Virus record (IMG/VR): IMGVR_UViG_3300030001_000013 | Location: 1 to 57,365 of that record | Length of the DNA stretch: 57,365 bases | Origin: a virus | Lineage: Duplodnaviria > Caudoviricetes | Direction: 5' to 3' (one strand) | Shown here: positions 1 to 57,365 of the stretch, in pieces | Numbering within the stretch: the first letter of the stretch is position 1 | How the letters are laid out: each line of letters opens with the position of its first letter | Notes under the pieces: generated by a model | The model's database searches: none | What the model saw: the letters and a program-made list of their open reading frames with translations, nothing else | Told to the model about the DNA's origin: nothing | Program-made: the position numbers and the translations under genes

Positions 1-43
1 AAATCTTTTGTTATTTCCGGCGAATGAATCAACTGCTTTCATT

Positions 44-394
44 TTATTCACCGCCCTTTGATATTTCATATTCTAAAATACCATCAAAATCAATTATTTT
101 TTTATCTTTTAAACCATTAAGCATATCAATTGTCCATTTTACCATTTTAGGTGTCTTAAATGATAATTTATCCATAAGACTATCAAAATCATGATCTTGT
201 ATTGACATTCCCTGATATACTCCGCAAATATCACCTTTACAGATATATAAAATATATTTACCTCTAAATGTTTGCGGTATAACTATTTTATACCATTGAA
301 CTTTACCTTCGCCCCATTCCGATGGTGCTTTTTCAAATCCATGTTCTAATATTTCAGGTTTTACATTTTTAATTACAATATTAAATTTACTCAT
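44..394 (-). CDS. hypothetical phage protein
   Basis: 116-aa ORF with RBS, in the early operon. Confidence 0.6.
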   Translation of the reverse strand: MSKFNIVIKNVKPEILEHGFEKAPSEWGEGKVQWYKIVIPQTFRGKYILYICKGDICGVYQGMSIQDHDFDSLMDKLSFKTPKMVKWTIDMLNGLKDKKIIDFDGILEYEISKGGE

Positions 395-409
395 GTTTTC
401 GTTTTCCTT

Positions 410-859
410 TCAATCTTTAATCACTGCTGTTGTTATGTATCGACCTTTTTTAATCGCTGTCCTTCGATCATTGACAAAAATATCAACCTTATTCCCTGAT
501 ATTGAACCGCCCCGATCTTGGACAACATATTCATTACCTTCGATCACAACAACTGTTCCAAATGGAATGCTTTCATCCATTGCAATAGTTCTTCCCTCAA
601 TTGCTCTTTTGCCACTTGCAGTAATTCCTTTACCATTCATTGTATCATCTGATGCTGTATAGAATGATACGTTTACGATAATTTCCCTCTGTTTGCGTTC
701 CTGCACTTGCTTTCGCTGTTGTTCTAATGAATCATAGAACTGTTTAAATTGATCTCTTACATTGAAAATGTCGCATTCCTGATATGACCATGACCACGCG
801 ACATTATTTAAACTGATTAAGATTGCGGTTATTAAAACCGCTTTTTTCCCAACACTCAC
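410..859 (-). CDS. 3D (Asp-Asp-Asp) domain protein, secreted cell-wall-active/lytic-transglycosylase-like
   Basis: N-terminal signal-like segment; motifs GITASG, RTIAMD, VVQDRGG, KVDIFV typical of 3D domains. Confidence 0.85.
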   Translation of the reverse strand: MSVGKKAVLITAILISLNNVAWSWSYQECDIFNVRDQFKQFYDSLEQQRKQVQERKQREIIVNVSFYTASDDTMNGKGITASGKRAIEGRTIAMDESIPFGTVVVIEGNEYVVQDRGGSISGNKVDIFVNDRRTAIKKGRYITTAVIKD

Positions 860-863
860 AAAT

Positions 864-1427
864 TCAACTCCCTATTTTCTTGACGTTACTTTCAAATAAT
901 TTCTTCATATCTCCATTCACACTGATCAATACTTTTACATTAATGCTATCGCTATTTTTCCTATTGATCAAATTTTCATAATGCTTTATGAAATGTGCCT
1001 GCTGTACGCTGATCTTTTCAGAACAACACATATTACGAAACCCAACTAATTTTACCGCTTCTGCGATCTCCGGCGTTGAAAATTCTAGCCGTCTACCAAC
1101 TGACCAACTTTTCATTTTGTCTTGAACTTCTCGCCATGCTTCTTCAATTGTTTTTACTTCTGACCCAATCGCTGTACCCATTACGCTTTTTGCTTCTTCA
1201 CGTATCTTTGCAATACTTGGAAAGAAATCTTTACATACATTCATACACTTAAAAACTGCCGCATTTAATTCTGTTGCGCTCAAATCACTTAATGCGATTG
1301 AATATGTGATTATTGTTTGTTTTGTTACCTTTGAATTAGGAAATGCATAAATTAACGGTCTCAATATCTTGCATATCTGCTGTTGCTTGATTGGTAAATC
1401 GTTGATTGCTAAATCGTCAATATCCAT
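864..1427 (-). CDS. replicative helicase loader/inhibitor-like protein (G39P / lambda P-like position)
   Basis: AFP...LSDL...FFPSIAKIRE and EEAWREV motifs; directly downstream of the replication-organiser-like gene. Confidence 0.65.
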   Translation of the reverse strand: MDIDDLAINDLPIKQQQICKILRPLIYAFPNSKVTKQTIITYSIALSDLSATELNAAVFKCMNVCKDFFPSIAKIREEAKSVMGTAIGSEVKTIEEAWREVQDKMKSWSVGRRLEFSTPEIAEAVKLVGFRNMCCSEKISVQQAHFIKHYENLINRKNSDSINVKVLISVNGDMKKLFESNVKKIGS

Positions 1428-1876
1428 TATTTACGCCCCTTGTAAAAATCATCAATATTGTTTTTCTTTGTCGATACTGCTTTACACTCAATTTGATTGA
1501 GATAGCTTTCAAAATGATCTGCCGCGAATAATGTTTCCGGTCGCAAATATTTAGCCTGATCTGTTCCTAACCACTCTTTGGCTTTTTTATCAATTACAAT
1601 TTTGAAATCCTCTTCTGTATGACCTTCTTGCCATCGTGCAGATATCTTGCTTTTTGTGCTCTTAATCTCTCTGTATTTAGTCCCTACGACTTGATTAAGG
1701 TATCCGATTATACTTGTATATGGTATTGCATTTTCTCGCTCTGACAGCTTTCTGATATCTGTTATAGCTAACATATAACCAACTTTGCATGATTCACTGA
1801 TTGAATTATTCTTTTCTAATTCATCTAGCCGCTTCAGTAAGAACTTTGCGGCTTTTTCTAATTCTGTCATAGGCAT
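1427..1876 (-). CDS. replication protein with conserved phage C-terminal domain (Phg_2220_C-like)
   Basis: IIGYLNQVVG..Y, RWQEG.TEEDFKIVID, KYLRPETLF...FESYLNQ. Confidence 0.8.
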   Translation of the reverse strand: MPMTELEKAAKFLLKRLDELEKNNSISESCKVGYMLAITDIRKLSERENAIPYTSIIGYLNQVVGTKYREIKSTKSKISARWQEGHTEEDFKIVIDKKAKEWLGTDQAKYLRPETLFAADHFESYLNQIECKAVSTKKNNIDDFYKGRK

Positions 1877-1907
1877 GCTCTCCTTTTCTCCATAACCTTT
1901 AGAGCGT

Positions 1908-1957
1908 TTGGCACTCTATAGAGCCTACCAACGCTTGATAAGCTCTAACAATGTCAA
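1908..1957 (-). repeat. hairpin repeat copy A (TTGACATT...AGTGCCAA family)
   Basis: Minus strand TTGACATTGTTAGAGCTTATCAAGCGTTGGTAGGCTCTATAGAGTGCCAA; five other copies found by eye. Confidence 0.9.
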
Positions 1958-2115
1958 TCATCAATAATTATTGATGTATAAGTCATTTTTGATAACATTC
2001 TTACTTTGTGACACTTTTTGCATTTGAATTTTACATTTTTACCTTTTGGTGAGAAATGTTCTTCGATCTCTGGAGAATTGCATTCAGGACATTCTAATCT
2101 ATAACCTGTTTTCAT
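1954..2115 (-). CDS. small zinc-ribbon protein (53 aa), not in ORF track
   Basis: Manual translation MKTGYRLECPECNSPEIEEHFSPKGKNVKFKCKKCHKVRMLSKMTYTSIIIDD; RBS AAGGGAG; stop TGA lies inside repeat A. Confidence 0.8.
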   Translation of the reverse strand: MKTGYRLECPECNSPEIEEHFSPKGKNVKFKCKKCHKVRMLSKMTYTSIIIDD

Positions 2116-2165
2116 TTTAATCGTCTCCCTTATATGTTCTAATCGAACCCCTTTTCTATAGTCTT

Positions 2166-2194
2166 ATTATAACTCTCTGCTATATTAATGTAAA
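2166..2194 (-). promoter_or_regulatory. sigma70-type promoter with putative operator (repeated)
   Basis: TTTACA-17-TATAAT; contains TATAACTCTCTGCTATA (plus strand). Confidence 0.8.
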
Positions 2195-2212
2195 GAATTA
2201 TATTACAAATAA

Positions 2213-2482
2213 TTATAAAATAAATAACATTGCAAGCCATGTGATAAATGCAATAATTAATGAAATTTGTCCAATCCCCGGAATCGCCCCGATTAATGCC
2301 GCTTGCCACCATAAAACAACGGTTGTTCTTCCAAAATACGTCAGCCATGTATTTAAAGAATAATGCCAAAATAAAGCATCAACAGCAATAACAATTCCAT
2401 AAATTATAACCGGAATTATGCAACCTTGACCATATATAAATAAACCGAATACTGTTTTTATTACGTTTTTAAATTTTTTCAT
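2213..2482 (-). CDS. small membrane protein
   Basis: 89 aa, mostly hydrophobic helices. Confidence 0.65.
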   Translation of the reverse strand: MKKFKNVIKTVFGLFIYGQGCIIPVIIYGIVIAVDALFWHYSLNTWLTYFGRTTVVLWWQAALIGAIPGIGQISLIIAFITWLAMLFIL

Positions 2483-2534
2483 CCCATTAACTCCCTTATA
2501 ATTTTATAAGAGGAGCAATTAAGCCCCTCCCTGA

Positions 2535-3272
2535 TTAATAAATTACGCCTGTTACGATTAAGAACCCATCTAATCCGGCTTTGATTGTTTCAATTTCGTG
2601 CTTTACTGCTTCTCGCAAATATCGATCATACTTAGGACAACTTAACTTGAATACTAACTTGTCATCCTGGCTTTTCGGTGCTACAATTTCTAATTCAATT
2701 TCAACTTCTTGAAAAAAGCCGCTTTCATTAAAAATTTCAATGTTTGGCAATATCACTTTTGGTAATGAAGTTGTTCCTTCGACTGAACCATTTTGGGTGG
2801 CAACCTTAACTGCAAAAGTATGATTGTTGTCATCATCAAACGACGATTCAAAATCAATGGTTGTATTTCCTTTAAATGTTTGCAGGTTCACAAGCAGACT
2901 TTCCAAACAACCTAATTCATCCTCTTCGCGGCGTTGAAAGAAATTTACGATTTCTTTTTGATAAAATGATGCACCATTTGAAGTTAAAATATTTCCCCAT
3001 TCTTCAACCTGCTGTGACAATTCATAAGCATATGTCACATGATCTTGATTTCTTTCGATAACCTGATCATTTAAGATAGCACATACTCTTTTTTCTGTAT
3101 ATGCAACTACTGCATTTTCTTTTACAGCCTTTGACTGTAACAACGCAATGAATGCCTGTGATGATTTTGCTTCGTATTTAAATCCTCTGTATTGGTAAAT
3201 CTCCGGCGCATCACCTTCGCGTACAATTACTTCTTTTGCTCCATCAACCATTTTTAATTCGATTTTTTCCAT
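2535..3272 (-). CDS. conserved phage protein (YfdQ/DUF2303-like)
   Basis: EV++REG motif and C-terminal pattern; paired with the upstream 112-aa gene; start moved to MEKIE. Confidence 0.5.
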   Translation of the reverse strand: MEKIELKMVDGAKEVIVREGDAPEIYQYRGFKYEAKSSQAFIALLQSKAVKENAVVAYTEKRVCAILNDQVIERNQDHVTYAYELSQQVEEWGNILTSNGASFYQKEIVNFFQRREEDELGCLESLLVNLQTFKGNTTIDFESSFDDDNNHTFAVKVATQNGSVEGTTSLPKVILPNIEIFNESGFFQEVEIELEIVAPKSQDDKLVFKLSCPKYDRYLREAVKHEIETIKAGLDGFLIVTGVIY

Positions 3273-3273
3273 A

Positions 3274-3612
3274 TTATTTAACTCCTCCATCTTCTGTTCC
3301 TGTCAATTTTGCTGGTACTGCCTGAAATAAATCAACCGCTTTTAATGCTTCGCGCGGTTTTTCTGTTTTCAATTTCATATCACCTGTTAATGTACAAAGA
3401 CCTTTGCGCTTGCTGACCGGAAATTTAGGTGTTACACTGCATTCAGCAACAACCATCGTATCCATATCCTCTGGCCTTGATAATGCGATTGTAATGCTAA
3501 TGCCGCCCTTTTGACCTTTTTGAATTGCTGACATTAATACTGGAATAATCGAATCAAACTTCTTGGCAACCTCGCCGCCACAAATGTTTTGCAATGTTAA
3601 TTCTTCTTCCAT
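3274..3612 (-). CDS. conserved phage protein (YfdP-like partner)
   Basis: LQNICGGEV..KFD and ISITI.L motifs; synteny. Confidence 0.45.
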   Translation of the reverse strand: MEEELTLQNICGGEVAKKFDSIIPVLMSAIQKGQKGGISITIALSRPEDMDTMVVAECSVTPKFPVSKRKGLCTLTGDMKLKTEKPREALKAVDLFQAVPAKLTGTEDGGVK

Positions 3613-3664
3613 ATCTTTTCCCCTTTATATTTATTTCGCACACGTTTCATGCGCAAACTCTCCG

Positions 3665-4366
3665 TTATCCTGCCACAACAACCTCAACGCCTGTTGCTCT
3701 CTGAATCTTGTCTTTGATCATTACTTCATCACTATTGCCATTGCTTAGATGCAATAAATAAATCCGTTCTGTTTTACTTAAATCATTTGCTTTGAAAAAT
3801 TTTATTGCATGTTCTAATGAAAAATGGCTTTCAACAATTCTATTTCGCAAGCCGCTATTCAAATTCCCATGCCCCATATTATCGTCAAGAATTTCCTTGA
3901 TATAATTTACCTCTGTGCAAAAATAATTGATACCTGCGAATTTATATTTACAATATGGCGTATCTACTAGATAAACGCCTTTTTTGTTTGTTGCACTACT
4001 TGCAAACATGTATCCGTAATTTGTTACATCATGGACTAAATCAAATGGCATTACGTTGAATGTTCCTATTTGATAATGCTTTTTAGGTTCAACGATCTTT
4101 ACCCTATGACCGGATACTTTCAATGCTTCTGCTGTATCCTGTGACATATAGCAATCAACGCCGCGTTTGATTAAATCCTTTATTGCCTTAGAATGATCAC
4201 CATGTGAGTGGGTAAGCAACACGCCGCCTAATCTGCTGAAATCAAAATCAATTTCGATCTGAATGTTTTTGAAGCTAATACCTGCATCCAATAATAAAAC
4301 CGTTTTCCCATCATCTACTATGCCGCAATTACCTGTACTGCCACTTGCAACAAACCGAATGTTCAT
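3665..4366 (-). CDS. metallo-beta-lactamase-fold hydrolase (YycJ-like nuclease)
   Basis: ASGSTGN, LLDAG, THSHGDH, HD, LLHLS motifs; next to RecT. Confidence 0.9.
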   Translation of the reverse strand: MNIRFVASGSTGNCGIVDDGKTVLLLDAGISFKNIQIEIDFDFSRLGGVLLTHSHGDHSKAIKDLIKRGVDCYMSQDTAEALKVSGHRVKIVEPKKHYQIGTFNVMPFDLVHDVTNYGYMFASSATNKKGVYLVDTPYCKYKFAGINYFCTEVNYIKEILDDNMGHGNLNSGLRNRIVESHFSLEHAIKFFKANDLSKTERIYLLHLSNGNSDEVMIKDKIQRATGVEVVVAG

Positions 4367-4587
4367 ATTTCATTCATCAACTTTTGTATGTCATCCCTAT
4401 TTTGAACTACAGCTTCTTTTATCTTTTCAAATATTTCAGGAGAATTATTCTTGTCAAATGATAATGACTGTGAATTTCCACTAGTACCTATATAAAACGA
4501 TCTATATTCTTCCAAATCTTTAATTTTTTTATTTACCTTTTCGAGATTTGATTTTAACAGATAATATTTTTCTACACGTTCATTCAT
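4363..4587 (-). CDS. hypothetical protein
   Basis: 74-aa ORF overlapping the next start. Confidence 0.55.
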   Translation of the reverse strand: MNERVEKYYLLKSNLEKVNKKIKDLEEYRSFYIGTSGNSQSLSFDKNNSPEIFEKIKEAVVQNRDDIQKLMNEI

Positions 4588-4602
4588 GTATTCATATGTT
4601 TT

Positions 4603-4971
4603 TCATCCATTTGCAATACCCGCCATTTCTAGCAACGTAACATTTTCATCAAATGTGCCTGAAATAGCCATTCCCCCGCCGTCTACATCTACTATATGCG
4701 GTTTTCCATTTCGATTCACAATACCTGTAATAGCTTTTTTTCTTAAATAAAAATTGATTCCTGCATCATCTGTCATTTTAATAAACTTACTAGGATCAAG
4801 CATTTTCCCTAATTCGTCTACTTGTTTATGTTCTGGAAAGAATTCTCTTGTTTCAGAACCAACTAAACCGATGGTAACATCTTTCTGAGCATTTAAAAAC
4901 AGCACTTTAATTTCATCCTGAGCTAATGCAACTTTTCCGTTTTCATCTTCGAAAATTAATAACTTACTCAC
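4603..4971 (-). CDS. hypothetical protein
   Basis: GTG start with AAGGGAG RBS; follows repeat B. Confidence 0.65.
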   Translation of the reverse strand: MSKLLIFEDENGKVALAQDEIKVLFLNAQKDVTIGLVGSETREFFPEHKQVDELGKMLDPSKFIKMTDDAGINFYLRKKAITGIVNRNGKPHIVDVDGGGMAISGTFDENVTLLEMAGIANG

Positions 4972-5010
4972 GTTTACCGTCTCCCTTTATATATTTTTTG
5001 TAGAATGCGT

Positions 5011-5060
5011 TTGGCATTCCATAGAGCCTACCAACGCTTGATAAGCCCTAGCAATGTCAA
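5011..5060 (-). repeat. hairpin repeat copy B
   Basis: Near-identical to copy A (plus ttggcattccatagagcctaccaacgcttgataagccctagcaatgtcaa). Confidence 0.9.
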
Positions 5061-5100
5061 CCTATTGCCGTTACATCTTAACCACCTTCTAACTTCTCTT

Positions 5101-5129
5101 ATTATAACTCTGTGCTATATAATTGTAAA
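5101..5129 (-). promoter_or_regulatory. sigma70-type promoter with putative operator (repeated)
   Basis: TTTACA-17-TATAAT; TATAACTCTGTGCTATA. Confidence 0.8.
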
Positions 5130-5159
5130 GCTTTTTATTACTAATATCTATATTTTATA

Positions 5160-6161
5160 TTAAAATGGGTCTGGTTCTTCTTCACTAATCAATGTTTGTT
5201 CCTGCACCTGCGATTTTTTAGTAGATGTTTTTGTTTCTTTCTTTGTTTCTGGCTTGCTTGCTTTCTTTTCTTCAACCTTTTGTTCCTGAATTGGCTTTTC
5301 TTCTGCCACATTCGCTTCCTGTGCTTCGATTACTTCGCCGCCCTTGTCATTATCTTCATCCATATCTAAAACCTCGCTATTGGCATTCTGAATGATCTCA
5401 GCTTCAATCACTTCATCTGTGATGTTTTTTTCAGAACGATTCAATGATTCAGCAATTAAATAACTATCATTTGAACCATTAATCAGGGGCTTGCATGTTC
5501 TATTAATGACTGTCTTTTTTGCCATTTCTTCGGAAAATTTACCATGGACAGAACCGGGCTTAACATTTCCATGGTCATCAATAGGTAACATTTTCGATTG
5601 TTTCCATGCTTGTTTTATCTGCTCAAATGTCATTATCTGTGTGACATTTCGTTTTTCATCAGGAAATTCGACTACGCAATAAGCCGCTTTGATCTTTGTA
5701 TTATCAATACTATCTAACGTCTGCTCATGCTTTGTAATAATTTTCTTGCCATGTTCAATTTTGTATTCAAATATATCACCTTCATAAACAACTTCGGCAT
5801 AAGCTTCACTAGCTCCCGCCATTGTCTTTACTAAGTGGATTGTTCCAAAATAGCTACGCTGAAAGGTTAGTGTGCCGCCATATACAATGAAATACCCTTG
5901 CTTTTTTACTGGATTCAATCCTTGTGTGATTACATCTAGCAACGCCAACATTACAGAATCTCGTGAACATACTTCCAACGCTGGTTTCCCTACCTTATCC
6001 GTAACACCTTGCAACATTAACCATGAAGCAGTTAAAACATTTGCCGGAATATATTCTTTCGGAAATACCAATTCCTTACTTGCTACATATTCGCTTACCT
6101 TATGCTGTACCGTCTGAATGATCTTTTCCTGCTGAACCGCTTTATCTTTATCAACTGCCAT
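5160..6161 (-). CDS. recT: RecT-family single-strand annealing recombinase
   Basis: GLNPVKKQGYFIVYG, RSYFG, VVYEGD.FEY, EMAKKTVINR; acidic/Lys-rich tail. Confidence 0.9.
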   Translation of the reverse strand: MAVDKDKAVQQEKIIQTVQHKVSEYVASKELVFPKEYIPANVLTASWLMLQGVTDKVGKPALEVCSRDSVMLALLDVITQGLNPVKKQGYFIVYGGTLTFQRSYFGTIHLVKTMAGASEAYAEVVYEGDIFEYKIEHGKKIITKHEQTLDSIDNTKIKAAYCVVEFPDEKRNVTQIMTFEQIKQAWKQSKMLPIDDHGNVKPGSVHGKFSEEMAKKTVINRTCKPLINGSNDSYLIAESLNRSEKNITDEVIEAEIIQNANSEVLDMDEDNDKGGEVIEAQEANVAEEKPIQEQKVEEKKASKPETKKETKTSTKKSQVQEQTLISEEEPDPF

Positions 6162-6162
6162 T

Positions 6163-6447
6163 TTATTTTTCCACCTTTTCGTCTAAATTTAAATTGATTA
6201 ACAATTCCTTTAGCTGTTCCACTTTTTCAATAACTTCCTGCAAAGAAGATGACATTTTTAATTCTTCATTGCATAATCTATCTAAAGCAATAATGATTGT
6301 AGGATAATAGCCGATTGAAGTCCATACGCCATCCGGTTTTAATTCTGTTTTCACTAGCTTTTGTAAAGCCCATTGACAGCGATCACTTGCTAATCTCCAT
6401 TTTTCATTAATACTGCATACTTTCGTATATCCACCCTCTGCCATCAT
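6163..6447 (-). CDS. hypothetical protein (possibly DUF5405-like)
   Basis: W.L.SD..QW.L and W..IGYY motifs. Confidence 0.5.
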   Translation of the reverse strand: MMAEGGYTKVCSINEKWRLASDRCQWALQKLVKTELKPDGVWTSIGYYPTIIIALDRLCNEELKMSSSLQEVIEKVEQLKELLINLNLDEKVEK

Positions 6448-8402
6448 TCAGCCACCACCCTAATTACTTCGTCTGCTTCGGATACATAGAGAGCGCATAA
6501 TTGAGATTCGATAATAGGTAAGACAACAATGCTTTCCGCATTATCTACAAATGTAGGCAAATAAATTCCGTAATGCTGTGCCAACGTGTCGCAAATATCT
6601 AAACCTATAATTATCCTGCTAGAACTATTTAAATCGTTCCACGTGACACCATTGAACATTGTCTTGCAACAATCCGCAATAGAACCGTTTACCTGCGTTT
6701 CAAACAATTTGAATCTGGCAAATTTGAATTTGCTATTAATGTTCTGTTCAATCATATTTACCTTGAATTTTGTGAACTCTTCGACTAGATATGTTTGTTT
6801 TTCTAAACTGCTATACTCAGCCGACAATTTACGTTCTTGCTCTTTTAACTGATCAATACGAACTTTCATTGCTTCGTTCTGCTGAATGGCGGCAATATGT
6901 TTGCGTAAACCTTCAATTTCGGATTCAAATTTCTGTGCCAATTCTATTTTTTGTACGATCACATCATTTTTTGACTGCTGAATGTCAACGATCTCAATTT
7001 CAACCTTTTTCTTTTCATCGTTCAATAAATTTTGCTTTTCCGAGTTATCAGGAACAATTATAGCCAATATTTCTGTTTTGATGTTATCAATTAATTGCTG
7101 TGAGCTATTTTTTTGAGCAGAAAGGTTTTCTTCTTCGGACTTTATTTGTTCCACCTTGGATTGTTTTTCTTCTATTTCTGCTTTCATTCCTGTTCCTGTT
7201 GTCATAATGCTTTCAATCGTATCAGATTTTAATTTGTTAAAATCTTCTAACGCTTTTACCCGTGCCGCTTCTAATTTTTCCTCTTGCAATCCCTGTCCGC
7301 ATGTAGGACACACACATTCTGCATTATGAACAAATTCCTTTTTCTTGACTTCTTTCAACTGCGCCAATAATTCGGATTTTTTTGTTTTCTTGATTGCAAT
7401 ATCGCTTTCTATCTGCGATATATTACGCCGCCCTGTCAATATTTTGTTTTCAATATCAGACAGCTTTACAGATTCTTGATTTAATTGATTTTGTTTGACC
7501 TGTTTTGCTTCTTGTTCTGCCTTAATGTGTTCATTTTGTAGCTTCATGATCTCGTTGTCGATCTCTGCTAACCGGACACGTTTTGCCGCAACTGCGCTAT
7601 CATTTCGAATATCGCTTACTTGTTTTTCAACTGCCGACTTATTAGATTTTAATTCGTCAATTTTGATCTGAATTGATTCTTGCGAAACTGCATCAACTCC
7701 CGCTGTTGCCTCTAACGTTCTGCTTGCTTCATCAATTCTTGTCGGTATTGCTGTCAATTCCTGATTTACTTCTTTTTTCTTTGCCGCAACAATAGCCTTT
7801 AAATCTTCAATACTTTTCTTGCCTAATATTTCTAGCAGACCGGATAAACTTTTATTACCTGCAATTACATCTTTATCCGTTATATCACCGCAAACCGACA
7901 GCAATAATTCCCTGCGTTTTTTCCAACCAAAAGCTTTTTCATCGTTAAAGAATAATGGATTTGTTAATAATTTAAATTGATCTGCACTTGCCAAGCCTTC
8001 GGTAAATATGTCATACGCTTTCTTTTGGGTAGGTACTTCGTTAATATAATAATTCGTTGTGTGACCGGACAATACGGCTTCTTCTGACCCTTTATGCTTT
8101 GTCCAATCTTCCATGTATGCTCGTCTTAAAATCAATTCTTCGCCATCTTCTAATAATGTGCATTCAACTTCATGATGTAAACCGTGAATAGGATTATTAT
8201 TAGAATCCAATGTCTTAATGTCGAAATCTGCTTTACCTTCTGAATCCTTACCGCTAAATAACCACGAAAACGCATCAACAATTGTCGTTTTACCTTTTCC
8301 GTTTGTTGCAAAAATATCTGTTCGATCTTTCCCGAACTCAACAACTAAATCCTTAATACCTTTGAAATTCTGCAATCTCATTCTCTTTAAAATTAATCTC
8401 AT
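6444..8402 (-). CDS. SbcC/Rad50-like AAA ATPase with coiled coil and zinc hook
   Basis: LQNFKG, NGKGKTT Walker A, CPTCGQ hook, PTFVDNAES Walker B. Confidence 0.9.
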   Translation of the reverse strand: MRLILKRMRLQNFKGIKDLVVEFGKDRTDIFATNGKGKTTIVDAFSWLFSGKDSEGKADFDIKTLDSNNNPIHGLHHEVECTLLEDGEELILRRAYMEDWTKHKGSEEAVLSGHTTNYYINEVPTQKKAYDIFTEGLASADQFKLLTNPLFFNDEKAFGWKKRRELLLSVCGDITDKDVIAGNKSLSGLLEILGKKSIEDLKAIVAAKKKEVNQELTAIPTRIDEASRTLEATAGVDAVSQESIQIKIDELKSNKSAVEKQVSDIRNDSAVAAKRVRLAEIDNEIMKLQNEHIKAEQEAKQVKQNQLNQESVKLSDIENKILTGRRNISQIESDIAIKKTKKSELLAQLKEVKKKEFVHNAECVCPTCGQGLQEEKLEAARVKALEDFNKLKSDTIESIMTTGTGMKAEIEEKQSKVEQIKSEEENLSAQKNSSQQLIDNIKTEILAIIVPDNSEKQNLLNDEKKKVEIEIVDIQQSKNDVIVQKIELAQKFESEIEGLRKHIAAIQQNEAMKVRIDQLKEQERKLSAEYSSLEKQTYLVEEFTKFKVNMIEQNINSKFKFARFKLFETQVNGSIADCCKTMFNGVTWNDLNSSSRIIIGLDICDTLAQHYGIYLPTFVDNAESIVVLPIIESQLCALYVSEADEVIRVVAE

Positions 8403-8415
8403 GTTTTTCGCTCCC

Positions 8416-8640
8416 CTATGCTCTTCGTTCTTCTAAATAAGAAATGAAGGCTATTTTCTTTATTCTTACTGCTCTACCAACTCTTACGATTGGGCAATCC
8501 GGCTCCAATATAATATCACGAATTGTTCTTTCAGATAACTGTGTCAACTCTGTTGCTTGACCTACCGTTATTAAGCTTTCATCATTATTTTCAAGCCTTA
8601 CAAGAATCTTTTCCAGAACTTCCTTGATCTGCTCTTCCAT
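8416..8640 (-). CDS. excisionase-like HTH protein
   Basis: LITVGQATELTQLSERTI...VRVGRAVRI pattern. Confidence 0.8.
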   Translation of the reverse strand: MEEQIKEVLEKILVRLENNDESLITVGQATELTQLSERTIRDIILEPDCPIVRVGRAVRIKKIAFISYLEERRA

Positions 8641-8986
8641 CTTCCATCCCTCGCAAAGGTTCGTCTATAATAAATCTTTCAATTGGAAACCCTGATAACT
8701 GTGAAAGCTTTAACGCCTGTTCTGCTGTCGGCTTTCTTTTAAAACCGTCTTGGCCTGTTTCCCATTGACAAACAACTACCTGAGAAATTCCTAATTCTAT
8801 CGCAAGTTCAGATTGTTTCATATCTAATTTTTCTCTCAATTCATAAACTGCTTTTGCAATTGTATTCGTAAAATCTTCATCCTTTTTGTTGAAACGTCTG
8901 CGCCGTTTGCACTGATTTTTCAATTTCTGAATGTCGCCGTTGCATTCATCATGGAACTGACATTTTTTATTGTAGCAATAAATCAT
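8591..8986 (-). CDS. Cro-like XRE HTH regulator with Cys-rich N-terminus
   Basis: LREKLDMKQSELAIELGISQVVVCQWETG; divergent from the repressor. Confidence 0.8.
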   Translation of the reverse strand: MIYCYNKKCQFHDECNGDIQKLKNQCKRRRRFNKKDEDFTNTIAKAVYELREKLDMKQSELAIELGISQVVVCQWETGQDGFKRKPTAEQALKLSQLSGFPIERFIIDEPLRGMEDGRADQGSSGKDSCKA

Positions 8987-9019
8987 ACTGTATTCACCGC
9001 CTTTCCTTAACCTGTTCTT

Positions 9020-9048
9020 ATTATAACTCTCTGCTATAAATAAGTAAA
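9020..9048 (-). promoter_or_regulatory. lytic early promoter with putative operator
   Basis: TTTACT-17-TATAAT; TATAACTCTCTGCTATA. Confidence 0.75.
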
Positions 9049-9116
9049 GACTTTTATTGCTATAAATATTAATTTGTTACTTTTTAGCCTTTATTATAAT
9101 TATTGATTATATCTTA

Positions 9117-9145
9117 TTGTATTTACAATAAATGTGAGCTATAAT
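9117..9145 (+). promoter_or_regulatory. repressor promoter
   Basis: TTGTAT-17-TATAAT upstream of the repressor. Confidence 0.65.
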
Positions 9146-9178
9146 TTAAGGTAGAATCTTTAGGGGGTTATAAATCAA

Positions 9179-9556
9179 ATGAAAAATCTAGGGTCAAAAT
9201 TGAAAGAATTGCGGAAGATGGAACGCTTAACCACGAAAGAATTAGCGGACAAACTCCAATTGTCGCAACCCTATATTAGTCAGATTGAAAGCGGCGGGCG
9301 CGTTCCACATCCTAAGAACATTCAAAAAATGGCAGACTTTTTCAACGTCCCGTACGGATACCTTATGACAGACGAAGCAATCAACCTAGATGAATTTAAA
9401 CAGGTTGAGGGGCTAATTATAGATAGAGGTAAAGAGAAATATATTCCATATTATTTAGTAGTTGATAAAGCAATTGAGGAGGAAATAACCCCCAGTGAAT
9501 TAGAAGATGCAATCGATTTTGTTAAAAAATATAAAAATAAAACGCCCTCAACATAA
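9179..9556 (+). CDS. CI-like XRE-family repressor
   Basis: LKELRK..RLTTKELADKLQLSQPYISQIESG.R.P; no peptidase domain visible. Confidence 0.85.
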   Translation: MKNLGSKLKELRKMERLTTKELADKLQLSQPYISQIESGGRVPHPKNIQKMADFFNVPYGYLMTDEAINLDEFKQVEGLIIDRGKEKYIPYYLVVDKAIEEEITPSELEDAIDFVKKYKNKTPST

Positions 9557-9569
9557 GAGGGCGTTTTCT
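9541..9569 (+). terminator. intrinsic terminator after the repressor
   Basis: AACGCCCTC-loop-GAGGGCGTT then TTCT. Confidence 0.7.
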
Positions 9570-9779
9570 GTTAATAAAAATTCTTTTTCATATATTTTAT
9601 TCACTAAAAATATTCCACCGATAAAAGCCCATTTTACAGATTTACTATGCCAAGCATAAATAATGTATCTTGCATGTAACATTGAATCCGCCTTCTTTTC
9701 GACTGATTATGAATATTTTTATTTAAATTATATTATAAATTAAAATTATAAATATTACAATAGGGGATATGTCAAAATA

Positions 9780-10898
9780 ATGAATAAACGCGCGAATGGT
9801 GAAGGAACATTTAGAATCAGAGATAATGGAACATGGGAATGCATGATAAGATACAATGGAAAACGCCATAGTGTATATGGTAAATCAAGAAAAGAATGCA
9901 TCACAAAATTAAAAGAATTAAAAAAGAAACTTGATTTTGGAATTGCAGAAAAATCAAAGCATATGACATATGAAACTCTTTTAAAAAATTATCTTGAAAA
10001 TATTATAGCGATCAAGAATAGACCGTCAACCTATGATAATTATAAAATCGTTATAGATAATCACCTAATACCTCATTTAGGAAAATATAAAGTTGATAAA
10101 TTAACGCGTACTGATATTCAAGACATGATCAAGAAAGAAAAGAAAGCGGGAAAATCTGCAAGCACTATCGGCTTAATTCATCATGTTTGCAAGACTTCGC
10201 TTGCCTATGCTATTGAATTAAAAATCATCATGGAAAATCCATCTTTCGGCGTTGTTAAGCCACAAATTGATAAAAAGGAAATGAGCGTATTAACCGAAGA
10301 CCAATTCCGTCATTTACGTGATGTTGGCGGCGATATTCGATCCAAAGAAAGAATGTTTTCCTGTTTTATATTTATGTTTTACACCGGACTGCGGCGCGGT
10401 GAAGCACTAGGATTAAAATGGTCTGATATTGATATGACTGAAAAATCATTATCAATGAAACGTGCTGTCACTAAATCAACATCAAAAGGCATTATAATTA
10501 CAAAAGGAAAAACTGCCCGCGCTGTACGAGCAATACCACTGCCGGAAAACTCAATAAAAGAATTGCTGATCTTTAAAGAAACACAAGCAAAAGAAAAAGC
10601 ATTTTACGGTAAAAAATACAATAATGAAAATTGGATATTCTGCCGACCGGACGGGAAACGTTATTACCCTACATCATTACGAAAAATATTCCTCCGTATT
10701 CTGGCTCTAGCAGACATTCCACCGATTCGAGTACATGATACTAGGCATACATTTGCAACGTTCTTGATGCTTGCAGGAGAGAACCCCAAGACTGTACAGG
10801 CAATTATGGGTCATGCTAATATTTCAACGACTTTAGGATATAGTCATGTTACTGATGGATTAAAACGTCAAGCGGCTGATAAATTGGATAATATATAA
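9780..10898 (+). CDS. int: tyrosine integrase
   Basis: N-terminal KRANGEG arm-binding motif; TGLRRGE, HDTRHT, MGH..ISTTLGYSH catalytic motifs. Confidence 0.95.
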   Translation: MNKRANGEGTFRIRDNGTWECMIRYNGKRHSVYGKSRKECITKLKELKKKLDFGIAEKSKHMTYETLLKNYLENIIAIKNRPSTYDNYKIVIDNHLIPHLGKYKVDKLTRTDIQDMIKKEKKAGKSASTIGLIHHVCKTSLAYAIELKIIMENPSFGVVKPQIDKKEMSVLTEDQFRHLRDVGGDIRSKERMFSCFIFMFYTGLRRGEALGLKWSDIDMTEKSLSMKRAVTKSTSKGIIITKGKTARAVRAIPLPENSIKELLIFKETQAKEKAFYGKKYNNENWIFCRPDGKRYYPTSLRKIFLRILALADIPPIRVHDTRHTFATFLMLAGENPKTVQAIMGHANISTTLGYSHVTDGLKRQAADKLDNI

Positions 10899-10903
10899 AT
10901 AAA

Positions 10904-10968
10904 ATCGGCTGATTTATTCAGTCGCTTTTTTATAAATAAAAATAACCGATGAAATTAATCATCGGTTT
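10904..10968. terminator. convergent terminators between int and the tRNA-like locus
   Basis: CGGCTGA-TTTAT-TCAGTCG plus T run; AACCGATG...CATCGGTT hairpin. Confidence 0.65.
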
Positions 10969-11130
10969 ATAAAAGGATACATATTACTATGGAACTATTT
11001 TATTTAGAAGAGTGTTACCCAATTGATTTATAAGCCTAATCAGAATTTAGTTTTAGATTACAACCTTGTAAGAATAATCTGCTTATCAAATGTTTAGTTT
11101 TTTCACGTCTGCACTCTCCAACCAGCTTTT

Positions 11131-11201
11131 AGCCAATCCAGGGAATCGAACCCCATATTTTCGCTGTGCCGCGAAACGCTTTACCTTTAAGCTATATTGA
11201 C
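11131..11201 (-). ncRNA. degenerate tRNA-like RNA (Cys-like; 8-nt anticodon loop, no encoded CCA)
   Basis: Cloverleaf by eye: GTCAATA/GATTGGC acceptor, GCTT/AAGC D arm, TTTCG/CGAAA stem, TGGGG-TTCGATT-CCCTG T arm. Confidence 0.65.
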
Positions 11202-11204
11202 ATA

Positions 11205-11281
11205 TGGAGCAGAGGGCAGGATTCGCACCTGCTTTGTCGGTAAAGGTCTCCCGCCGACTATATATGGATTCTAAGCTTTGC
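11205..11281 (-). ncRNA. second tRNA-like RNA with T arm and CCA but remodelled D and anticodon arms
   Basis: GCAAAGC...GTCGG-13nt-CCGAC-AAA-GCAGG-TGCGAAT-CCTGC-CCTCTGC-T-CCA. Confidence 0.55.
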
Positions 11282-11415
11282 TGAGTTACAATTATATTGA
11301 TTTCAGTTATTGTGATGTTGAGCGGAACTTCATACATTTTCATGCTCCATAATGTGCGCTTGTTCCCGCACTTCCCGCGTGTCTCACCACGCCGCACCAA
11401 CTTCTTACAATTCTT

Positions 11416-11444
11416 ATTATACTTCTAAGCTATTCCATTGTCAA
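11416..11444 (-). promoter_or_regulatory. perfect consensus sigma70 promoter
   Basis: TTGACA-17-TATAAT pointing into the non-coding tRNA-like region. Confidence 0.85.
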
Positions 11445-11489
11445 TACTTTTATTACTAAAAGCTATAAATTTATTGATGTTTTTTGAAT

Positions 11490-11651
11490 TTATTTTACCT
11501 TCTTATCATTTTCTCGCCTTTGCTTTAACTCAGCCATTATTTTATATACGCTTAATGCATTCTTACGTTCGCTTTGAAAAAACGCACTTCTTGCTTTTAT
11601 TTCATACCACTCCATTAAACTATCTAAAGATTTATCGCTTATTACTTCCAT
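11490..11651 (-). CDS. small hypothetical protein (53 aa), not in ORF track
   Basis: Manual translation MEVISDKSLDSLMEWYEIKARSAFFQ...; RBS AAGGTGG. Confidence 0.5.
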   Translation of the reverse strand: MEVISDKSLDSLMEWYEIKARSAFFQSERKNALSVYKIMAELKQRRENDKKVK

Positions 11652-11653
11652 AA

Positions 11654-11914
11654 TTATTCCACCTTATCTTTAATATCCTTTACCCACTTTTCCTTTGTCG
11701 TTCCTGTTGCTCCGCATTTCATGCAAACAAAATAGCCCTTATAACATCCATATTGATTACCGCCGCGCAAATATCGCTTGTCACTATGTCCGCTGATCTT
11801 CTTTATGTTTGTACTGCCGCAATATTCGCAACACTTCACACTCATATAACCCTTTTTCCTAAGAAATAACCATGCTAATTTTAGTCTTTGATAAAATGAT
11901 TCTTTACTTGCCAT
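11654..11914 (-). CDS. zinc-ribbon protein
   Basis: CEYCGS and CMKCG pairs. Confidence 0.7.
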   Translation of the reverse strand: MASKESFYQRLKLAWLFLRKKGYMSVKCCEYCGSTNIKKISGHSDKRYLRGGNQYGCYKGYFVCMKCGATGTTKEKWVKDIKDKVE

Positions 11915-12055
11915 TTACACTCTCACCTTTATATATAAATACCCTGTCATGATAGCAATAGCCCAATAAATAATAAATTTAATAAACCACGTTCTATGTT
12001 CTTTTCTTATTTGTCTTTTTTCTTTTATTTGCTGGACTGTTATTTCATATTTCAC
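11915..12055 (-). CDS. small membrane protein (46 aa), not in ORF track
   Basis: GTG start, basic N-half and one hydrophobic helix; fills the gap between neighbouring genes. Confidence 0.45.
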   Translation of the reverse strand: MKYEITVQQIKEKRQIRKEHRTWFIKFIIYWAIAIMTGYLYIKVRV

Positions 12056-12380
12056 TTTGATCAACCTTTTCCATTTTATGTTTTATATAAATATACAAAT
12101 TTGTATGATGTTCTATATACATTGTTTTGTTTACTACTAGCACATGATCTCGTGGATAATCGTCAAATTCAACGCCATGCATTAATCTTGTGTTAATGCA
12201 AATTTCTTGTACTTTACTAATTGAATTATTTATTAAGAATTTCTTAAAAAATACTTTATCTCCATATGCTATAAATATTCCATCAATTGAACATATGGCA
12301 AAACGTCTTTTATTTGTTTTTATATCCCATACAAAACGTTTTAAAATAGACTGTTGACGAATTGTTAATGTTTTCATCAT
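12045..12380 (-). CDS. hypothetical protein
   Basis: 111 aa, translationally coupled to the rep-like gene. Confidence 0.6.
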   Translation of the reverse strand: MMKTLTIRQQSILKRFVWDIKTNKRRFAICSIDGIFIAYGDKVFFKKFLINNSISKVQEICINTRLMHGVEFDDYPRDHVLVVNKTMYIEHHTNLYIYIKHKMEKVDQSEI

Positions 12381-13228
12381 GCCGCCACCTTTCGCAATAG
12401 ATTGGTCAATATACCATCACTAAGAAAATGCCATATCTTATAATCACAATCTTTATATTCTGTATTGAAATACTTATCCATTGCCAAAATCATAATGTCG
12501 AAACTTGCCTGAAATTCTTTATCTTCATTTACTGAATAATAACTGTTTGATATGAATATGCTGTTAAGCTGTTCATATATTCTGCTATCACGTATAGGAG
12601 CATGATGTTCATCGAATCGATTCATATACCTTCGATCAAATTCTTGTATGCAACTTATTGTCAAATCTAAAGAATCTTTCGCATAATACGTAGCAGGTAT
12701 CCATCGTTTATTTTTACCGTCCTCGGTATAACCCGAGCATTTATCTTTTAATTCTTTAGTATCTTTTATAGAATAATCTTTTATAGAAGTATCTTTGTTA
12801 GGCCATTTTGACACTTGGTCTAGTTTCGTTTTGATATTTGGTCTAATGTCATTTTGAACTTTGGTTATTTTAGGGGGTTCATCTATTTGATCATAATCAG
12901 AAAGAGAATCCATTTTTTGTGTATGCTTAACATAATAAAATCTTCCGGCTATGCCTTTTTTATTTGTTATGACAATACTTTCTAAAAATCCATCATCACA
13001 TAATTTTGTCAACATTCTTTTCAATTTGCTCATACTGCCAATAATTGGTATTTGTTGAAGCAAATATGATTGATTTACCCATATGTAACGTTTAGATTCA
13101 TTAATAAGGCTTTCCATACTATCACTTGAATACATATCCTTTATTGTTCTAAGCAATAGAGCATCTTCCAATGATAGATTATTCTCTATAAGCTTATTTT
13201 GTTGAAATCCTAAAACTGTATATTTCAT
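12377..13228 (-). CDS. replication initiator-like protein (N-terminal winged helix)
   Basis: MKYTVLGFQQ...YIWVNQSYLL..IPII...LKRML.KL...GFL resembles Clostridia phage/plasmid initiators; internal direct repeats. Confidence 0.65.
   Translation of the reverse strand: MKYTVLGFQQNKLIENNLSLEDALLLRTIKDMYSSDSMESLINESKRYIWVNQSYLLQQIPIIGSMSKLKRMLTKLCDDGFLESIVITNKKGIAGRFYYVKHTQKMDSLSDYDQIDEPPKITKVQNDIRPNIKTKLDQVSKWPNKDTSIKDYSIKDTKELKDKCSGYTEDGKNKRWIPATYYAKDSLDLTISCIQEFDRRYMNRFDEHHAPIRDSRIYEQLNSIFISNSYYSVNEDKEFQASFDIMILAMDKYFNTEYKDCDYKIWHFLSDGILTNLLRKVAA
12806..12874. repeat. three imperfect 23-bp direct repeats (putative iterons)
   Basis: TTTTGA...TTGGT units start at 12806, 12829 and 12852; adjacent AT-rich ATCTTTTATAGAA x2 at 12761 and 12776. 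Confidence 0.7.
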
Positions 13229-13250
13229 TTTGCCCCTCTTTTCTTTTAGA

Positions 13251-13282
13251 CAAACAAAAAAGCAACCGCTAAACGATTGCTT
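13251..13282 (-). terminator. terminator/attenuator in the rep leader
   Basis: AAGCAATCG-TTTAG-CGGTTGCTT followed by TTTTGTTTG, about 20 nt before the rep start. Confidence 0.75.
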
Positions 13283-13315
13283 ACTGACACTTATCCAATT
13301 TCGAGCCTTTTAGTA

Positions 13316-13344
13316 TTGCCACCACAATTTACCTATGGTATAAT
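13316..13344 (+). promoter_or_regulatory. antisense promoter
   Basis: TTGCCA-17-TATAAT with extended TG. Confidence 0.75.
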
Positions 13345-13350
13345 ATTACT

Positions 13351-13424
13351 AAAGGTTTGCTGATTGGTTCAGGTTTTCAGCGAATCGCCTGAAAGTGTTA
13401 GCGCACCGACAGGCTTTATTTTTT
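13351..13424 (+). ncRNA. putative countertranscript (antisense) RNA to the rep leader
   Basis: Two hairpins (TTTGCTGA/TCAGCGAA; GCCTG/CAGGC) ending in a T run; no ORF. Confidence 0.65.
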
Positions 13425-13445
13425 TGTCCGAATGTATGTAAGTTC

Positions 13446-13474
13446 ATTATAACTCATAGCAATGTAATAAACAA
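13446..13474 (-). promoter_or_regulatory. rep promoter
   Basis: TTGTTT-17-TATAAT, with GAGTTATAAT shared with the repeated promoter family. Confidence 0.55.
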
Positions 13475-13552
13475 CTTAAAAAGTAATTTGCGCTATGATA
13501 CAATATGTGGTATTATAAATTCATAGCTCATGTTTTTCGTTCTCCAACGAAA

Positions 13553-13586
13553 GAAAAAGACCAACATTAATTTGTTGGTCTTTTTT
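13553..13586. terminator. bidirectional terminator downstream of tRNA-Phe
   Basis: AAAAAGACCAACA-loop-TGTTGGTCTTTTTT. Confidence 0.75.
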
Positions 13587-13783
13587 GTGTCTATGCGTTA
13601 TAATATTGATGCTTACAATCTAATTCTATACGTATTATTTTGCTTTGTTGCTGTGTAAAATAATTTTACATATAAACTATTACATAACGTAAAAATAAGC
13701 GTTTAAAACATTAATGGTGGTATTTGTGGTGGTATTGACAAACTTTTAATAATTGAAAAGACGAAATTTTAATGATTGAAAAG

Positions 13784-13859
<76 letters not shown>

Positions 13860-13863
13860 AAAT

Positions 13864-13908
13864 TGGCGACCCGAATCGGATTTGAACCGACGACCTCTTG
13901 CGTGACAG
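13864..13908 (-). pseudogene. 3' half of tRNA-Asp(GTC), probable att core
   Basis: Starts at the anticodon loop CTGTCAC, includes the T arm and ends GCCA; the 5' half is absent. Confidence 0.9.
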
Positions 13909-14048
13909 TTATGCTTTCATGATTGCGCCTGCCTGCGCCACTATGAATGGCGATACAAAACACAAAAATGAAAATACCACCTGCACCCCAAAAAATATAG
14001 GAATGCACTGACTTGGTGGTGTTTCGTGGTGGTATGGATGAAATATAA

Positions 14049-14084
14049 AAAAGCCCCTTGCCAAATTAATGGTAAAGGGCTTTT
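14049..14084 (-). terminator. terminator of the late/lysis operon
   Basis: AAAAGCCC...GGGCTTTT inverted repeat with A/T runs. Confidence 0.7.
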
Positions 14085-14097
14085 AATTATGTCCTTA

Positions 14098-14910
14098 TTA
14101 AATTTTAGATAATGTTTCTGCAACCTTTGATTTGAGTGTAGAAATACCGGAAGCAATCTCTTTAGCAACGTATAATTTAAAACCATATGCTGGCGCCATG
14201 TTCAGATCATAACCTAAAGCCTTAATCCAATTGTTTGCAACTTTGTTTCTTTTGGTAATCATGAGATTCAACCAATCTTCTACAGGCTGTAAAACTTTTT
14301 CCTGTACAAGCGTTGTAGCATTTGTTAAATCAGCCGTTGAAACTGAATCTGTATTGACTGTAACTTGAAATGATGCTAATGCCGCTTTTGCCGCCGCCTT
14401 GATAGAATCCCAATCCTCCGAAACTGTCGTTGTCGTGCTTGTGCTTGCCGCTGTAGCCGCTTTTTCAACAGCATCAACAACTATACTAGCTGTGCTAATA
14501 ACTGTGCCGATTTCAGCCGCAACCGCTGTTGCTGTCAATGCAATGTCAACGGATAATGCCGTATCTTCATCAACCGGAACAACTGATTCAGAAAAATTAT
14601 CATAACCTGAAATCGATACAGCAACCGGATAACTTGCACCAACTACTAAACCACCGATTATTGCCTGACCGTCTGCATTTGTCGTATATGGTATTGTTCC
14701 CGAACCATCAATTGTAATATTTACGGTAGCACCTTCTATTGCCTTATTTGTTGCTTTGTCCTTAACTGTTACTAAAAATTTAGCCATTTTATTATATTCC
14801 TTCTTTTCTATTATTTTTTTTATTTCATCTATGACAAAGGGCATTGCGCTAACAATACCCTTTACAATGTAGGGCTTTAATGCTTCTAAGATTGATAATA
14901 TATAAGACAC
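14098..14910 (-). CDS. protein with carboxypeptidase-regulatory-like (Ig/transthyretin-like) domain and Ala/Thr-rich helical tail
   Basis: VTVKDKATNKAIEGATV...TTNADG...GY pattern. Confidence 0.6.
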   Translation of the reverse strand: MSYILSILEALKPYIVKGIVSAMPFVIDEIKKIIEKKEYNKMAKFLVTVKDKATNKAIEGATVNITIDGSGTIPYTTNADGQAIIGGLVVGASYPVAVSISGYDNFSESVVPVDEDTALSVDIALTATAVAAEIGTVISTASIVVDAVEKAATAASTSTTTTVSEDWDSIKAAAKAALASFQVTVNTDSVSTADLTNATTLVQEKVLQPVEDWLNLMITKRNKVANNWIKALGYDLNMAPAYGFKLYVAKEIASGISTLKSKVAETLSKI

Positions 14911-14924
14911 TAAATCACTACCCT

Positions 14925-15428
14925 TTACGCGGCATCAACATGTAATGTGCCGATCTGTTCAATTACTTCCATAAGTATTTCAGGTGTGATACTTGAAGCC
15001 GGAACATCCCCTTTAATGTCTAATCCATATGTCCTGAGAATGTCTGTATCGTCACCGGAACAATCATTTTCGCCTTGTGTTCCTGTTAATACCAATCCAA
15101 ATACAGAATAAGCCGCGCCATCAATTAACGCCTTGACAGAATACTTTTGACCTAATAACTCTTTGAATCTTGCATCCCCTGCTTTGATCTTGTCTTCATC
15201 ATCAATTACAATATCATAAATGCGTAATTGTTCAGGCTTGTATCTTTCTAATTTATTGCCGATGAATCCGCTTGCCAATGCTTCTTGAAATACTCCATCT
15301 ACGATCAAACCGCAATGGGTAGGTGTCCATTTGTCCTTGTCTGCATTGTCTAATTCTTCGATAAATTCAATTACTGGCGATATGCCGCCAATACCATGAA
15401 CAAAAACAACTTGAATAACTTTACTCAA
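14925..15428 (-). CDS. permuted papain-like (YiiX/NlpC-P60-like) protein
   Basis: THCGL precedes G.KY and NDCS (His before Cys). Confidence 0.6.
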   Translation of the reverse strand: MSKVIQVVFVHGIGGISPVIEFIEELDNADKDKWTPTHCGLIVDGVFQEALASGFIGNKLERYKPEQLRIYDIVIDDEDKIKAGDARFKELLGQKYSVKALIDGAAYSVFGLVLTGTQGENDCSGDDTDILRTYGLDIKGDVPASSITPEILMEVIEQIGTLHVDAA

Positions 15429-15639
15429 TCACTTCAACCTCAATTCTTTCATTGTTTTTACTAAACGGATGACAAGAAAATATTTCAACTGTGTTCTTAT
15501 CGAACCATCTATAATTGCACCGTGCTATTTCAAAACCATCCTGAAGGATTTTACCTATATTTTCTTTTGAAATGATAGGAGAGGGAAGAATGAAAAATCC
15601 AACCCTATCCGTTTTAACCATTTCAACTAATTTACTCAC
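15421..15639 (-). CDS. hypothetical protein
   Basis: 72 aa, overlaps both neighbours. Confidence 0.55.
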   Translation of the reverse strand: MSKLVEMVKTDRVGFFILPSPIISKENIGKILQDGFEIARCNYRWFDKNTVEIFSCHPFSKNNERIEVEVIE

Positions 15640-16133
15640 GCCGCCATAACCTCTTTGATTATTTCAGGCAATTGAGCATACATCGTATCGCCTGGACACG
15701 CTGTTGCATCGTTTGGATTGCCGCTGATATCTGCAACATCGCTATGACCGATTGTTTTAACATCCCTGCCATAAATACTATACAATTCGCCTAGCAATTC
15801 TTTTAAAGAATTGATCTGTTTTTCTGTAGGTGTAACATAATTGTCTTGTCCGGTCTGAAAATTACCTTCCAATACAATCCCTAACGATTCAAAATTAACG
15901 CCGTGAGCATGAGCACCAACCGTGTCACGAGGCCTGCCACGAACTACTTTACCATCACCTTTAATAACATAATGATAAGCTATACCATTATCGCCAATAT
16001 TGATATGTTCATCCCATATTTCCTGCGTGTCTTGCATTTGACCGCCTGTTGTGTGATGGATAACAAAATAATTTGTCTCTGATCTTTCAGATAATTCCCT
16101 TGGAAACTGCCAATCTTTTTCTATAATGTCCAC
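15636..16133 (-). CDS. endolysin, N-acetylmuramoyl-L-alanine amidase (Amidase_2/T7-like)
   Basis: VIHHT, IAYHYVI, GAHA.G.N, IGHSD, TACPG. Confidence 0.92.
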   Translation of the reverse strand: MDIIEKDWQFPRELSERSETNYFVIHHTTGGQMQDTQEIWDEHINIGDNGIAYHYVIKGDGKVVRGRPRDTVGAHAHGVNFESLGIVLEGNFQTGQDNYVTPTEKQINSLKELLGELYSIYGRDVKTIGHSDVADISGNPNDATACPGDTMYAQLPEIIKEVMAA

Positions 16134-16200
16134 CGTTTTATCACTCCTTGTAATAATTTTATAATTGAATTATAACACATATCAATAATTTTAAATATGG

Positions 16201-16713
16201 CTATTTCGTGAATTTCTTCCTAAATACATCAATTGCATCACCTAATTCAACCACGCCTGAATCCCTTAAATTTTCTAGCACGCTGATTGCTTCTGTAGCC
16301 GCAAGATACGTCCATACCATTTTCAAAAATATAGGTGTTTCATTTGCTATTTTTAATAATGCATCTGATTTTACAGCAACGAAAGTTAATATCATATAAA
16401 CAATAATTTTACTAACAAATCTGTGTTTCATAGCATTGCTATTTATGTATCCTGCTTTAAAAGCCTTTCTCATATCAAAAACACAACTGATCAAATCGTT
16501 TTTTTCATGACAATCTGAAAGATGCTTATAAGCCTGTGCTATCCACCTTGTAAATAAATCGATTATTACTAAGAAAATAAATGCCTTTAATGCTAATCCG
16601 TGGGTGCTTGTCGTTATTGTTATTATAAAAGATAATATAATCTTTACAACCCACATATCAGCTAAACTATGAAAACATTTGGTTATACCTCTCACACACG
16701 TTTCTAAATCCAC
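16201..16713 (-). CDS. holin (phage holin family 4-like)
   Basis: Several TM segments; IDLFT and EAISVLENL...GV motifs; upstream of the amidase. Confidence 0.85.
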   Translation of the reverse strand: MDLETCVRGITKCFHSLADMWVVKIILSFIITITTSTHGLALKAFIFLVIIDLFTRWIAQAYKHLSDCHEKNDLISCVFDMRKAFKAGYINSNAMKHRFVSKIIVYMILTFVAVKSDALLKIANETPIFLKMVWTYLAATEAISVLENLRDSGVVELGDAIDVFRKKFTK

Positions 16714-16737
16714 ATTGCACCCCTTAAATTTTTATTT

Positions 16738-18048
16738 TTAATTTCCTAGCATAATATAACTGTATGTTTTACCGTGTTTACTTGTCCCACTAGCTCCGTC
16801 ACCAAAGCGAACTTTAATAGACGAAACACTAACATAATAGGTAAAAGGTTGCCACCAAAAATCATCAACATCAGAATTGTTGTCACCATTTCTAGATGAT
16901 TCAATAAAAACAAATACTGAATTTGAAAATTCCCAAGGAAATGTAATGATATGATTTCCATTGTTCCACGCTCCAACGGCATTATCATCAGCAAGAACCA
17001 ATGAACCCCACTGCAACATAACTCCATTCGAAAATTTAATATATCCGTTCGTTCCTAAACTTGATGATACAATTCCACCTGCCGCCGCTAATAATGCCGC
17101 CGCTGTATAGCCACCAACTGAATTTACATTGAAATTTGATGGATTATATACATACATATTGCTTGCATCGTTTCCACCCCATAACCAAGATGGCTGACCG
17201 CCTTGACCCGACCAATTAAATACATGACCATTGACTGACCCTGCGTTTAATGCTGATGCAAGATATGTACGTAAATATGAATCACTGCCATTTGTTCCCC
17301 AAACTCTGGCCGGACTTGAATTGTTACCCTCATCACCATTATTGGAATTGATATATCCGGTTTGAAGATATCCACTTCCATCTGTACGGACAACTTGATT
17401 AGAAACATTGTTTTGGCCACTAGCAACGGATAAACTAGCGACTGTGTTTGCGTTATTTGAATTTGTAGCTGTTGCCGCATTACCTGTACAGATAGTCGCT
17501 GTTGTGGCTGTAGCGGCGTTTCCATAACACGTCGCCGCTGTATCAGCCGTCACTGCACTTGCTACCTTACCACTAATTGCAATTGTTATCTTATCATTCG
17601 TAATATCCGGCGTTAATGCTATATTAGTTCCTGCCGCTATTTCTAATGTGTCGGTTTTACCGTCTGCTTGAATTGTAGAACTTCCTACGACTATGTTTGA
17701 GAATGCCATTTGGTTTACTTCTGCGCCTGTTGCAACCGTATCAATCTTAATTTTATCTGTATTAATCATAAAACCATTTTTAATGGTTGTTGCTGTATTA
17801 TGATCATGCGAAGCATTTGCAAAAGCTGTTGAATCATTTCCATCTAGCATATCGGCATTTAAATTAACATTTAACGTGCCGTTGCTTACTGGTATGTTTC
17901 CGGCTAGATTGCCAGACTTTAATCCATTCAATAATCCTGAATCAACTATTGCATCCTCAATAATTGCCCGAAGCTGTTCACGCATTTCTGGTGGAAAATC
18001 TGCTAAAAATTCGCTATTTGTTGGTTTTGTATAATCATACGCCATCAA
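16738..18048 (-). CDS. tail fibre protein 2
   Basis: N-terminus paralogous to 18146..20752; ATTA repeats; C-terminal NGYIKF.NG..LQWG...ITFP gp53-like domain. Confidence 0.8.
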   Translation of the reverse strand: MMAYDYTKPTNSEFLADFPPEMREQLRAIIEDAIVDSGLLNGLKSGNLAGNIPVSNGTLNVNLNADMLDGNDSTAFANASHDHNTATTIKNGFMINTDKIKIDTVATGAEVNQMAFSNIVVGSSTIQADGKTDTLEIAAGTNIALTPDITNDKITIAISGKVASAVTADTAATCYGNAATATTATICTGNAATATNSNNANTVASLSVASGQNNVSNQVVRTDGSGYLQTGYINSNNGDEGNNSSPARVWGTNGSDSYLRTYLASALNAGSVNGHVFNWSGQGGQPSWLWGGNDASNMYVYNPSNFNVNSVGGYTAAALLAAAGGIVSSSLGTNGYIKFSNGVMLQWGSLVLADDNAVGAWNNGNHIITFPWEFSNSVFVFIESSRNGDNNSDVDDFWWQPFTYYVSVSSIKVRFGDGASGTSKHGKTYSYIMLGN

Positions 18049-18145
18049 ATCAACTCCCTATTTATTAATAGGAATGGCAAAGGGGATGATTGCGGAGAAT
18101 ATATACATAAAATAACGTATAAAAATTAAATATATAATATATTAC

Positions 18146-20752
18146 TTATGCTATTTCTCCAATTGATATAATGTTTATTCCCCATGAGCCTGTTGCATTA
18201 AAAGATGTTGGAACTGTTAATGTCAATGTAAAACTTGTAGTACTGATTGAAGAAACTTTTAACATAACACCAGTTGTATACGTTCCTACACTTGAATCTC
18301 CTGTAATTGTAGCTAAAACAATAGGCGTAGAATAATATGATTTAGGAAATGTAAAAGTTTGAATAACTATTGTTTGACCTGATGTACAATTAAGCCAAAC
18401 TTCCTCCGATTGAATTGTATTTTGTCCTTTTAAAGTTTCTTGACCGCTATACCAATTTATACATTTACAATTGATCACGGAAGACCCATTTTCTATAGGT
18501 GAAGCTAAAAAATTAGTATTATGTGTTGTAGCATCCATTATAAAAGTAGATTCACGTATAGCAATACTGGAACCTGATATTGCTCTAGCAGCCATTTGTA
18601 TATTATCTGATGATGAAGTGTATCCACCAATAGAAAAATGACAATTAAGTACTGAATTTTTTATATTAGTACCTGATATTGAATTTATAATTGATGATGC
18701 TACTGTTGGTGTTGTAAAAGCAATTGCTGTCAAAGTTCTTTCAATGTTTATATTATTATTAATGCAATCTGTTCCTATTTTAATAAAGCTGTGATCACAC
18801 CAATATGCTGTACCATAAATTCCAGATGTTTCCTGATAAGCATGTATTATTATGTTGTTGGCTGAATTTAAATAAATGCTTTCAGCAGTTCCATTTATTG
18901 TACCTGAAATCTTACGTGTTGAAGTATATAGGGAAATAAATTCCATAGTTCCTACTTGATATAAATGCAATGCTCTAAAACTATCGTAAGAAATTAATGC
19001 AAAAGTATCAAAATGGCCCATTGTACAAGATCCTGATGTTGTTGCAGGTGTTTCATAATCTGTTGATATTTCACTGCCACCGTGAATTGTCATGTCTAAT
19101 ACATTTTCAACGACCATAGGCATATTTGCATAAATCTCTATTCCTCTACCGCCGCAATGTTCGCCACCGAAAATGAATAGTCCTATCGTACCAATTCCAC
19201 CATTAGCAGTGCTATCAGTTCCTAGATTTATCAATATATTATCAAATGTATTAAAAGCGCAAAACCCTGATGCTGATGAACTTGAACCACGTCTATCCAA
19301 TATGCCAATCTTTGATAAAGATTGACCTGTCGGAACGGTATCTCCATTATCAGCTATAATTCTAAAATCCCTTAAATTTAATTTGCTTGATCCTGTCAAA
19401 TCTATAGCTGGATATATTCCTGTACATGATCTAAATACAGTGAGAGACGTTCCCGCACCCCATATTTTTTTACCATTAAAAGGTGCATAACTTGTATTAT
19501 TCCTAGCCGTAAGATTTATAGGCAAAGTATGATAATAATTGCCTTGTGGAAAATAAATATCTTTATTTATGGACAATAAATTATTAATAGCTGTACTATC
19601 ATCAATTGATAATATTGTATATGCTGAATCTTCATACCATGCACCACTATGAAAATAATTAGCATTACCTTTACAAGCTACCATAGGGACTGGCGGATAT
19701 TTTGCATTTATCCAACCCATGTTTTCGTAATTATACTGTGTTTTTAATTTACGTGTATCCGTAATTACTCCAACTGTAGAATTTGCCGCTACACTAACAT
19801 TACTAATGCTAAATGCTCCACTCGGCAATGTTGGAACAACTGGTGTTGCTGATGGATTTCCTGTAGTTAATGTAACTATTCCCGCACTAGATAAATATGT
19901 CAAATCAATTCTAGGATTTGTTGAATCTGCTGTAGAATGACTTACTGTTGTTTGAGAAATTGATATTCTTTGACCATTTTGCATGTGAATATTTTGTGCT
20001 TGAACCGTTTCAATAAGGCCTGATATTGTTGATGAACTTCCGCTAACTGATCCATATCCTGTTGATTCTACTATTGTAGGTAACATTAAATCTGAATATT
20101 GTTTTGTTGCCGCTCCTAAATTATCTGTTGGATTTCCAAATAATAAAAGCGCACCTGTCATTGTATCTCCTGATTTAGCTACTTTTGTACTATCTGCAAC
20201 TGTAATATCTTGTGACCCATCAAAACCAATACCATTTATTAATCTTTCTGTGGCTAATTTTGTTGCTGTAATTTGACCAGACACATCAATTGTAACTTTG
20301 TCGTTTACTGCATCTGGTGTTAATGTGATATTTGTTCCACCGACTAATGTAAACGTATCTGTTTTTGAATCTGCTTGTATTGTTGTACTACCAACTGAAA
20401 TTCCCGAAAATGCATTTTGGTTTACTTCTGCACCACTTGCTATTGTTGCCAATTTTACAACATCTGTATTAGCCATAAACCCATTAGAACTTGTTGTTGC
20501 TACACTATGAACATGGCTCGCCATTGCAAATGCCGATGATAAAAAACCATTTAGCATTTCAGAATTTAGATTTGTATTTATTGTCCCATTGCTAACAGGA
20601 ATATTTCCACTTAAATTACCTGTTGAAAGTCCATTTACTGTTCCTGCGTTTACAATTGCATCCTCTTTTAACGCTTTCTGATTCTGTCGTATATCTGCGG
20701 GTCCATTTGCAATAAATTCTGTGTCTGCTGGTATTGTTGCATCATAAGCCAT
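18146..20752 (-). CDS. tail fibre/tailspike 1 with probable beta-helix depolymerase domain
   Basis: KVAKSGDTMTG fibre motif; DDSTAINN...IYFPQGNY pectate-lyase-like start; C-terminal TFP..Y...P.V domain. Confidence 0.8.
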   Translation of the reverse strand: MAYDATIPADTEFIANGPADIRQNQKALKEDAIVNAGTVNGLSTGNLSGNIPVSNGTINTNLNSEMLNGFLSSAFAMASHVHSVATTSSNGFMANTDVVKLATIASGAEVNQNAFSGISVGSTTIQADSKTDTFTLVGGTNITLTPDAVNDKVTIDVSGQITATKLATERLINGIGFDGSQDITVADSTKVAKSGDTMTGALLLFGNPTDNLGAATKQYSDLMLPTIVESTGYGSVSGSSSTISGLIETVQAQNIHMQNGQRISISQTTVSHSTADSTNPRIDLTYLSSAGIVTLTTGNPSATPVVPTLPSGAFSISNVSVAANSTVGVITDTRKLKTQYNYENMGWINAKYPPVPMVACKGNANYFHSGAWYEDSAYTILSIDDSTAINNLLSINKDIYFPQGNYYHTLPINLTARNNTSYAPFNGKKIWGAGTSLTVFRSCTGIYPAIDLTGSSKLNLRDFRIIADNGDTVPTGQSLSKIGILDRRGSSSSASGFCAFNTFDNILINLGTDSTANGGIGTIGLFIFGGEHCGGRGIEIYANMPMVVENVLDMTIHGGSEISTDYETPATTSGSCTMGHFDTFALISYDSFRALHLYQVGTMEFISLYTSTRKISGTINGTAESIYLNSANNIIIHAYQETSGIYGTAYWCDHSFIKIGTDCINNNINIERTLTAIAFTTPTVASSIINSISGTNIKNSVLNCHFSIGGYTSSSDNIQMAARAISGSSIAIRESTFIMDATTHNTNFLASPIENGSSVINCKCINWYSGQETLKGQNTIQSEEVWLNCTSGQTIVIQTFTFPKSYYSTPIVLATITGDSSVGTYTTGVMLKVSSISTTSFTLTLTVPTSFNATGSWGINIISIGEIA

Positions 20753-20794
20753 TATAAAAACCCCTTTATTAATAAAATATAAAAGGACTACTTT

Positions 20795-23700
20795 TTAGTA
20801 GCCCTTAATCCTGATATCAGCAGAACCGCCAACATCGACATTACTTTCATTTTTTATTTTTAATGTACATGTTGTATTTGTCTTGCTAATCAAATCAATG
20901 TGCAATCCTTCTCCAATCGCTGTAGGCGTTACATATGGTACTGTATAAAACGTATGACCATAAGAAACCGTTGTCCCACCAATTGCAATCGTTGATGTTA
21001 TTGCTAAATCTGTATCATCAACATCGATATTTATCGTAAATTGATTTACTTCTGGCGTTTTTGATGTGTTTGACGTACCTAAAATAACTTTAAATTGAAC
21101 ATATCTAAATGTATACTGAACAGGTTTGAAATCTTGCCAACTTGTCCATAATGTTCCATCCTGTGATGTTTTTATTTGTAAAACGGCTGAACCTGTGCCA
21201 CTAACAATAACCGTTGATATAAAATTAGATGAAATATTTGCCGTTATAATACTGCCAATATCAATCTGTTGACATAAATATGTTCCTGTTGTTGGATATA
21301 CGCCACTAACTGCTTTTAATTTTAAAACTGTAGACCCGCCAACATCACTAAATTTAATTGTTGGATAATCAGAAAACCTACCGCCTAAATTACTAAAATT
21401 GATTAGAGATTCACCAAATTCAACATTTGTTGATGTTCCGTTTTGTAATGCAATTTCGTCAAATGTTTCAATTATATTTTTTACTGGCAAATTTGATATA
21501 GAAACGGTATATTGCGCCGCTGTTGCACTATAATGACCGCTATTATTGATTGATTTGATGAAATATTGATAATTTCTTTCTGTATCAACTGATGCAACAT
21601 ATTCTGTTTGTGTAACTCCTGTTGATACTAAAGAACCTTGGGAGAAATTTGAACCCTCACGGATTTCATATGAAACAACATCTGATTCACTTGCTTTGTT
21701 CCAATATAATTCAACTGTTTCACCATTTTGATAAGCAACAAATCCTGTTACTGCAAGAGGTTCAACCGTGCAATATAAATTAGAATCTGTTTCATCCGAA
21801 TAATAACCTGCGGTATTAATTGTTTTGATCATTACTTTTATATTTCCGGTAGATGTTAACTGATATGTGCAATACAATTCTTGTGTTAGCGGCAAATCTT
21901 CTGCTGAATCCCATGTTTGACCTATCTTTACTTGATAACCTGCTAAATCACCGTCAGAAACACCCTCCCACATAATATTTAAAACTGATTTATCGCTTGT
22001 AGATTGTGCCATTTGAATATTTGTTACTGCTGTAGGATTCATGCTGTAAATTCCTGAAACTTCTGCCGGATATAAGCTTTCATGACCTGCGCTTGTAACT
22101 GCTTTAATCCAAAATGTTTTTTCTGTTTCATCATTTACGATAATATCATAAAATGTTCCTGTTACTCGTTGGCCTATTACTATGCCGCTATCCCAACTAA
22201 CACCGTTTTTAATAATATAATAAGCAACATCAATTACTATCGGCATATCCCATGACAATGTTACTTTTGTTCTGTCTGTCGTTGACTGTGTGGCTGTAAA
22301 TCCGGTAACGTCATAAGCTTCGATGAATACTGAAACGGATATGTTTTTTGCAATTGAATAATATCCGGCAACTGTTCGTGCTTTGACCATGATATTATAT
22401 GTTCCACTTGTAGGGATTGACCACACGTAATATATTTCTGATGTTCCACTTGTGATCTCTGTTCCTGTATCCCATGAATTACCATAACGAATTTCATAAC
22501 CTGCAATATCTTTTCCTGCGCTTGCTGTCCATGAAATCTTTAATTTACTTACATCCTGTGTTTCCTGAACACCTGTTAAATCCGTTACTGCATCAGGCGT
22601 GATTGTGGCTGTTATATCGCCGCTGATTGCATTTGCTGAATAATTACCAGAATTATCAATTGCTTTTACTGAAAATACATAATTACCATTTGCACTAATT
22701 GTATATGTGAATGTATTGTCGGCAATTATTGAAAGATTTAATTTTGTTGCTGTCTCCCAAACATCACCTAATCTAACCTCATAACCTCTCAAATCTGGCG
22801 TTGTGACTTGATTAATTGCATCCCATGACAATACTATCTGCGCGCGATTATATTCATACTGAACCAATGATAGACCTGTTATATCCGGTGGTGGGTCACT
22901 TTTACCTGTGATGATATAAGAATCAGAAATACATCCATTTGATTCAATCGTAAATTTATTTATTGTTGTAACTTTTACTTTTACAGATTGCGCTTGTTTT
23001 AATGATTTTATTTTATAGCCGCTTGCTACTGCTACACCTGAATATGTCCAAGAACCTGTATTGTTTTCATCATAATAAACATTATAATGATCTACTATCG
23101 TACATAATGAATCTGTAAAGCTAACCGTAAGGTCTGTCAATGCTGTTCCATCACGTAATATATAGGTATTTTCGTCAAATTGAATATTTGATACATCCGG
23201 TGGCAATTGTTTTGAAATTACATGCGTATACTCAACAACATCAGCTATACTTTGTTCTGCCGCACCATAAATATTAAATGACGTAAATTTAAGACAGATT
23301 GTTTTGCCAATATCTGTTTGTGCAAAATCATACTTAAATAAATTATCATCTAACCTAACAAATTGACTGCCTGACGAATGAGCCGCAACCGTTGTTCCGT
23401 ATGCGCCCCGAACTAATCCGGTTAATGTATAATGACCTATTGCTGTCAATGTAGCTGTTGTATAAGCTATGCATTCATTATCAACCCAACATAAAGTCCT
23501 TAGATTACTTGCATCTGCTGATGTTCCTGAACTTAATTGTAAATCCGTATCAGATAATGCTATTTGTAAACTATCACTTATTGCTGAAAGACCTGCTGTA
23601 AGCGTTCCTTGACGGGAAATAGAATTAAATACGCCCGCCTGCTTATACGTGTCTCCATCGTCACTAATCCATATATTACAACCACCGAAATTATCCCCAC

Positions 23701-25180
23701 CGCTTAAGCCTATCCACGTTTCAAAACCTGTCGTTGTTATATCACTAGGAGGTTCAAATGTTACAGGTGTATTTATATTGCCGCCTGTTAACGCCGTATT
23801 TGCTGATGCTCGAATGGATTCTTGACCTACATACTCAACAATACCTGTTCCTGTTATGCCGACCTCTTCGACCGTCAATGTGATTGTCATATCAGATTCG
23901 CTGATCTCCTTATCAACAATTCTGACTAATTCTTTTTCTAATCCTGTATCACTATCACTAATGTCAATTAAATCCATTGGTTCTAATACGATATAAGGGA
24001 AATAAGGTATTTTACTAACCGTATATTGTTGACGATGATCAATAGTTCTTTCGCCTATTGCTTGAACAACAACGCCCGCAACTGCCGCCGTACATATACA
24101 ATCTAATGAAACCGAATCAGCTTTTTTTAATCCAATCTGTTTTATTGAAACTAAATCTTCATAATAAACAACATCGTCTGCATATTCCGAAGCACGATTT
24201 TTAAACGCTAATGATTGAAAATTATATATATCGCTGTCGTCATCTTCATTTTCTTTGATTGGTTCTTTATTATCTAAATAATCATCATCCGTTAAAGAAA
24301 ATTTAGCATCTAAATCAGGTGAATATGTTACTCCGTTTTTTGTAACTGCTGTTGTTCCGTATGGGACAAATTTAGATTTTCCTTGTGACATTACATGTTG
24401 GCTATTTGTAGCCATCATAATATTTGTCAATTCGTCTGAAACAGAATTTTGACTGCCATCCAATGATAATGATAAAAATATTCCCATTGCTAGACAATAA
24501 TTTCTATAATTTGTCATATCATAGATATAATCTGAACCATATCCAATGCCAAAAATACTATCATTAAGTAACCCGTTAATAATTCGATATGGTTCTGCAT
24601 CTAAATTTCCACCGCCATAAATATACTTACCGAACATTTCAAATGCATATGATGGTAATGAATTGTCACTTCCTAAATCTAAATAGGCCGCAACATATGC
24701 GGTATATGGATAATTTAAAGCATGATCTATATGCTTACTTGTCATATAAGACCAAGGATTTTGTGTTTTAGAACCATAGAATACTGATAAATTTGATTCA
24801 GAATTTAAAGCATTACCATCTGAATCAAAATAAAGCGAATTTATTGCCGCTAAAGTTGTTCCATCAAATCCATAATTTGAATTTATAGCATTTTTCTTAT
24901 ATGCTGTGCCGCTATCCCATAAACGGCCTATTCCTCCAACTTCGCCCTCACATAAAGCTGTAGCGACTGCAACATAATATGTGTATGATGTAGATTTTAC
25001 CGAACCACCTTTACCTGAACTTGTTGTTGTTGTAACACGTTTAAAATCAATATAATCAATTACATTTCCAGATACTTTATGTGTACCTAAAACGATTGCT
25101 AAAGGGACATTAAATGACGATGATGTTATGTCTAGATCACTATATTTAGTTCCTGTTGTTATATTTGAACTACCACCCAT
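20795..25180 (-). CDS. tail tip/host-specificity (J-like) protein with fibronectin-III-like repeats
   Basis: ALCEGEV.GIGRLW, L.RGAYGT motifs; about six ~94-aa units (P.DVTG...LSW...GYE.R.G..W). Confidence 0.85.
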   Translation of the reverse strand: MGGSSNITTGTKYSDLDITSSSFNVPLAIVLGTHKVSGNVIDYIDFKRVTTTTSSGKGGSVKSTSYTYYVAVATALCEGEVGGIGRLWDSGTAYKKNAINSNYGFDGTTLAAINSLYFDSDGNALNSESNLSVFYGSKTQNPWSYMTSKHIDHALNYPYTAYVAAYLDLGSDNSLPSYAFEMFGKYIYGGGNLDAEPYRIINGLLNDSIFGIGYGSDYIYDMTNYRNYCLAMGIFLSLSLDGSQNSVSDELTNIMMATNSQHVMSQGKSKFVPYGTTAVTKNGVTYSPDLDAKFSLTDDDYLDNKEPIKENEDDDSDIYNFQSLAFKNRASEYADDVVYYEDLVSIKQIGLKKADSVSLDCICTAAVAGVVVQAIGERTIDHRQQYTVSKIPYFPYIVLEPMDLIDISDSDTGLEKELVRIVDKEISESDMTITLTVEEVGITGTGIVEYVGQESIRASANTALTGGNINTPVTFEPPSDITTTGFETWIGLSGGDNFGGCNIWISDDGDTYKQAGVFNSISRQGTLTAGLSAISDSLQIALSDTDLQLSSGTSADASNLRTLCWVDNECIAYTTATLTAIGHYTLTGLVRGAYGTTVAAHSSGSQFVRLDDNLFKYDFAQTDIGKTICLKFTSFNIYGAAEQSIADVVEYTHVISKQLPPDVSNIQFDENTYILRDGTALTDLTVSFTDSLCTIVDHYNVYYDENNTGSWTYSGVAVASGYKIKSLKQAQSVKVKVTTINKFTIESNGCISDSYIITGKSDPPPDITGLSLVQYEYNRAQIVLSWDAINQVTTPDLRGYEVRLGDVWETATKLNLSIIADNTFTYTISANGNYVFSVKAIDNSGNYSANAISGDITATITPDAVTDLTGVQETQDVSKLKISWTASAGKDIAGYEIRYGNSWDTGTEITSGTSEIYYVWSIPTSGTYNIMVKARTVAGYYSIAKNISVSVFIEAYDVTGFTATQSTTDRTKVTLSWDMPIVIDVAYYIIKNGVSWDSGIVIGQRVTGTFYDIIVNDETEKTFWIKAVTSAGHESLYPAEVSGIYSMNPTAVTNIQMAQSTSDKSVLNIMWEGVSDGDLAGYQVKIGQTWDSAEDLPLTQELYCTYQLTSTGNIKVMIKTINTAGYYSDETDSNLYCTVEPLAVTGFVAYQNGETVELYWNKASESDVVSYEIREGSNFSQGSLVSTGVTQTEYVASVDTERNYQYFIKSINNSGHYSATAAQYTVSISNLPVKNIIETFDEIALQNGTSTNVEFGESLINFSNLGGRFSDYPTIKFSDVGGSTVLKLKAVSGVYPTTGTYLCQQIDIGSIITANISSNFISTVIVSGTGSAVLQIKTSQDGTLWTSWQDFKPVQYTFRYVQFKVILGTSNTSKTPEVNQFTINIDVDDTDLAITSTIAIGGTTVSYGHTFYTVPYVTPTAIGEGLHIDLISKTNTTCTLKIKNESNVDVGGSADIRIKGY

Positions 25181-25192
25181 TTAATCAACCCC

Positions 25193-25630
25193 TCACCAAA
25201 AGCTATACACCGCCCGCATTCTGTCTTTAAGCGGGTCTTGTTCTGTGTCGCTATAACAAACCATATGATAATTTAAAAACGAATGTATAACCGTTGGATA
25301 ATCAATTACAATTGAACCATGCGATATACAACGACCCCATTGATATAAAATTAAATCGCCTGGTAACGGTGATCGATTTTCAACTTTATGACAATACTTT
25401 TCGACCCATCCAAGATATTTTTGATCTCCACGATGCAAATGCCAATCGGGTGGATAATGGGGGATATCAATATGTTCCATCAATCCGCACCGTTCAAAAA
25501 CTTCAATTAAAAACATGCCGCAATCTGTGCCTGCCCCTTTAATCCTTCCTTCGTGCTGATATGGGGTTTCAAGCCAAGAAATAGCTTCTTTTACTACTGA
25601 TTCACGCTGTTCTTTCTCTAATGTGTTCAA
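25193..25630 (-). CDS. NlpC/P60 tail-associated peptidase
   Basis: W..TPY.H.GR.KG.GTDC, PGD, H...IH. Confidence 0.9.
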   Translation of the reverse strand: MNTLEKEQRESVVKEAISWLETPYQHEGRIKGAGTDCGMFLIEVFERCGLMEHIDIPHYPPDWHLHRGDQKYLGWVEKYCHKVENRSPLPGDLILYQWGRCISHGSIVIDYPTVIHSFLNYHMVCYSDTEQDPLKDRMRAVYSFW

Positions 25631-25647
25631 AACGAACCGCTCCTTTA

Positions 25648-26535
25648 TTAAACATTTGTGTAAGGATTTGGAATATATGGGAATGCTCTGGCATTTGAAT
25701 AATTATTAAATCTTGCTTTACAAGTTGCGATTGTATGATCACAACCTGCCGTTGTAGCAATTGTATCGCCTGAATTTGGTGCTGATGCTAGATTCTTTCG
25801 AAGAACTGCCGTTCCTATTCCTGTAGACGAATTGAGCGTGTATGATTTGATTGTCCTATATGCTCCATAATTACTGCCGCCTGAAACATATATATAGCCG
25901 CCTGTATAATAATTTGTTGCTTTACTGCATGGAAAATATAACGTATTTTTTGTGCATCCACTGGACAATGTATAATTCAATGTAAAATCGCTCTCGTTTA
26001 TACCACAAGCTGTTGAATATGTGGCATTGATGCAACCTGCAATAAAGATATTAGGCGGCGTTTTTGTTGACATTATATCCGTAAATGATTTGATCTTTAT
26101 ACTGGCAACACTCCGGCTTGCACTATCTAATTTAAATCTACCTTTCCAGATAACCATTCGATATGTTTCTGTAGATGTAAACGCCCAATTTATCAAAAAA
26201 ACTTGTGAATGTTCTACTGTAGCCCATCTAAACGCACCTGATCTTATTGCTTTTGCTAATGTCGTACTTGCATTATTTAACGTAATAACATCATCTGAAT
26301 TATAATAAATTGTTACATCACGCGTATCAACATCAAATCCAATGCCCTGTTTCAAACCACCAATATCAAAAGCTAAAGGCAAATAATTATAATTGCCGCA
26401 TTTAAATGTATAAGGCAAATTTGTAAATCGGAATACTGTTGTTTTATCCCATAACGTAATTGTCAATAAATCAATAACACATAATTGTGTTTCATTGCAT
26501 AATCTAGCAAGCAATTCCGTACTTAAATCCATCAT
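25648..26535 (-). CDS. baseplate hub protein (DUF2163/BR0599-like)
   Basis: C...Y...CG, AGCDHT..TC..RF.N..N..FPYIP. Confidence 0.85.
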   Translation of the reverse strand: MMDLSTELLARLCNETQLCVIDLLTITLWDKTTVFRFTNLPYTFKCGNYNYLPLAFDIGGLKQGIGFDVDTRDVTIYYNSDDVITLNNASTTLAKAIRSGAFRWATVEHSQVFLINWAFTSTETYRMVIWKGRFKLDSASRSVASIKIKSFTDIMSTKTPPNIFIAGCINATYSTACGINESDFTLNYTLSSGCTKNTLYFPCSKATNYYTGGYIYVSGGSNYGAYRTIKSYTLNSSTGIGTAVLRKNLASAPNSGDTIATTAGCDHTIATCKARFNNYSNARAFPYIPNPYTNV

Positions 26536-27128
26536 GAAGAACCAACCTCCGATTCAAATATGACGGTAGGTGCTGACCAAACAGCGTCGCAAACCTCTTC
26601 ATATTCCAAATCATCCGCCGTGAATCTGCACCGATAATAAAATAATCCTGACCATGACAAAACCGCACCGTTTGCGGGTGCGGTTGCGAATGTTATAATA
26701 CCTTTCGTTATCCAAGAAAACGCCGTTGTTGCCACGCCATCAATATAAATCGTAGGTGTTGATGCAATGTTAACAGGTTCAATAAATCTTCCCCATGCAC
26801 GACATAATACAAATTTCGTTGTACTTCCATCGCCTTCACCAAAATCTTGATTTACGCATGTATTGTCTTTTTCGTCAAGATATAAAAAACTATCATATTG
26901 ACCGTATCTGTTTAGAAAAAAACCGACAATCTCTTGCAAATCATCTGTTGCTAAAGATTCATCTTTTAAACCTGCATACCCTAATGTAAATGTCCATACT
27001 GGATAAGGTGCTAAACAGATTGTTTTTTTAATCTTCGTGATGGAGGTTTGAACGATTGTATTAAATTTTGGTTTCTTTTTTATTCCCAACGTTCGACCGC
27101 TGAGACTTGGAAATATTGCATCACTCAA
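26532..27128 (-). CDS. distal tail protein (DUF2460-like)
   Basis: FF..R.G..DSFLY.D, GDG.TT.F, ITF.TAP..G..L.W.G. Confidence 0.85.
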   Translation of the reverse strand: MSDAIFPSLSGRTLGIKKKPKFNTIVQTSITKIKKTICLAPYPVWTFTLGYAGLKDESLATDDLQEIVGFFLNRYGQYDSFLYLDEKDNTCVNQDFGEGDGSTTKFVLCRAWGRFIEPVNIASTPTIYIDGVATTAFSWITKGIITFATAPANGAVLSWSGLFYYRCRFTADDLEYEEVCDAVWSAPTVIFESEVGSS

Positions 27129-30100
27129 TCAAGGTCGCCCCCATCTGCTCTGATTTTGTAAATTATTGCTTCGTTGTGTTCTGTATACTGATTGATTTAA
27201 ATCCTTACTTGAATCGCTTAATACTTTTCCTAATCCCTTGCCATCAATTGCAGACATATTGTAATTAGGAGATACAGATATTTTCGTAACATTTGAATTA
27301 CTGTTACTGTTTGAATTGCTATTTGTTTGATTAAATCCACCATTAGCAATAAAGCTCCTTGCACCTTCTGCGAATGGTTTAGGCAATATTGCTTCGCCCT
27401 GATGGATTTGGGCAACTTGATCTTTTGCAACATCCAACGTTCCTACATCATATGAAGGTAATGAGGAATAAACCGCTCCTGTTTGCCTATATGATGATGC
27501 AGGACTATATGTTGTAGACGATGAAGAATCACTACCACCAAAAATCAATGACCAGATTGAATATACAATCATTAATTCACTCATGATACTTCCTAAACTA
27601 GAAATAACGTCTGTACTTGCTGAGGCCGCTGATGTACTTGCACTTGATGCATTTGCATTATTTAACGCTTTTTCTTCTGCATTCATTGTTTGCTTATCTT
27701 TTAATTCTTTTGTTTGATATAACTTTGAATTAATATATTTTTTTACATTTGACGAAACCCAATCACTAACCATGCCATTTAAAACGCTTGTTATAGATGT
27801 TTTAAATGAAATTAATGCATCTTTCCAACCTTTAGCATGCGTAACTAAATCTGTTGTCATCTTACCGAAGCTAGAGCTTACCGAATCAACAACTTTAGTT
27901 ACATTTTTTAACCGTTCGTCTGTAACTTGTTTGTCAATTGCTAATATGTCTTTTTCGCTTTTTGTGATATGAGCGGTAATATCAGTCCATGCTTTGATTG
28001 CCGCTTCTTTGTCGGTAGCATCCAAAACGACAGATTCAGCAATTGCTTTCCTTAACGTTGCTGTTTTAGCATTAGAAAAAGCTGTATATGCCTGTTCCAT
28101 TGCAAGATATGTTGTTCCTGCCGCCGCCGCTTCTGCTTCCAATTCCGTTTTTTGTAATGCCTGTTGTTTGATTAAAGATGCTTTTTTTGCTTCTAACAAC
28201 TGTTCTTGACTAATCAATCCGTTTTGTGCTAAATCTGCATAATGTTGATCATCTGCTTCAAATTGATCTTTTAGCATCGATATATAAGATTCCGAAGCTT
28301 GTTTGTCAATCTTCCTTTTTTCATCTGCCGCTTGCTTACGTGCCGTAATATCTAACTGCAAATAACCCATATTATAATCATGACCATCTTTTGATGTTTC
28401 GATTGCCGCCTTTAAATCTTCCTGATATAATGCAATCTTTTCTTGGATGGTTCGTTTCGTTCCATTTATTTCTGCATTATCTTGAGCTGTTTTTTCATCC
28501 TCTTCGTACTTGTCTTTAGCTTTTTGATAACCTTTTGACAAACTATCATCTGTATCTTTTTCTTTCTTTTCTTTTGGTTCTTTCTTCTCTTTTTTCTCTT
28601 TATCAGGCGACAAATCAGGTTCAAAATATCCACCCTCTGGCGCGCCTGTTCCACTGCCATCATATGCATCAGGTGTCATTAATTTAGATACACCGTTCTT
28701 TACTGCACCAAATGCCGCTGAACCAAATTTCATTGCACCTTCTGGATCACTTGCCGCGCCGTAAACTGCCTGTCCTAATCCTTTTGCGGATTGCCAAAGC
28801 CCTGTATATCCTGTAATTAATCCTGACATTAGACCTTTTGCTGAATCAATTGCACCGGAAAAATCGCCCATAATTGCATTGCCAATTGTTTTAGCTAGCG
28901 CTACAAATATTTCACCGATTCCCTTTGCCATTTGGCTTACGCCTTCTGAAAAATTATTCAGGCCATAAATAATACCATCACATGTTCCTGCTGTAGCTTC
29001 TTGAATACTACCAAAATTCATTGTCCATGCTCCGGCCAATGCGACTACGACTGCAATCCCTGCAATGACTGTTCCATATAAAGCCATTAATCCTACTCTT
29101 GCTATTCTGACAATACCATTCATAGATATTAACGATCTCATATATGACAATACGCTTGTAACACCGCCCGCGCGATATAACATAGAAACTTCTGCTAATG
29201 TTAACCGCATTCCTAACATTGCCGCCTTTGCTCCATTAACTGCCCCTGTCATTACGCCTGTTGCTGTAGAAACAACCGTTCCGCTTGTGGCGAATGAAAC
29301 AGCCGCCATCGTTGCGCTTGTCAATCCTGATATAAGCCCACCGACTGCACCTGTTAATAATCCGACTGGATTAATACATGTTCCAACGATTCCCGCGAAT
29401 CTTTCAAATCCAACTGCTACTAATACCATTTTCAAAGCCGCCATACCGCCAAGCAGAATACCGACTGCGCCACCTAATGCCGCCATTTGAATAATTACAT
29501 TTCTTGTTTCAGGGCTGATCTGATTAAATGCCATTGCTAAATTTTTAACCAACGTGGATAATCTTGTTAATGCAGGTAACATTGCATTACCTATTTCCAT
29601 CTTGAAACCATCCATGACCGCCGACATTTGCCGTTGTGCTTGAATCCACGTCATATAAGCACTTGTATCATGGACAACCGCGCCGTATTGCTCTGCCTTT
29701 TTACGCAAATCATCTATACCCGCCGCACCTTTTTGTAAGAAAGGTATCATTGCCTGTGCTTCTCCCCTGAACATTGCAAATGCAAATTGACTTCTTGCCA
29801 TGCCTGGTGCTAATGAATTATATCTTTCAGCGATATTAGAAAGAATCTGTCCTGTAGGTAACAAATGCCCGTTTGTATCCTTTACCGAAACGCCAAACTC
29901 TGTAAATTTGTCCCTGCCTGTATCCATTGACTTTTCAGCCATGAGCATTCCACGGGATAATGACATAACCGCCGTGCTAAATGATTCCGTTTGTACGCCC
30001 GACATTTTAGCCGCGAAGCTCCATTGACTAGCATCCTGAATACTCATACCTGTGACACGAGATAACCCCATCATTGCCTTTTCATGATCTAATGCTGACT

Positions 30101-30431
30101 TTGTAGCAGAACCCAAATAAGCGGCAATACCAATGCTAACCGCTCCAACTGCCGCCTTTAAACTTGTAAACGCTGATGATATTCTGCTTGTACTTGCTTC
30201 TGTCTTTGTTGCCGTTTCTTCTGCCGCACTGCTGATCTGATCTGTACTGCTTTTAACTGCATCACCTGCACCGCTTGAACTTGTTTGTATGCTTGACTGC
30301 ATATTCTGCATGATACTCGTCATCGTTCCTGTAGCTGATGTTAATGAACTGATTGATGCATTCATGCCGCTATCAATTCCAGAACTATCAATTTCCGCGC
30401 CTATCTGAAACTTTCCCAAATCCTCTGCCAT
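27129..30431 (-). CDS. tape measure protein
   Basis: 1100 aa, Ala/Gly-rich helical; C-terminal PSYDVGT..V..DQ.A.IH.GE; position after the chaperones. Confidence 0.9.
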   Translation of the reverse strand: MAEDLGKFQIGAEIDSSGIDSGMNASISSLTSATGTMTSIMQNMQSSIQTSSSGAGDAVKSSTDQISSAAEETATKTEASTSRISSAFTSLKAAVGAVSIGIAAYLGSATKSALDHEKAMMGLSRVTGMSIQDASQWSFAAKMSGVQTESFSTAVMSLSRGMLMAEKSMDTGRDKFTEFGVSVKDTNGHLLPTGQILSNIAERYNSLAPGMARSQFAFAMFRGEAQAMIPFLQKGAAGIDDLRKKAEQYGAVVHDTSAYMTWIQAQRQMSAVMDGFKMEIGNAMLPALTRLSTLVKNLAMAFNQISPETRNVIIQMAALGGAVGILLGGMAALKMVLVAVGFERFAGIVGTCINPVGLLTGAVGGLISGLTSATMAAVSFATSGTVVSTATGVMTGAVNGAKAAMLGMRLTLAEVSMLYRAGGVTSVLSYMRSLISMNGIVRIARVGLMALYGTVIAGIAVVVALAGAWTMNFGSIQEATAGTCDGIIYGLNNFSEGVSQMAKGIGEIFVALAKTIGNAIMGDFSGAIDSAKGLMSGLITGYTGLWQSAKGLGQAVYGAASDPEGAMKFGSAAFGAVKNGVSKLMTPDAYDGSGTGAPEGGYFEPDLSPDKEKKEKKEPKEKKEKDTDDSLSKGYQKAKDKYEEDEKTAQDNAEINGTKRTIQEKIALYQEDLKAAIETSKDGHDYNMGYLQLDITARKQAADEKRKIDKQASESYISMLKDQFEADDQHYADLAQNGLISQEQLLEAKKASLIKQQALQKTELEAEAAAAGTTYLAMEQAYTAFSNAKTATLRKAIAESVVLDATDKEAAIKAWTDITAHITKSEKDILAIDKQVTDERLKNVTKVVDSVSSSFGKMTTDLVTHAKGWKDALISFKTSITSVLNGMVSDWVSSNVKKYINSKLYQTKELKDKQTMNAEEKALNNANASSASTSAASASTDVISSLGSIMSELMIVYSIWSLIFGGSDSSSSTTYSPASSYRQTGAVYSSLPSYDVGTLDVAKDQVAQIHQGEAILPKPFAEGARSFIANGGFNQTNSNSNSNSNSNVTKISVSPNYNMSAIDGKGLGKVLSDSSKDLNQSVYRTQRSNNLQNQSRWGRP

Positions 30432-30449
30432 ATTCTCACCACACTTTCA

Positions 30450-30749
30450 CTAAACACTGCCGCCCGCCGCACCGAATAACGACATAAAATCTTCCATGCT
30501 ATTGTTGTATTCTCCATTCTCTATCTTCTTATTTACATCAATAACCTTTTCTTTTCTATACCCTCTAGCTTCCTTATTTTGCGTTGTAGGCGTTTTATCT
30601 TCATCACCGAACAAACTATTGCATAGCTCAATGATGACCCTTCCTGCGGGTGGATTATCGTTATGATAACGGATTGCTGACCCGATCTGTGCAATCTCCA
30701 TACCCCAATCAAATTTTTCACTGCTAATATTTAATTCAGCAGATAGCAT
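30450..30749 (-). CDS. tail assembly chaperone, frameshift extension (gpT-like)
   Basis: In the -1 frame and open from the slippery site at 30812-30818. Confidence 0.75.
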   Translation of the reverse strand: MLSAELNISSEKFDWGMEIAQIGSAIRYHNDNPPAGRVIIELCNSLFGDEDKTPTTQNKEARGYRKEKVIDVNKKIENGEYNNSMEDFMSLFGAAGGSV

Positions 30750-30772
30750 ACACCGAATATATTCCCAATCTG

Positions 30773-31171
30773 TTATTTCTTCTGTGCTTGAATCGCTACC
30801 TGCGCTAGACCGTTTTTTACACTGTTCTGCTCCATGAGTTTTTTATTGTATGGAGTCTGTGCCATCAGGTCATCAACATACATGATTAATGCAAATCCAT
30901 CTGTAATATTTTCCATCACAAATTTTTCAGTAATTTTAGGATAATTACGTTGTAATGCTAATGTAACTAATTCGACCATTATTTTATAAGCTTCACTATC
31001 AAAATTACCTTTTTCTTTAACTGTTTTTTCAACGGTTCCGATCTTTTCAAATGCATCATGTTCAGCATAAGCAATACCGCTCAAAGGTGGCATGATCAAT
31101 ATAGCCCCTGCAAAATCTATTTCGATACCCTTATATTTAGGCTCAATATTTTCAAAATCTTTAATTTCCAT
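30773..31171 (-). CDS. tail assembly chaperone (gpG-like)
   Basis: Between tail tube and tape measure genes; slippery A AAA AAC near the 3' end. Confidence 0.8.
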   Translation of the reverse strand: MEIKDFENIEPKYKGIEIDFAGAILIMPPLSGIAYAEHDAFEKIGTVEKTVKEKGNFDSEAYKIMVELVTLALQRNYPKITEKFVMENITDGFALIMYVDDLMAQTPYNKKLMEQNSVKNGLAQVAIQAQKK

Positions 31172-31265
31172 TTTTAATCCATCCTTATATAAAAATAAGC
31201 CCCGCGATTAAGCAGGGCTTTTATTAACTTATGATATTTATTACTATCTTGCTTATGTTATGCGA

Positions 31266-32444
31266 TTAAGCCGCGCCGCCTAAACTCATATATCCGATTG
31301 TGTTTGCCGCTGTACTGAATGCTTGATATTCATACGAAGGATAATTGAACTCACCGATCTTCATGCTGATTCCAAGTTTATTACATGTTATAGCAAATAA
31401 CCAGATATTAGCTTGTTCGGCAATACCTGCCTGATTTACTAATGTTCCTGATAAAAACATTTGGTAATATGTTGCAAGACCCTGCTTAGTATTGTTGATC
31501 GAAATTAAACGACCGCCATCATTTGTTGTCTTGTACATATATTTAGGTTTAATTGTCAAACCTGCCGCGCATTCTGCCGGATTGAATGAATATACACCGC
31601 TTACTACTTTGTAATATCCTGCCGGAACTACTGCACTTGTATCTGCTGTTGGAACTTCATCGCCGCCGCTTACTAACGAAGACAACGAAATGGAATTTGT
31701 TGATGTAACTTCCTGCAATGTTTCTGAACCACTTGCACTACCTACATACCATGCATAACCGCCCGCACTAGAATTAGCCGCTACATTCGCCGTAATCATA
31801 TTGGCACTGCCTGTCAATGCTCCTGTATTAACTGCCACACTTGCCGCTGTTACGCCATAATCAGCATCTAACGTCATATTTGGGGCTTGCACATTAAGCG
31901 TTAATTTGTTTGCTAAAATGCTTGTGATATAAGCGCACCGGATATAATAAGTACCTGCGGCAATACTACCACCTGCCGCCGCCCCCGTTGCTGTAACTGT
32001 TCCGACTGTCCCTAATGTCGCATCACTAAATTTATTCATGCTGATCAATTTGAATATACTAGAAACATCGTCAACGCCTAAATCTTGATTGAATCCACTA
32101 GCATTTGCCGCCGTAAAGCTTTGAACCGTACTAGACAATGTTGCTGTTTCTTCATTGGATAATTTGTATTGTGTTCCTTTTGTAACGGTAGCACAATTGG
32201 CAAGACCCATTGCCATAGTTTCGGCACTCCATTCAGCCGCCGAAAACTTGCCGCTGATCTTTAAATCTGCCAATGCAACTAATTTTGCTACTTTGTATGT
32301 GTCTTGTAATGATTTTGTTGATGTAGCAAAATCAACCTCTGCACTTTGGATAACCGTTGCCTCTCTTGGTGTTCCGCTTGAATCAATCATAAATAAATTA
32401 CCTGCGGAAAAAAGAAACTGTTGCCCTGTTGCTTTATCTGACAT
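31266..32444 (-). CDS. major tail (tube) protein with inserted beta-rich domain
   Basis: FLFSAG.L N-terminus, G.YSFN.A motif; GGS.AAGTYY insertion; synteny. Confidence 0.75.
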   Translation of the reverse strand: MSDKATGQQFLFSAGNLFMIDSSGTPREATVIQSAEVDFATSTKSLQDTYKVAKLVALADLKISGKFSAAEWSAETMAMGLANCATVTKGTQYKLSNEETATLSSTVQSFTAANASGFNQDLGVDDVSSIFKLISMNKFSDATLGTVGTVTATGAAAGGSIAAGTYYIRCAYITSILANKLTLNVQAPNMTLDADYGVTAASVAVNTGALTGSANMITANVAANSSAGGYAWYVGSASGSETLQEVTSTNSISLSSLVSGGDEVPTADTSAVVPAGYYKVVSGVYSFNPAECAAGLTIKPKYMYKTTNDGGRLISINNTKQGLATYYQMFLSGTLVNQAGIAEQANIWLFAITCNKLGISMKIGEFNYPSYEYQAFSTAANTIGYMSLGGAA

Positions 32445-32456
32445 TTTTCAACCCCC

Positions 32457-32852
32457 TTAATTTGTAACGTCTAACCTTGTTACTTTATACTTTGCTGAAA
32501 GATGATATGTTTGTGTATCATTTTCATATAAATCATCAGCGCAATGATATTGAATGCAATGAACAATACCGCCGCCAAGATTCTTTTTTTTATTTATTAA
32601 TGATTTTATTATATTGTAAATCGCTGTTAATTCATCATTACCTTTTTTGCTCCATACGTCACAAATATAATAACCGCTTTCCTCAAACTCATTTTTTTCT
32701 GTCATGATCTTTTCGAAACTAAGCGTTACACATGGATAAGCTGGATTAGCTATACTAGAAATATGTTTTGGATAGACCCGATCACTAACAATAGCAAGGA
32801 ACGGCGCATTGTTTATAAGCACACTTCTTATTGTTGCTTTTATAATATCCAT
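32457..32852 (-). CDS. tail terminator/completion protein
   Basis: RVYP...YPCVT, DVWS motifs; synteny. Confidence 0.7.
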   Translation of the reverse strand: MDIIKATIRSVLINNAPFLAIVSDRVYPKHISSIANPAYPCVTLSFEKIMTEKNEFEESGYYICDVWSKKGNDELTAIYNIIKSLINKKKNLGGGIVHCIQYHCADDLYENDTQTYHLSAKYKVTRLDVTN

Positions 32853-33388
32853 TACTTAACAACCCCGCCCCTTGCTGAATTAGAATCACCAACCGTTAAT
32901 GCATTCTTGATTATATCTAATACAACATCCTTTTTTTCTATCCACGAATGACCTAAGAAATCACGCGGTCGCATCTTACTTGTTCCCTCAATCAAATACT
33001 TGATATAAGGAACTTTGTCCTCACGAACGCCAACCGCAATGATTAACTTGTCACCTTCACGCTCACAAACCTGCTCGACTGACCCATATAATTGACCGCC
33101 TTGAATATGCGTAAATTCATCAGCATGAGGTCCGCTATCTTGTCCCATTTTTGTACTATATGCACCAATGTATTTAACCTCGCCATTACCTGCATCATAA
33201 GCAAAATAATGACTTAATGCATTTAAATCATGTTCATCAACTACCTGAACCTTTTGCATTACATCCTCATATAGAATACCAACCGCTAACTTACCAGCTT
33301 CATCCAATCGATCTTTTTGTTTTTGGCTAAACTCTTTCATATTTGAAATGACCGATTCTAAACCTCGAACATCAACACTGCCGCCCAT
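32852..33388 (-). CDS. HK97 gp10-like neck protein
   Basis: V.GLE N-terminus; PY..YL.EGTSKM.PRDFL. Confidence 0.8.
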   Translation of the reverse strand: MGGSVDVRGLESVISNMKEFSQKQKDRLDEAGKLAVGILYEDVMQKVQVVDEHDLNALSHYFAYDAGNGEVKYIGAYSTKMGQDSGPHADEFTHIQGGQLYGSVEQVCEREGDKLIIAVGVREDKVPYIKYLIEGTSKMRPRDFLGHSWIEKKDVVLDIIKNALTVGDSNSARGGVVK

Positions 33389-33747
33389 TACAAAACGCCG
33401 CCTGTTAAATTGATTTCATTGTGAGGAATACTTGGAGGATAAAAAGGATTTGTATCGCTTACCTGATAATTTGTATTGTCAATTACGACAATATCACCTT
33501 TTCTTACGTCAAGCAGGTTTCCGTCCGAATCATATAAACTGCATACCATCACTTTATAATCGAGGTCTGTTTTCCCTGCTCCTGCCATAAAATATTTACC
33601 CGCATCCGGTTCGATGTAGCACGGAACACTTGAATAAATAATAGGTGGTTCAGTTGACAATGTAGGTTCTCCACTTTCTGATGTTGAATCAATCGCATTT
33701 CGCTTTACAACGGCTTTTCTGTTATACATACATGATAATGCATCCAT
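33388..33747 (-). CDS. head-closure protein
   Basis: VPCY and DV.KGD.V...Y.V motifs; start moved to MDALSC. Confidence 0.65.
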   Translation of the reverse strand: MDALSCMYNRKAVVKRNAIDSTSESGEPTLSTEPPIIYSSVPCYIEPDAGKYFMAGAGKTDLDYKVMVCSLYDSDGNLLDVRKGDIVVIDNTNYQVSDTNPFYPPSIPHNEINLTGGVL

Positions 33748-33748
33748 A

Positions 33749-34126
33749 TCAAAACGAACTCCTGTGACAATCAAAATCCCTATCGAGACTAATTGTATCC
33801 GGCGAATCCATAGACACACTATAAACCTGTGGTGTATCTGCAAACTTTGCATTTAGAACATCAGACAATGACTTGTAATGATCATACCGCTGAGAATATG
33901 AAATTTGTGTTTTACCTGACGTTGTATCCATCAGCCTAGCAAATTTTGCACATATTCGCGTGCATGCTTCGTATGCGGCTTCTTCAACATTTGGATGATT
34001 TGCGGATAAATAAGAAATTTCTTCATCGGTGACTAATTGATCTGTTGTATCTGTATCGCCAATTAGAAAACGTATTTCATCCTTTATGCTTGCACTTGGG
34101 TTGTCATATGTCCACGACATAATCAA
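33749..34126 (-). CDS. head-tail adaptor
   Basis: D.IRFLIGDTD....L.TDEEI.Y motif. Confidence 0.75.
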   Translation of the reverse strand: MIMSWTYDNPSASIKDEIRFLIGDTDTTDQLVTDEEISYLSANHPNVEEAAYEACTRICAKFARLMDTTSGKTQISYSQRYDHYKSLSDVLNAKFADTPQVYSVSMDSPDTISLDRDFDCHRSSF

Positions 34127-34369
34127 TCACCCCTTTGCTTTAATTGGCTTTTCAACAGGTTTAGGCTTTTTGACTTCGCTGACCGTTTTTACTTCGATCT
34201 TCGTAATCAATTTTCTTAATTGCGTTTTCTTCTCCGGTTCGGTATAGATTAGATATTTGCAACTAATAAGATAAGGGAGATTAGGCGAATTTTCCACATT
34301 AGGAACAATTTCGCCAACTCCATATTCTTTGCCGCCTGAATTAAAAGCCTGTAATGCTTTGTATGCCAC
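34127..34369 (-). CDS. hypothetical virion-region protein
   Basis: 80 aa, immediately after the capsid gene. Confidence 0.6.
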   Translation of the reverse strand: MAYKALQAFNSGGKEYGVGEIVPNVENSPNLPYLISCKYLIYTEPEKKTQLRKLITKIEVKTVSEVKKPKPVEKPIKAKG

Positions 34370-35343
34370 TATGCAACAATGCCATTGAAGAACACGCCTA
34401 AATCGGTTGCAACAACTTTCATATCAAAAGCCATTTCCCCTTCAATGCGCTGTGCTTCTAATGCTTCTATACGGAAATTTTTAATACGGCTACCGAACGC
34501 AGACGAACCAAGAAGACCCGCCCAAGAGAACATGTATCCTGCTGATGGTTTTTGCAGACCAGGATTCTTTTCTACATAGCAAAGCATTGCAGAATTACCG
34601 AATAAGAAATCTAAACTATCCGTTGCGCCTTTAGCCGCTGAATTAACAACGCCATTAGCAACTAGAACTTGATCAACACCAAATAACGAAGCTAAAATTT
34701 CTTCATTTGTAACGCCGCGCTGAGTGTATTTAATACGATCAAGAATCAAAGGATGATCACATAATTTATCAAATACTTTACGACCAAGAACAAATGTATT
34801 TGCTTCAAATCCTGTGCCGCCTGCAATTACTTGCTTTGCTTTTCTTACATCGGTGATTGGTGCGCCATTCGTAAAATCAGACCACTGACAAAGATTATTT
34901 CCTGACGTAGTTGTCGAAACGCCTGTGAAATCTGTACCCCAAATACCAGAGCCAAAATAATTTTTCTGCCAAAGAACTTCTTTTCTCAACAAAAGTTTTT
35001 CTGTTAAGAACTGTGTTGCATCCCGTTCGGGGCTTAATGGAGTATCTGCGTTTGCCACTTCATCGTCTGATACGTCCTTATGAAATGCATATTTAGTGCA
35101 GAAATAAGATGGCGTATTGTCGATGGTGTAATCACCGCCTGCTGATTCTGTAGATGGTGCTCTTACTTGTGCTTCATCACGGAACCAATCGCCTTTATTA
35201 TATTTGAAATAACGGTCACTCTGTTTTTGAACCGGAATATTAGGGAATACTTTACTTGCAATGAATCTGTCCTGACCTTGAATGTATGCAACGCTGATAT
35301 TAGACAACGGTGCATCAATATGCTGACTCGCTAATGATGGCAT
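34369..35343 (-). CDS. major capsid protein
   Basis: HIDAPLSNISVAY, FIA..VFP.IPV, L.DHP.I.DRIKYT. Confidence 0.88.
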   Translation of the reverse strand: MPSLASQHIDAPLSNISVAYIQGQDRFIASKVFPNIPVQKQSDRYFKYNKGDWFRDEAQVRAPSTESAGGDYTIDNTPSYFCTKYAFHKDVSDDEVANADTPLSPERDATQFLTEKLLLRKEVLWQKNYFGSGIWGTDFTGVSTTTSGNNLCQWSDFTNGAPITDVRKAKQVIAGGTGFEANTFVLGRKVFDKLCDHPLILDRIKYTQRGVTNEEILASLFGVDQVLVANGVVNSAAKGATDSLDFLFGNSAMLCYVEKNPGLQKPSAGYMFSWAGLLGSSAFGSRIKNFRIEALEAQRIEGEMAFDMKVVATDLGVFFNGIVA

Positions 35344-35405
35344 TTATATCAACTACCTTTCTTTTTTGGGAATTAAAAAAGACCGCTATATTTGCGGCCT
35401 TTCCT

Positions 35406-36137
35406 TTATTTCGAAATTGTGAGTAATACGAATCCAGAACCTTCACTGAATGCCGTTACTGACGATGCAACCAGCTTAATTGTATCTGTAGCACCAAACG
35501 CGTTATTTGCCGTAATTGCTGTACCTGATACTGATGCACCCATCGCCGTTAATGCCGCCGTTGTAAGCGAAATAACGCCGCCTGTTACTGCGATAGTATT
35601 AATGGATAGACCCAATGTGGCAAGCTTCGAAGCTGTTGAAGCAACTGCGGTGCTTACAAACTGTGCCGAAACAATTTTCCCTGCAAATCCTGATGTAACT
35701 GCCGCAACTGTACCTGCCCCTGTAATGCCTGCAAGCTGAATAGGAATAGATAATGTCTGATAAGCAACATTGTTAGAATTGAATCTTGCACCTAACAAAA
35801 CCGAATGAATTTCATTTGCCGACCCTGCTTCTAATGCTGTACCAATAATTACATCAGTAGACAACGTTGAAACAACTAATTTACCGTTTGCATCTGCTGT
35901 CAATGCCGCGCCGCCTGTTACCGTGCCGCCATATACTGCCATAGATACGCCCGCAACCATTACATTTACAGGTCTGCCACTTGCCATAGGTTCTTGGATA
36001 ATACCCACACCGCCTGCCGCCCCTGCTGTTGCCTGAACAATATTAACGCCGCTCATTGCACCCGCTAAATACTGTGCCGTGCTTAAATCTGCACCTGCCG
36101 GAAAAGTGATTCGTTGTAAAGGAATTTCATAAGCCAT
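35406..36137 (-). CDS. capsid cement/decoration protein (DUF2190-like) with C-terminal extension
   Basis: AGADLS..QY, GG.V..G..LT.DA.G, IG.ALE motifs. Confidence 0.75.
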   Translation of the reverse strand: MAYEIPLQRITFPAGADLSTAQYLAGAMSGVNIVQATAGAAGGVGIIQEPMASGRPVNVMVAGVSMAVYGGTVTGGAALTADANGKLVVSTLSTDVIIGTALEAGSANEIHSVLLGARFNSNNVAYQTLSIPIQLAGITGAGTVAAVTSGFAGKIVSAQFVSTAVASTASKLATLGLSINTIAVTGGVISLTTAALTAMGASVSGTAITANNAFGATDTIKLVASSVTAFSEGSGFVLLTISK

Positions 36138-37171
36138 TATTTAGCACCTCTCATTTCGTCACGATGTTGCACATACAATTCAGGATTCTGATCACATGCT
36201 TTTGCAAATGCCTGTTCTTTTGTGCATTTATCGCTTTTTTGAATTTCAACTGCTTTTGCTTCTAACTGTTTTTCAACAGACGATTCACTCACGCCACCTG
36301 AACCGATTTCATTAAACAAGCCGGATTTTTTGATTTGTTCTTCTTTTGCCTGTTCTGATGCTACAAATTTTGTAAAAGCTTCTGTGCCATGAATAGATTT
36401 CAAGAAAGGCATAAGACCTTCAACATCAAACCCGCCAATACCATCAAATGATTTTCTAATCTGAATTTCTTTGTCTGCTTCATCACGTTTTTGAAACTTT
36501 TCTTCTAAATCCTGATATCTCTTTTCAAGACTTACATATTCTGCGCTTTTTACTACATCAATAACTGGTTCCGCTGATTTAGCAACTGCGCTTTTGCATG
36601 CATCACACATACAACCTTCGGGATGACCCGCTGGAGTTTTTGGTTTATCTGCCACTTTGGACACACTTCCTTTCGATTCTGTACATTCATCACCGTCTGG
36701 CTCTCCTGCTTGCGGCTGTTCATCACTTGCGCCCGCTATAAAATCGCCCAACTGCGAATGAAGGTCTTTTAATGCGTTAATACGATCACCAGAAATTTTC
36801 TTTCCGGCTTTGATAACGCTGTTTGATTGCAAGAAACTCATGAATTGCATGAATGCAACGGTCGTTGCGCTCAATTTGTCTGTGACTGTTTCATCTTCTG
36901 AAATACTTCTGATAGAATCCTGAAACGCACTGAATCCGTCCCACATAGCATCCCGCGCATTATCTGCACTTAATGCTGTGTTAAAATCTAACGCCTTTTC
37001 AACATCAGAAGTTTTTAAACTGCCATTCTTTAAAGCTTCGCCTAAACGTTTTACCATTTTGATTAATGGGTTTTCATTATCAGCATTTTTTATAACAACA
37101 AAACTTTGACCATTCGCCGCCTTATCAACTGTGCTTACTTCATTGACTTTAAGATTGATTAACTTTGGCAC
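36137..37171 (-). CDS. head scaffold-like protein
   Basis: L.V.EVS.VDKAAN N-terminus, KAGKKIS, C-terminal T.EQAF.KA...NPELY; GTG start after AAGGGGG. Confidence 0.65.
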   Translation of the reverse strand: MPKLINLKVNEVSTVDKAANGQSFVVIKNADNENPLIKMVKRLGEALKNGSLKTSDVEKALDFNTALSADNARDAMWDGFSAFQDSIRSISEDETVTDKLSATTVAFMQFMSFLQSNSVIKAGKKISGDRINALKDLHSQLGDFIAGASDEQPQAGEPDGDECTESKGSVSKVADKPKTPAGHPEGCMCDACKSAVAKSAEPVIDVVKSAEYVSLEKRYQDLEEKFQKRDEADKEIQIRKSFDGIGGFDVEGLMPFLKSIHGTEAFTKFVASEQAKEEQIKKSGLFNEIGSGGVSESSVEKQLEAKAVEIQKSDKCTKEQAFAKACDQNPELYVQHRDEMRGAK

Positions 37172-37200
37172 CTTTACACCCCCTTTATTTTTATACAAAG

Positions 37201-37237
37201 AAAAAAGACCAAGCACACAATATGCCTGATCTTTTTT
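37201..37237 (-). terminator. terminator upstream of the scaffold gene
   Basis: AAAAAAGATCAGGCA-loop-TGCTTGGTCTTTTTT. Confidence 0.7.
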
Positions 37238-37407
37238 CTATTACGTGGAACTGTTGACAGGAAATAGCAGTAACCTATCAAATTTGTAGGAATTTATTTA
37301 AATGAAAAAACTATTGGGCTTTTACACCTTGCCTAAAGGATATCATTTTTTATATCAGAAAGCAATACATTTTTTATACTAAATATAGATGTAAGCTATA
37401 ATTATGG

Positions 37408-37902
37408 TCATTCGTTAGGTACTCTTACGCCCATACCGCCCATACTGAACCCTGTACGTTCACCGTTTAACACCTTTTCGAAATATTGTGGTTCGTATTG
37501 AACCGCCATCATCCAAGTTCCTTTTTTAATTGTCATATCATTTATTGTGCAATCGCAAGGCATAATATAGGATTCAATAATGTCGCCTACGTCACTATTC
37601 CATGACTGGTGCTGATCTCCCATTGCTTGCGTTCCCTTTTGGACAATATTCATAATATCCGTAACATCAATGCTGACCTGCTCTGTGTCTCCTGTAAGCA
37701 ACTCCATCGCCTTTTTGATTGTTACATTCAGGCTTTTATTTATGCCGCCGAACTGTATACTTTTGTTGAACTCATGACACGCTTTTTCGATTGTTGGCGC
37801 ATCTGAGAAATCACCCTGTAAATCAACTTCATCAGGTGCATATACAACGCCTAATACGATTCGTTGCATTTCGTTTTTTTTAATAAATGACGTTTTTGGC
37901 AT
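37408..37902 (-). CDS. XkdF-like prohead serine protease
   Basis: RIVLGVVYAPDEVD.QGD, IIESYI.P, KGTW, G..TGFSMGG. Confidence 0.85.
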   Translation of the reverse strand: MPKTSFIKKNEMQRIVLGVVYAPDEVDLQGDFSDAPTIEKACHEFNKSIQFGGINKSLNVTIKKAMELLTGDTEQVSIDVTDIMNIVQKGTQAMGDQHQSWNSDVGDIIESYIMPCDCTINDMTIKKGTWMMAVQYEPQYFEKVLNGERTGFSMGGMGVRVPNE

Positions 37903-38177
37903 TAATTTAAATCCTCCAAATTCTCCAAATTCTTTAATATAACTGATGGCGAATTACTAAAATCGCATCCAATAATTTGAATGCCGCTAAATGATTTTAA
38001 TACTAAATCATCGTTATACGCTTTCTTGTAATATGAAAATTTACTATCGAAATTAACATTCTCGTTTATGATTATTTCAGGTTTTGGAAATCCCTGCATT
38101 TTAATTTTTACCCCGATATATTTTATATCGTTAACACTTGCATAATGAAAACATTTTTCTAAATCTTTAATTGTCAT
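37902..38177 (-). CDS. conserved hypothetical phage protein
   Basis: YIGV.I...GF..PEIIIN...NFD.K..YYK.AY..DL motif. Confidence 0.65.
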   Translation of the reverse strand: MTIKDLEKCFHYASVNDIKYIGVKIKMQGFPKPEIIINENVNFDSKFSYYKKAYNDDLVLKSFSGIQIIGCDFSNSPSVILKNLENLEDLN

Positions 38178-38359
38178 TTATCTTTACCCTCCAACTTATT
38201 TTTTAATTGAATGATCTTTAAATTATCTAGCGACCACAATATCATAACAATTCCTAAAAAATTATATCTTATAGGTGTATGACCAAACAAACAATGGCTT
38301 ATCTGCATCATGCCGCCTATCATAACCACCATCCAAAATAAACGTTTTAGTTTTATCAT
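38174..38359 (-). CDS. small membrane protein
   Basis: Two hydrophobic helices. Confidence 0.55.
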   Translation of the reverse strand: MIKLKRLFWMVVMIGGMMQISHCLFGHTPIRYNFLGIVMILWSLDNLKIIQLKNKLEGKDK

Positions 38360-38571
38360 TTATTTTCTTGCTCCCATCCACGATTATTCCAATACTCATT
38401 GTCTCGATAAAATAATATAGCGCATATCACCGCTGTTACTAATCCATAAACTATGAGAAATAAATTGATAAATCCATAAACCATAAAACCGAATATCAAA
38501 AACATAATAAATGAACTAATAGCCGCAATGATTGAACGCCTTGGATATTTTTTATAATGCTTCATTTGCAT
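38356..38571 (-). CDS. small membrane protein
   Basis: Two hydrophobic helices; start moved to MQMKH. Confidence 0.55.
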   Translation of the reverse strand: MQMKHYKKYPRRSIIAAISSFIMFLIFGFMVYGFINLFLIVYGLVTAVICAILFYRDNEYWNNRGWEQENK

Positions 38572-38573
38572 AT

Positions 38574-38915
38574 TTACTCCAATCCGCTTAACTTTTCTGC
38601 GCTCCACTGACGATCTGTTAATCCTGTACATGTAATAATCTTTTTATCTGATATTTCTCCTTTGCATAACTCGACCCGATCAATGATATTAACGTTAGGA
38701 ATGCCCCTAATCTTGTCAATATCAACCTCGCCACATAATTCAATTGTAACTGTTGGGAACTCTTCTTTGCCCAAATGTATGTCAGCCGACTGTACACCTT
38801 TTATTTTATTTCCATCAATTTTAACAGATAGCCCAAAACTGGCAGTGCAATCAATACCATCAAAAACCTTTTCTGTACTTATTTCTATTTTAGGTAAATT
38901 ACTCATATCAATCAT
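38574..38915 (-). CDS. hypothetical protein
   Basis: 113-aa ORF with AAGGA RBS. Confidence 0.6.
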   Translation of the reverse strand: MIDMSNLPKIEISTEKVFDGIDCTASFGLSVKIDGNKIKGVQSADIHLGKEEFPTVTIELCGEVDIDKIRGIPNVNIIDRVELCKGEISDKKIITCTGLTDRQWSAEKLSGLE

Positions 38916-38959
38916 CCTTTCAACTTTATTATAACTCTACGTAATAGAAATGGGAAGAA

Positions 38960-41242
38960 TTAATCTTCCCCGTCATCTACTGTTCTAAACGAACCAAAAT
39001 CATAAACATATGAAGCATCACGCGTACAATTTGGGTGAGCAATAGGATTGTCTATCAGCCAATCACAAGACTTCTCACCATTCGCATCAATGCATTCCTG
39101 ACAGCCGCATTCTGCTAAATCTGTAACCAATAATGATTTAACACATTTCGATTCATTACCGACCTTTGCAAACCCTGTATTATATCCGACTGCCGATTCT
39201 GTCCGTGCCACTGTTTCTGCTCTATTTTCACTGAATGCATAATTCGTCTGCAAGCGTTCTGACAATTGATTCCAATCCTCTTCATTTGCTAAACTGTTTG
39301 ATATGCAATTTCTAACAAGATTAGTTGTTGTTTCTTCCATGCCTGCCAATACTTTAGCTCCACGATCTTCCATGTAATCAGCAATATGTTTTGATGCATC
39401 TAGCGACCCCATATTAACCTCTACGCCTTGTTTATATGCTTCTGTTCCAATCATACCCGCGCCGCCATTCCAACCAACACCGTAATAATCACCGACCGAA
39501 TCAGACAATGCTTGCATTACAGCATCAGACAATAGGTTATTGGCTTCAACAAACTTTATCAATTCTTCTGTTACGCCTATATCCTTCGCCTGATCTAATA
39601 AATCGTCTAGCGAATCTTGCAATGCAACATTAAGAGCTTGTTTTCCTTTCTCTCTTAACTTGTCTAATAGGTCATCATCGTTTTTTTTTACGTTACCGTA
39701 CATTTTATTAACGTCCTCTGGATTCGGCTCACTAGCAGGATTTGTGGCTGTTTTATCATTATTCTGATCATCCGTATTGACTTTATTTTGCAATATCGCC
39801 TGTGCTTGTGCCTTTTGCGTTTCCAACTGCGCTTGTGCCATATCTGTTTGCTGTTGTCTGCTTGCCGCCATTGCCTGTAATGTTTCTTCTGGAATAGGTG
39901 GCAACCCTGCTAATTCTAATAAATGATTCAATAATTGATCATTAGGGAATAATGTTGCCCCCGACTGTGTGAGTGAAGTCATAAACGTTGACAATTTCAA
40001 AAGGTCAGGAGGTTCTATTGGGTCATGCTCTAACGTTGGCAATGCTGTCAATCCGCTGAATGCGTTTAATTTGAATAACATAGGTATTGCCTTTTTGTTG
40101 AATACCTGCACGATTGAATCTAATATTGTGCCAATCGCTAACCCGAATAAATCCGTTTTATCTGTACTGAGTGCATTACTGCCGACACCCGTTAATCCCA
40201 GGAAAATAAAATCAGCCGCTACCGTTTGAGCAATACGCTGTTCATGCCGCGTGATGATTGCATTTGTATCAAAATTACGTTTACCGCCTGTTGTCATTAA
40301 TGAAAATGTGAATCCTGTGTCTTGACCGTCTGCTGTCTTTGCGGCAGGGAATACAATTCCTTCGCGCTTATCCTGACGAACTTGTTTAACCATCTTAGCA
40401 ACATAACGTAATGTTGACTTTTCTTCATCACTGGCGTTTTTGCTCATAACCTTTGCAGGTACTGTTGCAAATGGTATGCCTGCTAAATCGCGCTCAATGC
40501 CGATACCTTCGATCTGGATGATCTTTTTCTTGTAGTAGTATGAAACATATGCATTACGCAATATTGATCGACCTTCTGGATTGTTCTTTTCTGTATCATA
40601 TCTGAATAGCAAACACTTTTCATATGGAATGAAATTCAATTGATAAGTAGGTGGTGATAACTGCCACATTCCTAACAGATTATTCTTATCGTCAAATTCC
40701 CACTTCCAAAATGTTTCTTGCGCCCTGATGCTTATTTTACGAAAACCGATCTTGCCATCATTATATTGGCTGTTTGTTTTTGGGTCTCCTGTTTCGCCCA
40801 TACGCTTTTTAAATACCATTTCATGATAAGCCCAACCAAATGGTAACATGCTAAGAATATCGGAAAGCAACTCCTGAAATGTCTGCTCCATATCATTCAT
40901 TAAGCACTGATCTAAAAAGTCAGCCGCTTCTTTGTCTGCATCTGTATCGCCGCCCGCTTGCACGTAGAATCTTGATTGACGTACTAGCATCTTAATTGCA
41001 AAAAGCATTGCACCTACTACACTGCAATTGTCCCGCATTTCCTTATACTTCTTAATCCCATTCTGTCCTCTTAGATCATGTAGCCATTCCTCTTCTACCC
41101 AACCACTAACGCGGCTTAATCCGGTATTACCTACCTCAATAAGCGGATCAACCTCTGGTATATCTTCCTGTGCCATACCATCCATCAAATCTAATCCGTT
41201 TGTATTTACAATACCATTTATATTATTGTTCACATGTTCCAC
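38960..41242 (-). CDS. portal protein (DUF935-like) fused to a Mu gpF-like minor head domain
   Basis: MLPFGW..HE.V, NPEGRS.LR..Y, GIERDLAG.P; C-terminal RAETVARTE and HPNC. Confidence 0.85.
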   Translation of the reverse strand: MEHVNNNINGIVNTNGLDLMDGMAQEDIPEVDPLIEVGNTGLSRVSGWVEEEWLHDLRGQNGIKKYKEMRDNCSVVGAMLFAIKMLVRQSRFYVQAGGDTDADKEAADFLDQCLMNDMEQTFQELLSDILSMLPFGWAYHEMVFKKRMGETGDPKTNSQYNDGKIGFRKISIRAQETFWKWEFDDKNNLLGMWQLSPPTYQLNFIPYEKCLLFRYDTEKNNPEGRSILRNAYVSYYYKKKIIQIEGIGIERDLAGIPFATVPAKVMSKNASDEEKSTLRYVAKMVKQVRQDKREGIVFPAAKTADGQDTGFTFSLMTTGGKRNFDTNAIITRHEQRIAQTVAADFIFLGLTGVGSNALSTDKTDLFGLAIGTILDSIVQVFNKKAIPMLFKLNAFSGLTALPTLEHDPIEPPDLLKLSTFMTSLTQSGATLFPNDQLLNHLLELAGLPPIPEETLQAMAASRQQQTDMAQAQLETQKAQAQAILQNKVNTDDQNNDKTATNPASEPNPEDVNKMYGNVKKNDDDLLDKLREKGKQALNVALQDSLDDLLDQAKDIGVTEELIKFVEANNLLSDAVMQALSDSVGDYYGVGWNGGAGMIGTEAYKQGVEVNMGSLDASKHIADYMEDRGAKVLAGMEETTTNLVRNCISNSLANEEDWNQLSERLQTNYAFSENRAETVARTESAVGYNTGFAKVGNESKCVKSLLVTDLAECGCQECIDANGEKSCDWLIDNPIAHPNCTRDASYVYDFGSFRTVDDGED

Positions 41243-42528
41243 TCACTTTCATTTAAAAAATCATCGTCTATACCGTCAATCAATTCGCCATCAATTGCGC
41301 CTGTATCATATCTCATTTCGTCATTGATAGCATAACGCGATGTATCGATTGAATGATTGTTCTTATCAGGGAATTTCGCTTTCCAATTTCCCTCTCTATC
41401 TTTGTCATACTCATAATTCAAGAACTCTCTTGCTGTGTTTTGACATCTATCGTCATCAATGATAATCTCTGTTAAATCTTGCAAGAACTTAACACCGAAA
41501 TCAACCGAATCTTTACCCTTCTTACACGGCAAGACATTCATCTGATATTCGTCATTCAATTGTGCAATTGACTTACCTTCTGCACTATCTGCAATGATTT
41601 CATAGTTATCTGGATTTTGGACTTTTATCTCCCTTGCAAGTTTTCTGTTGCTCATGCCAACCTTGTGTATTTCAAAGAATATGAATAATCGTTTATTCTT
41701 TCTGTCAAAATGACATTCCATGTAATGAACAGGATCAATTGAATAACCGAAATCTATTCCTCGTCTTATCCGGTCGAATGATTCTATTTCAACATCTGAT
41801 ATTGTTCTGATCGTTATATTCTGGAATATCTCGCCGCCAATGCCGACTGGTATCCCTAAATATTCATGCTGATAAGCTTTTTCGTTTGTCTTGGATAATT
41901 GTTCGGCTTCAAACAAAAAGACCTTACCTAGCCAATCCCTTGGAACGGTTAAATAAGTGCTTTCATGTACTAACCTATCAGGCCGCTTTATCATTTTTTC
42001 GGAATTAACCCATGCTGATTTATTTCGCGGTGGATTATAAGAATAGAAGGCCACAAACGTTTCACCGCCACGCATTAACGATTGATTTACGCTTCTTATT
42101 TCTTCCATTCCGGCAAACTCTGCAAGTTCTTCATACCATACAAACTTTGCATATCCTTTGCTAAACTTGATAGACTTTAATTTCAATGGCGTATCTAATC
42201 CACGAAATATGATCTTTTGTCCTGTTGGCGTGTATGTCAATTCCATTGGTGATACTGTTGCTTTCCAAAACTCACTCACGCCTAATGCATCAATAGCCCA
42301 CAAGAACTGTGCATATATTGAATCTTTGCATGTATCTCGAATCTTACGCATTGCAACACAATTTGCTTCTGGGTCTTTCATCATTCCCAATATAATTTCA
42401 ACACTTATGAATGATGACTTCGTTGAACCACGTCCACCTGCAAGCCAGAAATGACTATACTTATTATTCTTGATTGCATTGTGGACACCATAGAAAGACG
42501 GCGCAATTAACTTTTTAAGGCTAATCAT
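41230..42528 (-). CDS. terL: terminase large subunit (PBSX family)
   Basis: GGRGSTKS, WYEE, SYNPP, GIDFG, NHSID..RY; start moved to MISLKK. Confidence 0.93.
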   Translation of the reverse strand: MISLKKLIAPSFYGVHNAIKNNKYSHFWLAGGRGSTKSSFISVEIILGMMKDPEANCVAMRKIRDTCKDSIYAQFLWAIDALGVSEFWKATVSPMELTYTPTGQKIIFRGLDTPLKLKSIKFSKGYAKFVWYEELAEFAGMEEIRSVNQSLMRGGETFVAFYSYNPPRNKSAWVNSEKMIKRPDRLVHESTYLTVPRDWLGKVFLFEAEQLSKTNEKAYQHEYLGIPVGIGGEIFQNITIRTISDVEIESFDRIRRGIDFGYSIDPVHYMECHFDRKNKRLFIFFEIHKVGMSNRKLAREIKVQNPDNYEIIADSAEGKSIAQLNDEYQMNVLPCKKGKDSVDFGVKFLQDLTEIIIDDDRCQNTAREFLNYEYDKDREGNWKAKFPDKNNHSIDTSRYAINDEMRYDTGAIDGELIDGIDDDFLNESEWNM

Positions 42529-42955
42529 CTTCTGATTCTGTATCCTGTGGAATATCGTCAACGATCTTAACGCCAATACTTCCACTGTGGTTCATATCGA
42601 CCCTTTCTTGTCTACCCCAATGCTGTGCATTCTTTCTTTCTTGTCTCCATGCCGCCGCTTGCCAAGCCCCTGCATCTGCCGCCCTCCCTATTGTCATATT
42701 GTCTCTGATCTCTGATTCTGCAAGGGATTTTTCTATTGCGTTCAGAAAGTTTCTATGGATACCTTTCTTTTGTTCATTCCCTTTTTTCATCCAATCATAC
42801 AAACTGGTCTTACTTACGCCAACAAAAGCCGCCGCTGTTTCTATATAATTACCTGCCGCAACTAACTTACAAACTTTGTCCTGTAACTCCTGTGTTAGCT
42901 TTGTTGGTCTTCCATTCGTCTTAGGCTTCTTGAATGCTTTTCCATCTTCTTCCAT
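42521..42955 (-). CDS. terS: terminase small subunit
   Basis: GRPTKLT HTH, WQAAAW..ER; directly upstream of terL. Confidence 0.85.
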   Translation of the reverse strand: MEEDGKAFKKPKTNGRPTKLTQELQDKVCKLVAAGNYIETAAAFVGVSKTSLYDWMKKGNEQKKGIHRNFLNAIEKSLAESEIRDNMTIGRAADAGAWQAAAWRQERKNAQHWGRQERVDMNHSGSIGVKIVDDIPQDTESEDD

Positions 42956-43040
42956 TTCCCTTTCCCCCAATAACAAAAGGACAGCCGCTTTGACTGCCCT
43001 TTACTCTTAATATAGAACGTATGTTTCATTACCGTATATT

Positions 43041-43511
43041 TTAGATAAACACCAGTAAATACAGGATGTAACCAAAATAGACAAGACCTATTATATTAGA
43101 AAAAATTACTTTTGGAATGTATTTCCGTTCTACTAATTCCCAATATATTTTTTGAACATACTCTAATTCCCCTTGCTTATATGATTGATATTTTGCATAT
43201 AAATATCTAATCACCGATAAAGAAAATAATATAATCGTTGGGTAAAATATTATATCCAATGCAAAAAACATATAAATATAATTAGATATCATAACAAATA
43301 AGCTAAATAATACATATAAAACTGTTTTCATATCTAATCCTTTGCCTATTTCTTCCTCAATACTTATATTTCCGGTATATGTCCAGAATCCAGTTTCCCT
43401 TTTTAACATCTGATACCTTAATGAATCTATTGTTGCATCCCTACATAACGGCTGACCGAACTTGTGCAAACTAATCACAATAAAAAATACTGTAGCTATA
43501 ATCATAAGCAT
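43041..43511 (-). CDS. membrane protein
   Basis: About four TM helices, very AT-rich. Confidence 0.6.
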   Translation of the reverse strand: MLMIIATVFFIVISLHKFGQPLCRDATIDSLRYQMLKRETGFWTYTGNISIEEEIGKGLDMKTVLYVLFSLFVMISNYIYMFFALDIIFYPTIILFSLSVIRYLYAKYQSYKQGELEYVQKIYWELVERKYIPKVIFSNIIGLVYFGYILYLLVFI

Positions 43512-43530
43512 TTATATATTACCCCTTACC

Positions 43531-43845
43531 TTATCTTAATTTTATTAATAAAAAACACGCTGTCCACATTGCTATTACAAATATAACAAACGTGAATATA
43601 AGCAAATTCTTTGCTGTTTGCCGCCGCTTCATTTGTTCCATTGCACCTTTTAATATTTCTTTGTCTGATTCTTTACTATCACTTTTAATAACAATATCTT
43701 TTTCCCATTTATGTTTTTGTAATTCTTCATACATATGTTTAGGAATGATAATTTCACCGCTAGTATGAACCATTGCAAATAATTCAGGCGTAATTGTTTC
43801 AAGCGGACTTTTACCATATTCTTTCCGCTTTCGTTTGTGTCTCAT
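43531..43845 (-). CDS. hypothetical protein with C-terminal TM helix
   Basis: 104 aa with a hydrophobic C-terminus. Confidence 0.55.
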   Translation of the reverse strand: MRHKRKRKEYGKSPLETITPELFAMVHTSGEIIIPKHMYEELQKHKWEKDIVIKSDSKESDKEILKGAMEQMKRRQTAKNLLIFTFVIFVIAMWTACFLLIKLR

Positions 43846-43864
43846 TGTATATTCACTCCCTTAT

Positions 43865-44578
43865 TTAAAATGGAACTTTCAACGTAGGATTCGTACTTTT
43901 CTTGAAATCATATTTCACTATGTTGTTTCCCCACTTATGAATCATAATCTCTGACTGATATTTTTCTTCGTCAATTGTTCTATAAGCCGCACACCCGCCC
44001 GCCATATCTAAATGTTTTGCAATGTAATGCCATTTATCAAACCTCAATACTTTACGATACTTGAAACAATGTTGTAAAAAGAAATCATAATCTTCATTCA
44101 GACTTAAACTTTCATCATATCTCAAATCATTTTTTATATGGCAACATAGCGTTCCTAATACCGGAACATTTACCGATATAGGCAACCATTCGTAATAGAA
44201 TAAATTAGCTTCGTTTACGTTTACGCCCCATAACTTAGAACCCGCACCACTCGCTATTTCAAATCCCATTTTTAAGAAATCCATAAAATAATCTTCATCT
44301 ACTGAAATAGGACTTCCATTTTCCCTGTATCCTACTTTTACTATGTCATCATCCATCATGACCACATGATCATCTTTACTGAATCCATAGTCTAACATCC
44401 AATTTCTTATTCTTGCCATATTACCACGTATGTTATCAGGCATCGTGACAATCTCGCCGCCCTCCTTATCCCTGTATTCCATGTATTCAAACTCATGCAC
44501 ACATAATACTGCATCGTGTAGCCAACGCCTTGTAAGGACTTCCCCTGCGCGCTTATATGATGGTACTAATATAATCAT
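43865..44578 (-). CDS. GREB1-like / TET-associated glycosyltransferase (TAGT, GT-A fold)
   Basis: VPSYKR, RNW, MMDDDI, LWG, EDYDF, GGC...R motifs. Confidence 0.8.
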   Translation of the reverse strand: MIILVPSYKRAGEVLTRRWLHDAVLCVHEFEYMEYRDKEGGEIVTMPDNIRGNMARIRNWMLDYGFSKDDHVVMMDDDIVKVGYRENGSPISVDEDYFMDFLKMGFEIASGAGSKLWGVNVNEANLFYYEWLPISVNVPVLGTLCCHIKNDLRYDESLSLNEDYDFFLQHCFKYRKVLRFDKWHYIAKHLDMAGGCAAYRTIDEEKYQSEIMIHKWGNNIVKYDFKKSTNPTLKVPF

Positions 44579-45300
44579 GACTTGCTATTAACCAACTTTA
44601 CTATGTCAGCACCCCGAACAACACGCCCTATGCTTTTTCTGCTCGTCTTGCCTGTCTTTTCATCTTTTATGCGCATGCCTGTTGAATCCGTTACTATCTT
44701 TAAGCCGAATGTTTCTATAGCCGCGTTCCAATCAACCGAATTATCAAAATACAAAACTAATATATTATGCTCCTCGAATAATTCAGGCGTTAACTCAATT
44801 TCCGGCTTGTCGATTATGTCCGCGTTTTCCGTCATCATCTTTTCTATTTCGTCCTCTGTAAAACCTGTTAGCTCGATATCAATTATTCCTGTGTCTACCT
44901 CTGCCAATAAATCTTTTAACGAACCCTTATCATTCTTCGATAATTCCGCTATTTTGTTATCTGCTAATAAATCCGCGTATTCTTCGGCTTCGCTTGCATA
45001 ATCTTGACGATCTATTGGAACTTGACTAACTCCTAATTTCTGTGCCGCCATTAATCGGCCATGACCCTTTACAACAAATCCCGATCTATTAGATACAACA
45101 ATCGGATTTCGCCACCCCTGCGCCTTTATGATCTTTGCTAATAATTCAATCTGTTTGTCATTATGCTTATTAGGATTCTTTGGCTGTGGTACTACACTTT
45201 CAATATTCACGATTTCAGAATGTGAACAATATACCGGAATACCATCTGCTAGAAATTCGACTGTTCCCTCATATACATAATTATCTGGTAAACTTTCCAC
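44575..45300 (-). CDS. ParB/Srx N-terminal domain protein
   Basis: P.NPNKH...QI..LA..I...GW.NPIVV, GHGRL.AA, L.ADNKIAE. Confidence 0.85.
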   Translation of the reverse strand: MESLPDNYVYEGTVEFLADGIPVYCSHSEIVNIESVVPQPKNPNKHNDKQIELLAKIIKAQGWRNPIVVSNRSGFVVKGHGRLMAAQKLGVSQVPIDRQDYASEAEEYADLLADNKIAELSKNDKGSLKDLLAEVDTGIIDIELTGFTEDEIEKMMTENADIIDKPEIELTPELFEEHNILVLYFDNSVDWNAAIETFGLKIVTDSTGMRIKDEKTGKTSRKSIGRVVRGADIVKLVNSKS

Positions 45301-45311
45301 TTTGATTCCCC

Positions 45312-45704
45312 CTAGAATAAACTATAATCTTGTATTTTATCGACCGTTTTCTTTTCGACCCTGACAACTTTTATTTCTGCCGTTATACCTTCCCATTCAA
45401 GAACTTTCATTCCTGTTCTTGCTTCAAGCCAATTAGCAAATACTCTCCGGCTTGAAAATGCGCCTTTATCTTCATTTGTTAATACTATTGAATCCTTACC
45501 TAGAATCGTTATGATCTTATCAGGATTTAATTTATCTAACTGTTTCATGTATGCCTTGATAAACTGTGTAGGTCTTAATCCTGAAATTCTTATATCCGGC
45601 ACTAAATCTCTGCACACTTTACCTGTGAACCATTGCGGATATTCTGAACTAATTGCAATCGCATTGTCCATCTTGCCGCATGTATCATAATTAGACGTAT
45701 ACAT
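45312..45704 (-). CDS. DUF488-like protein
   Basis: MYTS.Y, AIS...P.WF, L.P, Y..QL..L pattern. Confidence 0.65.
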   Translation of the reverse strand: MYTSNYDTCGKMDNAIAISSEYPQWFTGKVCRDLVPDIRISGLRPTQFIKAYMKQLDKLNPDKIITILGKDSIVLTNEDKGAFSSRRVFANWLEARTGMKVLEWEGITAEIKVVRVEKKTVDKIQDYSLF

Positions 45705-46017
45705 TATATTCTCTCTCCCAAAACGCAGGATATAAACCTGCTAAATATAATTCAACTTCATTTTGTAATTGCTTGCTGTTATTTCCGAAATGCAAATCTT
45801 GATGGCATTGATAGCATAAAACCGCACCACATTCGATTCTATCTTGTTTATATGGTCCAAATCTTTGATGGTGGAACTTTTCTTCTCTGCTTACCCATCT
45901 ATGGCATAGGATGCAACGATCATTATCTCTATCAAAAATAGACTCTTGCAATGCTTTTATCTTTTTCGGGTTTTTTGTTCGTTTGTTTTTATGCTTTGTT
46001 AATGGATAGCACCACAT
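45691..46017 (-). CDS. HNH endonuclease
   Basis: RD..RCILC, HH, LC..CH...H; start moved to MWCYPL after AGGAGG. Confidence 0.8.
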   Translation of the reverse strand: MWCYPLTKHKNKRTKNPKKIKALQESIFDRDNDRCILCHRWVSREEKFHHQRFGPYKQDRIECGAVLCYQCHQDLHFGNNSKQLQNEVELYLAGLYPAFWEREYNVYV

Positions 46018-46129
46018 GTTTGTCCTCCTATAAGAAAAAGCAATACCGATAGCAATAATTCTGCCGCTTTCGATATTGCTTAAATCTATTTTTACTAACA
46101 CAATTATACTACACATTTAAGCGTTTTTA

Positions 46130-46384
46130 CTATACTTTTTTTATACTGCCTGTTTCTTCATCCATCTTGCTAATTTTTAGAAGAAGAGTAGCAACCTGTT
46201 TTATTAATTCTTCTCTTGTTCTTCCAATAGCTAATATTCCATAAGCTTTATCAAGAGGATTTTTTTGTTGTTTCCCGACCTCTATGTTAACGTCAGCTAA
46301 GATTTTACCAAAATCACTGGATATGAATACATGTGAAGCGAAAAACTCCATTGCTTCTTTATCTGATATTGTTCCTATTCCCAC
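46130..46384 (-). CDS. hypothetical protein
   Basis: GTG start with AAGGAG RBS. Confidence 0.55.
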   Translation of the reverse strand: MGIGTISDKEAMEFFASHVFISSDFGKILADVNIEVGKQQKNPLDKAYGILAIGRTREELIKQVATLLLKISKMDEETGSIKKV

Positions 46385-46399
46385 GCAAATTGCTCCTTT

Positions 46400-46639
46400 C
46401 TATTGTTCATCTGCTTGCTGTTCTCCCCATATTACGAATTGATCTTTGCAATTCTTATCGTCAATAGCGCATGGTGGCTTTTGACAACAATATCCGCACC
46501 CATTAATTATATTGTCAATTGTTTCGTAAAACTCTTCTGATGTGCAATGTTCTAGCTGTTCAACTAATCTTTGCATGTTTGTCATTTTACATTTTCCCCT
46601 TTCGCCGCAACACACATTGCCATCATCGTTATTCCACAT
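46400..46639 (-). CDS. small Cys-rich protein
   Basis: CGYCC..PPC motif; true start probably MTNMQ. Confidence 0.5.
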   Translation of the reverse strand: MWNNDDGNVCCGERGKCKMTNMQRLVEQLEHCTSEEFYETIDNIINGCGYCCQKPPCAIDDKNCKDQFVIWGEQQADEQ

Positions 46640-46699
46640 GTTCCACCAATTAATAGCCCTATAACAAATGAACTAATAACCCATGTTGTACTATACATA

Positions 46700-47017
46700 T
46701 TAATCAACTTCCAATCCGGCTTCATTCTTGTAATACAAAATTGTTCCCTCTATGCAATCATTAGGAATATCTTTCCAGCATGTTTCCCCTTTAACCTCAT
46801 ACATGCAATTGCGGCAGGGATGACCCATATCATCCCTAGCCATCATTTTTAAAGCCGCTTCATATTTAGGCTGATCTTCTAAAGCTTTAATTGCCTTTTC
46901 AATAGCTTCGGCTTTGTCCAATGCTGATTTATGATCTACACCGAAAACACTTTTATATGCCATTGCTCCGTTTTTGTATTCATTCTGTATTTTTAGAAGA
47001 ATTTCAACTATGTCCAC
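46700..47017 (-). CDS. hypothetical protein
   Basis: 105 aa with CxxC. Confidence 0.55.
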   Translation of the reverse strand: MDIVEILLKIQNEYKNGAMAYKSVFGVDHKSALDKAEAIEKAIKALEDQPKYEAALKMMARDDMGHPCRNCMYEVKGETCWKDIPNDCIEGTILYYKNEAGLEVD

Positions 47018-47018
47018 T

Positions 47019-47273
47019 TTAAACGCTCCTATACTCTATATTATAAAATCTGTCCTGAATCTCTCTCAATAAATTTTCATCAATCTGTGATCTGTTTAAT
47101 ACAATGACAAGACTTTGCCTATCAACTCCACGAATCTTTTCAATCGTTGATACAAATTTGTAATAGCGCAAATCAGCTTCACTTTCTAGCTCGATTTCAC
47201 ACATGAACATTTTGTATGTTTCCATGTTATGAGAAACAATAACTATTTCACAATCCACTATTCGCCATCCCAT
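47019..47273 (-). CDS. hypothetical protein
   Basis: 84 aa, in operon. Confidence 0.5.
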   Translation of the reverse strand: MGWRIVDCEIVIVSHNMETYKMFMCEIELESEADLRYYKFVSTIEKIRGVDRQSLVIVLNRSQIDENLLREIQDRFYNIEYRSV

Positions 47274-47629
47274 TTCTTCCCTGTTTCCTCTTCATATGCA
47301 TCTTTCGCAAGTTCACACCCGCCGCCCTCACATGATGAATTTGGATACCCTTGATGTAATGGTTCATCACCATATTCTGTACATGCACAATATTTGCAAA
47401 TGGCTAATGGATAATCATATTTATCTTTATTATAGATAACCGAAAACTTTTCATTTTCCCAAAAGCAAATTGGTTTTCCTGCATCATCAATCAATTCATA
47501 GCCTTTGCCTGATGCAAGAGGTCTTATTTCAGCGATTGTTTTCTGTGAAAAATATTCTTTAGCACCGACCCTATATGTTCCTATACCATGTATGCCGTGT
47601 ATTCCTAATTCAATTATTTTGCGCTCCAT
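47258..47629 (-). CDS. hypothetical protein with Cys cluster
   Basis: CKYC...CEGGGC; start moved to MERK. Confidence 0.55.
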   Translation of the reverse strand: MERKIIELGIHGIHGIGTYRVGAKEYFSQKTIAEIRPLASGKGYELIDDAGKPICFWENEKFSVIYNKDKYDYPLAICKYCACTEYGDEPLHQGYPNSSCEGGGCELAKDAYEEETGKKWDGE

Positions 47630-48156
47630 TATTCCATACCGTCCCAATTCCATATTCTTTGTTGACCTCTCGCTGGAACTGGCGCAATGCGCTGAACATT
47701 TTCTAATGCCCATGCATACCGCCTAGGTGTCCAATCTCCAAAAGCAATTTCTTGAGAGGATGGAACAATATACTTTCCGAAATCAGGATGATGCTTGTCA
47801 TTTGCCATGGATTCTGCACCTATATTAATATTCTTCGCAATATCAATATTAGTACCAGGATGATAAACGATGTAATAGCAATCCACTAAATCAGCAATTG
47901 CAATGACCTTTCCAAAGGTTTCCCCATTGCTTACTCGACCTAAAAAAGTGTTGCAACTGTATTCATCTAATACTTTAAAAAGTGAACTGTGAAACGGCTC
48001 TTTATCGATCAATCCTTTTTGTTGTTGTCCAAACTGTTTAGCCGCATGAATCGCGATTTCCCCCCGATACTTTGTAGGCCAGCCTCTCGTTTCGTAACGT
48101 TTCGCGCCGCAAGCGATTAAACTCGCCCACGGCTCTAAAATTGTTATAGCTTTCAT
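47629..48156 (-). CDS. ASCH domain protein
   Basis: MKAITI.EPWASLI..G.K.YETR.W...YRG.IAIHA; RYAW.L; ARGQQRIW. Confidence 0.9.
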   Translation of the reverse strand: MKAITILEPWASLIACGAKRYETRGWPTKYRGEIAIHAAKQFGQQQKGLIDKEPFHSSLFKVLDEYSCNTFLGRVSNGETFGKVIAIADLVDCYYIVYHPGTNIDIAKNINIGAESMANDKHHPDFGKYIVPSSQEIAFGDWTPRRYAWALENVQRIAPVPARGQQRIWNWDGME

Positions 48157-48593
48157 ACGTCTGCACCTTCCTTGTATATTTCTGCATATCTCCAAGGTAT
48201 TGCATCGTCAGAACTTCCTGTAAATGATGTTTTACCACTATCAAACGCAAAATACATGCCATTTTTAAAATGAGAAAAATGTTTTCTAGTTTTCTTTGCG
48301 CCGCGACTGTCGTTATCCCATACAAGAATTTTTGTATCTACTGCCCAATCAACAGGAGGTTCCCGTTTCCAAAGGTAATTATCAGTAACTAGCATATCCG
48401 ATAAAGAACCACTTTCAGGACGTAATACTGCTATAATATCTAATGCTTTGTCGGTTTCATGCCGCAAATCATGGTCATATTCATCTAGCAATATAGAAAA
48501 ATTAATTCCAGATATAGAATTTATTGCGACTACTAATCTTTCATGCGTAGCTAATTCAACTACCATGAAAACACCTAAATCATTTTTTTTCAT
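48153..48593 (-). CDS. hypothetical phage protein
   Basis: VDW.VDT.ILV.D...HF..F......F..G.TS domain. Confidence 0.65.
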   Translation of the reverse strand: MKKNDLGVFMVVELATHERLVVAINSISGINFSILLDEYDHDLRHETDKALDIIAVLRPESGSLSDMLVTDNYLWKREPPVDWAVDTKILVWDNDSRGAKKTRKHFSHFKNGMYFAFDSGKTSFTGSSDDAIPWRYAEIYKEGADV

Positions 48594-49140
48594 TTACCGT
48601 ACCTTCTCTTTCTAGGCTTTTAATAACGCACATTGCTAATGAAAATGCAGACTGTTGCATTGATTCTTTACTTAAACTTTCGGCACTATCGCTACCCTTT
48701 GCCAATTCTATCATCATAAGCAATGTTACCCGCATTATTACTTCCTGTTCTGCATTATAAATTATACCTTGATTTCCTTCTTTCATGATATTCCATAATA
48801 TATATTGGCTTGTTGGATTCGAAACAATATCTAAACCACTTGGATTTTTTGAATATACCCATAAATCATTTATCATTTTGTTATATATCATTGCATCATT
48901 GCCTAATATTGCTGAAATCTTCAAAATTTCCGTTGCATTAAACTTTGTGCCTGCACTATCGCATACCAATTTGCCGAAATTCTTAACCATCCGCACTGTA
49001 CACATTAGCAAATCAGGCAAATTTGTATTCTGACTGATCAACTGCGGACGTTTACCGCCAACGCTTACTAAAATGTACTTGCTTGTACTATCCTTAACGA
49101 TTTCCATTGCCTCGAATCTGCTCATTTCTTTGTTTTCCAT
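48580..49140 (-). CDS. hypothetical protein
   Basis: 186 aa with AGGGAG RBS; follows repeat C. Confidence 0.6.
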   Translation of the reverse strand: MENKEMSRFEAMEIVKDSTSKYILVSVGGKRPQLISQNTNLPDLLMCTVRMVKNFGKLVCDSAGTKFNATEILKISAILGNDAMIYNKMINDLWVYSKNPSGLDIVSNPTSQYILWNIMKEGNQGIIYNAEQEVIMRVTLLMMIELAKGSDSAESLSKESMQQSAFSLAMCVIKSLEREGTVNEKK

Positions 49141-49178
49141 GTTATCGTCTCCCTATATTTATTTTTTGGTGGAATGGT

Positions 49179-49227
49179 TTGGCACTCCATGAAGCCCACT
49201 CGATAGAATGGACTTTTGCAATGTCAA
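49179..49227 (-). repeat. hairpin repeat copy C
   Basis: Minus strand TTGACATTGCAAAAGTCCATTCTATCGAGTGGGCTTCATGGAGTGCCAA. Confidence 0.9.
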
Positions 49228-49235
49228 TTTTTCAC

Positions 49236-49538
49236 TTATCTATGAATACTTAATGGTTGAAGCAAAACACCATTTATTGTAGGTGTCCATTTATAATCAT
49301 TAGATACTTTAAATTCTCCGGTTATTCCCTTTTGTATTGCATCGTTTACCATTTTACTTTTGATATTAAACTCTTTGCATTCGAAACAATTGCATTTTAC
49401 TGTTTTATCGTTTTCATCTACATCATCTTGATCTTCACACCATAAATAATGAGAATCCGATTCTGTGAATTTGTATCCATAATGAGCGTTCAAATCAAAA
49501 CCGCCTTCATCTGATTCAGCCAAATCATAATGTTTCAT
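49236..49538 (-). CDS. cassette-like small acidic protein
   Basis: 100 aa with CNCFEC, between the repeated promoter/leader and repeat C. Confidence 0.7.
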   Translation of the reverse strand: MKHYDLAESDEGGFDLNAHYGYKFTESDSHYLWCEDQDDVDENDKTVKCNCFECKEFNIKSKMVNDAIQKGITGEFKVSNDYKWTPTINGVLLQPLSIHR

Positions 49539-49582
49539 GTTTTTCGCTCCTTTGTGTTCTAATAGAACCTTTTCTATATCTT

Positions 49583-49611
49583 ATTATAACTCTCTGCTAT
49601 AAATATGTAAA
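49583..49611 (-). promoter_or_regulatory. sigma70-type promoter with putative operator (repeated)
   Basis: TTTACA-17-TATAAT; TATAACTCTCTGCTATA; upstream terminator at about 49634-49659. Confidence 0.8.
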
Positions 49612-49664
49612 GCTTTTTATTATTATTAGCAATAAAAAAAGACCACGAAATTGTGGTCTAATCT

Positions 49665-50117
49665 TTAAATAATATTTACCGCTTTAATGCCGATCATTGA
49701 AATTGTTAAGAGCCTTAAACCTGCTTCTCTGATCTTATAAACGTACACTTCACTGCATGCTAAATCTTGTGCGATTTCCTTTTTACTTTCGTTTTTTATG
49801 TATAACCTGCTTAAAACTTCCTGAACTGGCATTTTCGTTTCTTTCCCGATCTCTTCCAATACGTTGTTTATCCGGTCTAACGCCGCTTGATTATCGTCAA
49901 TGATACCTTTCCAATAATTCAGCTCTAACATATCATCAAGTGTATTCCCTGCTTTATTGCCACCCCTTATGCCTGTAGCATCCATGCATGATGCTTTAAT
50001 TTCCTTTGGTGCGGTCTTATCCATCAATAGAGCAATCTTATACTCTGCGTGTTTTATCGCCCTGTACATGGCGTTGTAGGCTTTTAATTCGTTTTCCGTA
50101 TATTCAATTGCATTCAT
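49665..50117 (-). CDS. RinA/ArpU-like late transcriptional regulator (sigma region-4-like HTH)
   Basis: C-terminal LYI.....KEIA..L.CSE..VYKIR..GL. Confidence 0.75.
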   Translation of the reverse strand: MNAIEYTENELKAYNAMYRAIKHAEYKIALLMDKTAPKEIKASCMDATGIRGGNKAGNTLDDMLELNYWKGIIDDNQAALDRINNVLEEIGKETKMPVQEVLSRLYIKNESKKEIAQDLACSEVYVYKIREAGLRLLTISMIGIKAVNII

Positions 50118-50332
50118 CGTTTATGCCCCTTTTTACTATCTTGTTCTTTTTTCTTCCTGCGCTCTGCCGCTTCTTCCGATTCATAATACCTACAATGTAA
50201 CATTCTGTGTCTGCATGAATTACAATGCTGTGTTACGCAAAACATAATCGTGCAACTTCTTGTTTTTGGTGGTTCGTTTATTTTTTTTGATTCAGCGCAA
50301 TCTAGGCACTGACAATCATCTTTATTTCTCAT
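50114..50332 (-). CDS. small Cys-rich protein
   Basis: CQCLDC and further Cys; start moved to MRNK. Confidence 0.5.
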   Translation of the reverse strand: MRNKDDCQCLDCAESKKINEPPKTRSCTIMFCVTQHCNSCRHRMLHCRYYESEEAAERRKKKEQDSKKGHKR

Positions 50333-50837
50333 TGTTTTTGCCGCCCTTATCATAATATTTACGATCTTTTTTATTATTTTTAGCAATAACTCGATCTATT
50401 GCACCATTTACATCATAGCCTTTGTCTTTGTATATCTGTAGATATGTTAAACCCGCCTGTATAACGTCTACAACTTCCTCTAAAGCGTGTTCTTTGTTCT
50501 TGCGTGCATTTGCTTCAATGACTTCCGAAACCTCTTCTACAAGCTTGATTGTCTGCTGTTCAAATGTATTGCCTAGATACTTCTTACATGGTTTTAACTT
50601 GCTTATATCTATTTTTGGCTTTTCTGCTGTCTTTATTACTTTTTTTATTGAAATTATATTCCCTTGTAATTGAATGGTATTTGGTAATGGAGGATAACCC
50701 CATATTTTTGGATTTCTCATGATCCCTGTACTAACCATAATTCCTAATTCATCCACTTCGTATTTTATTACATTTTCGATTTCAAATTTTTTAATATCTC
50801 CATCCGGCATTTGTATTTTAACTTTTATTTTAAGCAT
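50322..50837 (-). CDS. protein with MazG-like nucleotide pyrophosphohydrolase domain
   Basis: KLVEEV.EV...EEVVDV...KN..R.YY. Confidence 0.7.
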   Translation of the reverse strand: MLKIKVKIQMPDGDIKKFEIENVIKYEVDELGIMVSTGIMRNPKIWGYPPLPNTIQLQGNIISIKKVIKTAEKPKIDISKLKPCKKYLGNTFEQQTIKLVEEVSEVIEANARKNKEHALEEVVDVIQAGLTYLQIYKDKGYDVNGAIDRVIAKNNKKDRKYYDKGGKNNEK

Positions 50838-51070
50838 TCTTTAACCGCTCCCAACAATAAGAAAAATTCCCACGCTACACGAATAAATAATCCAAATAGA
50901 AAGCCGCCTGAAATAGTTATCCATATTACATGAACAATGTCTTCTATTACTTGTAATGCCTTGTTTTCATTTTCTTCATCTTCATTACCAACCCACCTAT
51001 CAAAATCATTGCATTCACTGCATCCCCTAACCATGCTATTTTTTTGACACGTATCACAATTTTTAATCAT
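50825..51070 (-). CDS. small protein with CxxC motifs and a TM helix
   Basis: CDTC, CSEC, hydrophobic C-half. Confidence 0.55.
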   Translation of the reverse strand: MIKNCDTCQKNSMVRGCSECNDFDRWVGNEDEENENKALQVIEDIVHVIWITISGGFLFGLFIRVAWEFFLLLGAVKECLK

Positions 51071-51522
51071 TTCGCAACTACCTTCTTTAATTTTTTATTT
51101 TCTAACCTAATCTTTATTAATTTATCTGTTTCAATCCATCCTGTTGAACTATACTTTTCCGATGCTGTGATGACTACTAGCGGCGTATCATATCGAAATG
51201 CAAATAGCTTTCTTTTTATTGAGAAGACATCTGTCAACATTCCTTTTGTGTCAATATATACCTCGCTACCATCTGCATACTTAACCCAAAAATCAGCATA
51301 ATACATAATTGGTTTATGATGTTCGCCGTTCTTATCAAAAGCCGCTTGTAATTCAATCTTAGGCTGTAGCTTGATCTCTAATATCTTGCCGGATTCTATT
51401 TCCCTTTTAAGATAGCAATAATATTTACCCTCCATCACTGAATCAAACTTATGACCATCTATTAAACAGGTTTTATTTTTCATCTTACTTTTGTTGTCGC
51501 TCACGCTTATTGATTTATTCAT
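51067..51522 (-). CDS. DUF1064-family PD-(D/E)XK nuclease-like protein
   Basis: DG..FDS..E..YY, LQP, Y.ADF, ID.KG, KRKLF. Confidence 0.85.
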   Translation of the reverse strand: MNKSISVSDNKSKMKNKTCLIDGHKFDSVMEGKYYCYLKREIESGKILEIKLQPKIELQAAFDKNGEHHKPIMYYADFWVKYADGSEVYIDTKGMLTDVFSIKRKLFAFRYDTPLVVITASEKYSSTGWIETDKLIKIRLENKKLKKVVAK

Positions 51523-51594
51523 TTTATCCCCCATATACAGAAACAAGGAAACCCGTTACGGCTTCCTTGCTCATTGCAATAACTTTATAATTTT

Positions 51595-51623
51595 ATTATA
51601 ACTCTCAGCAATAATTTAGGCAA
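51595..51623 (-). promoter_or_regulatory. promoter, variant of the repeated family
   Basis: TTGCCT-17-TATAAT; TATAACTCTCAGCAATA. Confidence 0.65.
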
Positions 51624-51641
51624 TGAAAATACTTTTTATCT

Positions 51642-52364
51642 TTAAACTATTTCTCTACTAGGCTTTGAATCTGCGCGTGTTACATAATATTTATTTGTGA
51701 TCAATGTTGCAGGTTCTTTATTATCTCCGAATGACTGCGGTGCAAAACGATCTACAAAAACACGTTCGCCGCATTCCCTGCAAGCACAAAAGTTTGTATC
51801 TGCGAATAATCTAGCAAAATATGTTGCGCCGCATCCACAATCAATTTTGTATAATACTTTGTTTAAATCGCGCTGAACTGTTGTTTCATTGTTTTTTATA
51901 CTGTAATCAGGAACTAAATCAGTTTCTATGTTTGATTTAACATTTTCTTTGCTTACATTAGGCGGCAATAAAAGACCTTCACTGTGATCTGTAGCTGTTT
52001 TACCTTGCAAAAATCTGCTAAATTCTGACTTATGCTCTTGAATAATATGTTTGCTCATTGAATTTGTAATATTTTTAAATACGTCTGCATCTACTTCGGG
52101 AATGCTCATATTTACTGTACGACCGCATCCACAATTATGGTGTTCTATATTTTTCGCTTTTGGCTCTGATGTGCCAACTTCTGTAATTTCTATGCTGATC
52201 ACATTTTTTAAATCAATTGAAAATGTTTGACCATCACCAGATTTTGTGAAGAAAATACCACCATTTCCATGGGCTTTCGCTACTGCCAACGCCACATTTA
52301 ATTTTAACGCATATGTGTATTTTCTTCCTGCTCTTGTTGTCAATTCTAATAATGATTCGTTCAT
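51642..52364 (-). CDS. hypothetical protein with zinc-ribbon motifs
   Basis: CGCG twice and CREC. Confidence 0.6.
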   Translation of the reverse strand: MNESLLELTTRAGRKYTYALKLNVALAVAKAHGNGGIFFTKSGDGQTFSIDLKNVISIEITEVGTSEPKAKNIEHHNCGCGRTVNMSIPEVDADVFKNITNSMSKHIIQEHKSEFSRFLQGKTATDHSEGLLLPPNVSKENVKSNIETDLVPDYSIKNNETTVQRDLNKVLYKIDCGCGATYFARLFADTNFCACRECGERVFVDRFAPQSFGDNKEPATLITNKYYVTRADSKPSREIV

Positions 52365-52627
52365 TTTTCCGCCGCCTTTTTAATATTTTTCACAACATCT
52401 GAGGATTTAACTCTTAAATCGCTAATCAGCTTATCAATCGCAATCTCTGCGGTCATTATCCCTTTTGCTTCTGCATTAATAGCCAATCCCGAAATCAACG
52501 CTGACATTCCAACTAACATATCTTGATCGGTTGCCCTGTTTGAATAAACAAACTGTTCATCTTTTTTTGCGTTTAAATCCAATAAGATATACTTTCTACC
52601 TCTGCTTACTATGTTTCTTGCTTTCAT
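52361..52627 (-). CDS. hypothetical protein
   Basis: 88 aa, in operon. Confidence 0.55.
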   Translation of the reverse strand: MKARNIVSRGRKYILLDLNAKKDEQFVYSNRATDQDMLVGMSALISGLAINAEAKGIMTAEIAIDKLISDLRVKSSDVVKNIKKAAEK

Positions 52628-52629
52628 AT

Positions 52630-52911
52630 TTACGCCGCCTTTACAATGTACAATATTTTATTGAATTGATAACCTTTTACTTTTTTTCTTCTTGACTTAG
52701 TTATCCTTCGTGAATTTGTTCTTCTTTTTTCTGTTTTACCTCTAATCCTATCATATTTTCTTATTTGATCTATGTTGTTATTTCTGTGTATCATTACTCT
52801 TTTCTTTGTGCATTCTTTGCATTGATTTAAATGACCATCAGCCATTTGACTATGTTTATAAAATTCACTTATTGGAAGCGTTTTACCACATTTTCTACAA
52901 ATTTTATCCAT
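52630..52911 (-). CDS. zinc-finger protein, probably a truncated HNH-type endonuclease
   Basis: KICRKCG..LP.SEFY.....DG..N.CKEC, but no HNH core follows. Confidence 0.55.
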   Translation of the reverse strand: MDKICRKCGKTLPISEFYKHSQMADGHLNQCKECTKKRVMIHRNNNIDQIRKYDRIRGKTEKRRTNSRRITKSRRKKVKGYQFNKILYIVKAA

Positions 52912-52915
52912 AATA

Positions 52916-53326
52916 TTACCAAGGAATTTCATCGTCAGGGAATACCTGACTGCCAAACGAATCAGCCCCACTTGTAGCACCTGAATCATTTCCGGCAGGT
53001 GTTGCCGCTGTTTGCGATTTTGAACCTAGAAACTCAACATTGTTTACCATGACTTCCACAACGTATACTTTCTTGCCGTCCTTATCATCATATGTCCTTG
53101 TATTGATTCGACCGCCTACAGCAATATGTGACCCTTTTTGTGATGCATAATTTCCCATTGCTTCTGCGGTTTTTCCGAATGCTACGCAAGGAACGAAATC
53201 AGCTTTCTTTTCACCTTTTACAAACTTATTTACTGCTAGATTAAAATTCAAAACGCAGGTTCCTTCCTGCGTATATCTACACTCTGTATCCCTTGTAAGA
53301 TGACCAATTAAATTTACATCATTCAT
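52916..53326 (-). CDS. ssb: single-stranded DNA-binding protein
   Basis: MN.V.LIG.LTRD.E.RYT, ADF, G.I.TR.Y, acidic DDEIPW tail. Confidence 0.93.
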   Translation of the reverse strand: MNDVNLIGHLTRDTECRYTQEGTCVLNFNLAVNKFVKGEKKADFVPCVAFGKTAEAMGNYASQKGSHIAVGGRINTRTYDDKDGKKVYVVEVMVNNVEFLGSKSQTAATPAGNDSGATSGADSFGSQVFPDDEIPW

Positions 53327-53349
53327 TATTTATTACCTCCATTTATTTT

Positions 53350-53670
53350 CTAATCGCAATAACTTCTATTACAATGTGGACAACCTGTAATTAATTCTGT
53401 GCTTGCTCTTTCAAGCGAAATACCATATACACGGTCAACCATTTCACCATCAATATTACATTCTGTTCCTCTTGAATATGGCGCATCTGGATTGTCTTTA
53501 TATCCTACATTCTGATAAATATTTTTATTGCAATTCCAACAAATTCCGCTATGAGGTGCGAAATCAGGATAACCATTTTTATTCTGATAATCCGATTGTG
53601 ATTTTGCGCATTCACTAATTTCTTTATCAGTCTTTCTTATTAACTTTTCCGTAAAGATACCCCATTTCAT
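53350..53670 (-). CDS. hypothetical zinc-binding protein
   Basis: FAP..G.CWNC and ITGCPHCNRSYCD. Confidence 0.65.
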   Translation of the reverse strand: MKWGIFTEKLIRKTDKEISECAKSQSDYQNKNGYPDFAPHSGICWNCNKNIYQNVGYKDNPDAPYSRGTECNIDGEMVDRVYGISLERASTELITGCPHCNRSYCD

Positions 53671-54463
53671 ATTCTATATTTTTATTGCCTAATGCTGTTT
53701 CAATAGCCGCCACATCTTCTTTTGAAATGTTAAATATTTTCATCATAACACTGACATTGGGTTTATCCTTTGTCTTGATCTCTCTTTTTACTTCCTGCAC
53801 GGCCTTGAATGAAACTTCCTTGCCTTTGTTATCCTGCATTACCTTGGTTTGCTCTTCTGGTTCTAAGCTTGCCAACTCTGCCGCTGTTGAAAACTTTAAA
53901 TTGTCTTTTTTCATTTCTTCTTTTAATTCAGGAATTAGATTATTTTCGATGTTATCCATCTTAGCAATCTTCGCAGACGAAACGCCTATTGTCTTTGAAA
54001 CAAAATCCCGCAATCTTCCGGGTACTTTATTTTCTTTGCAATACTCAATAAGCGGCTCTTTCAATCGCTTGTACTGCTCGATCTTTTCCCATTCAGATAA
54101 TTTTCTTGTTCCCATATTGGCAATGATAATAGCAATCTGTTCCTCTGATCTACTCCTGAATGTCTCTACCTGACAAGGAACATGATCGTCTATATCAACA
54201 CCCCTGCTAATTAGATTCATCATTGCCTGCCGCCGTCTATGCCCTGAAATTACTTTATATCCACCCCCTTCTAACGGCGTAACAATCAGATTTTCTTTTA
54301 CGCCGCCCCTGATTTCAATTGCATCCTCTAAACTTTCAATGTCGCTTAGTGTATAAAAATTATCTTCATGTGGGACTAATTCATAAACACTGATCTGTTT
54401 CATAACACCTTTTTCAACTAAATCATCTTTTTTGATGAAACTATTTAATAAACCCATTGTCAT
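53627..54463 (-). CDS. parB: ParB-family partition protein
   Basis: L.P...N.Y, Y.VISGHRR, AN...R, HTH region. Confidence 0.85.
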   Translation of the reverse strand: MTMGLLNSFIKKDDLVEKGVMKQISVYELVPHEDNFYTLSDIESLEDAIEIRGGVKENLIVTPLEGGGYKVISGHRRRQAMMNLISRGVDIDDHVPCQVETFRSRSEEQIAIIIANMGTRKLSEWEKIEQYKRLKEPLIEYCKENKVPGRLRDFVSKTIGVSSAKIAKMDNIENNLIPELKEEMKKDNLKFSTAAELASLEPEEQTKVMQDNKGKEVSFKAVQEVKREIKTKDKPNVSVMMKIFNISKEDVAAIETALGNKNIEYEMGYLYGKVNKKD

Positions 54464-54469
54464 TACCTC

Positions 54470-55213
54470 CTATAGATTGAAATACTCTTTTGTAAATGTA
54501 ATATAATCCATTGTTGCACCGCTCCGGCGTGAATAATTAATAAGTGGACGTTGTACAAATGTGCTACCTGCTACTTTTGCAGAATAGCGAATCCTTGTAT
54601 TAAAAATCTTGTAATCTTTGATGTTTTGATCGCTTATAATTTCATTTTCTGTTTTATTGTAACGAGTTATCAAGCACCCTTTAAACGACAATTTAGGATT
54701 TATTTCCTTCACTTCTTCTATAATCCCCTTTAATTGATCGAATCCGTCAAAGCTGAACTGATCCACTACGACAGGTACAATGATTTCATCTGATGCACTT
54801 AGAACATTTGTAACGCTTGCGTTTATGTCCGGCGGGTTATCAATAATACAATAATCATAATCATTAACGCTTGCTAATGCTCTTTGCAATATCTTGGCTG
54901 TTCCAATGCTCATTTTTGCCGCAAGCATGTTATTTGTTTCAAACAATTTCATATTAGAAGGTAATACGTCTAGCCCTTCATATTTCGTATGCTGAATAAC
55001 ATTTTCAATTGATTTACTTTTCAAAAGAACATCTGAAATACTTGGATTTTCCTGATCATACAATCCAAAAAACTTGCTTGTGTTGCCCTGCTTGTCATTA
55101 TCAATGATTAATACTTTTTTATGGAACATTGTTGCTAGAATATGAGAAACATTAATCGAAGTGATACTTTTCCCCACGCCGCCTTTTAGATTCATAATGG
55201 TTATAACTTTCAT
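54470..55213 (-). CDS. parA: ParA-family ATPase
   Basis: KGGVGKS, IDNDKQGN, IIDNPP. Confidence 0.92.
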   Translation of the reverse strand: MKVITIMNLKGGVGKSITSINVSHILATMFHKKVLIIDNDKQGNTSKFFGLYDQENPSISDVLLKSKSIENVIQHTKYEGLDVLPSNMKLFETNNMLAAKMSIGTAKILQRALASVNDYDYCIIDNPPDINASVTNVLSASDEIIVPVVVDQFSFDGFDQLKGIIEEVKEINPKLSFKGCLITRYNKTENEIISDQNIKDYKIFNTRIRYSAKVAGSTFVQRPLINYSRRSGATMDYITFTKEYFNL

Positions 55214-55244
55214 GCTTATCGTCTCCCTTGCTTTTTGTAGAGTT

Positions 55245-55292
55245 TTGGCACTCTATAGAGCCTATCAACTTGATAAACTCTAACAATGTCAA
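55245..55292 (-). repeat. hairpin repeat copy D
   Basis: plus ttggcactctatagagcctatcaacttgataaactctaacaatgtcaa. Confidence 0.9.
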
Positions 55293-55296
55293 ATAT

Positions 55297-55476
55297 TTAG
55301 CAATGGACTGATTTATCTGTGTAATAATAAAAATCACTTATTACCTTTGATCTATTTTCCGGCGTATTAGGCAAATTATATCCGCTTTTATCATCACCGC
55401 AAAATAATTCTCCATCATTATTTATACCGCAAGACATTCCGCTTTCTTTATCTTCTTTAAATATTTTCATTTTCAT
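55297..55476 (-). CDS. cassette-like small protein (59 aa), not in ORF track
   Basis: Manual translation MKMKIFKEDKESGMSCGINNDGELFCGDDKSGYNLPNTPENRSKVISDFYYYTDKSVHC; RBS AAGGGGA. Confidence 0.75.
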   Translation of the reverse strand: MKMKIFKEDKESGMSCGINNDGELFCGDDKSGYNLPNTPENRSKVISDFYYYTDKSVHC

Positions 55477-55496
55477 TATCCCCTTTAAATTTTATT

Positions 55497-55545
55497 TTGG
55501 CACTCCATGAAGCCCACTCAATCGAATGGACTTTTGCAATGTCAA
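55497..55545 (-). repeat. hairpin repeat copy E
   Basis: Near-identical to copy C. Confidence 0.9.
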
Positions 55546-55546
55546 A

Positions 55547-55744
55547 TCATGAATGAGATAAACACTTTTTGCATATATTTCCTGACGTTGGATTTTCAAC
55601 TGGTTCACCTTGTAATTCATTTAATCTATCTAAATTGTAAGATTGACAGCATGGTATAATTCTTGATTCCCCATTGATAAATGGTTTATCATTTCCTACT
55701 TTATGCCACATTCCACTTTTTGACTTCATCCACATTTCAATCAT
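55547..55744 (-). CDS. cassette-like small Cys/His protein
   Basis: 65 aa, WH..., CC, CKKC; lies between repeats F and E. Confidence 0.75.
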   Translation of the reverse strand: MIEMWMKSKSGMWHKVGNDKPFINGESRIIPCCQSYNLDRLNELQGEPVENPTSGNICKKCLSHS

Positions 55745-55760
55745 TCCTTTTTAATTTATT

Positions 55761-55808
55761 TTGGAACTCTATAGAACCCACTCACCGAATGAGTTCTAAC
55801 AATGTCAA
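55761..55808 (-). repeat. hairpin repeat copy F
   Basis: plus ttggaactctatagaacccactcaccgaatgagttctaacaatgtcaa; A/D-type flanks with a C/E-type core. Confidence 0.88.
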
Positions 55809-56026
55809 ATATGAATAGGGTTATCAATGATTATTCTAACTTCATCCTCTGTCAATTCAGGGCAACATAAATTTTTATTTTCACTTACTTCGATAGAATT
55901 TTCAGGGTAAAATACTGCCCAAGACTGACCTATTGGCAACTTGCTACATGTACAATTATGGTATAACCTGCATCTGTGTTTCACCTTGCAACCATGATTC
56001 AAACATACTGTTATTCCTTTTTGCAT
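55805..56026 (-). CDS. cassette-like small Cys-rich protein
   Basis: 73 aa, 7 Cys; stop TGA lies inside repeat F. Confidence 0.75.
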   Translation of the reverse strand: MQKGITVCLNHGCKVKHRCRLYHNCTCSKLPIGQSWAVFYPENSIEVSENKNLCCPELTEDEVRIIIDNPIHI

Positions 56027-56076
56027 TTCAATCGCTCCCTTTTGTGTTCTATTTGAACCACTCTTTCTATGTCTCT

Positions 56077-56105
56077 ATTATAACTCTCTGCTATATTAAT
56101 GTAAA
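56077..56105 (-). promoter_or_regulatory. sigma70-type promoter with putative operator (repeated)
   Basis: TTTACA-17-TATAAT; TATAACTCTCTGCTATA; upstream terminator at about 56146-56170. Confidence 0.8.
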
Positions 56106-56169
56106 GCTTTTTATTGCAAATAATTATATTATTTTACAAAAGAAAAAGAGGAAGATTTTATTCCCCCTC

Positions 56170-56667
56170 TTACTTGTTTATTGCTGATTTCCATTCGTTT
56201 AATTGATCACTTGTTAGCTTGATCTCTTTAGTGAATCCATAGAAATGTACTTCTAATCTAACCTCTGCCGCCTGTGCTAATTGATTTACCATTTCTTTAT
56301 CATCAAAATAATAGAATGCCGCATTGTTTGCCGTCCGTTTCATAATTGACATTCCGTCTGCTTCGTTCCATTTGACCTGACTTCCTGCAAATGTTGCTTG
56401 ATACTTGATTCCGTCAATTACAACGTCTAGCCCTGCACTTGTTGCAACGTCCATATTTTCATAACTAATAAATGAATAGCCGATCACATACCATGTTCTT
56501 GTATTACTTGAATACTGATTGAAGAATAAAGCTTCTTGATTTCCGTTTATTGGGATTGCTGATTCTGAAAACTTATACCCTTCTCTGTATCCTGTCGTCA
56601 TCTGCGCCATTGATACACCTTGCAAGCACATCACTAAAATGATTACCAATAATAATATTTTTTTCAT
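56170..56667 (-). CDS. secreted/periplasmic protein
   Basis: Signal peptide MKKILLLVIILVMCLQGVSMA after an AAGGAG RBS. Confidence 0.7.
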   Translation of the reverse strand: MKKILLLVIILVMCLQGVSMAQMTTGYREGYKFSESAIPINGNQEALFFNQYSSNTRTWYVIGYSFISYENMDVATSAGLDVVIDGIKYQATFAGSQVKWNEADGMSIMKRTANNAAFYYFDDKEMVNQLAQAAEVRLEVHFYGFTKEIKLTSDQLNEWKSAINK

Positions 56668-56726
56668 GTTTGCTGTCTCCTTTATTTTTTGGTTTACTGA
56701 CACAATCATATTGTTTTGAAATTGGT

Positions 56727-57218
56727 TCAATTTTCATTGTTGATTACCTCGTTTTCTATCCTGAACTCACATTTTCCTGCTTGTGGATTTTCATTCAATA
56801 CCGGAATACTTAAACGATGAAACACTTTTCTGAACCTGCATTCTTTTACACATTCGCCCTGTTCACAAGCTGTGCAACTATTTAACGCTAACTCGCCTAT
56901 TTCAAAAATATCATCTAATGACACTTGCACAATATCCGTTTGATTTTCAGCTATAAAGCGTTTATTATCTTTCGATACTAGCATTACAGCCGTATGATCT
57001 TTTCGCCGCATGACGGGCAAATACTGGCTCTTGTCTAGCAATGCAACACGTTCATCAATTACCTTTTCTAAATTTGTTGTTGCTGTTTTTATTCTCTTAT
57101 GCCACTGCGGATTTTTCACATCGGATAAAGAAAGTCCGCATTCGGTAGCTAAACAACCAAGTGTTAAAAAACTAGCCATTTCTTGGCTTGAAATATAAGG
57201 CGTTCCACGTAAACCCAT
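56727..57218 (-). CDS. conserved phage protein (DUF5651-like)
   Basis: YISS.E N-terminus; C..C......C.......L.IP......G.CEF. Confidence 0.6.
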   Translation of the reverse strand: MGLRGTPYISSQEMASFLTLGCLATECGLSLSDVKNPQWHKRIKTATTNLEKVIDERVALLDKSQYLPVMRRKDHTAVMLVSKDNKRFIAENQTDIVQVSLDDIFEIGELALNSCTACEQGECVKECRFRKVFHRLSIPVLNENPQAGKCEFRIENEVINNEN

Positions 57219-57365
57219 TATTTACTCCCCTTTTATTGTTATCTGCTATTTTAATTTAAATATTTTATTACTATTGGCTATATTTTTAGCTATAAAAAAG
57301 ATTATTTCTTTGACAATTCTTGAAATTTTAATAATTTTTTGATTTTTTGAATACGTTGCTTAAAT

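Follow-up and report, generated by a model that had tools for sequence, protein, structure and literature searches.

What is the function of an irregular hairpin that recurs six times in the early and replication operons of a temperate phage? The window, the whole stretch of 57,365 nucleotides analysed here, is a complete, circularly permuted siphophage genome from a peat metagenome, whose host is probably a Clostridia-like bacterium, and all six hairpins are co-oriented with the genes on its minus strand (Table 1). The first-pass annotation had listed six copies, and searches with a pattern and with covariance models located every one of them within 1 nt of the positions given there, all on the minus strand, with the quoted stems and conserved ends present as written. 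The pattern TTGACATTG-N(20-45)-CCAAA matched six times on the minus strand of the window and not at all on the plus strand, compared with a mean of 0.04 matches in 100 shuffles, none of which reached six. Covariance model R1, run with filters off, recovered the six copies at 72.1-76.4 bits, and its next-best match, at 15 bits, was to the opposite strand of these same sites. The alignment was then extended to 17 distinct copies, six from the window and 11 from related phage contigs. A second covariance model, R2, built from 17 sequences, matched the same six sites only, and neither model found a seventh copy in the window. Over the copies, the models gave sense-strand scores of 58.9-76.4 bits, whereas no antisense score exceeded 23 bits. 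A search of Rfam returned no matching family for the hairpin, which leaves its novelty intact on this count.

Table 1. Hairpin copies and flanking features in the window
Feature	Position	Strand	Remarks
Hairpin copy A	1907..1957	-	Upstream of DnaD-like replication gene; pattern, covariance model and fold
Hairpin copy B	5010..5060	-	In leader, 41 nt after -10 hexamer of early promoter 5129-5101
Hairpin copy C	49178..49227	-	After 100-aa first ORF of promoter unit at 49611
Hairpin copy D	55244..55292	-	Immediately upstream of parA
Hairpin copy E	55496..55545	-	Between 65-aa and 59-aa cassette genes
Hairpin copy F	55760..55808	-	Hybrid stem; precedes 65-aa cassette gene
Alternative 3' mini-hairpin of copy A	1900..1918	-	3' lower arm plus sequence just downstream; CCAAA loop
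Equivalent mini-hairpins	~5001-5021 (B), 49170-49189 (C), 55238-55255 (D)	-	Fold and covarying sequence
65-aa zinc-ribbon-like cassette gene	55547..55744	-	Between hairpins F and E
59-aa cassette gene	55297..55476	-	Between hairpins E and D
Repeated early promoter of F-E-D-parAB unit	56077..56105	-	TTTACA-17-TATAAT, conserved spacer
Sister copies of early promoter	5101-5129, 2166-2194, 49583-49611		Repeat of TTTACA-17-TATAAT
Further early-promoter copies	~9020-9048, 11403-11467, 51595-51623
Terminator-like hairpin with T run	56146..56171	-	Closes unit before F-E-D-parAB promoter
Second terminator-like hairpin	49640-49659		Before copy C unit
Terminator-like site	43002-42976		After an early unit

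The hairpin is a helix of approximately 22 bp-equivalents. Its lower stem is conserved in sequence and is interrupted by two invariant mismatches, an A.C after the first 3 bp and a G.G after the next 4 bp, which is followed by 1 bp and a bulge of 1-2 nt. Freely covarying pairs (11-13 bp) make up the upper stem, and the 3-5-nt loop shows no conservation. The TTGACATTG lower arm was identical in 16 of the 17 copies, and pair 8/49 of the lower stem was broken in three. In the six window copies, 97.4% of the 114 pair cells were paired, with changes on both sides at 6 of the 19 pairs; none of 500 shuffles attained the observed covariation score, and sliding the partner columns by 1-3 positions left 31-51% paired. 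Eighteen of the 114 cells were G-U or U-G on the sense strand and three were unpaired (C.U in F, A.C in C and in E). The 17-copy alignment gave a similar result, with 97.2% of 322 cells paired (51 of them G-U), compensatory double changes at 9 of the 19 pairs, 33-49% pairing in the slid controls and, again, no shuffle among 500 attaining the covariation score. RNAalifold independently gave the same helix. An inner stem that varies yet pairs, with G-U on the sense strand, had been described from the six copies alone, and both features held up. So did the hybrid character of copy F, which proved to be symmetric, the outer part of its upper stem matching the A type and the inner stem matching C/E.

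The sense strand folded better than the antisense strand in 17 of 17 copies (RNA minimum free energies, MFEs, of -15.3 to -21.0 and -7.4 to -19.1 kcal/mol respectively), and inclusion of the flanks gave -16.7 to -23.8 kcal/mol (z -3.1 to -4.1). With DNA parameters, the six window copies gave -4.8 to -7.3 kcal/mol (z -1.3 to -2.1), and the lower stem was present in the MFE structure of three of the six. These data show that the sense-strand fold is under selection, as the first-pass annotation had proposed; covariation, G-U cells, preferential folding of the sense strand and a marginal DNA fold together argue that selection acts on RNA. A site for a protein that binds double-stranded DNA as an inverted repeat or cruciform, for example an operator or a parS for the adjacent ParB, is a reading to which we give hardly any credence. 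Copy D does lie directly ahead of parA-parB, and TTGACA is part of an imperfect inverted repeat made by the outer arms; the inner stem, however, changes in sequence between copies with pairing maintained, the 51 G-U cells are A.C mismatches on the other strand, and the hairpins of relatives precede unrelated genes. A promoter scan of the window found no -10-like hexamer 16-18 nt after the TTGACA of the hairpin.

Comparison with related phages revealed a further property of these sites. Between the window and L124, homology breaks off precisely where hairpins A and D have their 5' edges, at window positions 1957 and 55293, and the F-gene-E-gene-D stretch of the window corresponds to a single hairpin in L124. 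Similarly, L202 is equivalent to L204 plus a 249-nt unit of one hairpin and one gene. The 59-aa cassette gene has a homologue in L202 (49% identical) with a hairpin on both sides, and the 65-aa cassette gene has one in L198 (71% identical) with a divergent hairpin after it. These comparisons show that one-gene cassettes are inserted, deleted and moved among relatives via crossovers inside the hairpin arms, which serve as crossover points because they are conserved. The crossover fell within columns 8-17 in L202/L204 and within columns 38-49 in window/L124, that is, in different arms, and the two have no fixed cleavage point in common. Hairpins as junctions of cassette gain and loss did not feature in the first-pass annotation.

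The PeSLs (promoter-early stem-loops) of T4-type phages are described in PMC2839356 as motifs conserved between genes in plastic early regions, where they border small genes whose function is unknown, and as crossover points for insertion, deletion or replacement of single-gene cassettes between close relatives, much like the window/L124 and L202/L204 changes. A PeSL, however, combines a sigma-70 promoter with a terminator stem-loop, whereas the present hairpin has neither a properly spaced -10 hexamer nor a T run, the promoter repeat is separate, and RNA-type covariation is not a defining PeSL feature. It is conceivable, though quite improbable, that the hairpin has no RNA function and is a mobile or recombinogenic palindrome kept by cassette exchange, either a linker of the PeSL kind or a selfish element resembling REP/MITE, whose fold would be required as DNA by an enzyme of recombination or transposition. 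Cassette indels and relocations with junctions in the arms are consistent with this, as are the RecT, SbcC-like protein and Holliday-junction resolvase encoded by the phage. Phage recombinases are reported in PMC3945230 to recombine diverged DNA. On the other hand, patches of homology would work without any pairing, but at 9 of 19 pairs it is preserved through double changes; the strand bias and weak DNA fold favour RNA, all copies have a single orientation relative to the genes, and no transposase-like gene was found among the phage proteins scanned.

It is very improbable that the hairpin acts as single-stranded DNA folded from the sense strand (the lagging-strand template), resembling either an integron attC, at which cassettes recombine in a structure-specific way, or an ssi-type priming site. 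As in attC cassettes, there is one small promoterless ORF per imperfect palindrome, conserved stem bases and fixed mismatches surround a variable centre, and the fold is strand-specific. The fold computed for DNA is marginal, however, with the lower stem missing from half of the MFE structures; the sole tyrosine recombinase scored 46.7 bits against a cut-off of 265 for the integron-integrase model, so that no integron integrase is present; the two informative crossovers lie at no fixed position; and six copies within approximately 13 kb are unlike a set of priming sites. To our knowledge, the conserved arms bear no resemblance to the attC core.

The placement of the hairpins relative to genes and promoters was also analysed. 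In the window, the 5' edge lies 0-10 nt past the upstream stop codon and the 3' edge 15-38 nt ahead of the next start codon, which is preceded by a Shine-Dalgarno sequence. The copies are thus essentially intergenic, as had been described, with the refinement that in copies A and F the upstream ORF (53 aa, 1954..2115, and 73 aa, 55805..56026, respectively) terminates at the TGA within TTGACA. A position downstream of the repeated early promoter, also claimed previously, applies to B directly and to A, C and F after one small ORF; E and D follow F in tandem within its promoter unit and have no strong promoter of their own. No terminator-like site was found in the window between the strong TTTACA-17-TATAAT promoters and their downstream hairpins, and from the arrangement of promoters and ORFs the hairpins would be part of the early and replication transcripts. 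In L200 the hairpin begins approximately 14 nt after the -10 hexamer, at the extreme 5' end of the transcript, and many copies in relatives are placed between ordinary ORFs, ahead of unrelated genes.

Such positions raise the possibility of a processive antitermination site in nascent RNA, in the style of lambda nut or HK022 put, that would modify RNA polymerase to allow read-through of terminators between early units; we consider this unlikely. Like nut and put, these are RNA hairpins of a temperate phage found soon after early promoters (B and the L200 copy) or after a first small gene (A, C and F), a placement that recalls nutL and nutR, and terminator-like sites follow units at three places (Table 1). 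In contrast to nut and put, the helix is long, three copies (F, E and D) stand in tandem in one unit, and many copies in relatives lie between ordinary ORFs. The loops are unconserved, whereas nut boxB recognition is loop-specific, and RNAalifold gave no put-like two-hairpin shape. A strong promoter with an operator stands at the head of every unit, right behind the preceding terminator, which makes read-through unnecessary. We recognized no N-like protein, although such proteins are hard to recognize.

A second structure was detected at the 3' side of the hairpin, one that the first-pass annotation does not mention. In 8 of the 17 copies the 3' lower arm can instead form a mini-hairpin (-6.3 to -8.5 kcal/mol) with a partner that covaries with it (AGAGTG/CGCTCT, AGAGTG/CACTCT, GAATGC/GCATTC and TGGAGTG/CATTCCA). 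For A, B and D with flanks, the computed MFE favours the upper hairpin plus mini-hairpin over the lower stem, so in these copies the 22-bp helix in its full length may not dominate. Nine copies have no mini-hairpin; in eight of these a Shine-Dalgarno sequence lies 4-13 nt downstream, and in the L197 copy neither feature was found.

It is also possible, though rather less than likely, that the hairpin is a site for a sequence-specific RNA-binding protein of phage or host, or a passive stabilizer or insulator, with no RNase III cleavage. It might block 3'-5' exonucleases after cuts made elsewhere or uncouple the translation of neighbouring genes, as REP-type intercistronic stabilizers do. An invariant lower stem with two mismatches below a variable upper stem is the pattern of a protein-recognized motif, and placement right after stop codons resembles that of 3' stabilizers. 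The protein partner could be one of many family-less early proteins: a PHROGs scan of 43 early-region ORFs left 22 with no recognizable family, and Pfam gave just a DUF for one of the 22. However, no candidate RNA-binding protein was identified, and this explanation does not account for the constant helix length or the covarying mini-hairpin. A direct translational operator is not indicated, since the hairpin is clear of the Shine-Dalgarno sequence and start codon.

Our preferred, if tentative, reading, one we rate somewhat short of probable, is that the hairpin is a cis-acting RNA, an intercistronic processing or stabilizing signal for RNase III or a functional equivalent. Among the functions put forward in the first-pass annotation, RNase III-type processing agrees best with the anatomy; antitermination is a poorer match and an ssDNA recombination site is disfavoured. 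The fit derives from the approximately 22-bp helix, the conserved internal mismatches, the variable loops and the covarying 3' mini-hairpin; varied loops with conserved mismatches are expected of a reader of helix shape. We know of no need of RNase III for a near-invariant arm sequence, and the lower arms suggest a sequence-specific protein or homogenization via arm recombination. Processing would also be less obviously useful at the 5' end of the L200 transcript. Substrates of E. coli RNase III are described in PMC1540722 as typically spanning two helical turns, with internal loops or bulges that confine the cut to one strand, leaving 3' hairpins that are protective.

Precedents for such signals are the RNase III sites in the early mRNA of coliphage T7 and the Bs-RNase III sites in that of Bacillus phage SP82, the latter as cited in PMC4838370. 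Like the T7 and SP82 sites, the present hairpins form a set of related irregular structures that span about two helical turns and are found between early genes on the sense strand, upstream of the next ribosome-binding site; one occupies a promoter-proximal leader and several are arranged in tandem, with mismatches or bulges that part upper from lower stem and with unconserved loops. F, E and D stand in tandem between single small genes, the layout of the T7 early region. Unlike the T7 and SP82 sites, the hairpins have a near-invariant lower stem and, in about half of the copies, the mini-hairpin; there is no sequence or Rfam relationship, the phage is temperate with a probably Clostridia-like host, and cleavage, like the enzyme responsible, is a prediction from anatomy.

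Under the processing model, the hairpin would be transcribed within the early and replication mRNAs, and an endoribonuclease specific for double strands (the RNase III of the host, or an enzyme equivalent in function) would cut the irregular middle of the helix. The upstream message would then end in a protective hairpin. In 8 of 17 copies the downstream message would start with a small stem-loop at its 5' end; in 8 of the remaining 9, L197 having neither, it would instead carry a Shine-Dalgarno sequence approximately 10 nt from the end newly made. The hairpin is most likely a form, particular to this lineage, of a device already known from phages, with cassette swapping at the same sites, and the proposed cut and protective ends would give every gene or gene block its own stability.

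A pattern scan of the window gave six matches against 0.04 expected, and none of 100 shuffled sequences contained six, so that the six minus-strand copies listed in the first-pass annotation all stand. A covariance model built from them (R1) scored the six at 72–76 bits with filters off; the next best match, at 15 bits, was the opposite strand of the same sites, and no further copy was found in the window either by R1 with filters off or by R2, a model built from 17 sequences. Pattern scans of public collections, filtered with the model, yielded 11 further distinct copies in related phage contigs: three in L124, a close relative with 93–96% amino-acid identity in ParA and the DnaD-like protein; two in L202; one each in L197, L198, L200, L204 and L215; and one common to L125, L127, L128, L196 and L201. 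Copy numbers for L197, L198, L200 and L202 apply within the fetched DNA. A weak and diverged additional copy (22 bits) lies at 4922-4974 of L198, and a whole-record model search of six viral records found one copy each in the complete relatives G004 and G005. The window's six copies are the highest number in any record seen. Among the ParA and DnaD-like relatives in viral_contigs, hairpins were present in L124 only, with no model match in the other 13 loci.

The same approach was applied to bacterial contigs. A 15-base pattern proved too loose, giving at least 117 single chance matches. In genome_contigs, a 19-base pattern returned 40 loci, none of them above 25.4 bits among the nine scored with the model, and a degenerate pattern returned at least 120 loci, with a best score of 32.9 bits among the 78 scored. 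Several Clostridium chromosomal pattern matches were rejected, not being hairpins when their sequence was read, and the bacterial contigs tested (9 of 40 and 78 of at least 120 loci) yielded no prophage copy belonging to a named host genome. Protein searches of genome_contigs and viral_contigs found no relatives of the 65-aa protein encoded between hairpins F and E. When the whole window was compared with Rfam 15, only two tRNAs reached the gathering threshold and the hairpins had no match; over 55180-55850 the best E-value was 0.17, all matches falling far under their gathering scores. A known Rfam family would have removed the novelty claimed for the element, and no Rfam 15 family reached threshold at the hairpins. 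Searches of full texts in the literature found no description of the element or of hairpin repeats in the early regions of Clostridia-type phages.

The 17 distinct sequences share one helix. In their alignment, which was fitted to the model, 97.2% of the 322 pair cells are standard pairs, and 9 of 19 pairs retain pairing through double-sided changes (43 cells). The covariation score was reached by none of 500 column shuffles, and sliding the partner columns by 1–3 positions lowered pairing to 33–49%. RNAalifold independently predicts an identical helix, which single-sequence folding also yields in 16 of 17 copies. The 19 modelled pairs, together with two mismatches and a bulge, amount to ∼22 bp-equivalents, or about two helical turns. 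From the base upward, the lower stem consists of 3 bp, an A.C mismatch, 4 bp, a G.G mismatch, 1 bp and a bulge of 1–2 nt at alignment columns 42–43. All 17 copies carry both mismatches (A7.C50 and G12.G45) unchanged, and the 1-bp step above the G.G mismatch alternates between U-A (nine copies) and C-G (eight copies). Lower-arm sequence is near-invariant across copies; pair 8/49 within this stem is changed on both sides in L202, from C-G to U-A, and does not pair in three copies. The upper stem of 11–13 bp covaries freely and is capped by loops of 3–5 nt that differ in length and sequence among the 17 copies, with no conserved sequence.

The first-pass annotation had proposed selection on a single-stranded structure, either RNA or DNA. 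G-U pairs account for 51 of the 322 cells; read from the opposite strand, each would become an A.C mismatch. RNA folding energies for the 17 copies range from -15.3 to -21.0 kcal/mol on the sense strand versus -7.4 to -19.1 kcal/mol on the antisense strand, the sense strand folding better in every copy, though by a margin of only 0.4 in L197. With flanks included, the RNA gives z-scores of -3.1 to -4.1. Energies computed for the sense strand with DNA parameters are only -4.8 to -7.3 kcal/mol (z -1.3 to -2.1), and three of six minimum-energy DNA folds include the lower stem. Because of the G-U cells, the consistently better sense-strand folding, the weak DNA fold and the RNA z-scores, we conclude that the selected fold is the RNA fold of the sense strand. 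The proposal of a selected single-stranded structure is well supported for RNA, on covariation and strand bias, and disfavoured for a single-stranded DNA site, on the energy of the DNA fold.

The window covers an entire IMG/VR virus record (57,365 bases; completeness rated at 100%), and the phage is found in peat metagenome runs. In L124, positions 1120-2491 correspond to window 55994-57365 and positions 2489-2529 to window 2-42, so the window ends are contiguous there; the same continuity occurs in contigs of the peat runs, though the record may itself derive from those runs. Because the ends adjoin in both, the record, despite its 'linear' form, is evidently a circular permutation of the genome, and its hairpin-bearing 'ends' are one continuous early region of ∼13 kb. 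All annotated genes other than the integrase and the CI-like repressor are on the minus strand, in the transcriptional order SbcC-like protein and RecT, metal hydrolase, DnaD-like replication protein, ParA, ParB, SSB, endonuclease VII/HNH, Holliday-junction resolvase, regulators, and then terminase and structural genes. There are two ParB-like genes; one adjoins parA, and the second, just ahead of the packaging genes, also resembles a ParB-like nuclease or the N-terminal part of DNA methyltransferases. A blastn search with window 54400-57365 found no DNA-level relatives among deposited phages or plasmids. Since the best matches of the terminase and ParA among deposited phages are to Clostridium and Enterocloster phages and to phages from human faeces (41–54% amino-acid identity), the host is probably Clostridia-like.

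Positions of the hairpins and of neighbouring features in the window
Feature	Position	Strand	Remark
Hairpin A	1907-1957	minus	
Hairpin B	5010-5060	minus	
Hairpin C	49178-49227	minus	
Hairpin D	55244-55292	minus	
Hairpin E	55496-55545	minus	
Hairpin F	55760-55808	minus	
Promoter repeat	2153-2217	minus	promoter starts at 2194
Promoter repeat	5088-5152	minus	promoter starts at 5129
Promoter repeat	9007-9071	minus	promoter starts at 9048; precedes Cro-like gene
Promoter repeat	49570-49634	minus	promoter starts at 49611
Promoter repeat	56064-56128	minus	promoter starts at 56105
Promoter repeat, weaker	11403-11467	minus	promoter at 11444
Promoter repeat, weaker	51582-51646	minus	promoter starts at 51623
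Terminator-like site	56171-56146		closes a unit
Terminator-like site	49659-49640		closes a unit
Translation-initiation leader	34-59	minus	
Translation-initiation leader	2107-2132	minus	
Translation-initiation leader	49131-49156	minus	
Translation-initiation leader	55208-55229	minus	
Translation-initiation leader	55462-55487	minus	
Cysteine-motif ORF	55805-56026		no PHROG or Pfam match
Cysteine-motif ORF	55547-55744		no PHROG or Pfam match
Cysteine-motif ORF	1954-2115		no PHROG match (searched against PHROGs only)
Integrase	9780-10898	plus	tyrosine recombinase
CI-like repressor	9179-9556	plus	faces Cro-like gene
Cro-like gene	8591-8986	minus	opposite integrase and CI-like repressor
ParB-like gene	53627-54463		
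ParB-like gene	44575-45300		
tRNA gene (Rfam)	11131-11201	minus	32.9 bits; near lysis/integration end of late region
tRNA gene (Rfam)	13787-13859	minus	70.2 bits; near lysis/integration end of late region
116-aa gene	44-394		missing from L124

Five to seven copies of a ∼65-nt promoter repeat (TTTACA-17-TATAAT) lie on the minus strand, with a conserved spacer, TATAGCAGAGAG, and a conserved upstream A-rich block. Because the spacer is conserved, the repeats are probably an early promoter family with a common operator, and the early region is probably split into repressor-controlled units. The hairpins had been described as lying downstream of this promoter, which is right for B, beginning 41 nt past the -10 hexamer of its own promoter, and also for A, C and F, where one small ORF, the first of the promoter unit, intervenes (53 aa before A, 100 aa before C and 73 aa before F). 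E and D come after F, each behind one small gene (65 and 59 aa). Hairpins start 0–10 nt past the upstream stop codon, and the TGA inside their TTGACA is itself that stop codon in A, F, L198 and L202b, a copy in L202 (from ORF coordinates), and in L204 and L124b, a copy in L124 (from frame reading). Window hairpins end 15–38 nt ahead of the next start codon. This layout of promoters, ORFs and terminators suggests that the hairpins are part of early mRNAs. Promoter and terminator scans of the window hairpins found no T run, which rules out an intrinsic terminator, and no -10 hexamer 16–18 nt past TTGACA, on which a role of TTGACA as a promoter -35 was rejected. A sigma-54 site on the plus strand was rejected from reading of the sequence, and a CRISPR-repeat mimic was rejected on the unsuitable length and variable stem of the hairpin.

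Judged from its anatomy, the element may be an RNase III-type processing signal, a reading to which we give somewhat less than an even chance. It is suggested by the helix of about two turns, the fixed internal irregularities, the indifference to loop and upper-stem sequence, the tandem spacing around single genes and the copy in a leader. E. coli RNase III substrates typically span two helical turns, and internal loops confine the cut to a single strand and leave behind 3' hairpins with a protective effect (PMC1540722); early mRNA of phage SP82 is cleaved by Bacillus RNase III, as cited in PMC4838370. The likeness to the T7 and SP82 signals lies in an irregular sense-strand hairpin of about two turns that in 16 of 17 copies folds alone, and in mismatches and a bulge between upper and lower stems, the structure of the single-strand-cleavage type. 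The promoter, ORF and terminator layout would fit a position between cistrons of a polycistronic mRNA. The near-invariant lower-arm sequence is a main weakness of the RNase III reading, as it would be better explained by recognition by a specific protein or by recombination that keeps the copies alike. Antitermination sites of the lambda nut or HK022 put type, by comparison, occur once per operon near the promoter and carry a conserved boxB loop or the two hairpins of put; this identity was rejected, as F, E and D stand in tandem in one unit, the loops vary and there is a single helix.

The 3' lower arm has an alternative partner in 8 of 17 copies (A, B, C, D, two in L124, and those of L125 and L200), where it can pair with sequence just downstream to form a mini-hairpin of 6–8 bp with a CCAAA-containing loop (ΔG -6.3 to -8.5 kcal/mol). 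The two sides of the mini-hairpin covary between copies, and for A, B and D with flanks the computed minimum is the upper hairpin plus the mini-hairpin. The other nine of the 17 copies have no mini-hairpin; in eight of these nine, a short A/T-rich spacer is followed by a Shine-Dalgarno sequence within 4–13 nt, and neither feature was found downstream of the L197 copy. A stem-loop at the 5' end, or a ribosome-binding site close to it, protects Gram-positive mRNAs. Under the RNase III reading, cleavage in the irregular central part of the helix would free the 3' arm to fold, as the mini-hairpin, at the newly made 5' end or, alternatively, would leave the ribosome-binding site near that end.

Alignments of related phages identify the hairpin arms as cassette junctions. 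Homology between L124 and the window breaks off at 55293 and at 1957, precisely the 5' edges of D and A, and the window segment F-65-aa gene-E-59-aa gene-D is replaced in L124 by a single hairpin, its stem of the F type and its 3' flank of the D type. Elsewhere in L124, upstream of the A-type hairpin, the 65-aa gene has a homologue with hairpins, and another homologue in L198, 71% identical to the window gene, precedes the diverged hairpin. L202 corresponds to L204 with a 249-nt unit added, which comprises one hairpin and a 60-aa gene 49% identical to the window 59-aa gene; the junction falls within the 5' arm that both share, and pair 8/49 of L204 is a C.A mismatch that looks like a scar of this exchange. 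Contigs of four peat runs contained no independent cassette variant, only assembly breaks and cross-matches at promoter and hairpin repeats besides the window-end continuity. As an indel not bounded by hairpins, window 43-405 (363 nt) is represented in L124 by 10 nt. Among the small ORFs next to hairpins, three encode paired cysteines (CxxC, CC...CxxC) suggestive of zinc ribbons. In L200, the gene after the single hairpin (8111-9259) encodes a 382-aa protein with ∼30 tandem nine-residue repeats, SAATNTG(D/N/Y)(Q/R), and a homologue also follows the hairpin in L125, L128, L196 and L201.

Because the two mapped crossovers (window/L124 and L202/L204) lie in different arms, they fit homologous exchange at conserved arms and do not fit a fixed site-specific cut. 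Recombination genes of the phage comprise RecT, the SbcC-like protein and the resolvase. A conserved translation-initiation leader, AGGGAGACGATAA-N-ATGAAA, is repeated before several early genes, and could serve as a second short homology patch. It is also conceivable, and we consider it quite improbable, that the hairpins serve as recombination sites in a cassette system of integron-like kind, native to temperate Clostridia-type phages and working without an IntI-type integrase, with the RNA fold secondary or dual-purpose. The sense strand would fold while single-stranded, in an RNA-DNA transcription context or on the lagging-strand template; RecT, the SbcC-like protein and the resolvase, or an unrecognised small early protein reading the invariant lower stem, would use the folded site; and one-gene cassettes would be captured, excised and shuffled through it. 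Integron attC sites have a stable single-stranded DNA fold and one fixed recombination point in the core, and the window hairpin has neither. No integron-type integrase was found, the phage integrase scoring 46.7 bits against TIGR02249 (cut-off 265) as an ordinary tyrosine recombinase. An attC identity was rejected on the missing IntI-type recombinase, the weak DNA fold and the crossovers in different arms. For evolutionary behaviour, a closer comparison is with the PeSLs of T4-type phages (PMC2839356). Like PeSLs, the hairpin flanks variable small ORFs and is a crossover site between close relatives (window/L124 and L202/L204). A PeSL unites an early sigma-70 promoter with a terminator stem-loop in one motif, whereas the window hairpin has neither and its promoter repeat is separate; identity with PeSLs was therefore rejected. 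In its presumed working the element resembles the T7 and SP82 sites, and in its evolutionary behaviour the PeSLs.

If the RNase III reading is true, the hairpin would be an uncatalogued structured RNA family that has no Rfam model and covaries cleanly over 17 distinct sequences. No new mechanism would be involved, unless the invariant lower stem recruits a dedicated protein. With its 50 nt and its naturally occurring compensatory variants, the RNA is experimentally tractable, and in annotation the element is useful as a mark of cistron boundaries and mosaic junctions. The reach of intercistronic mRNA processing in the T7 and SP82 style would then include temperate phages whose hosts are anaerobic Bacillota of soil and peat. 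The element would also be a second independent example, after the T4-type PeSLs, of a regulatory repeat doubling as a single-gene cassette linker, a role that would help explain the spread of small accessory early genes among phages.

Follow-up and report, generated by a model that had tools for sequence, protein, structure and literature searches.

The window, by which we mean the whole stretch of DNA that was analysed, spans all 57,365 bases of an IMG/VR virus record, which is rated 100% complete and carries no end repeats. Almost all genes of this phage lie on the minus strand. Early and recombination genes, including those for RecT, an SbcC-like ATPase and SSB, occupy positions 1–8986 and the far end of the record, and the terminase, portal, tail and lysis genes extend down to position 14098. 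The partition genes are a ParA gene at 54470–55213 (AAA_31, E 3e-44; phrog_164, E 2e-54) and a ParB-like gene at 53627–54463 (phrog_4715, E 1e-51). A cI-like repressor (9179–9556) and a tyrosine integrase (9780–10898) are encoded on the plus strand. The interval that separates the lysis genes from the integrase contains, in minus-strand order, a tRNA 3' half, tRNA-Phe (13859–13784), a terminator, the 246-nt stretch described here (13229–13474), the replication-initiator-like gene rep for a 283-aa product and four small ORFs (111, 49, 86 and 53 aa) for which no family was matched. The terminator, which separates tRNA-Phe from the rep promoter, is bidirectional and forms a perfect 13-bp palindrome (13554–13585). 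With its partition genes and replication initiator in a tailed-phage genome, the record has the gene content expected of a phage-plasmid. The phage also bears an attP-like tRNA fragment; together with the integrase, it argues for integration, in line with a sequence-only reading of the region that had placed it in an integrating phage. The contigs from four DNA runs stop at the tRNA, where no junction was seen, and no close relatives of the integrase turned up among the IMG/VR viral contigs.

The rep gene (12377–13228, minus strand) encodes a 283-aa protein composed of a predicted N-terminal winged-helix domain (residues ~1–110), a disordered linker and a helical C-terminal module (residues ~171–283). 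In the AlphaFold model, pLDDT exceeds 90 at residues ~10–110, and residues 119–185 are disordered; Foldseek returned weak matches (E 0.019–0.03) to winged helices, including the N-terminal domain of DnaD. In PHROGs, residues 8–170 match phrog_428, "replication initiation protein" (E 4.2e-5), and a second piece of the same PHROG is present in the early operon as a 149-aa Phg_2220_C protein (1427–1876). When searched against phages with tblastn, residues 1–151 are 44% identical to Clostridium phage proteins (E 4e-28) annotated as replication initiation protein or DnaD-like helicase loader. A protein search gave 64 homologues of rep, nearly all of which are alike only across the N-terminal ~55%, and many of which end in DnaD or Phg_2220_C domains. 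The nearest of these (P0003–P0007) share 65–70% identity with rep over the N-terminal half. Neither of these two domains is matched by Pfam in the C-terminal part of rep, and the whole protein has no match in Pfam, NCBIfam or PADLOC. Its C-terminal ~120 residues are nearly identical in two proteins (P0002 and P0008) whose N-termini are unrelated. In the ESM Atlas, the same module resembles stand-alone, mostly viral proteins of 117 aa, with a TM score of 0.70–0.75, and also the C-termini of Lin1244_N and HTH_36 proteins, with a TM score of 0.54–0.56. By these similarities rep is a predicted phage initiator of the replisome-organizer type; the phrog_428 and tblastn matches, the homologues and the winged-helix model thus bear out its earlier designation as a rep gene.

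The part of rep that encodes the linker contains two sets of tandem repeats detected by Tandem Repeats Finder, one of 15 nt in 2.4 copies (12761–12796) and one of 23 nt in 2.7 copies (12804–12865), which we regard as candidate iterons or a candidate origin. The peptide encoded by the repeats (K145, D146, S148, I149, D151, S153 and I154) is nearly invariant in the 64 homologues, and pLDDT there is below 50. Such near-invariance within a disordered region suggests that DNA sites are being conserved, and the repeat region may thus be maintained as DNA, as in phage initiator genes that hold their own origin.

A leader of ~211 nt (13229–13439, minus strand) would precede rep. Its length, close to the ~210 nt proposed earlier, hinges on the assumption that transcription starts from a putative weak promoter, TTGTTT-17-TATAAT (13446–13474, minus strand; –35 at 13474–13469 and –10 at 13451–13446), which falls below the threshold of our promoter scan because its –35 box matches the consensus at only 3 of 6 positions. 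The leader folds with a free energy of –55.3 kcal/mol (z –3.1), which 1 of 200 shuffled sequences equals. It contains the intrinsic terminator that the sequence-only reading had pointed out at 13251–13282, and which the terminator scan recovered on the minus strand: the stem is formed by 13282–13273 and 13269–13260, with ten base pairs, four of them G-C, a three-base loop UUA and a U-tract, the tail being TTTTGTTTGT. Three terminator-like sites occur in the region 11500–14500, against 1.1 expected from shuffles. The hairpin has an energy of –10.8 to –11.3 kcal/mol on the minus strand and of –5.5 kcal/mol on the plus strand, and it is present in both the MFE and the centroid structures of the leader. 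Nineteen nucleotides separate the terminator from the Shine-Dalgarno sequence of rep, AAGAGGGG (13233–13240, minus strand), as read from the sequence. Since the stretch between the end of the terminator at 13260 and the Shine-Dalgarno sequence at 13240–13233 is too short to accommodate a sigma-70-type promoter, rep would be transcribed only by read-through.

Within the leader, a promoter points in the opposite direction. Both strands of the whole window (114,730 bases) were scanned for promoters at a threshold of at least 11 of 12 consensus positions, with 30 dinucleotide shuffles as a reference; eight sites were found, and the shuffles averaged 4.2 and reached 8 at most. The minus strand has seven of these sites, six of which lie in gaps ahead of minus-strand genes. 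The remaining site, TTGCCA-17-TGgTATAAT at 13316–13344, is the sole plus-strand site, and it alone has an extended –10 (a TG before the –10 box); it matches at 11 of 12 positions and coincides with the convergent promoter of the sequence-only reading. From the shuffle rate, the chance that one strand of a 211-nt stretch holds a site of at least 11/12 is ~0.008. Transcription from this promoter would yield an RNA of ~73 nt (13351–13425, plus strand, both ends predicted), close to the ~75-nt two-hairpin RNA previously proposed. Hairpin 1 spans 13354–13386, and hairpin 2 (13387–13414, GCCUG...CAGGC) is followed by UUUAUUUUUUU, with a U-run at 13415–13425, so that the RNA would carry its own terminator. 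The segment 13350–13428 folds on the plus strand with –23.9 kcal/mol (z –2.8), a value equalled or bettered by 4 of 200 shuffles, and coincides with a local peak in G+C content (0.45–0.47, versus ~0.3 around it). The fold is strand-specific, hairpin 1 having an energy of –12.6 kcal/mol on the plus strand versus –5.0 kcal/mol on the minus strand. Where one strand forms G-U pairs, the other has A-C mismatches. This asymmetry, which holds for hairpin 1 and the leader terminator and is what genuine RNA structures should show, supports the presence of two separate RNAs. The predicted antisense RNA is fully complementary to leader nucleotides ~17–89. As for other small-RNA units, a type I toxin-antitoxin system was rejected, the stretch 13229–13474 containing no plausible small hydrophobic ORF.

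We compared the region with 54 loci of rep relatives (28–65% identical to rep) in viral, genome and metagenome contigs, some of which occur in two collections; two further loci with less than 150 nt upstream were left out. A leader resembling that of rep was found in none of the 54. An upstream ORF on the same strand ends within 30 nt of the start codon in 31 loci; the gap measures 48–75 nt in three others and 125–320 nt in 14, and no upstream ORF was called in six. A sense-strand terminator lies within 300 nt upstream in 3 of the 54 loci and within 60 nt in a single one (L030), where it closes the upstream ORF. Among the 20 loci with a long or unresolved gap, two (L056 and L057) have an antisense promoter with a terminator, in a unit that encodes a 50-aa opposite-strand protein with sub-threshold matches to ribbon-helix-helix (RHH) families. 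Two exact and two degenerate patterns of the leader DNA gave no matches in IMG/VR viral contigs, and blastn against GenBank phages and PLSDB plasmids matched only the unrelated terminator at 13554–13585. The small RNA and the leader have no Rfam match, either at the gathering score or at E values up to 10. The sequencing runs that contain the stretch are all listed as DNA, as guessed from the type of record, with no RNA run for 11400–13900, and derive from peat or bog metagenomes. In four of them, two of which may be the source samples, the sequence over 10900–14300 is identical, without leader variants, and covariation therefore cannot be read.

The plus-strand promoter, the two terminators, the strand-specific hairpins and the lack of room for a promoter past the leader terminator are all present in the DNA. 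We read the 246-nt stretch as the region through which a temperate phage would control its replication-initiator-like gene by a countertranscript, with a probability of about 0.5; the synthesis of both RNAs, their pairing and the inhibitory effect of the pairing are inferred. According to this reading, the weak minus-strand promoter would start the ~211-nt leader transcript, most copies of which would be halted at the intrinsic terminator, leaving a low basal read-through into rep. Given the candidate origin inside rep, the same terminator would also limit transcription across the origin. The strong convergent promoter in the leader would produce an abundant two-hairpin RNA, ended by its own terminator, which would pair with the 5' part of the leader and lower rep expression further, in the manner of countertranscripts of Gram-positive plasmids. 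The locus would thus probably represent countertranscript control of a known type, whose leader is an orphan in the databases and stands before a phage initiator gene.

How antisense pairing would act on the leader separates this reading from one alternative, a true attenuator of the pT181 type, on which the earlier interpretation was built. In such an attenuator, the pre-emptor (antiterminator) CGAUUCGCU (13379–13387, minus strand) would free read-through by pairing with AGCAAUCG, the terminator 5' arm at 13282–13274, and binding of the antisense RNA would sequester CGAUUCGCU and let the terminator form. The proposed complementarity does exist, and it lies inside the antisense target. The pre-emptor could also be available, because the leader hairpin that holds it is weak (–5.0 kcal/mol), and with the terminator 3' arm masked and the 5' end set at 13440, the best alternative fold uses the pre-emptor pairing. 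However, the antiterminator duplex amounts to –7.3 kcal/mol, versus –11.3 kcal/mol for the terminator hairpin, and shuffled sequences reach its energy in 75 of 2000 cases for the target region (dinucleotide shuffles) and in 129 of 2000 for the entire upstream leader, so that the complementarity does not stand clearly above chance. In the equilibrium models, the probability of the antiterminator pairs stays at or below 0.08 in nascent transcripts that end before the terminator 3' arm. For a leader that stops at 13255, and with any of four assumed 5' ends, the terminator pairs have a mean probability of 0.91–0.95 when the leader is free and of 0.94–0.96 when the antisense target is masked. The ensemble cost of leaving the terminator unformed is 9.4–10.3 kcal/mol free versus 9.2–10.3 kcal/mol masked. 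These models predict that the terminator would form with or without bound antisense RNA. The switch proposed for 13379–13387 thus finds no counterpart in folding, and we hold a pT181-type attenuator to be doubtful. A ribosome-site switch of the pSK41 type is not predicted by the equilibrium model either: the ribosome-site region 13236–13244 has an unpaired probability of 0.67 in the free and in the masked leader, and pairs equally with the terminator U-tract in the two states.

The elements of the region might also be independent of one another, which we consider unlikely, though deserving of some weight. The minus-strand terminators at 13585–13554 and 13282–13260 would then insulate the end of the prophage against transcription running on from the tRNA genes or the late operon, and the small RNA would be employed otherwise, either like the OOP RNA of lambda or with a target in trans. 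The position directly downstream of tRNA-Phe and the tRNA 3' half, the bidirectionality of the terminator at 13585–13554, the lack of a predicted switch and the lack of such a leader in the rep relatives would all fit. Against this, the loop of hairpin 1 has no trans target in evidence, with 4 matches at up to two mismatches versus 2.1 expected and its own site as the sole exact match, and 457 of 1000 shuffles pair with the ribosome-site region of rep as well as the antisense RNA does. Moreover, the small RNA lies wholly within the only possible rep leader, and the likeness to OOP is an analogy. Chance likeness to a plasmid layout, with a silent or irrelevant plus-strand promoter and a terminator that ends an upstream transcript, seems very unlikely to us. 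It would be compatible with our having a single sequence, whose leader has no homologues in IMG/VR, phages or plasmids; the low expectation for an antisense-strand site of at least 11/12 in 211 nt, the terminator at the right distance after this promoter and the strand-specificity of both hairpins speak against it. Highly improbable, finally, is a ribosome-mediated read-through, in which translation of a mini-ORF would put a ribosome on the terminator 5' arm, under modulation by the antisense RNA, as in the parallels of R1 CopA/tap and IncI Inc RNA/repY. A mini-ORF of 13–14 codons, which we list as a lead only, does run on the minus strand from a GUG at 13325 or 13322 to the UAA at 13283–13281 (13281–13325). 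It is preceded by an SD-like AGGU, 16 nt downstream of the end of the antisense RNA, and its stop codon extends into the start of the 5' arm of the terminator stem. Its start region is inside a central hairpin, the outer stem of which overlaps the 5' end of the antisense target. Yet an equivalent ORF arises in 125 of 2000 shuffles, the start codon is GUG, the SD is weak, there is no conservation, and the central hairpin is nearly unaltered when the target is masked. In addition, ribosome-coupled attenuation is uncommon in Bacillota.

Returning to countertranscript control of rep, its coupling to rep expression would most likely not proceed via the named pre-emptor. Because the terminator is predicted at equilibrium to form regardless of the antisense RNA, another mode of action may apply; duplex-triggered cleavage or decay, interference between the convergent promoters and a kinetic effect on termination are candidates. 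Promoter interference is considered because, in pIP501, repression of the rep promoter increases the output of RNAIII (PMC5703833).

The region can be set beside several plasmid systems described in PMC5703833. One is the staphylococcal pT181 repC leader with its countertranscripts RNAI/RNAII (Novick et al. 1989, in PMC5703833). As in this leader, the antisense RNA would come from inside the rep leader, its target lies upstream of the terminator, and a terminator hairpin of the sigma-independent type stands right before the rep start (PMC5703833). Unlike pT181, the phage leader has no convincing pre-emptor, and its initiator is not a Rep_trans rolling-circle protein but has no Pfam family and resembles winged-helix replisome organizers; the phage RNA has no similarity to the Rfam ctRNA families, and the element is a tailed temperate phage. 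In the Inc18 plasmids pIP501 and pAMbeta1, RNAIII-mediated attenuation of repR is combined with the repressor CopR (PMC5703833). The long leader, the convergent antisense and rep promoters and the terminator-like structure before rep are common to Inc18 and the phage (PMC5703833). In contrast, rep of the phage has a tRNA gene and a terminator as neighbours, with no upstream HTH ORF of at least 40 aa and hence no Cop, its initiator family is unrelated, and its ~211-nt leader is shorter than the ~320 nt given for related staphylococcal plasmids, pCH91 and others (PMC5703833). In size and shape, the ~73-nt phage RNA comes closest to the RNAI of the RepA_N plasmids pSK41 and pSK1, which measures ~83 nt, folds into two stem-loops and has its target ~100 nt upstream of the translation start (PMC5703833). 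The pSK41 RNA is described there as inducing sequestration of the ribosome site (PMC5703833), whereas the pairing predicted at equilibrium for the phage ribosome site is the same under the mask. By homology, the phage region is not a member of the pT181, pIP501 or pSK41 control families, and equilibrium folding gives no support to the pre-emptor that would define an attenuator. Of the pT181/Inc18 logic first suggested for the region, the layout therefore stands, with its leader, convergent promoter, two-hairpin RNA and terminator, whereas the pre-emptor and the homology do not.

Phage systems offer partial parallels. The OOP RNA of lambda, an antisense RNA of ~77 nt, has a promoter and a terminator of its own, lies just upstream of O and targets the 3' end of cII; O itself is a phage initiator gene with origin iterons inside its coding sequence. 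The phage region would be similar in having a short antisense RNA just upstream of an initiator gene, although here no protein gene, only the leader, lies upstream of rep. Phage replisome organizers (phrog_428; Clostridium phages phi3626 and CP51) share with rep an N-terminal domain that is 44% identical over 151 residues, and there are linker repeats. In 31 of 54 loci of relatives, the gene is packed into an operon, whereas rep stands alone with a control region of its own. Rep also has another C-terminal module, and its gene is located between the lysis genes, with a tRNA, and the integrase.

If the region works as we read it, a plasmid-type antisense control has been grafted onto a phage replisome-organizer gene. 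This kind of control is well known and is represented here by one sequence, but it would add a case to the little-studied setting of copy number in phage-plasmids and dual-lifestyle prophages. It would also provide a compact, orthogonal pair of antisense RNA and terminator from an uncultured peat phage; antisense attenuators of this kind serve as synthetic regulators (PMC3753616, PMC4878617). In plasmid prophages of Bacillota, partition genes of the ParA type are common, as are a replication initiator and a tyrosine recombinase (PMC8026635); the main text of that article does not use the word "antisense". Mycobacterial prophages that are extrachromosomal and have RepA-like or RNA-based systems of replication have also been published (PMC7157519).

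A broader reading, which we regard as a rather remote prospect, is that the record represents a facultative phage-plasmid, in which a tyrosine integrase and an attP made up of a tRNA-Asp 3' half and tRNA-Phe would be combined with ParA/ParB and with a lambda-O-like initiator with an internal origin, taken out of the early operon and rewired in plasmid style. Within such a phage-plasmid, a protein that binds a 12-nt motif (the arm-binding domain of the integrase, Rep or another) could couple the state of integration or replication to antisense output. The motif, TGTGGTGGCAAT (13315–13326, minus strand), covers the –35 box of the antisense promoter, and a second exact copy, TGTGGTGGYAWT, lies beside tRNA-Phe at 13725–13736 on the plus strand, the two being the only copies in the window.

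The phage encodes the two halves of a phrog_428-type replication initiation protein at separate places, 1427–1876 and 12377–13228, both on the minus strand. Positions 92–252 of the phrog_428 profile match the 283-aa protein encoded by rep (12377–13228), while positions 221–317 match a 149-aa protein of the early operon (1427–1876), which is a Phg_2220_C protein. The linker of the 283-aa protein contains 15-nt repeats at the DNA level, and these are spanned by a 56-base match (12755–12810, 8 differences) to a 3584-nt contig, which aligns to these bases only. This contig is found in all four of the peat/bog metagenome runs whose contigs carry the phage, with a word depth of 279–455 in the two runs for which a value was tabulated, against 9–20 for the phage; the repeat region of the rep linker is thus shared with a different element that is more abundant than the phage in these samples.

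Upstream of rep, the promoter scan returned a plus-strand promoter-like site, TTAAAA-17-TGaTACAAT, which stands back-to-back with the putative promoter of rep. A bidirectional terminator (13554–13585) lies about 50 nt past this site, and a second plus-strand small RNA possibly arises from the interval 13476–13590. A 14-nt inverted repeat with TATAAT inside has its arms at 13446–13459 and 13591–13604. The corresponding region was also inspected in L056, a 57.9-kb relative whose rep homologue is a 266-aa protein with Phg_2220_C. There, the region ahead of the homologue (L056 2723–3000) contains a divergent ORF of 50 aa, whose RHH matches are sub-threshold, together with GGTATGG repeats adjoining a TATGGTATAAT promoter. 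The control in L056 is of a protein-based rather than an RNA-based kind.

The minus-strand interval 13784–13905 is composed of a whole tRNA-Phe gene and, directly upstream of it, a piece resembling the 3' half of tRNA-Asp (identity assigned by eye), which begins in the anticodon loop (CTGTCAC) and ends with CCA. Phage attP cores classically take this form. In the same runs, contigs from other organisms align at 13794–13908. The motif TGGTGGTAT is clustered on either side of the tRNA-Asp-like half, with 5 of the 24 matches of the whole window at no more than one mismatch and three of its four exact matches; the flanking stretches are 13713–13736, 13974–13982, and 14014–14036. These could be arm sites of the integrase, or else Rep or ParB sites.

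Close to the integrase gene, a perfect consensus promoter, TTGACA-17-TATAAT (11444–11416, minus strand), precedes about 300 nt ending in two tandem tRNA-like 3' parts. The first has the terminal sequence ...CCTGCCCTCTGCTCCA and ends at about 11207; the second (11201–11131) scores 32.9 bits with the Rfam tRNA model and is not called as a tRNA by ARAGORN. The whole segment (11131–11444) may represent either a second att-like tRNA fragment, adjacent to the integrase gene, or a tRNA-like RNA that is expressed.

In the early region, a ParA gene is paired with a ParB-like gene (53627–55213, minus strand). The phage also carries an integrase, and the combination hints at a possible plasmid state. Just upstream of the terminase genes, a protein with a TET-associated glycosyltransferase (TAGT) domain (E = 2e-11) adjoins a ParB_N/methyltransferase-like protein, and the two (43865–45300, minus strand) may form a DNA-modification module.

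Follow-up and report, generated by a model that had tools for sequence, protein, structure and literature searches.

An imperfect hairpin of 48-51 nt, here called H, stands between small early genes of a temperate phage from a peat metagenome, and homology between relatives breaks at H in every informative comparison, these comparisons amounting to about six events drawn from a handful of metagenomic contigs. The window, that is, the whole 57,365-nt stretch of DNA analysed, is a complete 57.4-kb record of this phage. With a little better than even confidence, we take H to be a structured element of early mRNA that doubles as portable homology for recombination. Small early genes are the usual seat of host-takeover and counter-defence functions in phages. 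To our knowledge, the movement of such genes between phages is poorly understood, and outside the T4-like phages we know of few cases in which the exact joints of gene exchange have been linked to a defined regulatory element present in repeated copies. Supported by covariation and marking every informative joint, H is a marker by which hot spots of accessory-gene turnover could be sought in temperate phages that are uncultured. It is also a case, open to testing, of one element that may act in gene expression and in gene shuffling alike.

Three copies of H lie in an array on the minus strand, which begins behind a terminator-like hairpin with a T-run (56171-56146) that closes the preceding unit 3' of a 186-aa gene. 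There follow a strong early promoter, TTTACA-17-TATAAT (56105-56077), a Cys-rich 73-aa ORF belonging to no family (56026-55805), hairpin copy F (55808-55760), a 65-aa ORF (55744-55547), copy E (55545-55496), a 59-aa ORF (55476-55297), copy D (55292-55244) and, with D directly at its 5' side, a parA-type ATPase gene (55213-54470; AAA_31/CbiA/ParA), the first conserved gene past the array. This promoter occurs five times in near-identical form and with an invariant spacer, the other four copies being at 49611-49583, 5129-5101, 2194-2166 and 9048-9020. The 73-aa ORF stops at the TGA of TTGACA within F, while the TGA of the 65-aa ORF ends 1 nt, and the TAA of the 59-aa ORF 4 nt, 5' of that hexamer. 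Each of the three ORFs has a purine-rich Shine-Dalgarno sequence, and the repeats begin at intervals of 253 and 263 nt. A sequence-only reading of this DNA had described just such an order of mutually unrelated ORFs, each with its own ribosome-binding site and with a stop inside the repeat or within 4 nt of it, in units of ~250-280 bp, and the coordinates bear it out. Local tblastn over the window and related loci gives no match of the three ORFs to one another, and none of them matches Pfam or PHROGs. Atlas leads are weak: for the 59-aa ORF they point to an RCC1-like repeat (0.85), for the 73-aa ORF to viral clusters without a name. An anti-defence role, which had been suggested for the small genes, finds no support in the Pfam, PHROGs or Atlas searches.

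Exactly six copies of H are present in the window, the number the sequence-only reading had given, and all six are on the minus strand and in early operons. A covariance model built from these copies scores them at 72-76 bits, and the next-best site in the window, which is the opposite strand of copy D, at 17.6 bits. Similarly, an exact pattern yields six reverse-strand matches, none on the forward strand and none in a backwards-read control. The repeats in the window are not chance. Beyond the array, copy A (1907-1957, minus strand) follows a 53-aa ORF downstream of the promoter at 2194-2166 and precedes a replication-initiation-like gene (1427-1876), and copy C (49178-49227, minus strand) follows a 100-aa ORF downstream of the promoter at 49611-49583. 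Copy B (5010-5060, minus strand) sits in the 5' leader right after the promoter at 5129-5101, with no ORF between and no cassette. At Rfam gathering thresholds the only matches in the window are two tRNAs, and at E values up to 10 over 55150-56250 nothing falls on H.

The hairpin comprises ~21 bp, with base arms that are invariant and an upper stem that covaries. Across 18 distinct copies 95% of cells are paired and compensatory changes are seen at 10 of the 21 pairs; none of 500 shuffles attains the covariation score, and in slid registers pairing drops to 32-46%. One double change, from C-G to U-A in the copy L223b, occurs even in the conserved base helix. The only irregularities are single-base mismatches (A.C and G.G, both conserved) and one bulge. 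The G-U wobbles fall on the transcribed strand, and the sense fold is the more stable in 17 of the 18 copies (mean -18.7 vs -11.9 kcal/mol). An A-rich flank follows on the 3' side, with no T-run after the stem; H is not among the terminator-like sites listed, and it does not have the GC-rich stem plus T-run of an intrinsic terminator. In nine of the 18 copies the 3' arm can alternatively pair with the CNCUCU that follows it, compensatory changes being found in copies B and C. The CNCUCU segment is also complementary to the Shine-Dalgarno sequence.

The stop codon of the upstream ORF falls inside H in 10 of the 18 copies, at the TGA in TTGACA, and 1-11 nt before H in five more; in two it is further off, and one copy has no upstream ORF. 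From H to the next start codon the distance is 19-38 nt. A sigma-70-like promoter lies 69-384 nt 5' of copies A, B, C, F, L125c, G001, L223a and L197, and the G004 hairpin likewise follows such a promoter, read by eye.

The check proposed beforehand was to compare related phages for variation in the number, order and content of cassettes with breakpoints at the repeat, and in all of the informative comparisons the outcome is positive. Homology between the window and the contig L125 begins at 1957 and 55293, the 5' edges of A and D, and upstream of parA the window has three ORFs vs one in L125. Homology between G001 and L206 likewise begins at the edge of H, and when G001 is set against L197 the hairpin is an island of homology with a variable segment on either side. 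L223 differs from G004 in having one unit more, H with a 60-aa ORF, cleanly inserted. The 65-aa ORF has a homologue in L125 that stands upstream of a different H copy, i.e., the gene has moved between H-flanked positions, and another in L197, at 71% identity, that is followed by a variant hairpin; single-sequence and alignment searches returned no related loci for this ORF. The homologue of the 59-aa ORF in L223 has a copy of H on both sides, that in L327 is without a hairpin. A search for loci related to this ORF gave two, in a GC-richer phage and with no hairpin, which indicates that this gene family is not tied to H. In these few events the hairpin centre travels with the upstream DNA in G001/L206 and D/L125c and with the downstream DNA in G004/L223, so that no single crossover point fits. 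In contigs assembled from four DNA runs, a kind of data in which deletion or circle junctions would not show, the loose ends and the joints 55292>56076 and 55545>56076 are accounted for by other genomic copies of promoter and hairpin, not by deletions or circles.

At 70-96% identity, H is common to phages that share almost no proteins, and no protein is common to all four of the H-bearing phage records compared. A single copy without an array is found in two complete phages; G001 and G004 carry one copy per genome, and in G005, too, H is a single copy. Within genomes, C and E are 96% identical although ~6 kb apart, A and B 92%, and L125a and L125c 92%, whereas the positional orthologues D and L125c are not each other's nearest copies. 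Judging from these sequences, copies within one genome appear to keep being homogenised by concerted evolution. A blastn search of phage and plasmid collections with 52000-57365 gave only short matches to an HNH-type endonuclease gene and one 49-nt match, and a scan for the promoter pattern matched the L125 contig only. Species-representative genomes held 30 matches to an exact-arm pattern (one that would miss variants of the F, B and G004 type), the best at 33.1 bits and none of them real. An earlier pattern scan had listed at least 118 stretches, and the 80 loci scored with the model, none above 25.4 bits, were set down to chance.

RNase III sites such as the R sites of T7 and those of SP82 are imperfect hairpins of about two helical turns, alike within a phage, that occur on the transcribed strand in the leader and between early genes. 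In SP82 such early-mRNA sites are cut by the RNase III of Bacillus subtilis, as cited in the part of PMC4838370 used here. By analogy, H would be a comparable element, being itself an imperfect hairpin of about two turns that is alike within a phage and lies in leader or intergenic positions on the transcribed strand. With 21 pairs and a favoured sense strand, it has the imperfect double-stranded stem of ~20 bp or more that is typical of RNase III sites. On the other hand, the conservation of its arms across unrelated phages exceeds the known need of that enzyme.

On our preferred account, H would be transcribed from the repeated early promoters, as the promoter positions suggest, and the transcript would fold into a ~21-bp hairpin reaching from the stop codon of the small gene to 19-38 nt before the next start. 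The hairpin would then serve as an intercistronic RNA signal, for processing or stability, to a host factor, the likeliest candidate being a double-strand-specific endonuclease of the RNase III type, whose cleavage would separate and stabilise the small-gene and downstream messages. A host factor is favoured over a phage partner because no protein is common to all four H-bearing records. Since nothing but H is conserved between small early genes that are otherwise unrelated, and unrelated phages have it in common, it would also act as portable homology, and recombination between copies by phage RecT or host RecA could delete, duplicate, insert or relocate units of hairpin plus small ORF. The phage has a gene for a RecT-family single-strand annealing protein (5160-6161, minus strand), a candidate catalyst of such recombination, and further encodes an SSB, an SMC-like ATPase and a metallo-beta-lactamase-fold nuclease. 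The observed basis of this account is the structure of H, its strand bias, its position, the breakpoints at it and the variable crossover positions; from these we infer the action of H as an RNA, the factor that would read it and the enzyme that would recombine it.

Several features sit uneasily with this account. RNase III does not usually need the degree of sequence specificity seen in the invariant arms, with their perfect TTGACA and conserved A.C and G.G mismatches, and such arm specificity would fit a dedicated binding protein or a role at the DNA level better. Three tandem copies in one operon are superfluous for a single regulatory site, and a general intercistronic processing signal would be expected in more than the one copy per genome of G001 and G004. 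Moreover, perfect identity within the conserved arms extends over no more than 9-14 nt, a short stretch for homologous recombination to be efficient.

If a dedicated regulator were involved, H on the nascent early RNA would act, once per early transcription unit, in nut/put-like antitermination or as an operator of translation, a reading that we regard as unlikely. Its invariant base arms with conserved mismatches below a variable upper stem would suit a regulator, as would its place soon after an early promoter in nearly every unit, its single occurrence in G001, G004 and G005, the terminators at unit ends and the alternative pairing open to half of the copies. Against it, no phage protein is common to all four records, and for one site per unit the tandem F, E and D are redundant. 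A switch for translational coupling was considered and rejected: when the 5' arm was blocked in partition-function folds of 17 copies, Shine-Dalgarno accessibility responded inconsistently, rising in about five, falling in about eight and staying flat in the rest.

The PeSLs of T4-like phages have the order stop codon, -35 box, stem-loop (often between -35 and -10), Shine-Dalgarno sequence and start, as set out in the part of PMC2839356 used here, and H shows this order of stop codon, -35-like hexamer, stem-loop, Shine-Dalgarno and start. To the extent covered by the portions of PMC2839356 and PMC4122927 consulted, both are short repeated motifs between the stop of a small ORFan and the next Shine-Dalgarno sequence and start, both are concentrated among early, non-essential genes, both hold a stem-loop with G-T pairs, insertions, deletions and replacements between close relatives end at the motif in both, and for both the proposed cause is homologous recombination between copies. 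A further trait of PeSLs is that exchange between neighbouring motifs forms mini-circles. It is nonetheless quite improbable that H is a PeSL in the strict sense, i.e., a DNA-level promoter/terminator with TTGACA as -35 box, TATAGA or CATGGA as -10 box and between them a stem-loop that attenuates upstream transcription. While the -35 hexamer TTGACA is perfect in 17 of 18 copies, it lies 29-30 nt, rather than 16-18, from the TATAGA-like hexamer, which in half of the copies is CATGGA instead. The one exception, a TTGATA copy, carries a compensating change in the 3' arm, which argues that the pairing and not the hexamer is under selection. The promoter scan found no full TTGACA-spacer-TATAAT site that uses the -35 box of H, the sole match within a copy being a weak one at 55503-55475 (GTGCCA-17-GATAAT, 9/12), with its first hexamer inside the 3' arm of E. 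There is no T-run 3' of the stem, and the phage has its true promoters and terminators as canonical elements apart from H. Thus H differs from PeSLs in having no promoter workable by sequence, the promoters being separate repeats, in having no terminator tail, and in being a long hairpin of ~21 bp whose arms are invariant and whose centre covaries; its phages are temperate, low in GC and unrelated to T4. The best reading overall is of a PeSL-like system in a new phage group.

The sequence-only reading had likened the array to an integron, as a cassette system recombining at its repeats. Part of this stands, in that breakpoints fall at H and a RecT gene is present; the site-specific, integron-like part is not supported. 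Were H a folded single-stranded DNA site analogous to attC, a dedicated or host site-specific recombinase would capture and excise the cassettes, which we think very unlikely. To its credit, H is an imperfect, strand-asymmetric palindrome whose outer arms and mismatches are conserved, whose centre is variable and covaries, and which has one bulge; it adjoins or overlaps ORF stop codons, the cassettes are co-oriented and vary in content at H between relatives, and H is common to unrelated phages. Going by the portion of PMC5027507 considered, attC sites, too, are imperfect palindromes defined by structure that stand 3' of small, co-oriented, promoterless ORFs in arrays whose content differs between relatives. 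An attC site further has R'' and R' boxes, a central spacer of 5-6 nt per arm that is unpaired, extrahelical bases and a length of 57-141 nt. H lacks the boxes and the spacer, has only single-base mismatches and one bulge, and at 48-51 nt is too short. As had been claimed, RYYYAAC/GTTRRRY boxes are lacking, here in all six copies on either strand, with no such pair in 55200-56150. The sole integrase is not IntI-like but a tyrosine integrase of the ordinary phage type (9780-10898, plus strand; Pfam Phage_integrase, SAM_3), ~45 kb from the array on the opposite strand. Against the integron-integrase model TIGR02249, with its cut-off of 265, it reaches 46.7 bits, and against NF011946, with a cut-off of 435, 37.6. 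There is also no attI/Pc platform, no recombinase or other protein common to the H-bearing phages, and no fixed crossover of the kind by which an attC centre travels with its upstream ORF, the hairpin centre going with upstream DNA in some events and with downstream DNA in others; the better-folding strand is the coding strand, two complete genomes have single copies, and copy B has no cassette. There is little chance that H is the true recombination site of a phage gene-cassette system, acting as a folded single strand for a host-encoded or unrecognised recombinase and passing small early, possibly counter-defence, genes among unrelated phages of one host community.

A selfish REP- or MITE-like miniature repeat spreading between phages without function for them might explain why H is intergenic, is found in unrelated phages at 70-96% identity and, within the limits of the exact-arm pattern, occurs in none of the species-representative genomes, but this is hardly probable for an element that is strictly oriented with the genes, placed precisely between stop codon and next ribosome-binding site, kept in length and compensated in its stem changes, with no transposase or HUH nuclease adjoining any copy or common to the phages.

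A further parallel is found in the SAS and ESAS elements of Cluster K mycobacteriophages, which, in the sections of PMC3203893 used here, are likewise imperfect inverted repeats that recur in a set orientation and with a spacer that varies, lie just 5' of gene starts in a temperate siphovirus group and are suspected of a role in expression. These differ from H in sequence and hosts, and the ESAS, with arms of 17 bp and a spacer of 4-13 bp, stay with their gene family (PMC3203893, same sections). H, for its part, marks mosaic joints, and its stem covaries.

The six copies of H in the window fold (RNAalifold) into a single hairpin of 21 pairs. From the base up, this consists of three pairs, an A.C mismatch, four pairs, a G.G mismatch and then an upper stem of 13–14 pairs with one bulge and a loop of 3–5 nt; the base arms (TTGACATTG and GAGTGCCAAA) hardly vary, and the upper stem is variable and covarying. 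We collected 18 distinct copies, each 48–51 nt long (the window six, three from the related contig L125, two from the related locus L223, and one each from the phage records G001, G004 and G005 and the related loci L206, L189, L197 and L208), in an alignment fitted to the covariance model built from the window copies, which favours the structure; the MAFFT/RNAalifold run on the window six, independent of that fit, yields the same helix. With all 18 aligned to the model, the copies have standard pairs in 95% of 377 cells and changes on both sides in 10 of the 21 pairs; the covariation score is reached by 0 of 500 shuffles, and pairing falls to 32–46% when the partner is slid by 1–3 columns. In copy L223b, a base-helix C-G has become U-A on both sides, turning TTGACA into TTGATA; because this change is double, it is the pairing, and not the hexamer, that is conserved there. 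On the gene strand several of the conserved pairs read U-G, and for 17 of the 18 copies the sense strand gives a more stable fold than the complement does (mean -18.7 versus -11.9 kcal/mol). Rfam offers no match to H, either at gathering thresholds or, over the array, at E up to 10.

The array is real, and H is a well-supported structured element. When its parts were re-located, the minus-strand layout proved to be as the sequence-only reading had described it: a terminator-like hairpin (56171–56146) and a promoter (TTTACA-17-TATAAT, 56105–56077) are followed by a 73-aa ORF, copy F (55808–55760), a 65-aa ORF, copy E (55545–55496), a 59-aa ORF (55297–55476), copy D (55292–55244), parA and a ParB-like gene, with start-to-start spacings of 253 and 263 nt between the repeats. 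The three ORFs were held to be unrelated, and indeed none matches another; no Pfam or PHROGs family matches any of them. A language model weakly likens the 59-aa ORF to single RCC1-type repeats, at a score (0.85) that falls short of the tool's own threshold. With copies A (1907–1957), B (5010–5060) and C (49178–49227), also on the minus strand, the window holds exactly six, all in gene orientation, which score 72–76 bits against the model built from those six; the runner-up in the window, at 17.6 bits, is D read on the opposite strand.

Phage and plasmid collections yielded no relatives in DNA searches. Pattern scans filtered with the model place true copies of H (at least 58 bits) only in IMG/VR and metagenome contigs; in species-representative genomes 0 of 30 pattern matches were real (best 33.1 bits), on exact-arm patterns that would miss variants. 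Filtered in this way with the covariance model, whose use on relatives had been proposed, the scans find three copies in L125 (4.5 kb, its ParA 93% identical), two in L223, and one each in the complete records G001 (62.7 kb) and G004 (59.8 kb), in G005 (28.7 kb), and in L206, L189, L197 and L208, the last at 40.6 bits. The window phage, G001, G004 and G005 have little in common at the protein level: the proteins they share are 27–54% identical, and none occurs in all four. Since the H copies of these phages are nonetheless 70–96% identical, H must have moved between otherwise unrelated phages, and any factor that reads it is probably the host's. The family is wider than these counts, because model and patterns miss a variant hairpin at L197 4925–4968; this follows a 66-aa ORF homologous to the 65-aa ORF of the window and combines the same 5' arm, TTGACATTG, with a perfect 12-bp upper stem and a different 3' arm, AAATTGTC. 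Possibly a relic is a stretch of 14 nt that matches the hairpin's 5' flank and arm (TATTTGACATTGTT) but is followed by no hairpin; it lies at about 58282 of G001 (minus strand), equivalent to about 10594 of L137, and also at L135 3324 and L136 4527, on the strand opposite to the real copy.

The ORF upstream of H is always small (53–100 aa). It stops at the TGA that TTGACA contains in 10 of the 18 copies (A, F, L125a, L125b, L125c, L223a, L189, L197, L208 and G004, the L125a frame being assigned by hand); its stop ends 1–8 nt before that hexamer in five (C, D, E, L223b and G005), and lies 25 nt before it in G001 and 53 nt in L206; copy B has no upstream ORF. The start codon of the next gene follows 19–38 nt after H. 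Five near-identical strong promoters occur on the minus strand of the window, at 56105, 49611, 5129, 2194 and 9048, within promoter and leader regions at 56135–56027, 49640–49539, 5160–5060, 2225–2116 and 9080–8987. Common to them are an A-rich upstream stretch, TTTAC(A/T), the invariant spacer TATAGCAGAGAGT, TATAAT, and a leader bearing a small GTTC...GAAC hairpin; the invariance of the spacer suggests a candidate operator for the phage repressor. Terminator-like hairpins precede two of the five promoters, and H comes shortly after the promoter in four of the five transcription units, either in the leader itself (B, at 69 nt from the -35 box) or beyond a single small ORF (A, F and C, 237, 297 and 384 nt downstream). 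The order of promoter, small ORF, H and operon is repeated in L125c, G001, L223a and L197 and, as read by eye, in G004. No T-run follows H, and no copy is among the terminator-scan sites. A second shared leader cassette, a CCGCAnnnnTGCGG hairpin and then a ribosome-binding site, stands ahead of different small ORFs in G004, G005 and L197 (L316 1240–1288, L317 1247–1322 and L197 4686–4734; 88–94% identity) and is another portable regulatory piece.

The strand bias, the gene orientation, the constant helix of about two turns, the placement in leaders and between early-operon cistrons, and the want of a shared phage protein together lead us to infer that H would serve in early operons as an RNA signal that a host factor recognises. 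On these sequence features, an RNA-level role of some kind seems rather likely, and roughly half of that expectation would fall to RNase III-type processing or stabilisation, for which the early messages of phages T7 and SP82 offer the best known precedent by analogy. RNase III processes the early polycistronic messages of T7. The same is cited for those of the Bacillus phage SP82 in PMC4838370. The invariant arms and fixed mismatches could instead be the mark of a specific binding protein. The RNA signal may also have a second conformation: the 3' arm of H can pair with a CNCUCU-type segment within the 12–20 nt that follow the hairpin in 9 of the 18 copies (A, B, C, D, L125b, L125c, G001, L206 and L208), with compensatory changes in two (B and C), and this segment is complementary to the downstream Shine-Dalgarno sequence as well. 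The alternative helix displaces the base helix in the minimum-energy folds of A, B and L125b and, with shorter 3' context, in C, D, L125c and G001. A folding test for a coupling switch via Shine-Dalgarno accessibility gave no consistent effect.

Cassette breakpoints fall at H in four comparisons (window/L125, G004/L223, G001/L206 and G001/L197), as the sequence-only reading had predicted. Homology between the window and L125 begins with the first base of copy A (window 1957); ahead of it lie a promoter and a 53-aa ORF in the window, and in L125 a 90-aa ORF preceded by another H. It begins again at 55293, the edge of copy D, where a single 82-aa ORF in L125 stands against 73 aa, F, 65 aa, E and 59 aa in the window; the common left end of this replaced segment above parA lies 32 nt inside the first ORF, past the shared promoter and leader. 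L125 1–157 matches window 55623–55468 (the end of the 65-aa ORF, H and a ribosome site) but precedes the 90-aa ORF, so that the 65-aa gene occupies a different H-flanked position there. G004 and L223 are collinear except for one inserted unit of ~250 nt that comprises H and a 60-aa ORF and has an H copy at either end; this ORF and the 59-aa ORF of the window are homologues (49% identity). Similarity between G001 and L206 (92.8%) starts at the H edge; G001 and L197 have in common the promoter, H and genes further downstream, and differ on both sides of H, the ORF before H in L197 being a homologue of L125's 82-aa ORF. Two observations complicate the picture: a 116-aa gene (window 44–394, minus strand) is absent from L125 by an indel that ends without H, and a homologue of the 59-aa ORF occurs without H in another phage, L327. 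A GC-richer phage carries homologues of this ORF.

The variable centre of H served as a tag for the side of crossover. Between D and L125c, at the parA position, and between G001 and L206, the centres differ over the same downstream DNA, and the centre thus travelled with the upstream flank; G004/L223 shows the resident centre kept with the downstream gene and the new one arriving upstream of the new ORF. As these patterns are opposite, no single crossover point fits. The nearest relatives of H copies lie within one genome despite differing neighbours (C-E 96%, A-B 92%, L125a-L125c 92%), a likeness that reads as a signature of gene conversion. The few events at hand make general, homology-driven recombination within H the likelier mechanism, by which relatives would exchange their small genes.

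Such exchange has a parallel in T4-like phages, whose relatives differ by indels and replacements at copies of the promoter-early stem-loop (PeSL), ascribed to homologous recombination in PMC2839356 and PMC4122927. According to the former, the stem-loop of a PeSL functions as a terminator and is located within or next to an active sigma-70 promoter. H is not a PeSL in the strict sense, since its two hexamers are 29–30 nt apart, the second is CATGGA in half of the copies, and a T-run is lacking. Both are nevertheless repeated regulatory motifs between small early ORFs at which relatives vary in this way, and the H system is a new variation on the mobile-regulatory-cassette theme of T4-like phages, here in uncultured temperate phages. 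The integron analogy fails: none of the 6 copies has R boxes and the integrase scores far below integron-integrase cut-offs, bearing out two doubts already voiced when the analogy was drawn, and in addition H is too short and has no unpaired central spacer (by the attC criteria in PMC5027507), the integrase is distant from the array and divergent, the crossover point is not fixed, two complete genomes carry single copies, and the better-folding strand is the coding one.

The window, an entire IMG/VR virus record, is rated 100% complete (57,365 bp, G+C 35.7%) and is circularly permuted, because L125 bridges both of its ends (L125 1971–2011 matches window 42–2, and L125 2009–3380 matches window 57365–55994). 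Almost every gene is encoded by the minus strand; the plus strand carries a repressor-like gene and the integrase (9179–10898). The early region, read on the minus strand, starts at ~9000, extends down to 1 and continues from 57365 to ~43000. The genome codes for RecT, SSB, an SMC-like ATPase, a metallo-beta-lactamase-fold nuclease and a DUF1064 protein, as well as a PBSX-type large terminase (41230–42585) and two minus-strand tRNA genes (11131–11201 and 13787–13859; Rfam scores, as listed for the pair, 32.9 and 70.2 bits). A 19-nt perfect inverted repeat has its arms 2.8 kb apart, at 52209–52227 in a 240-aa gene and at 54998–55016 in parA.
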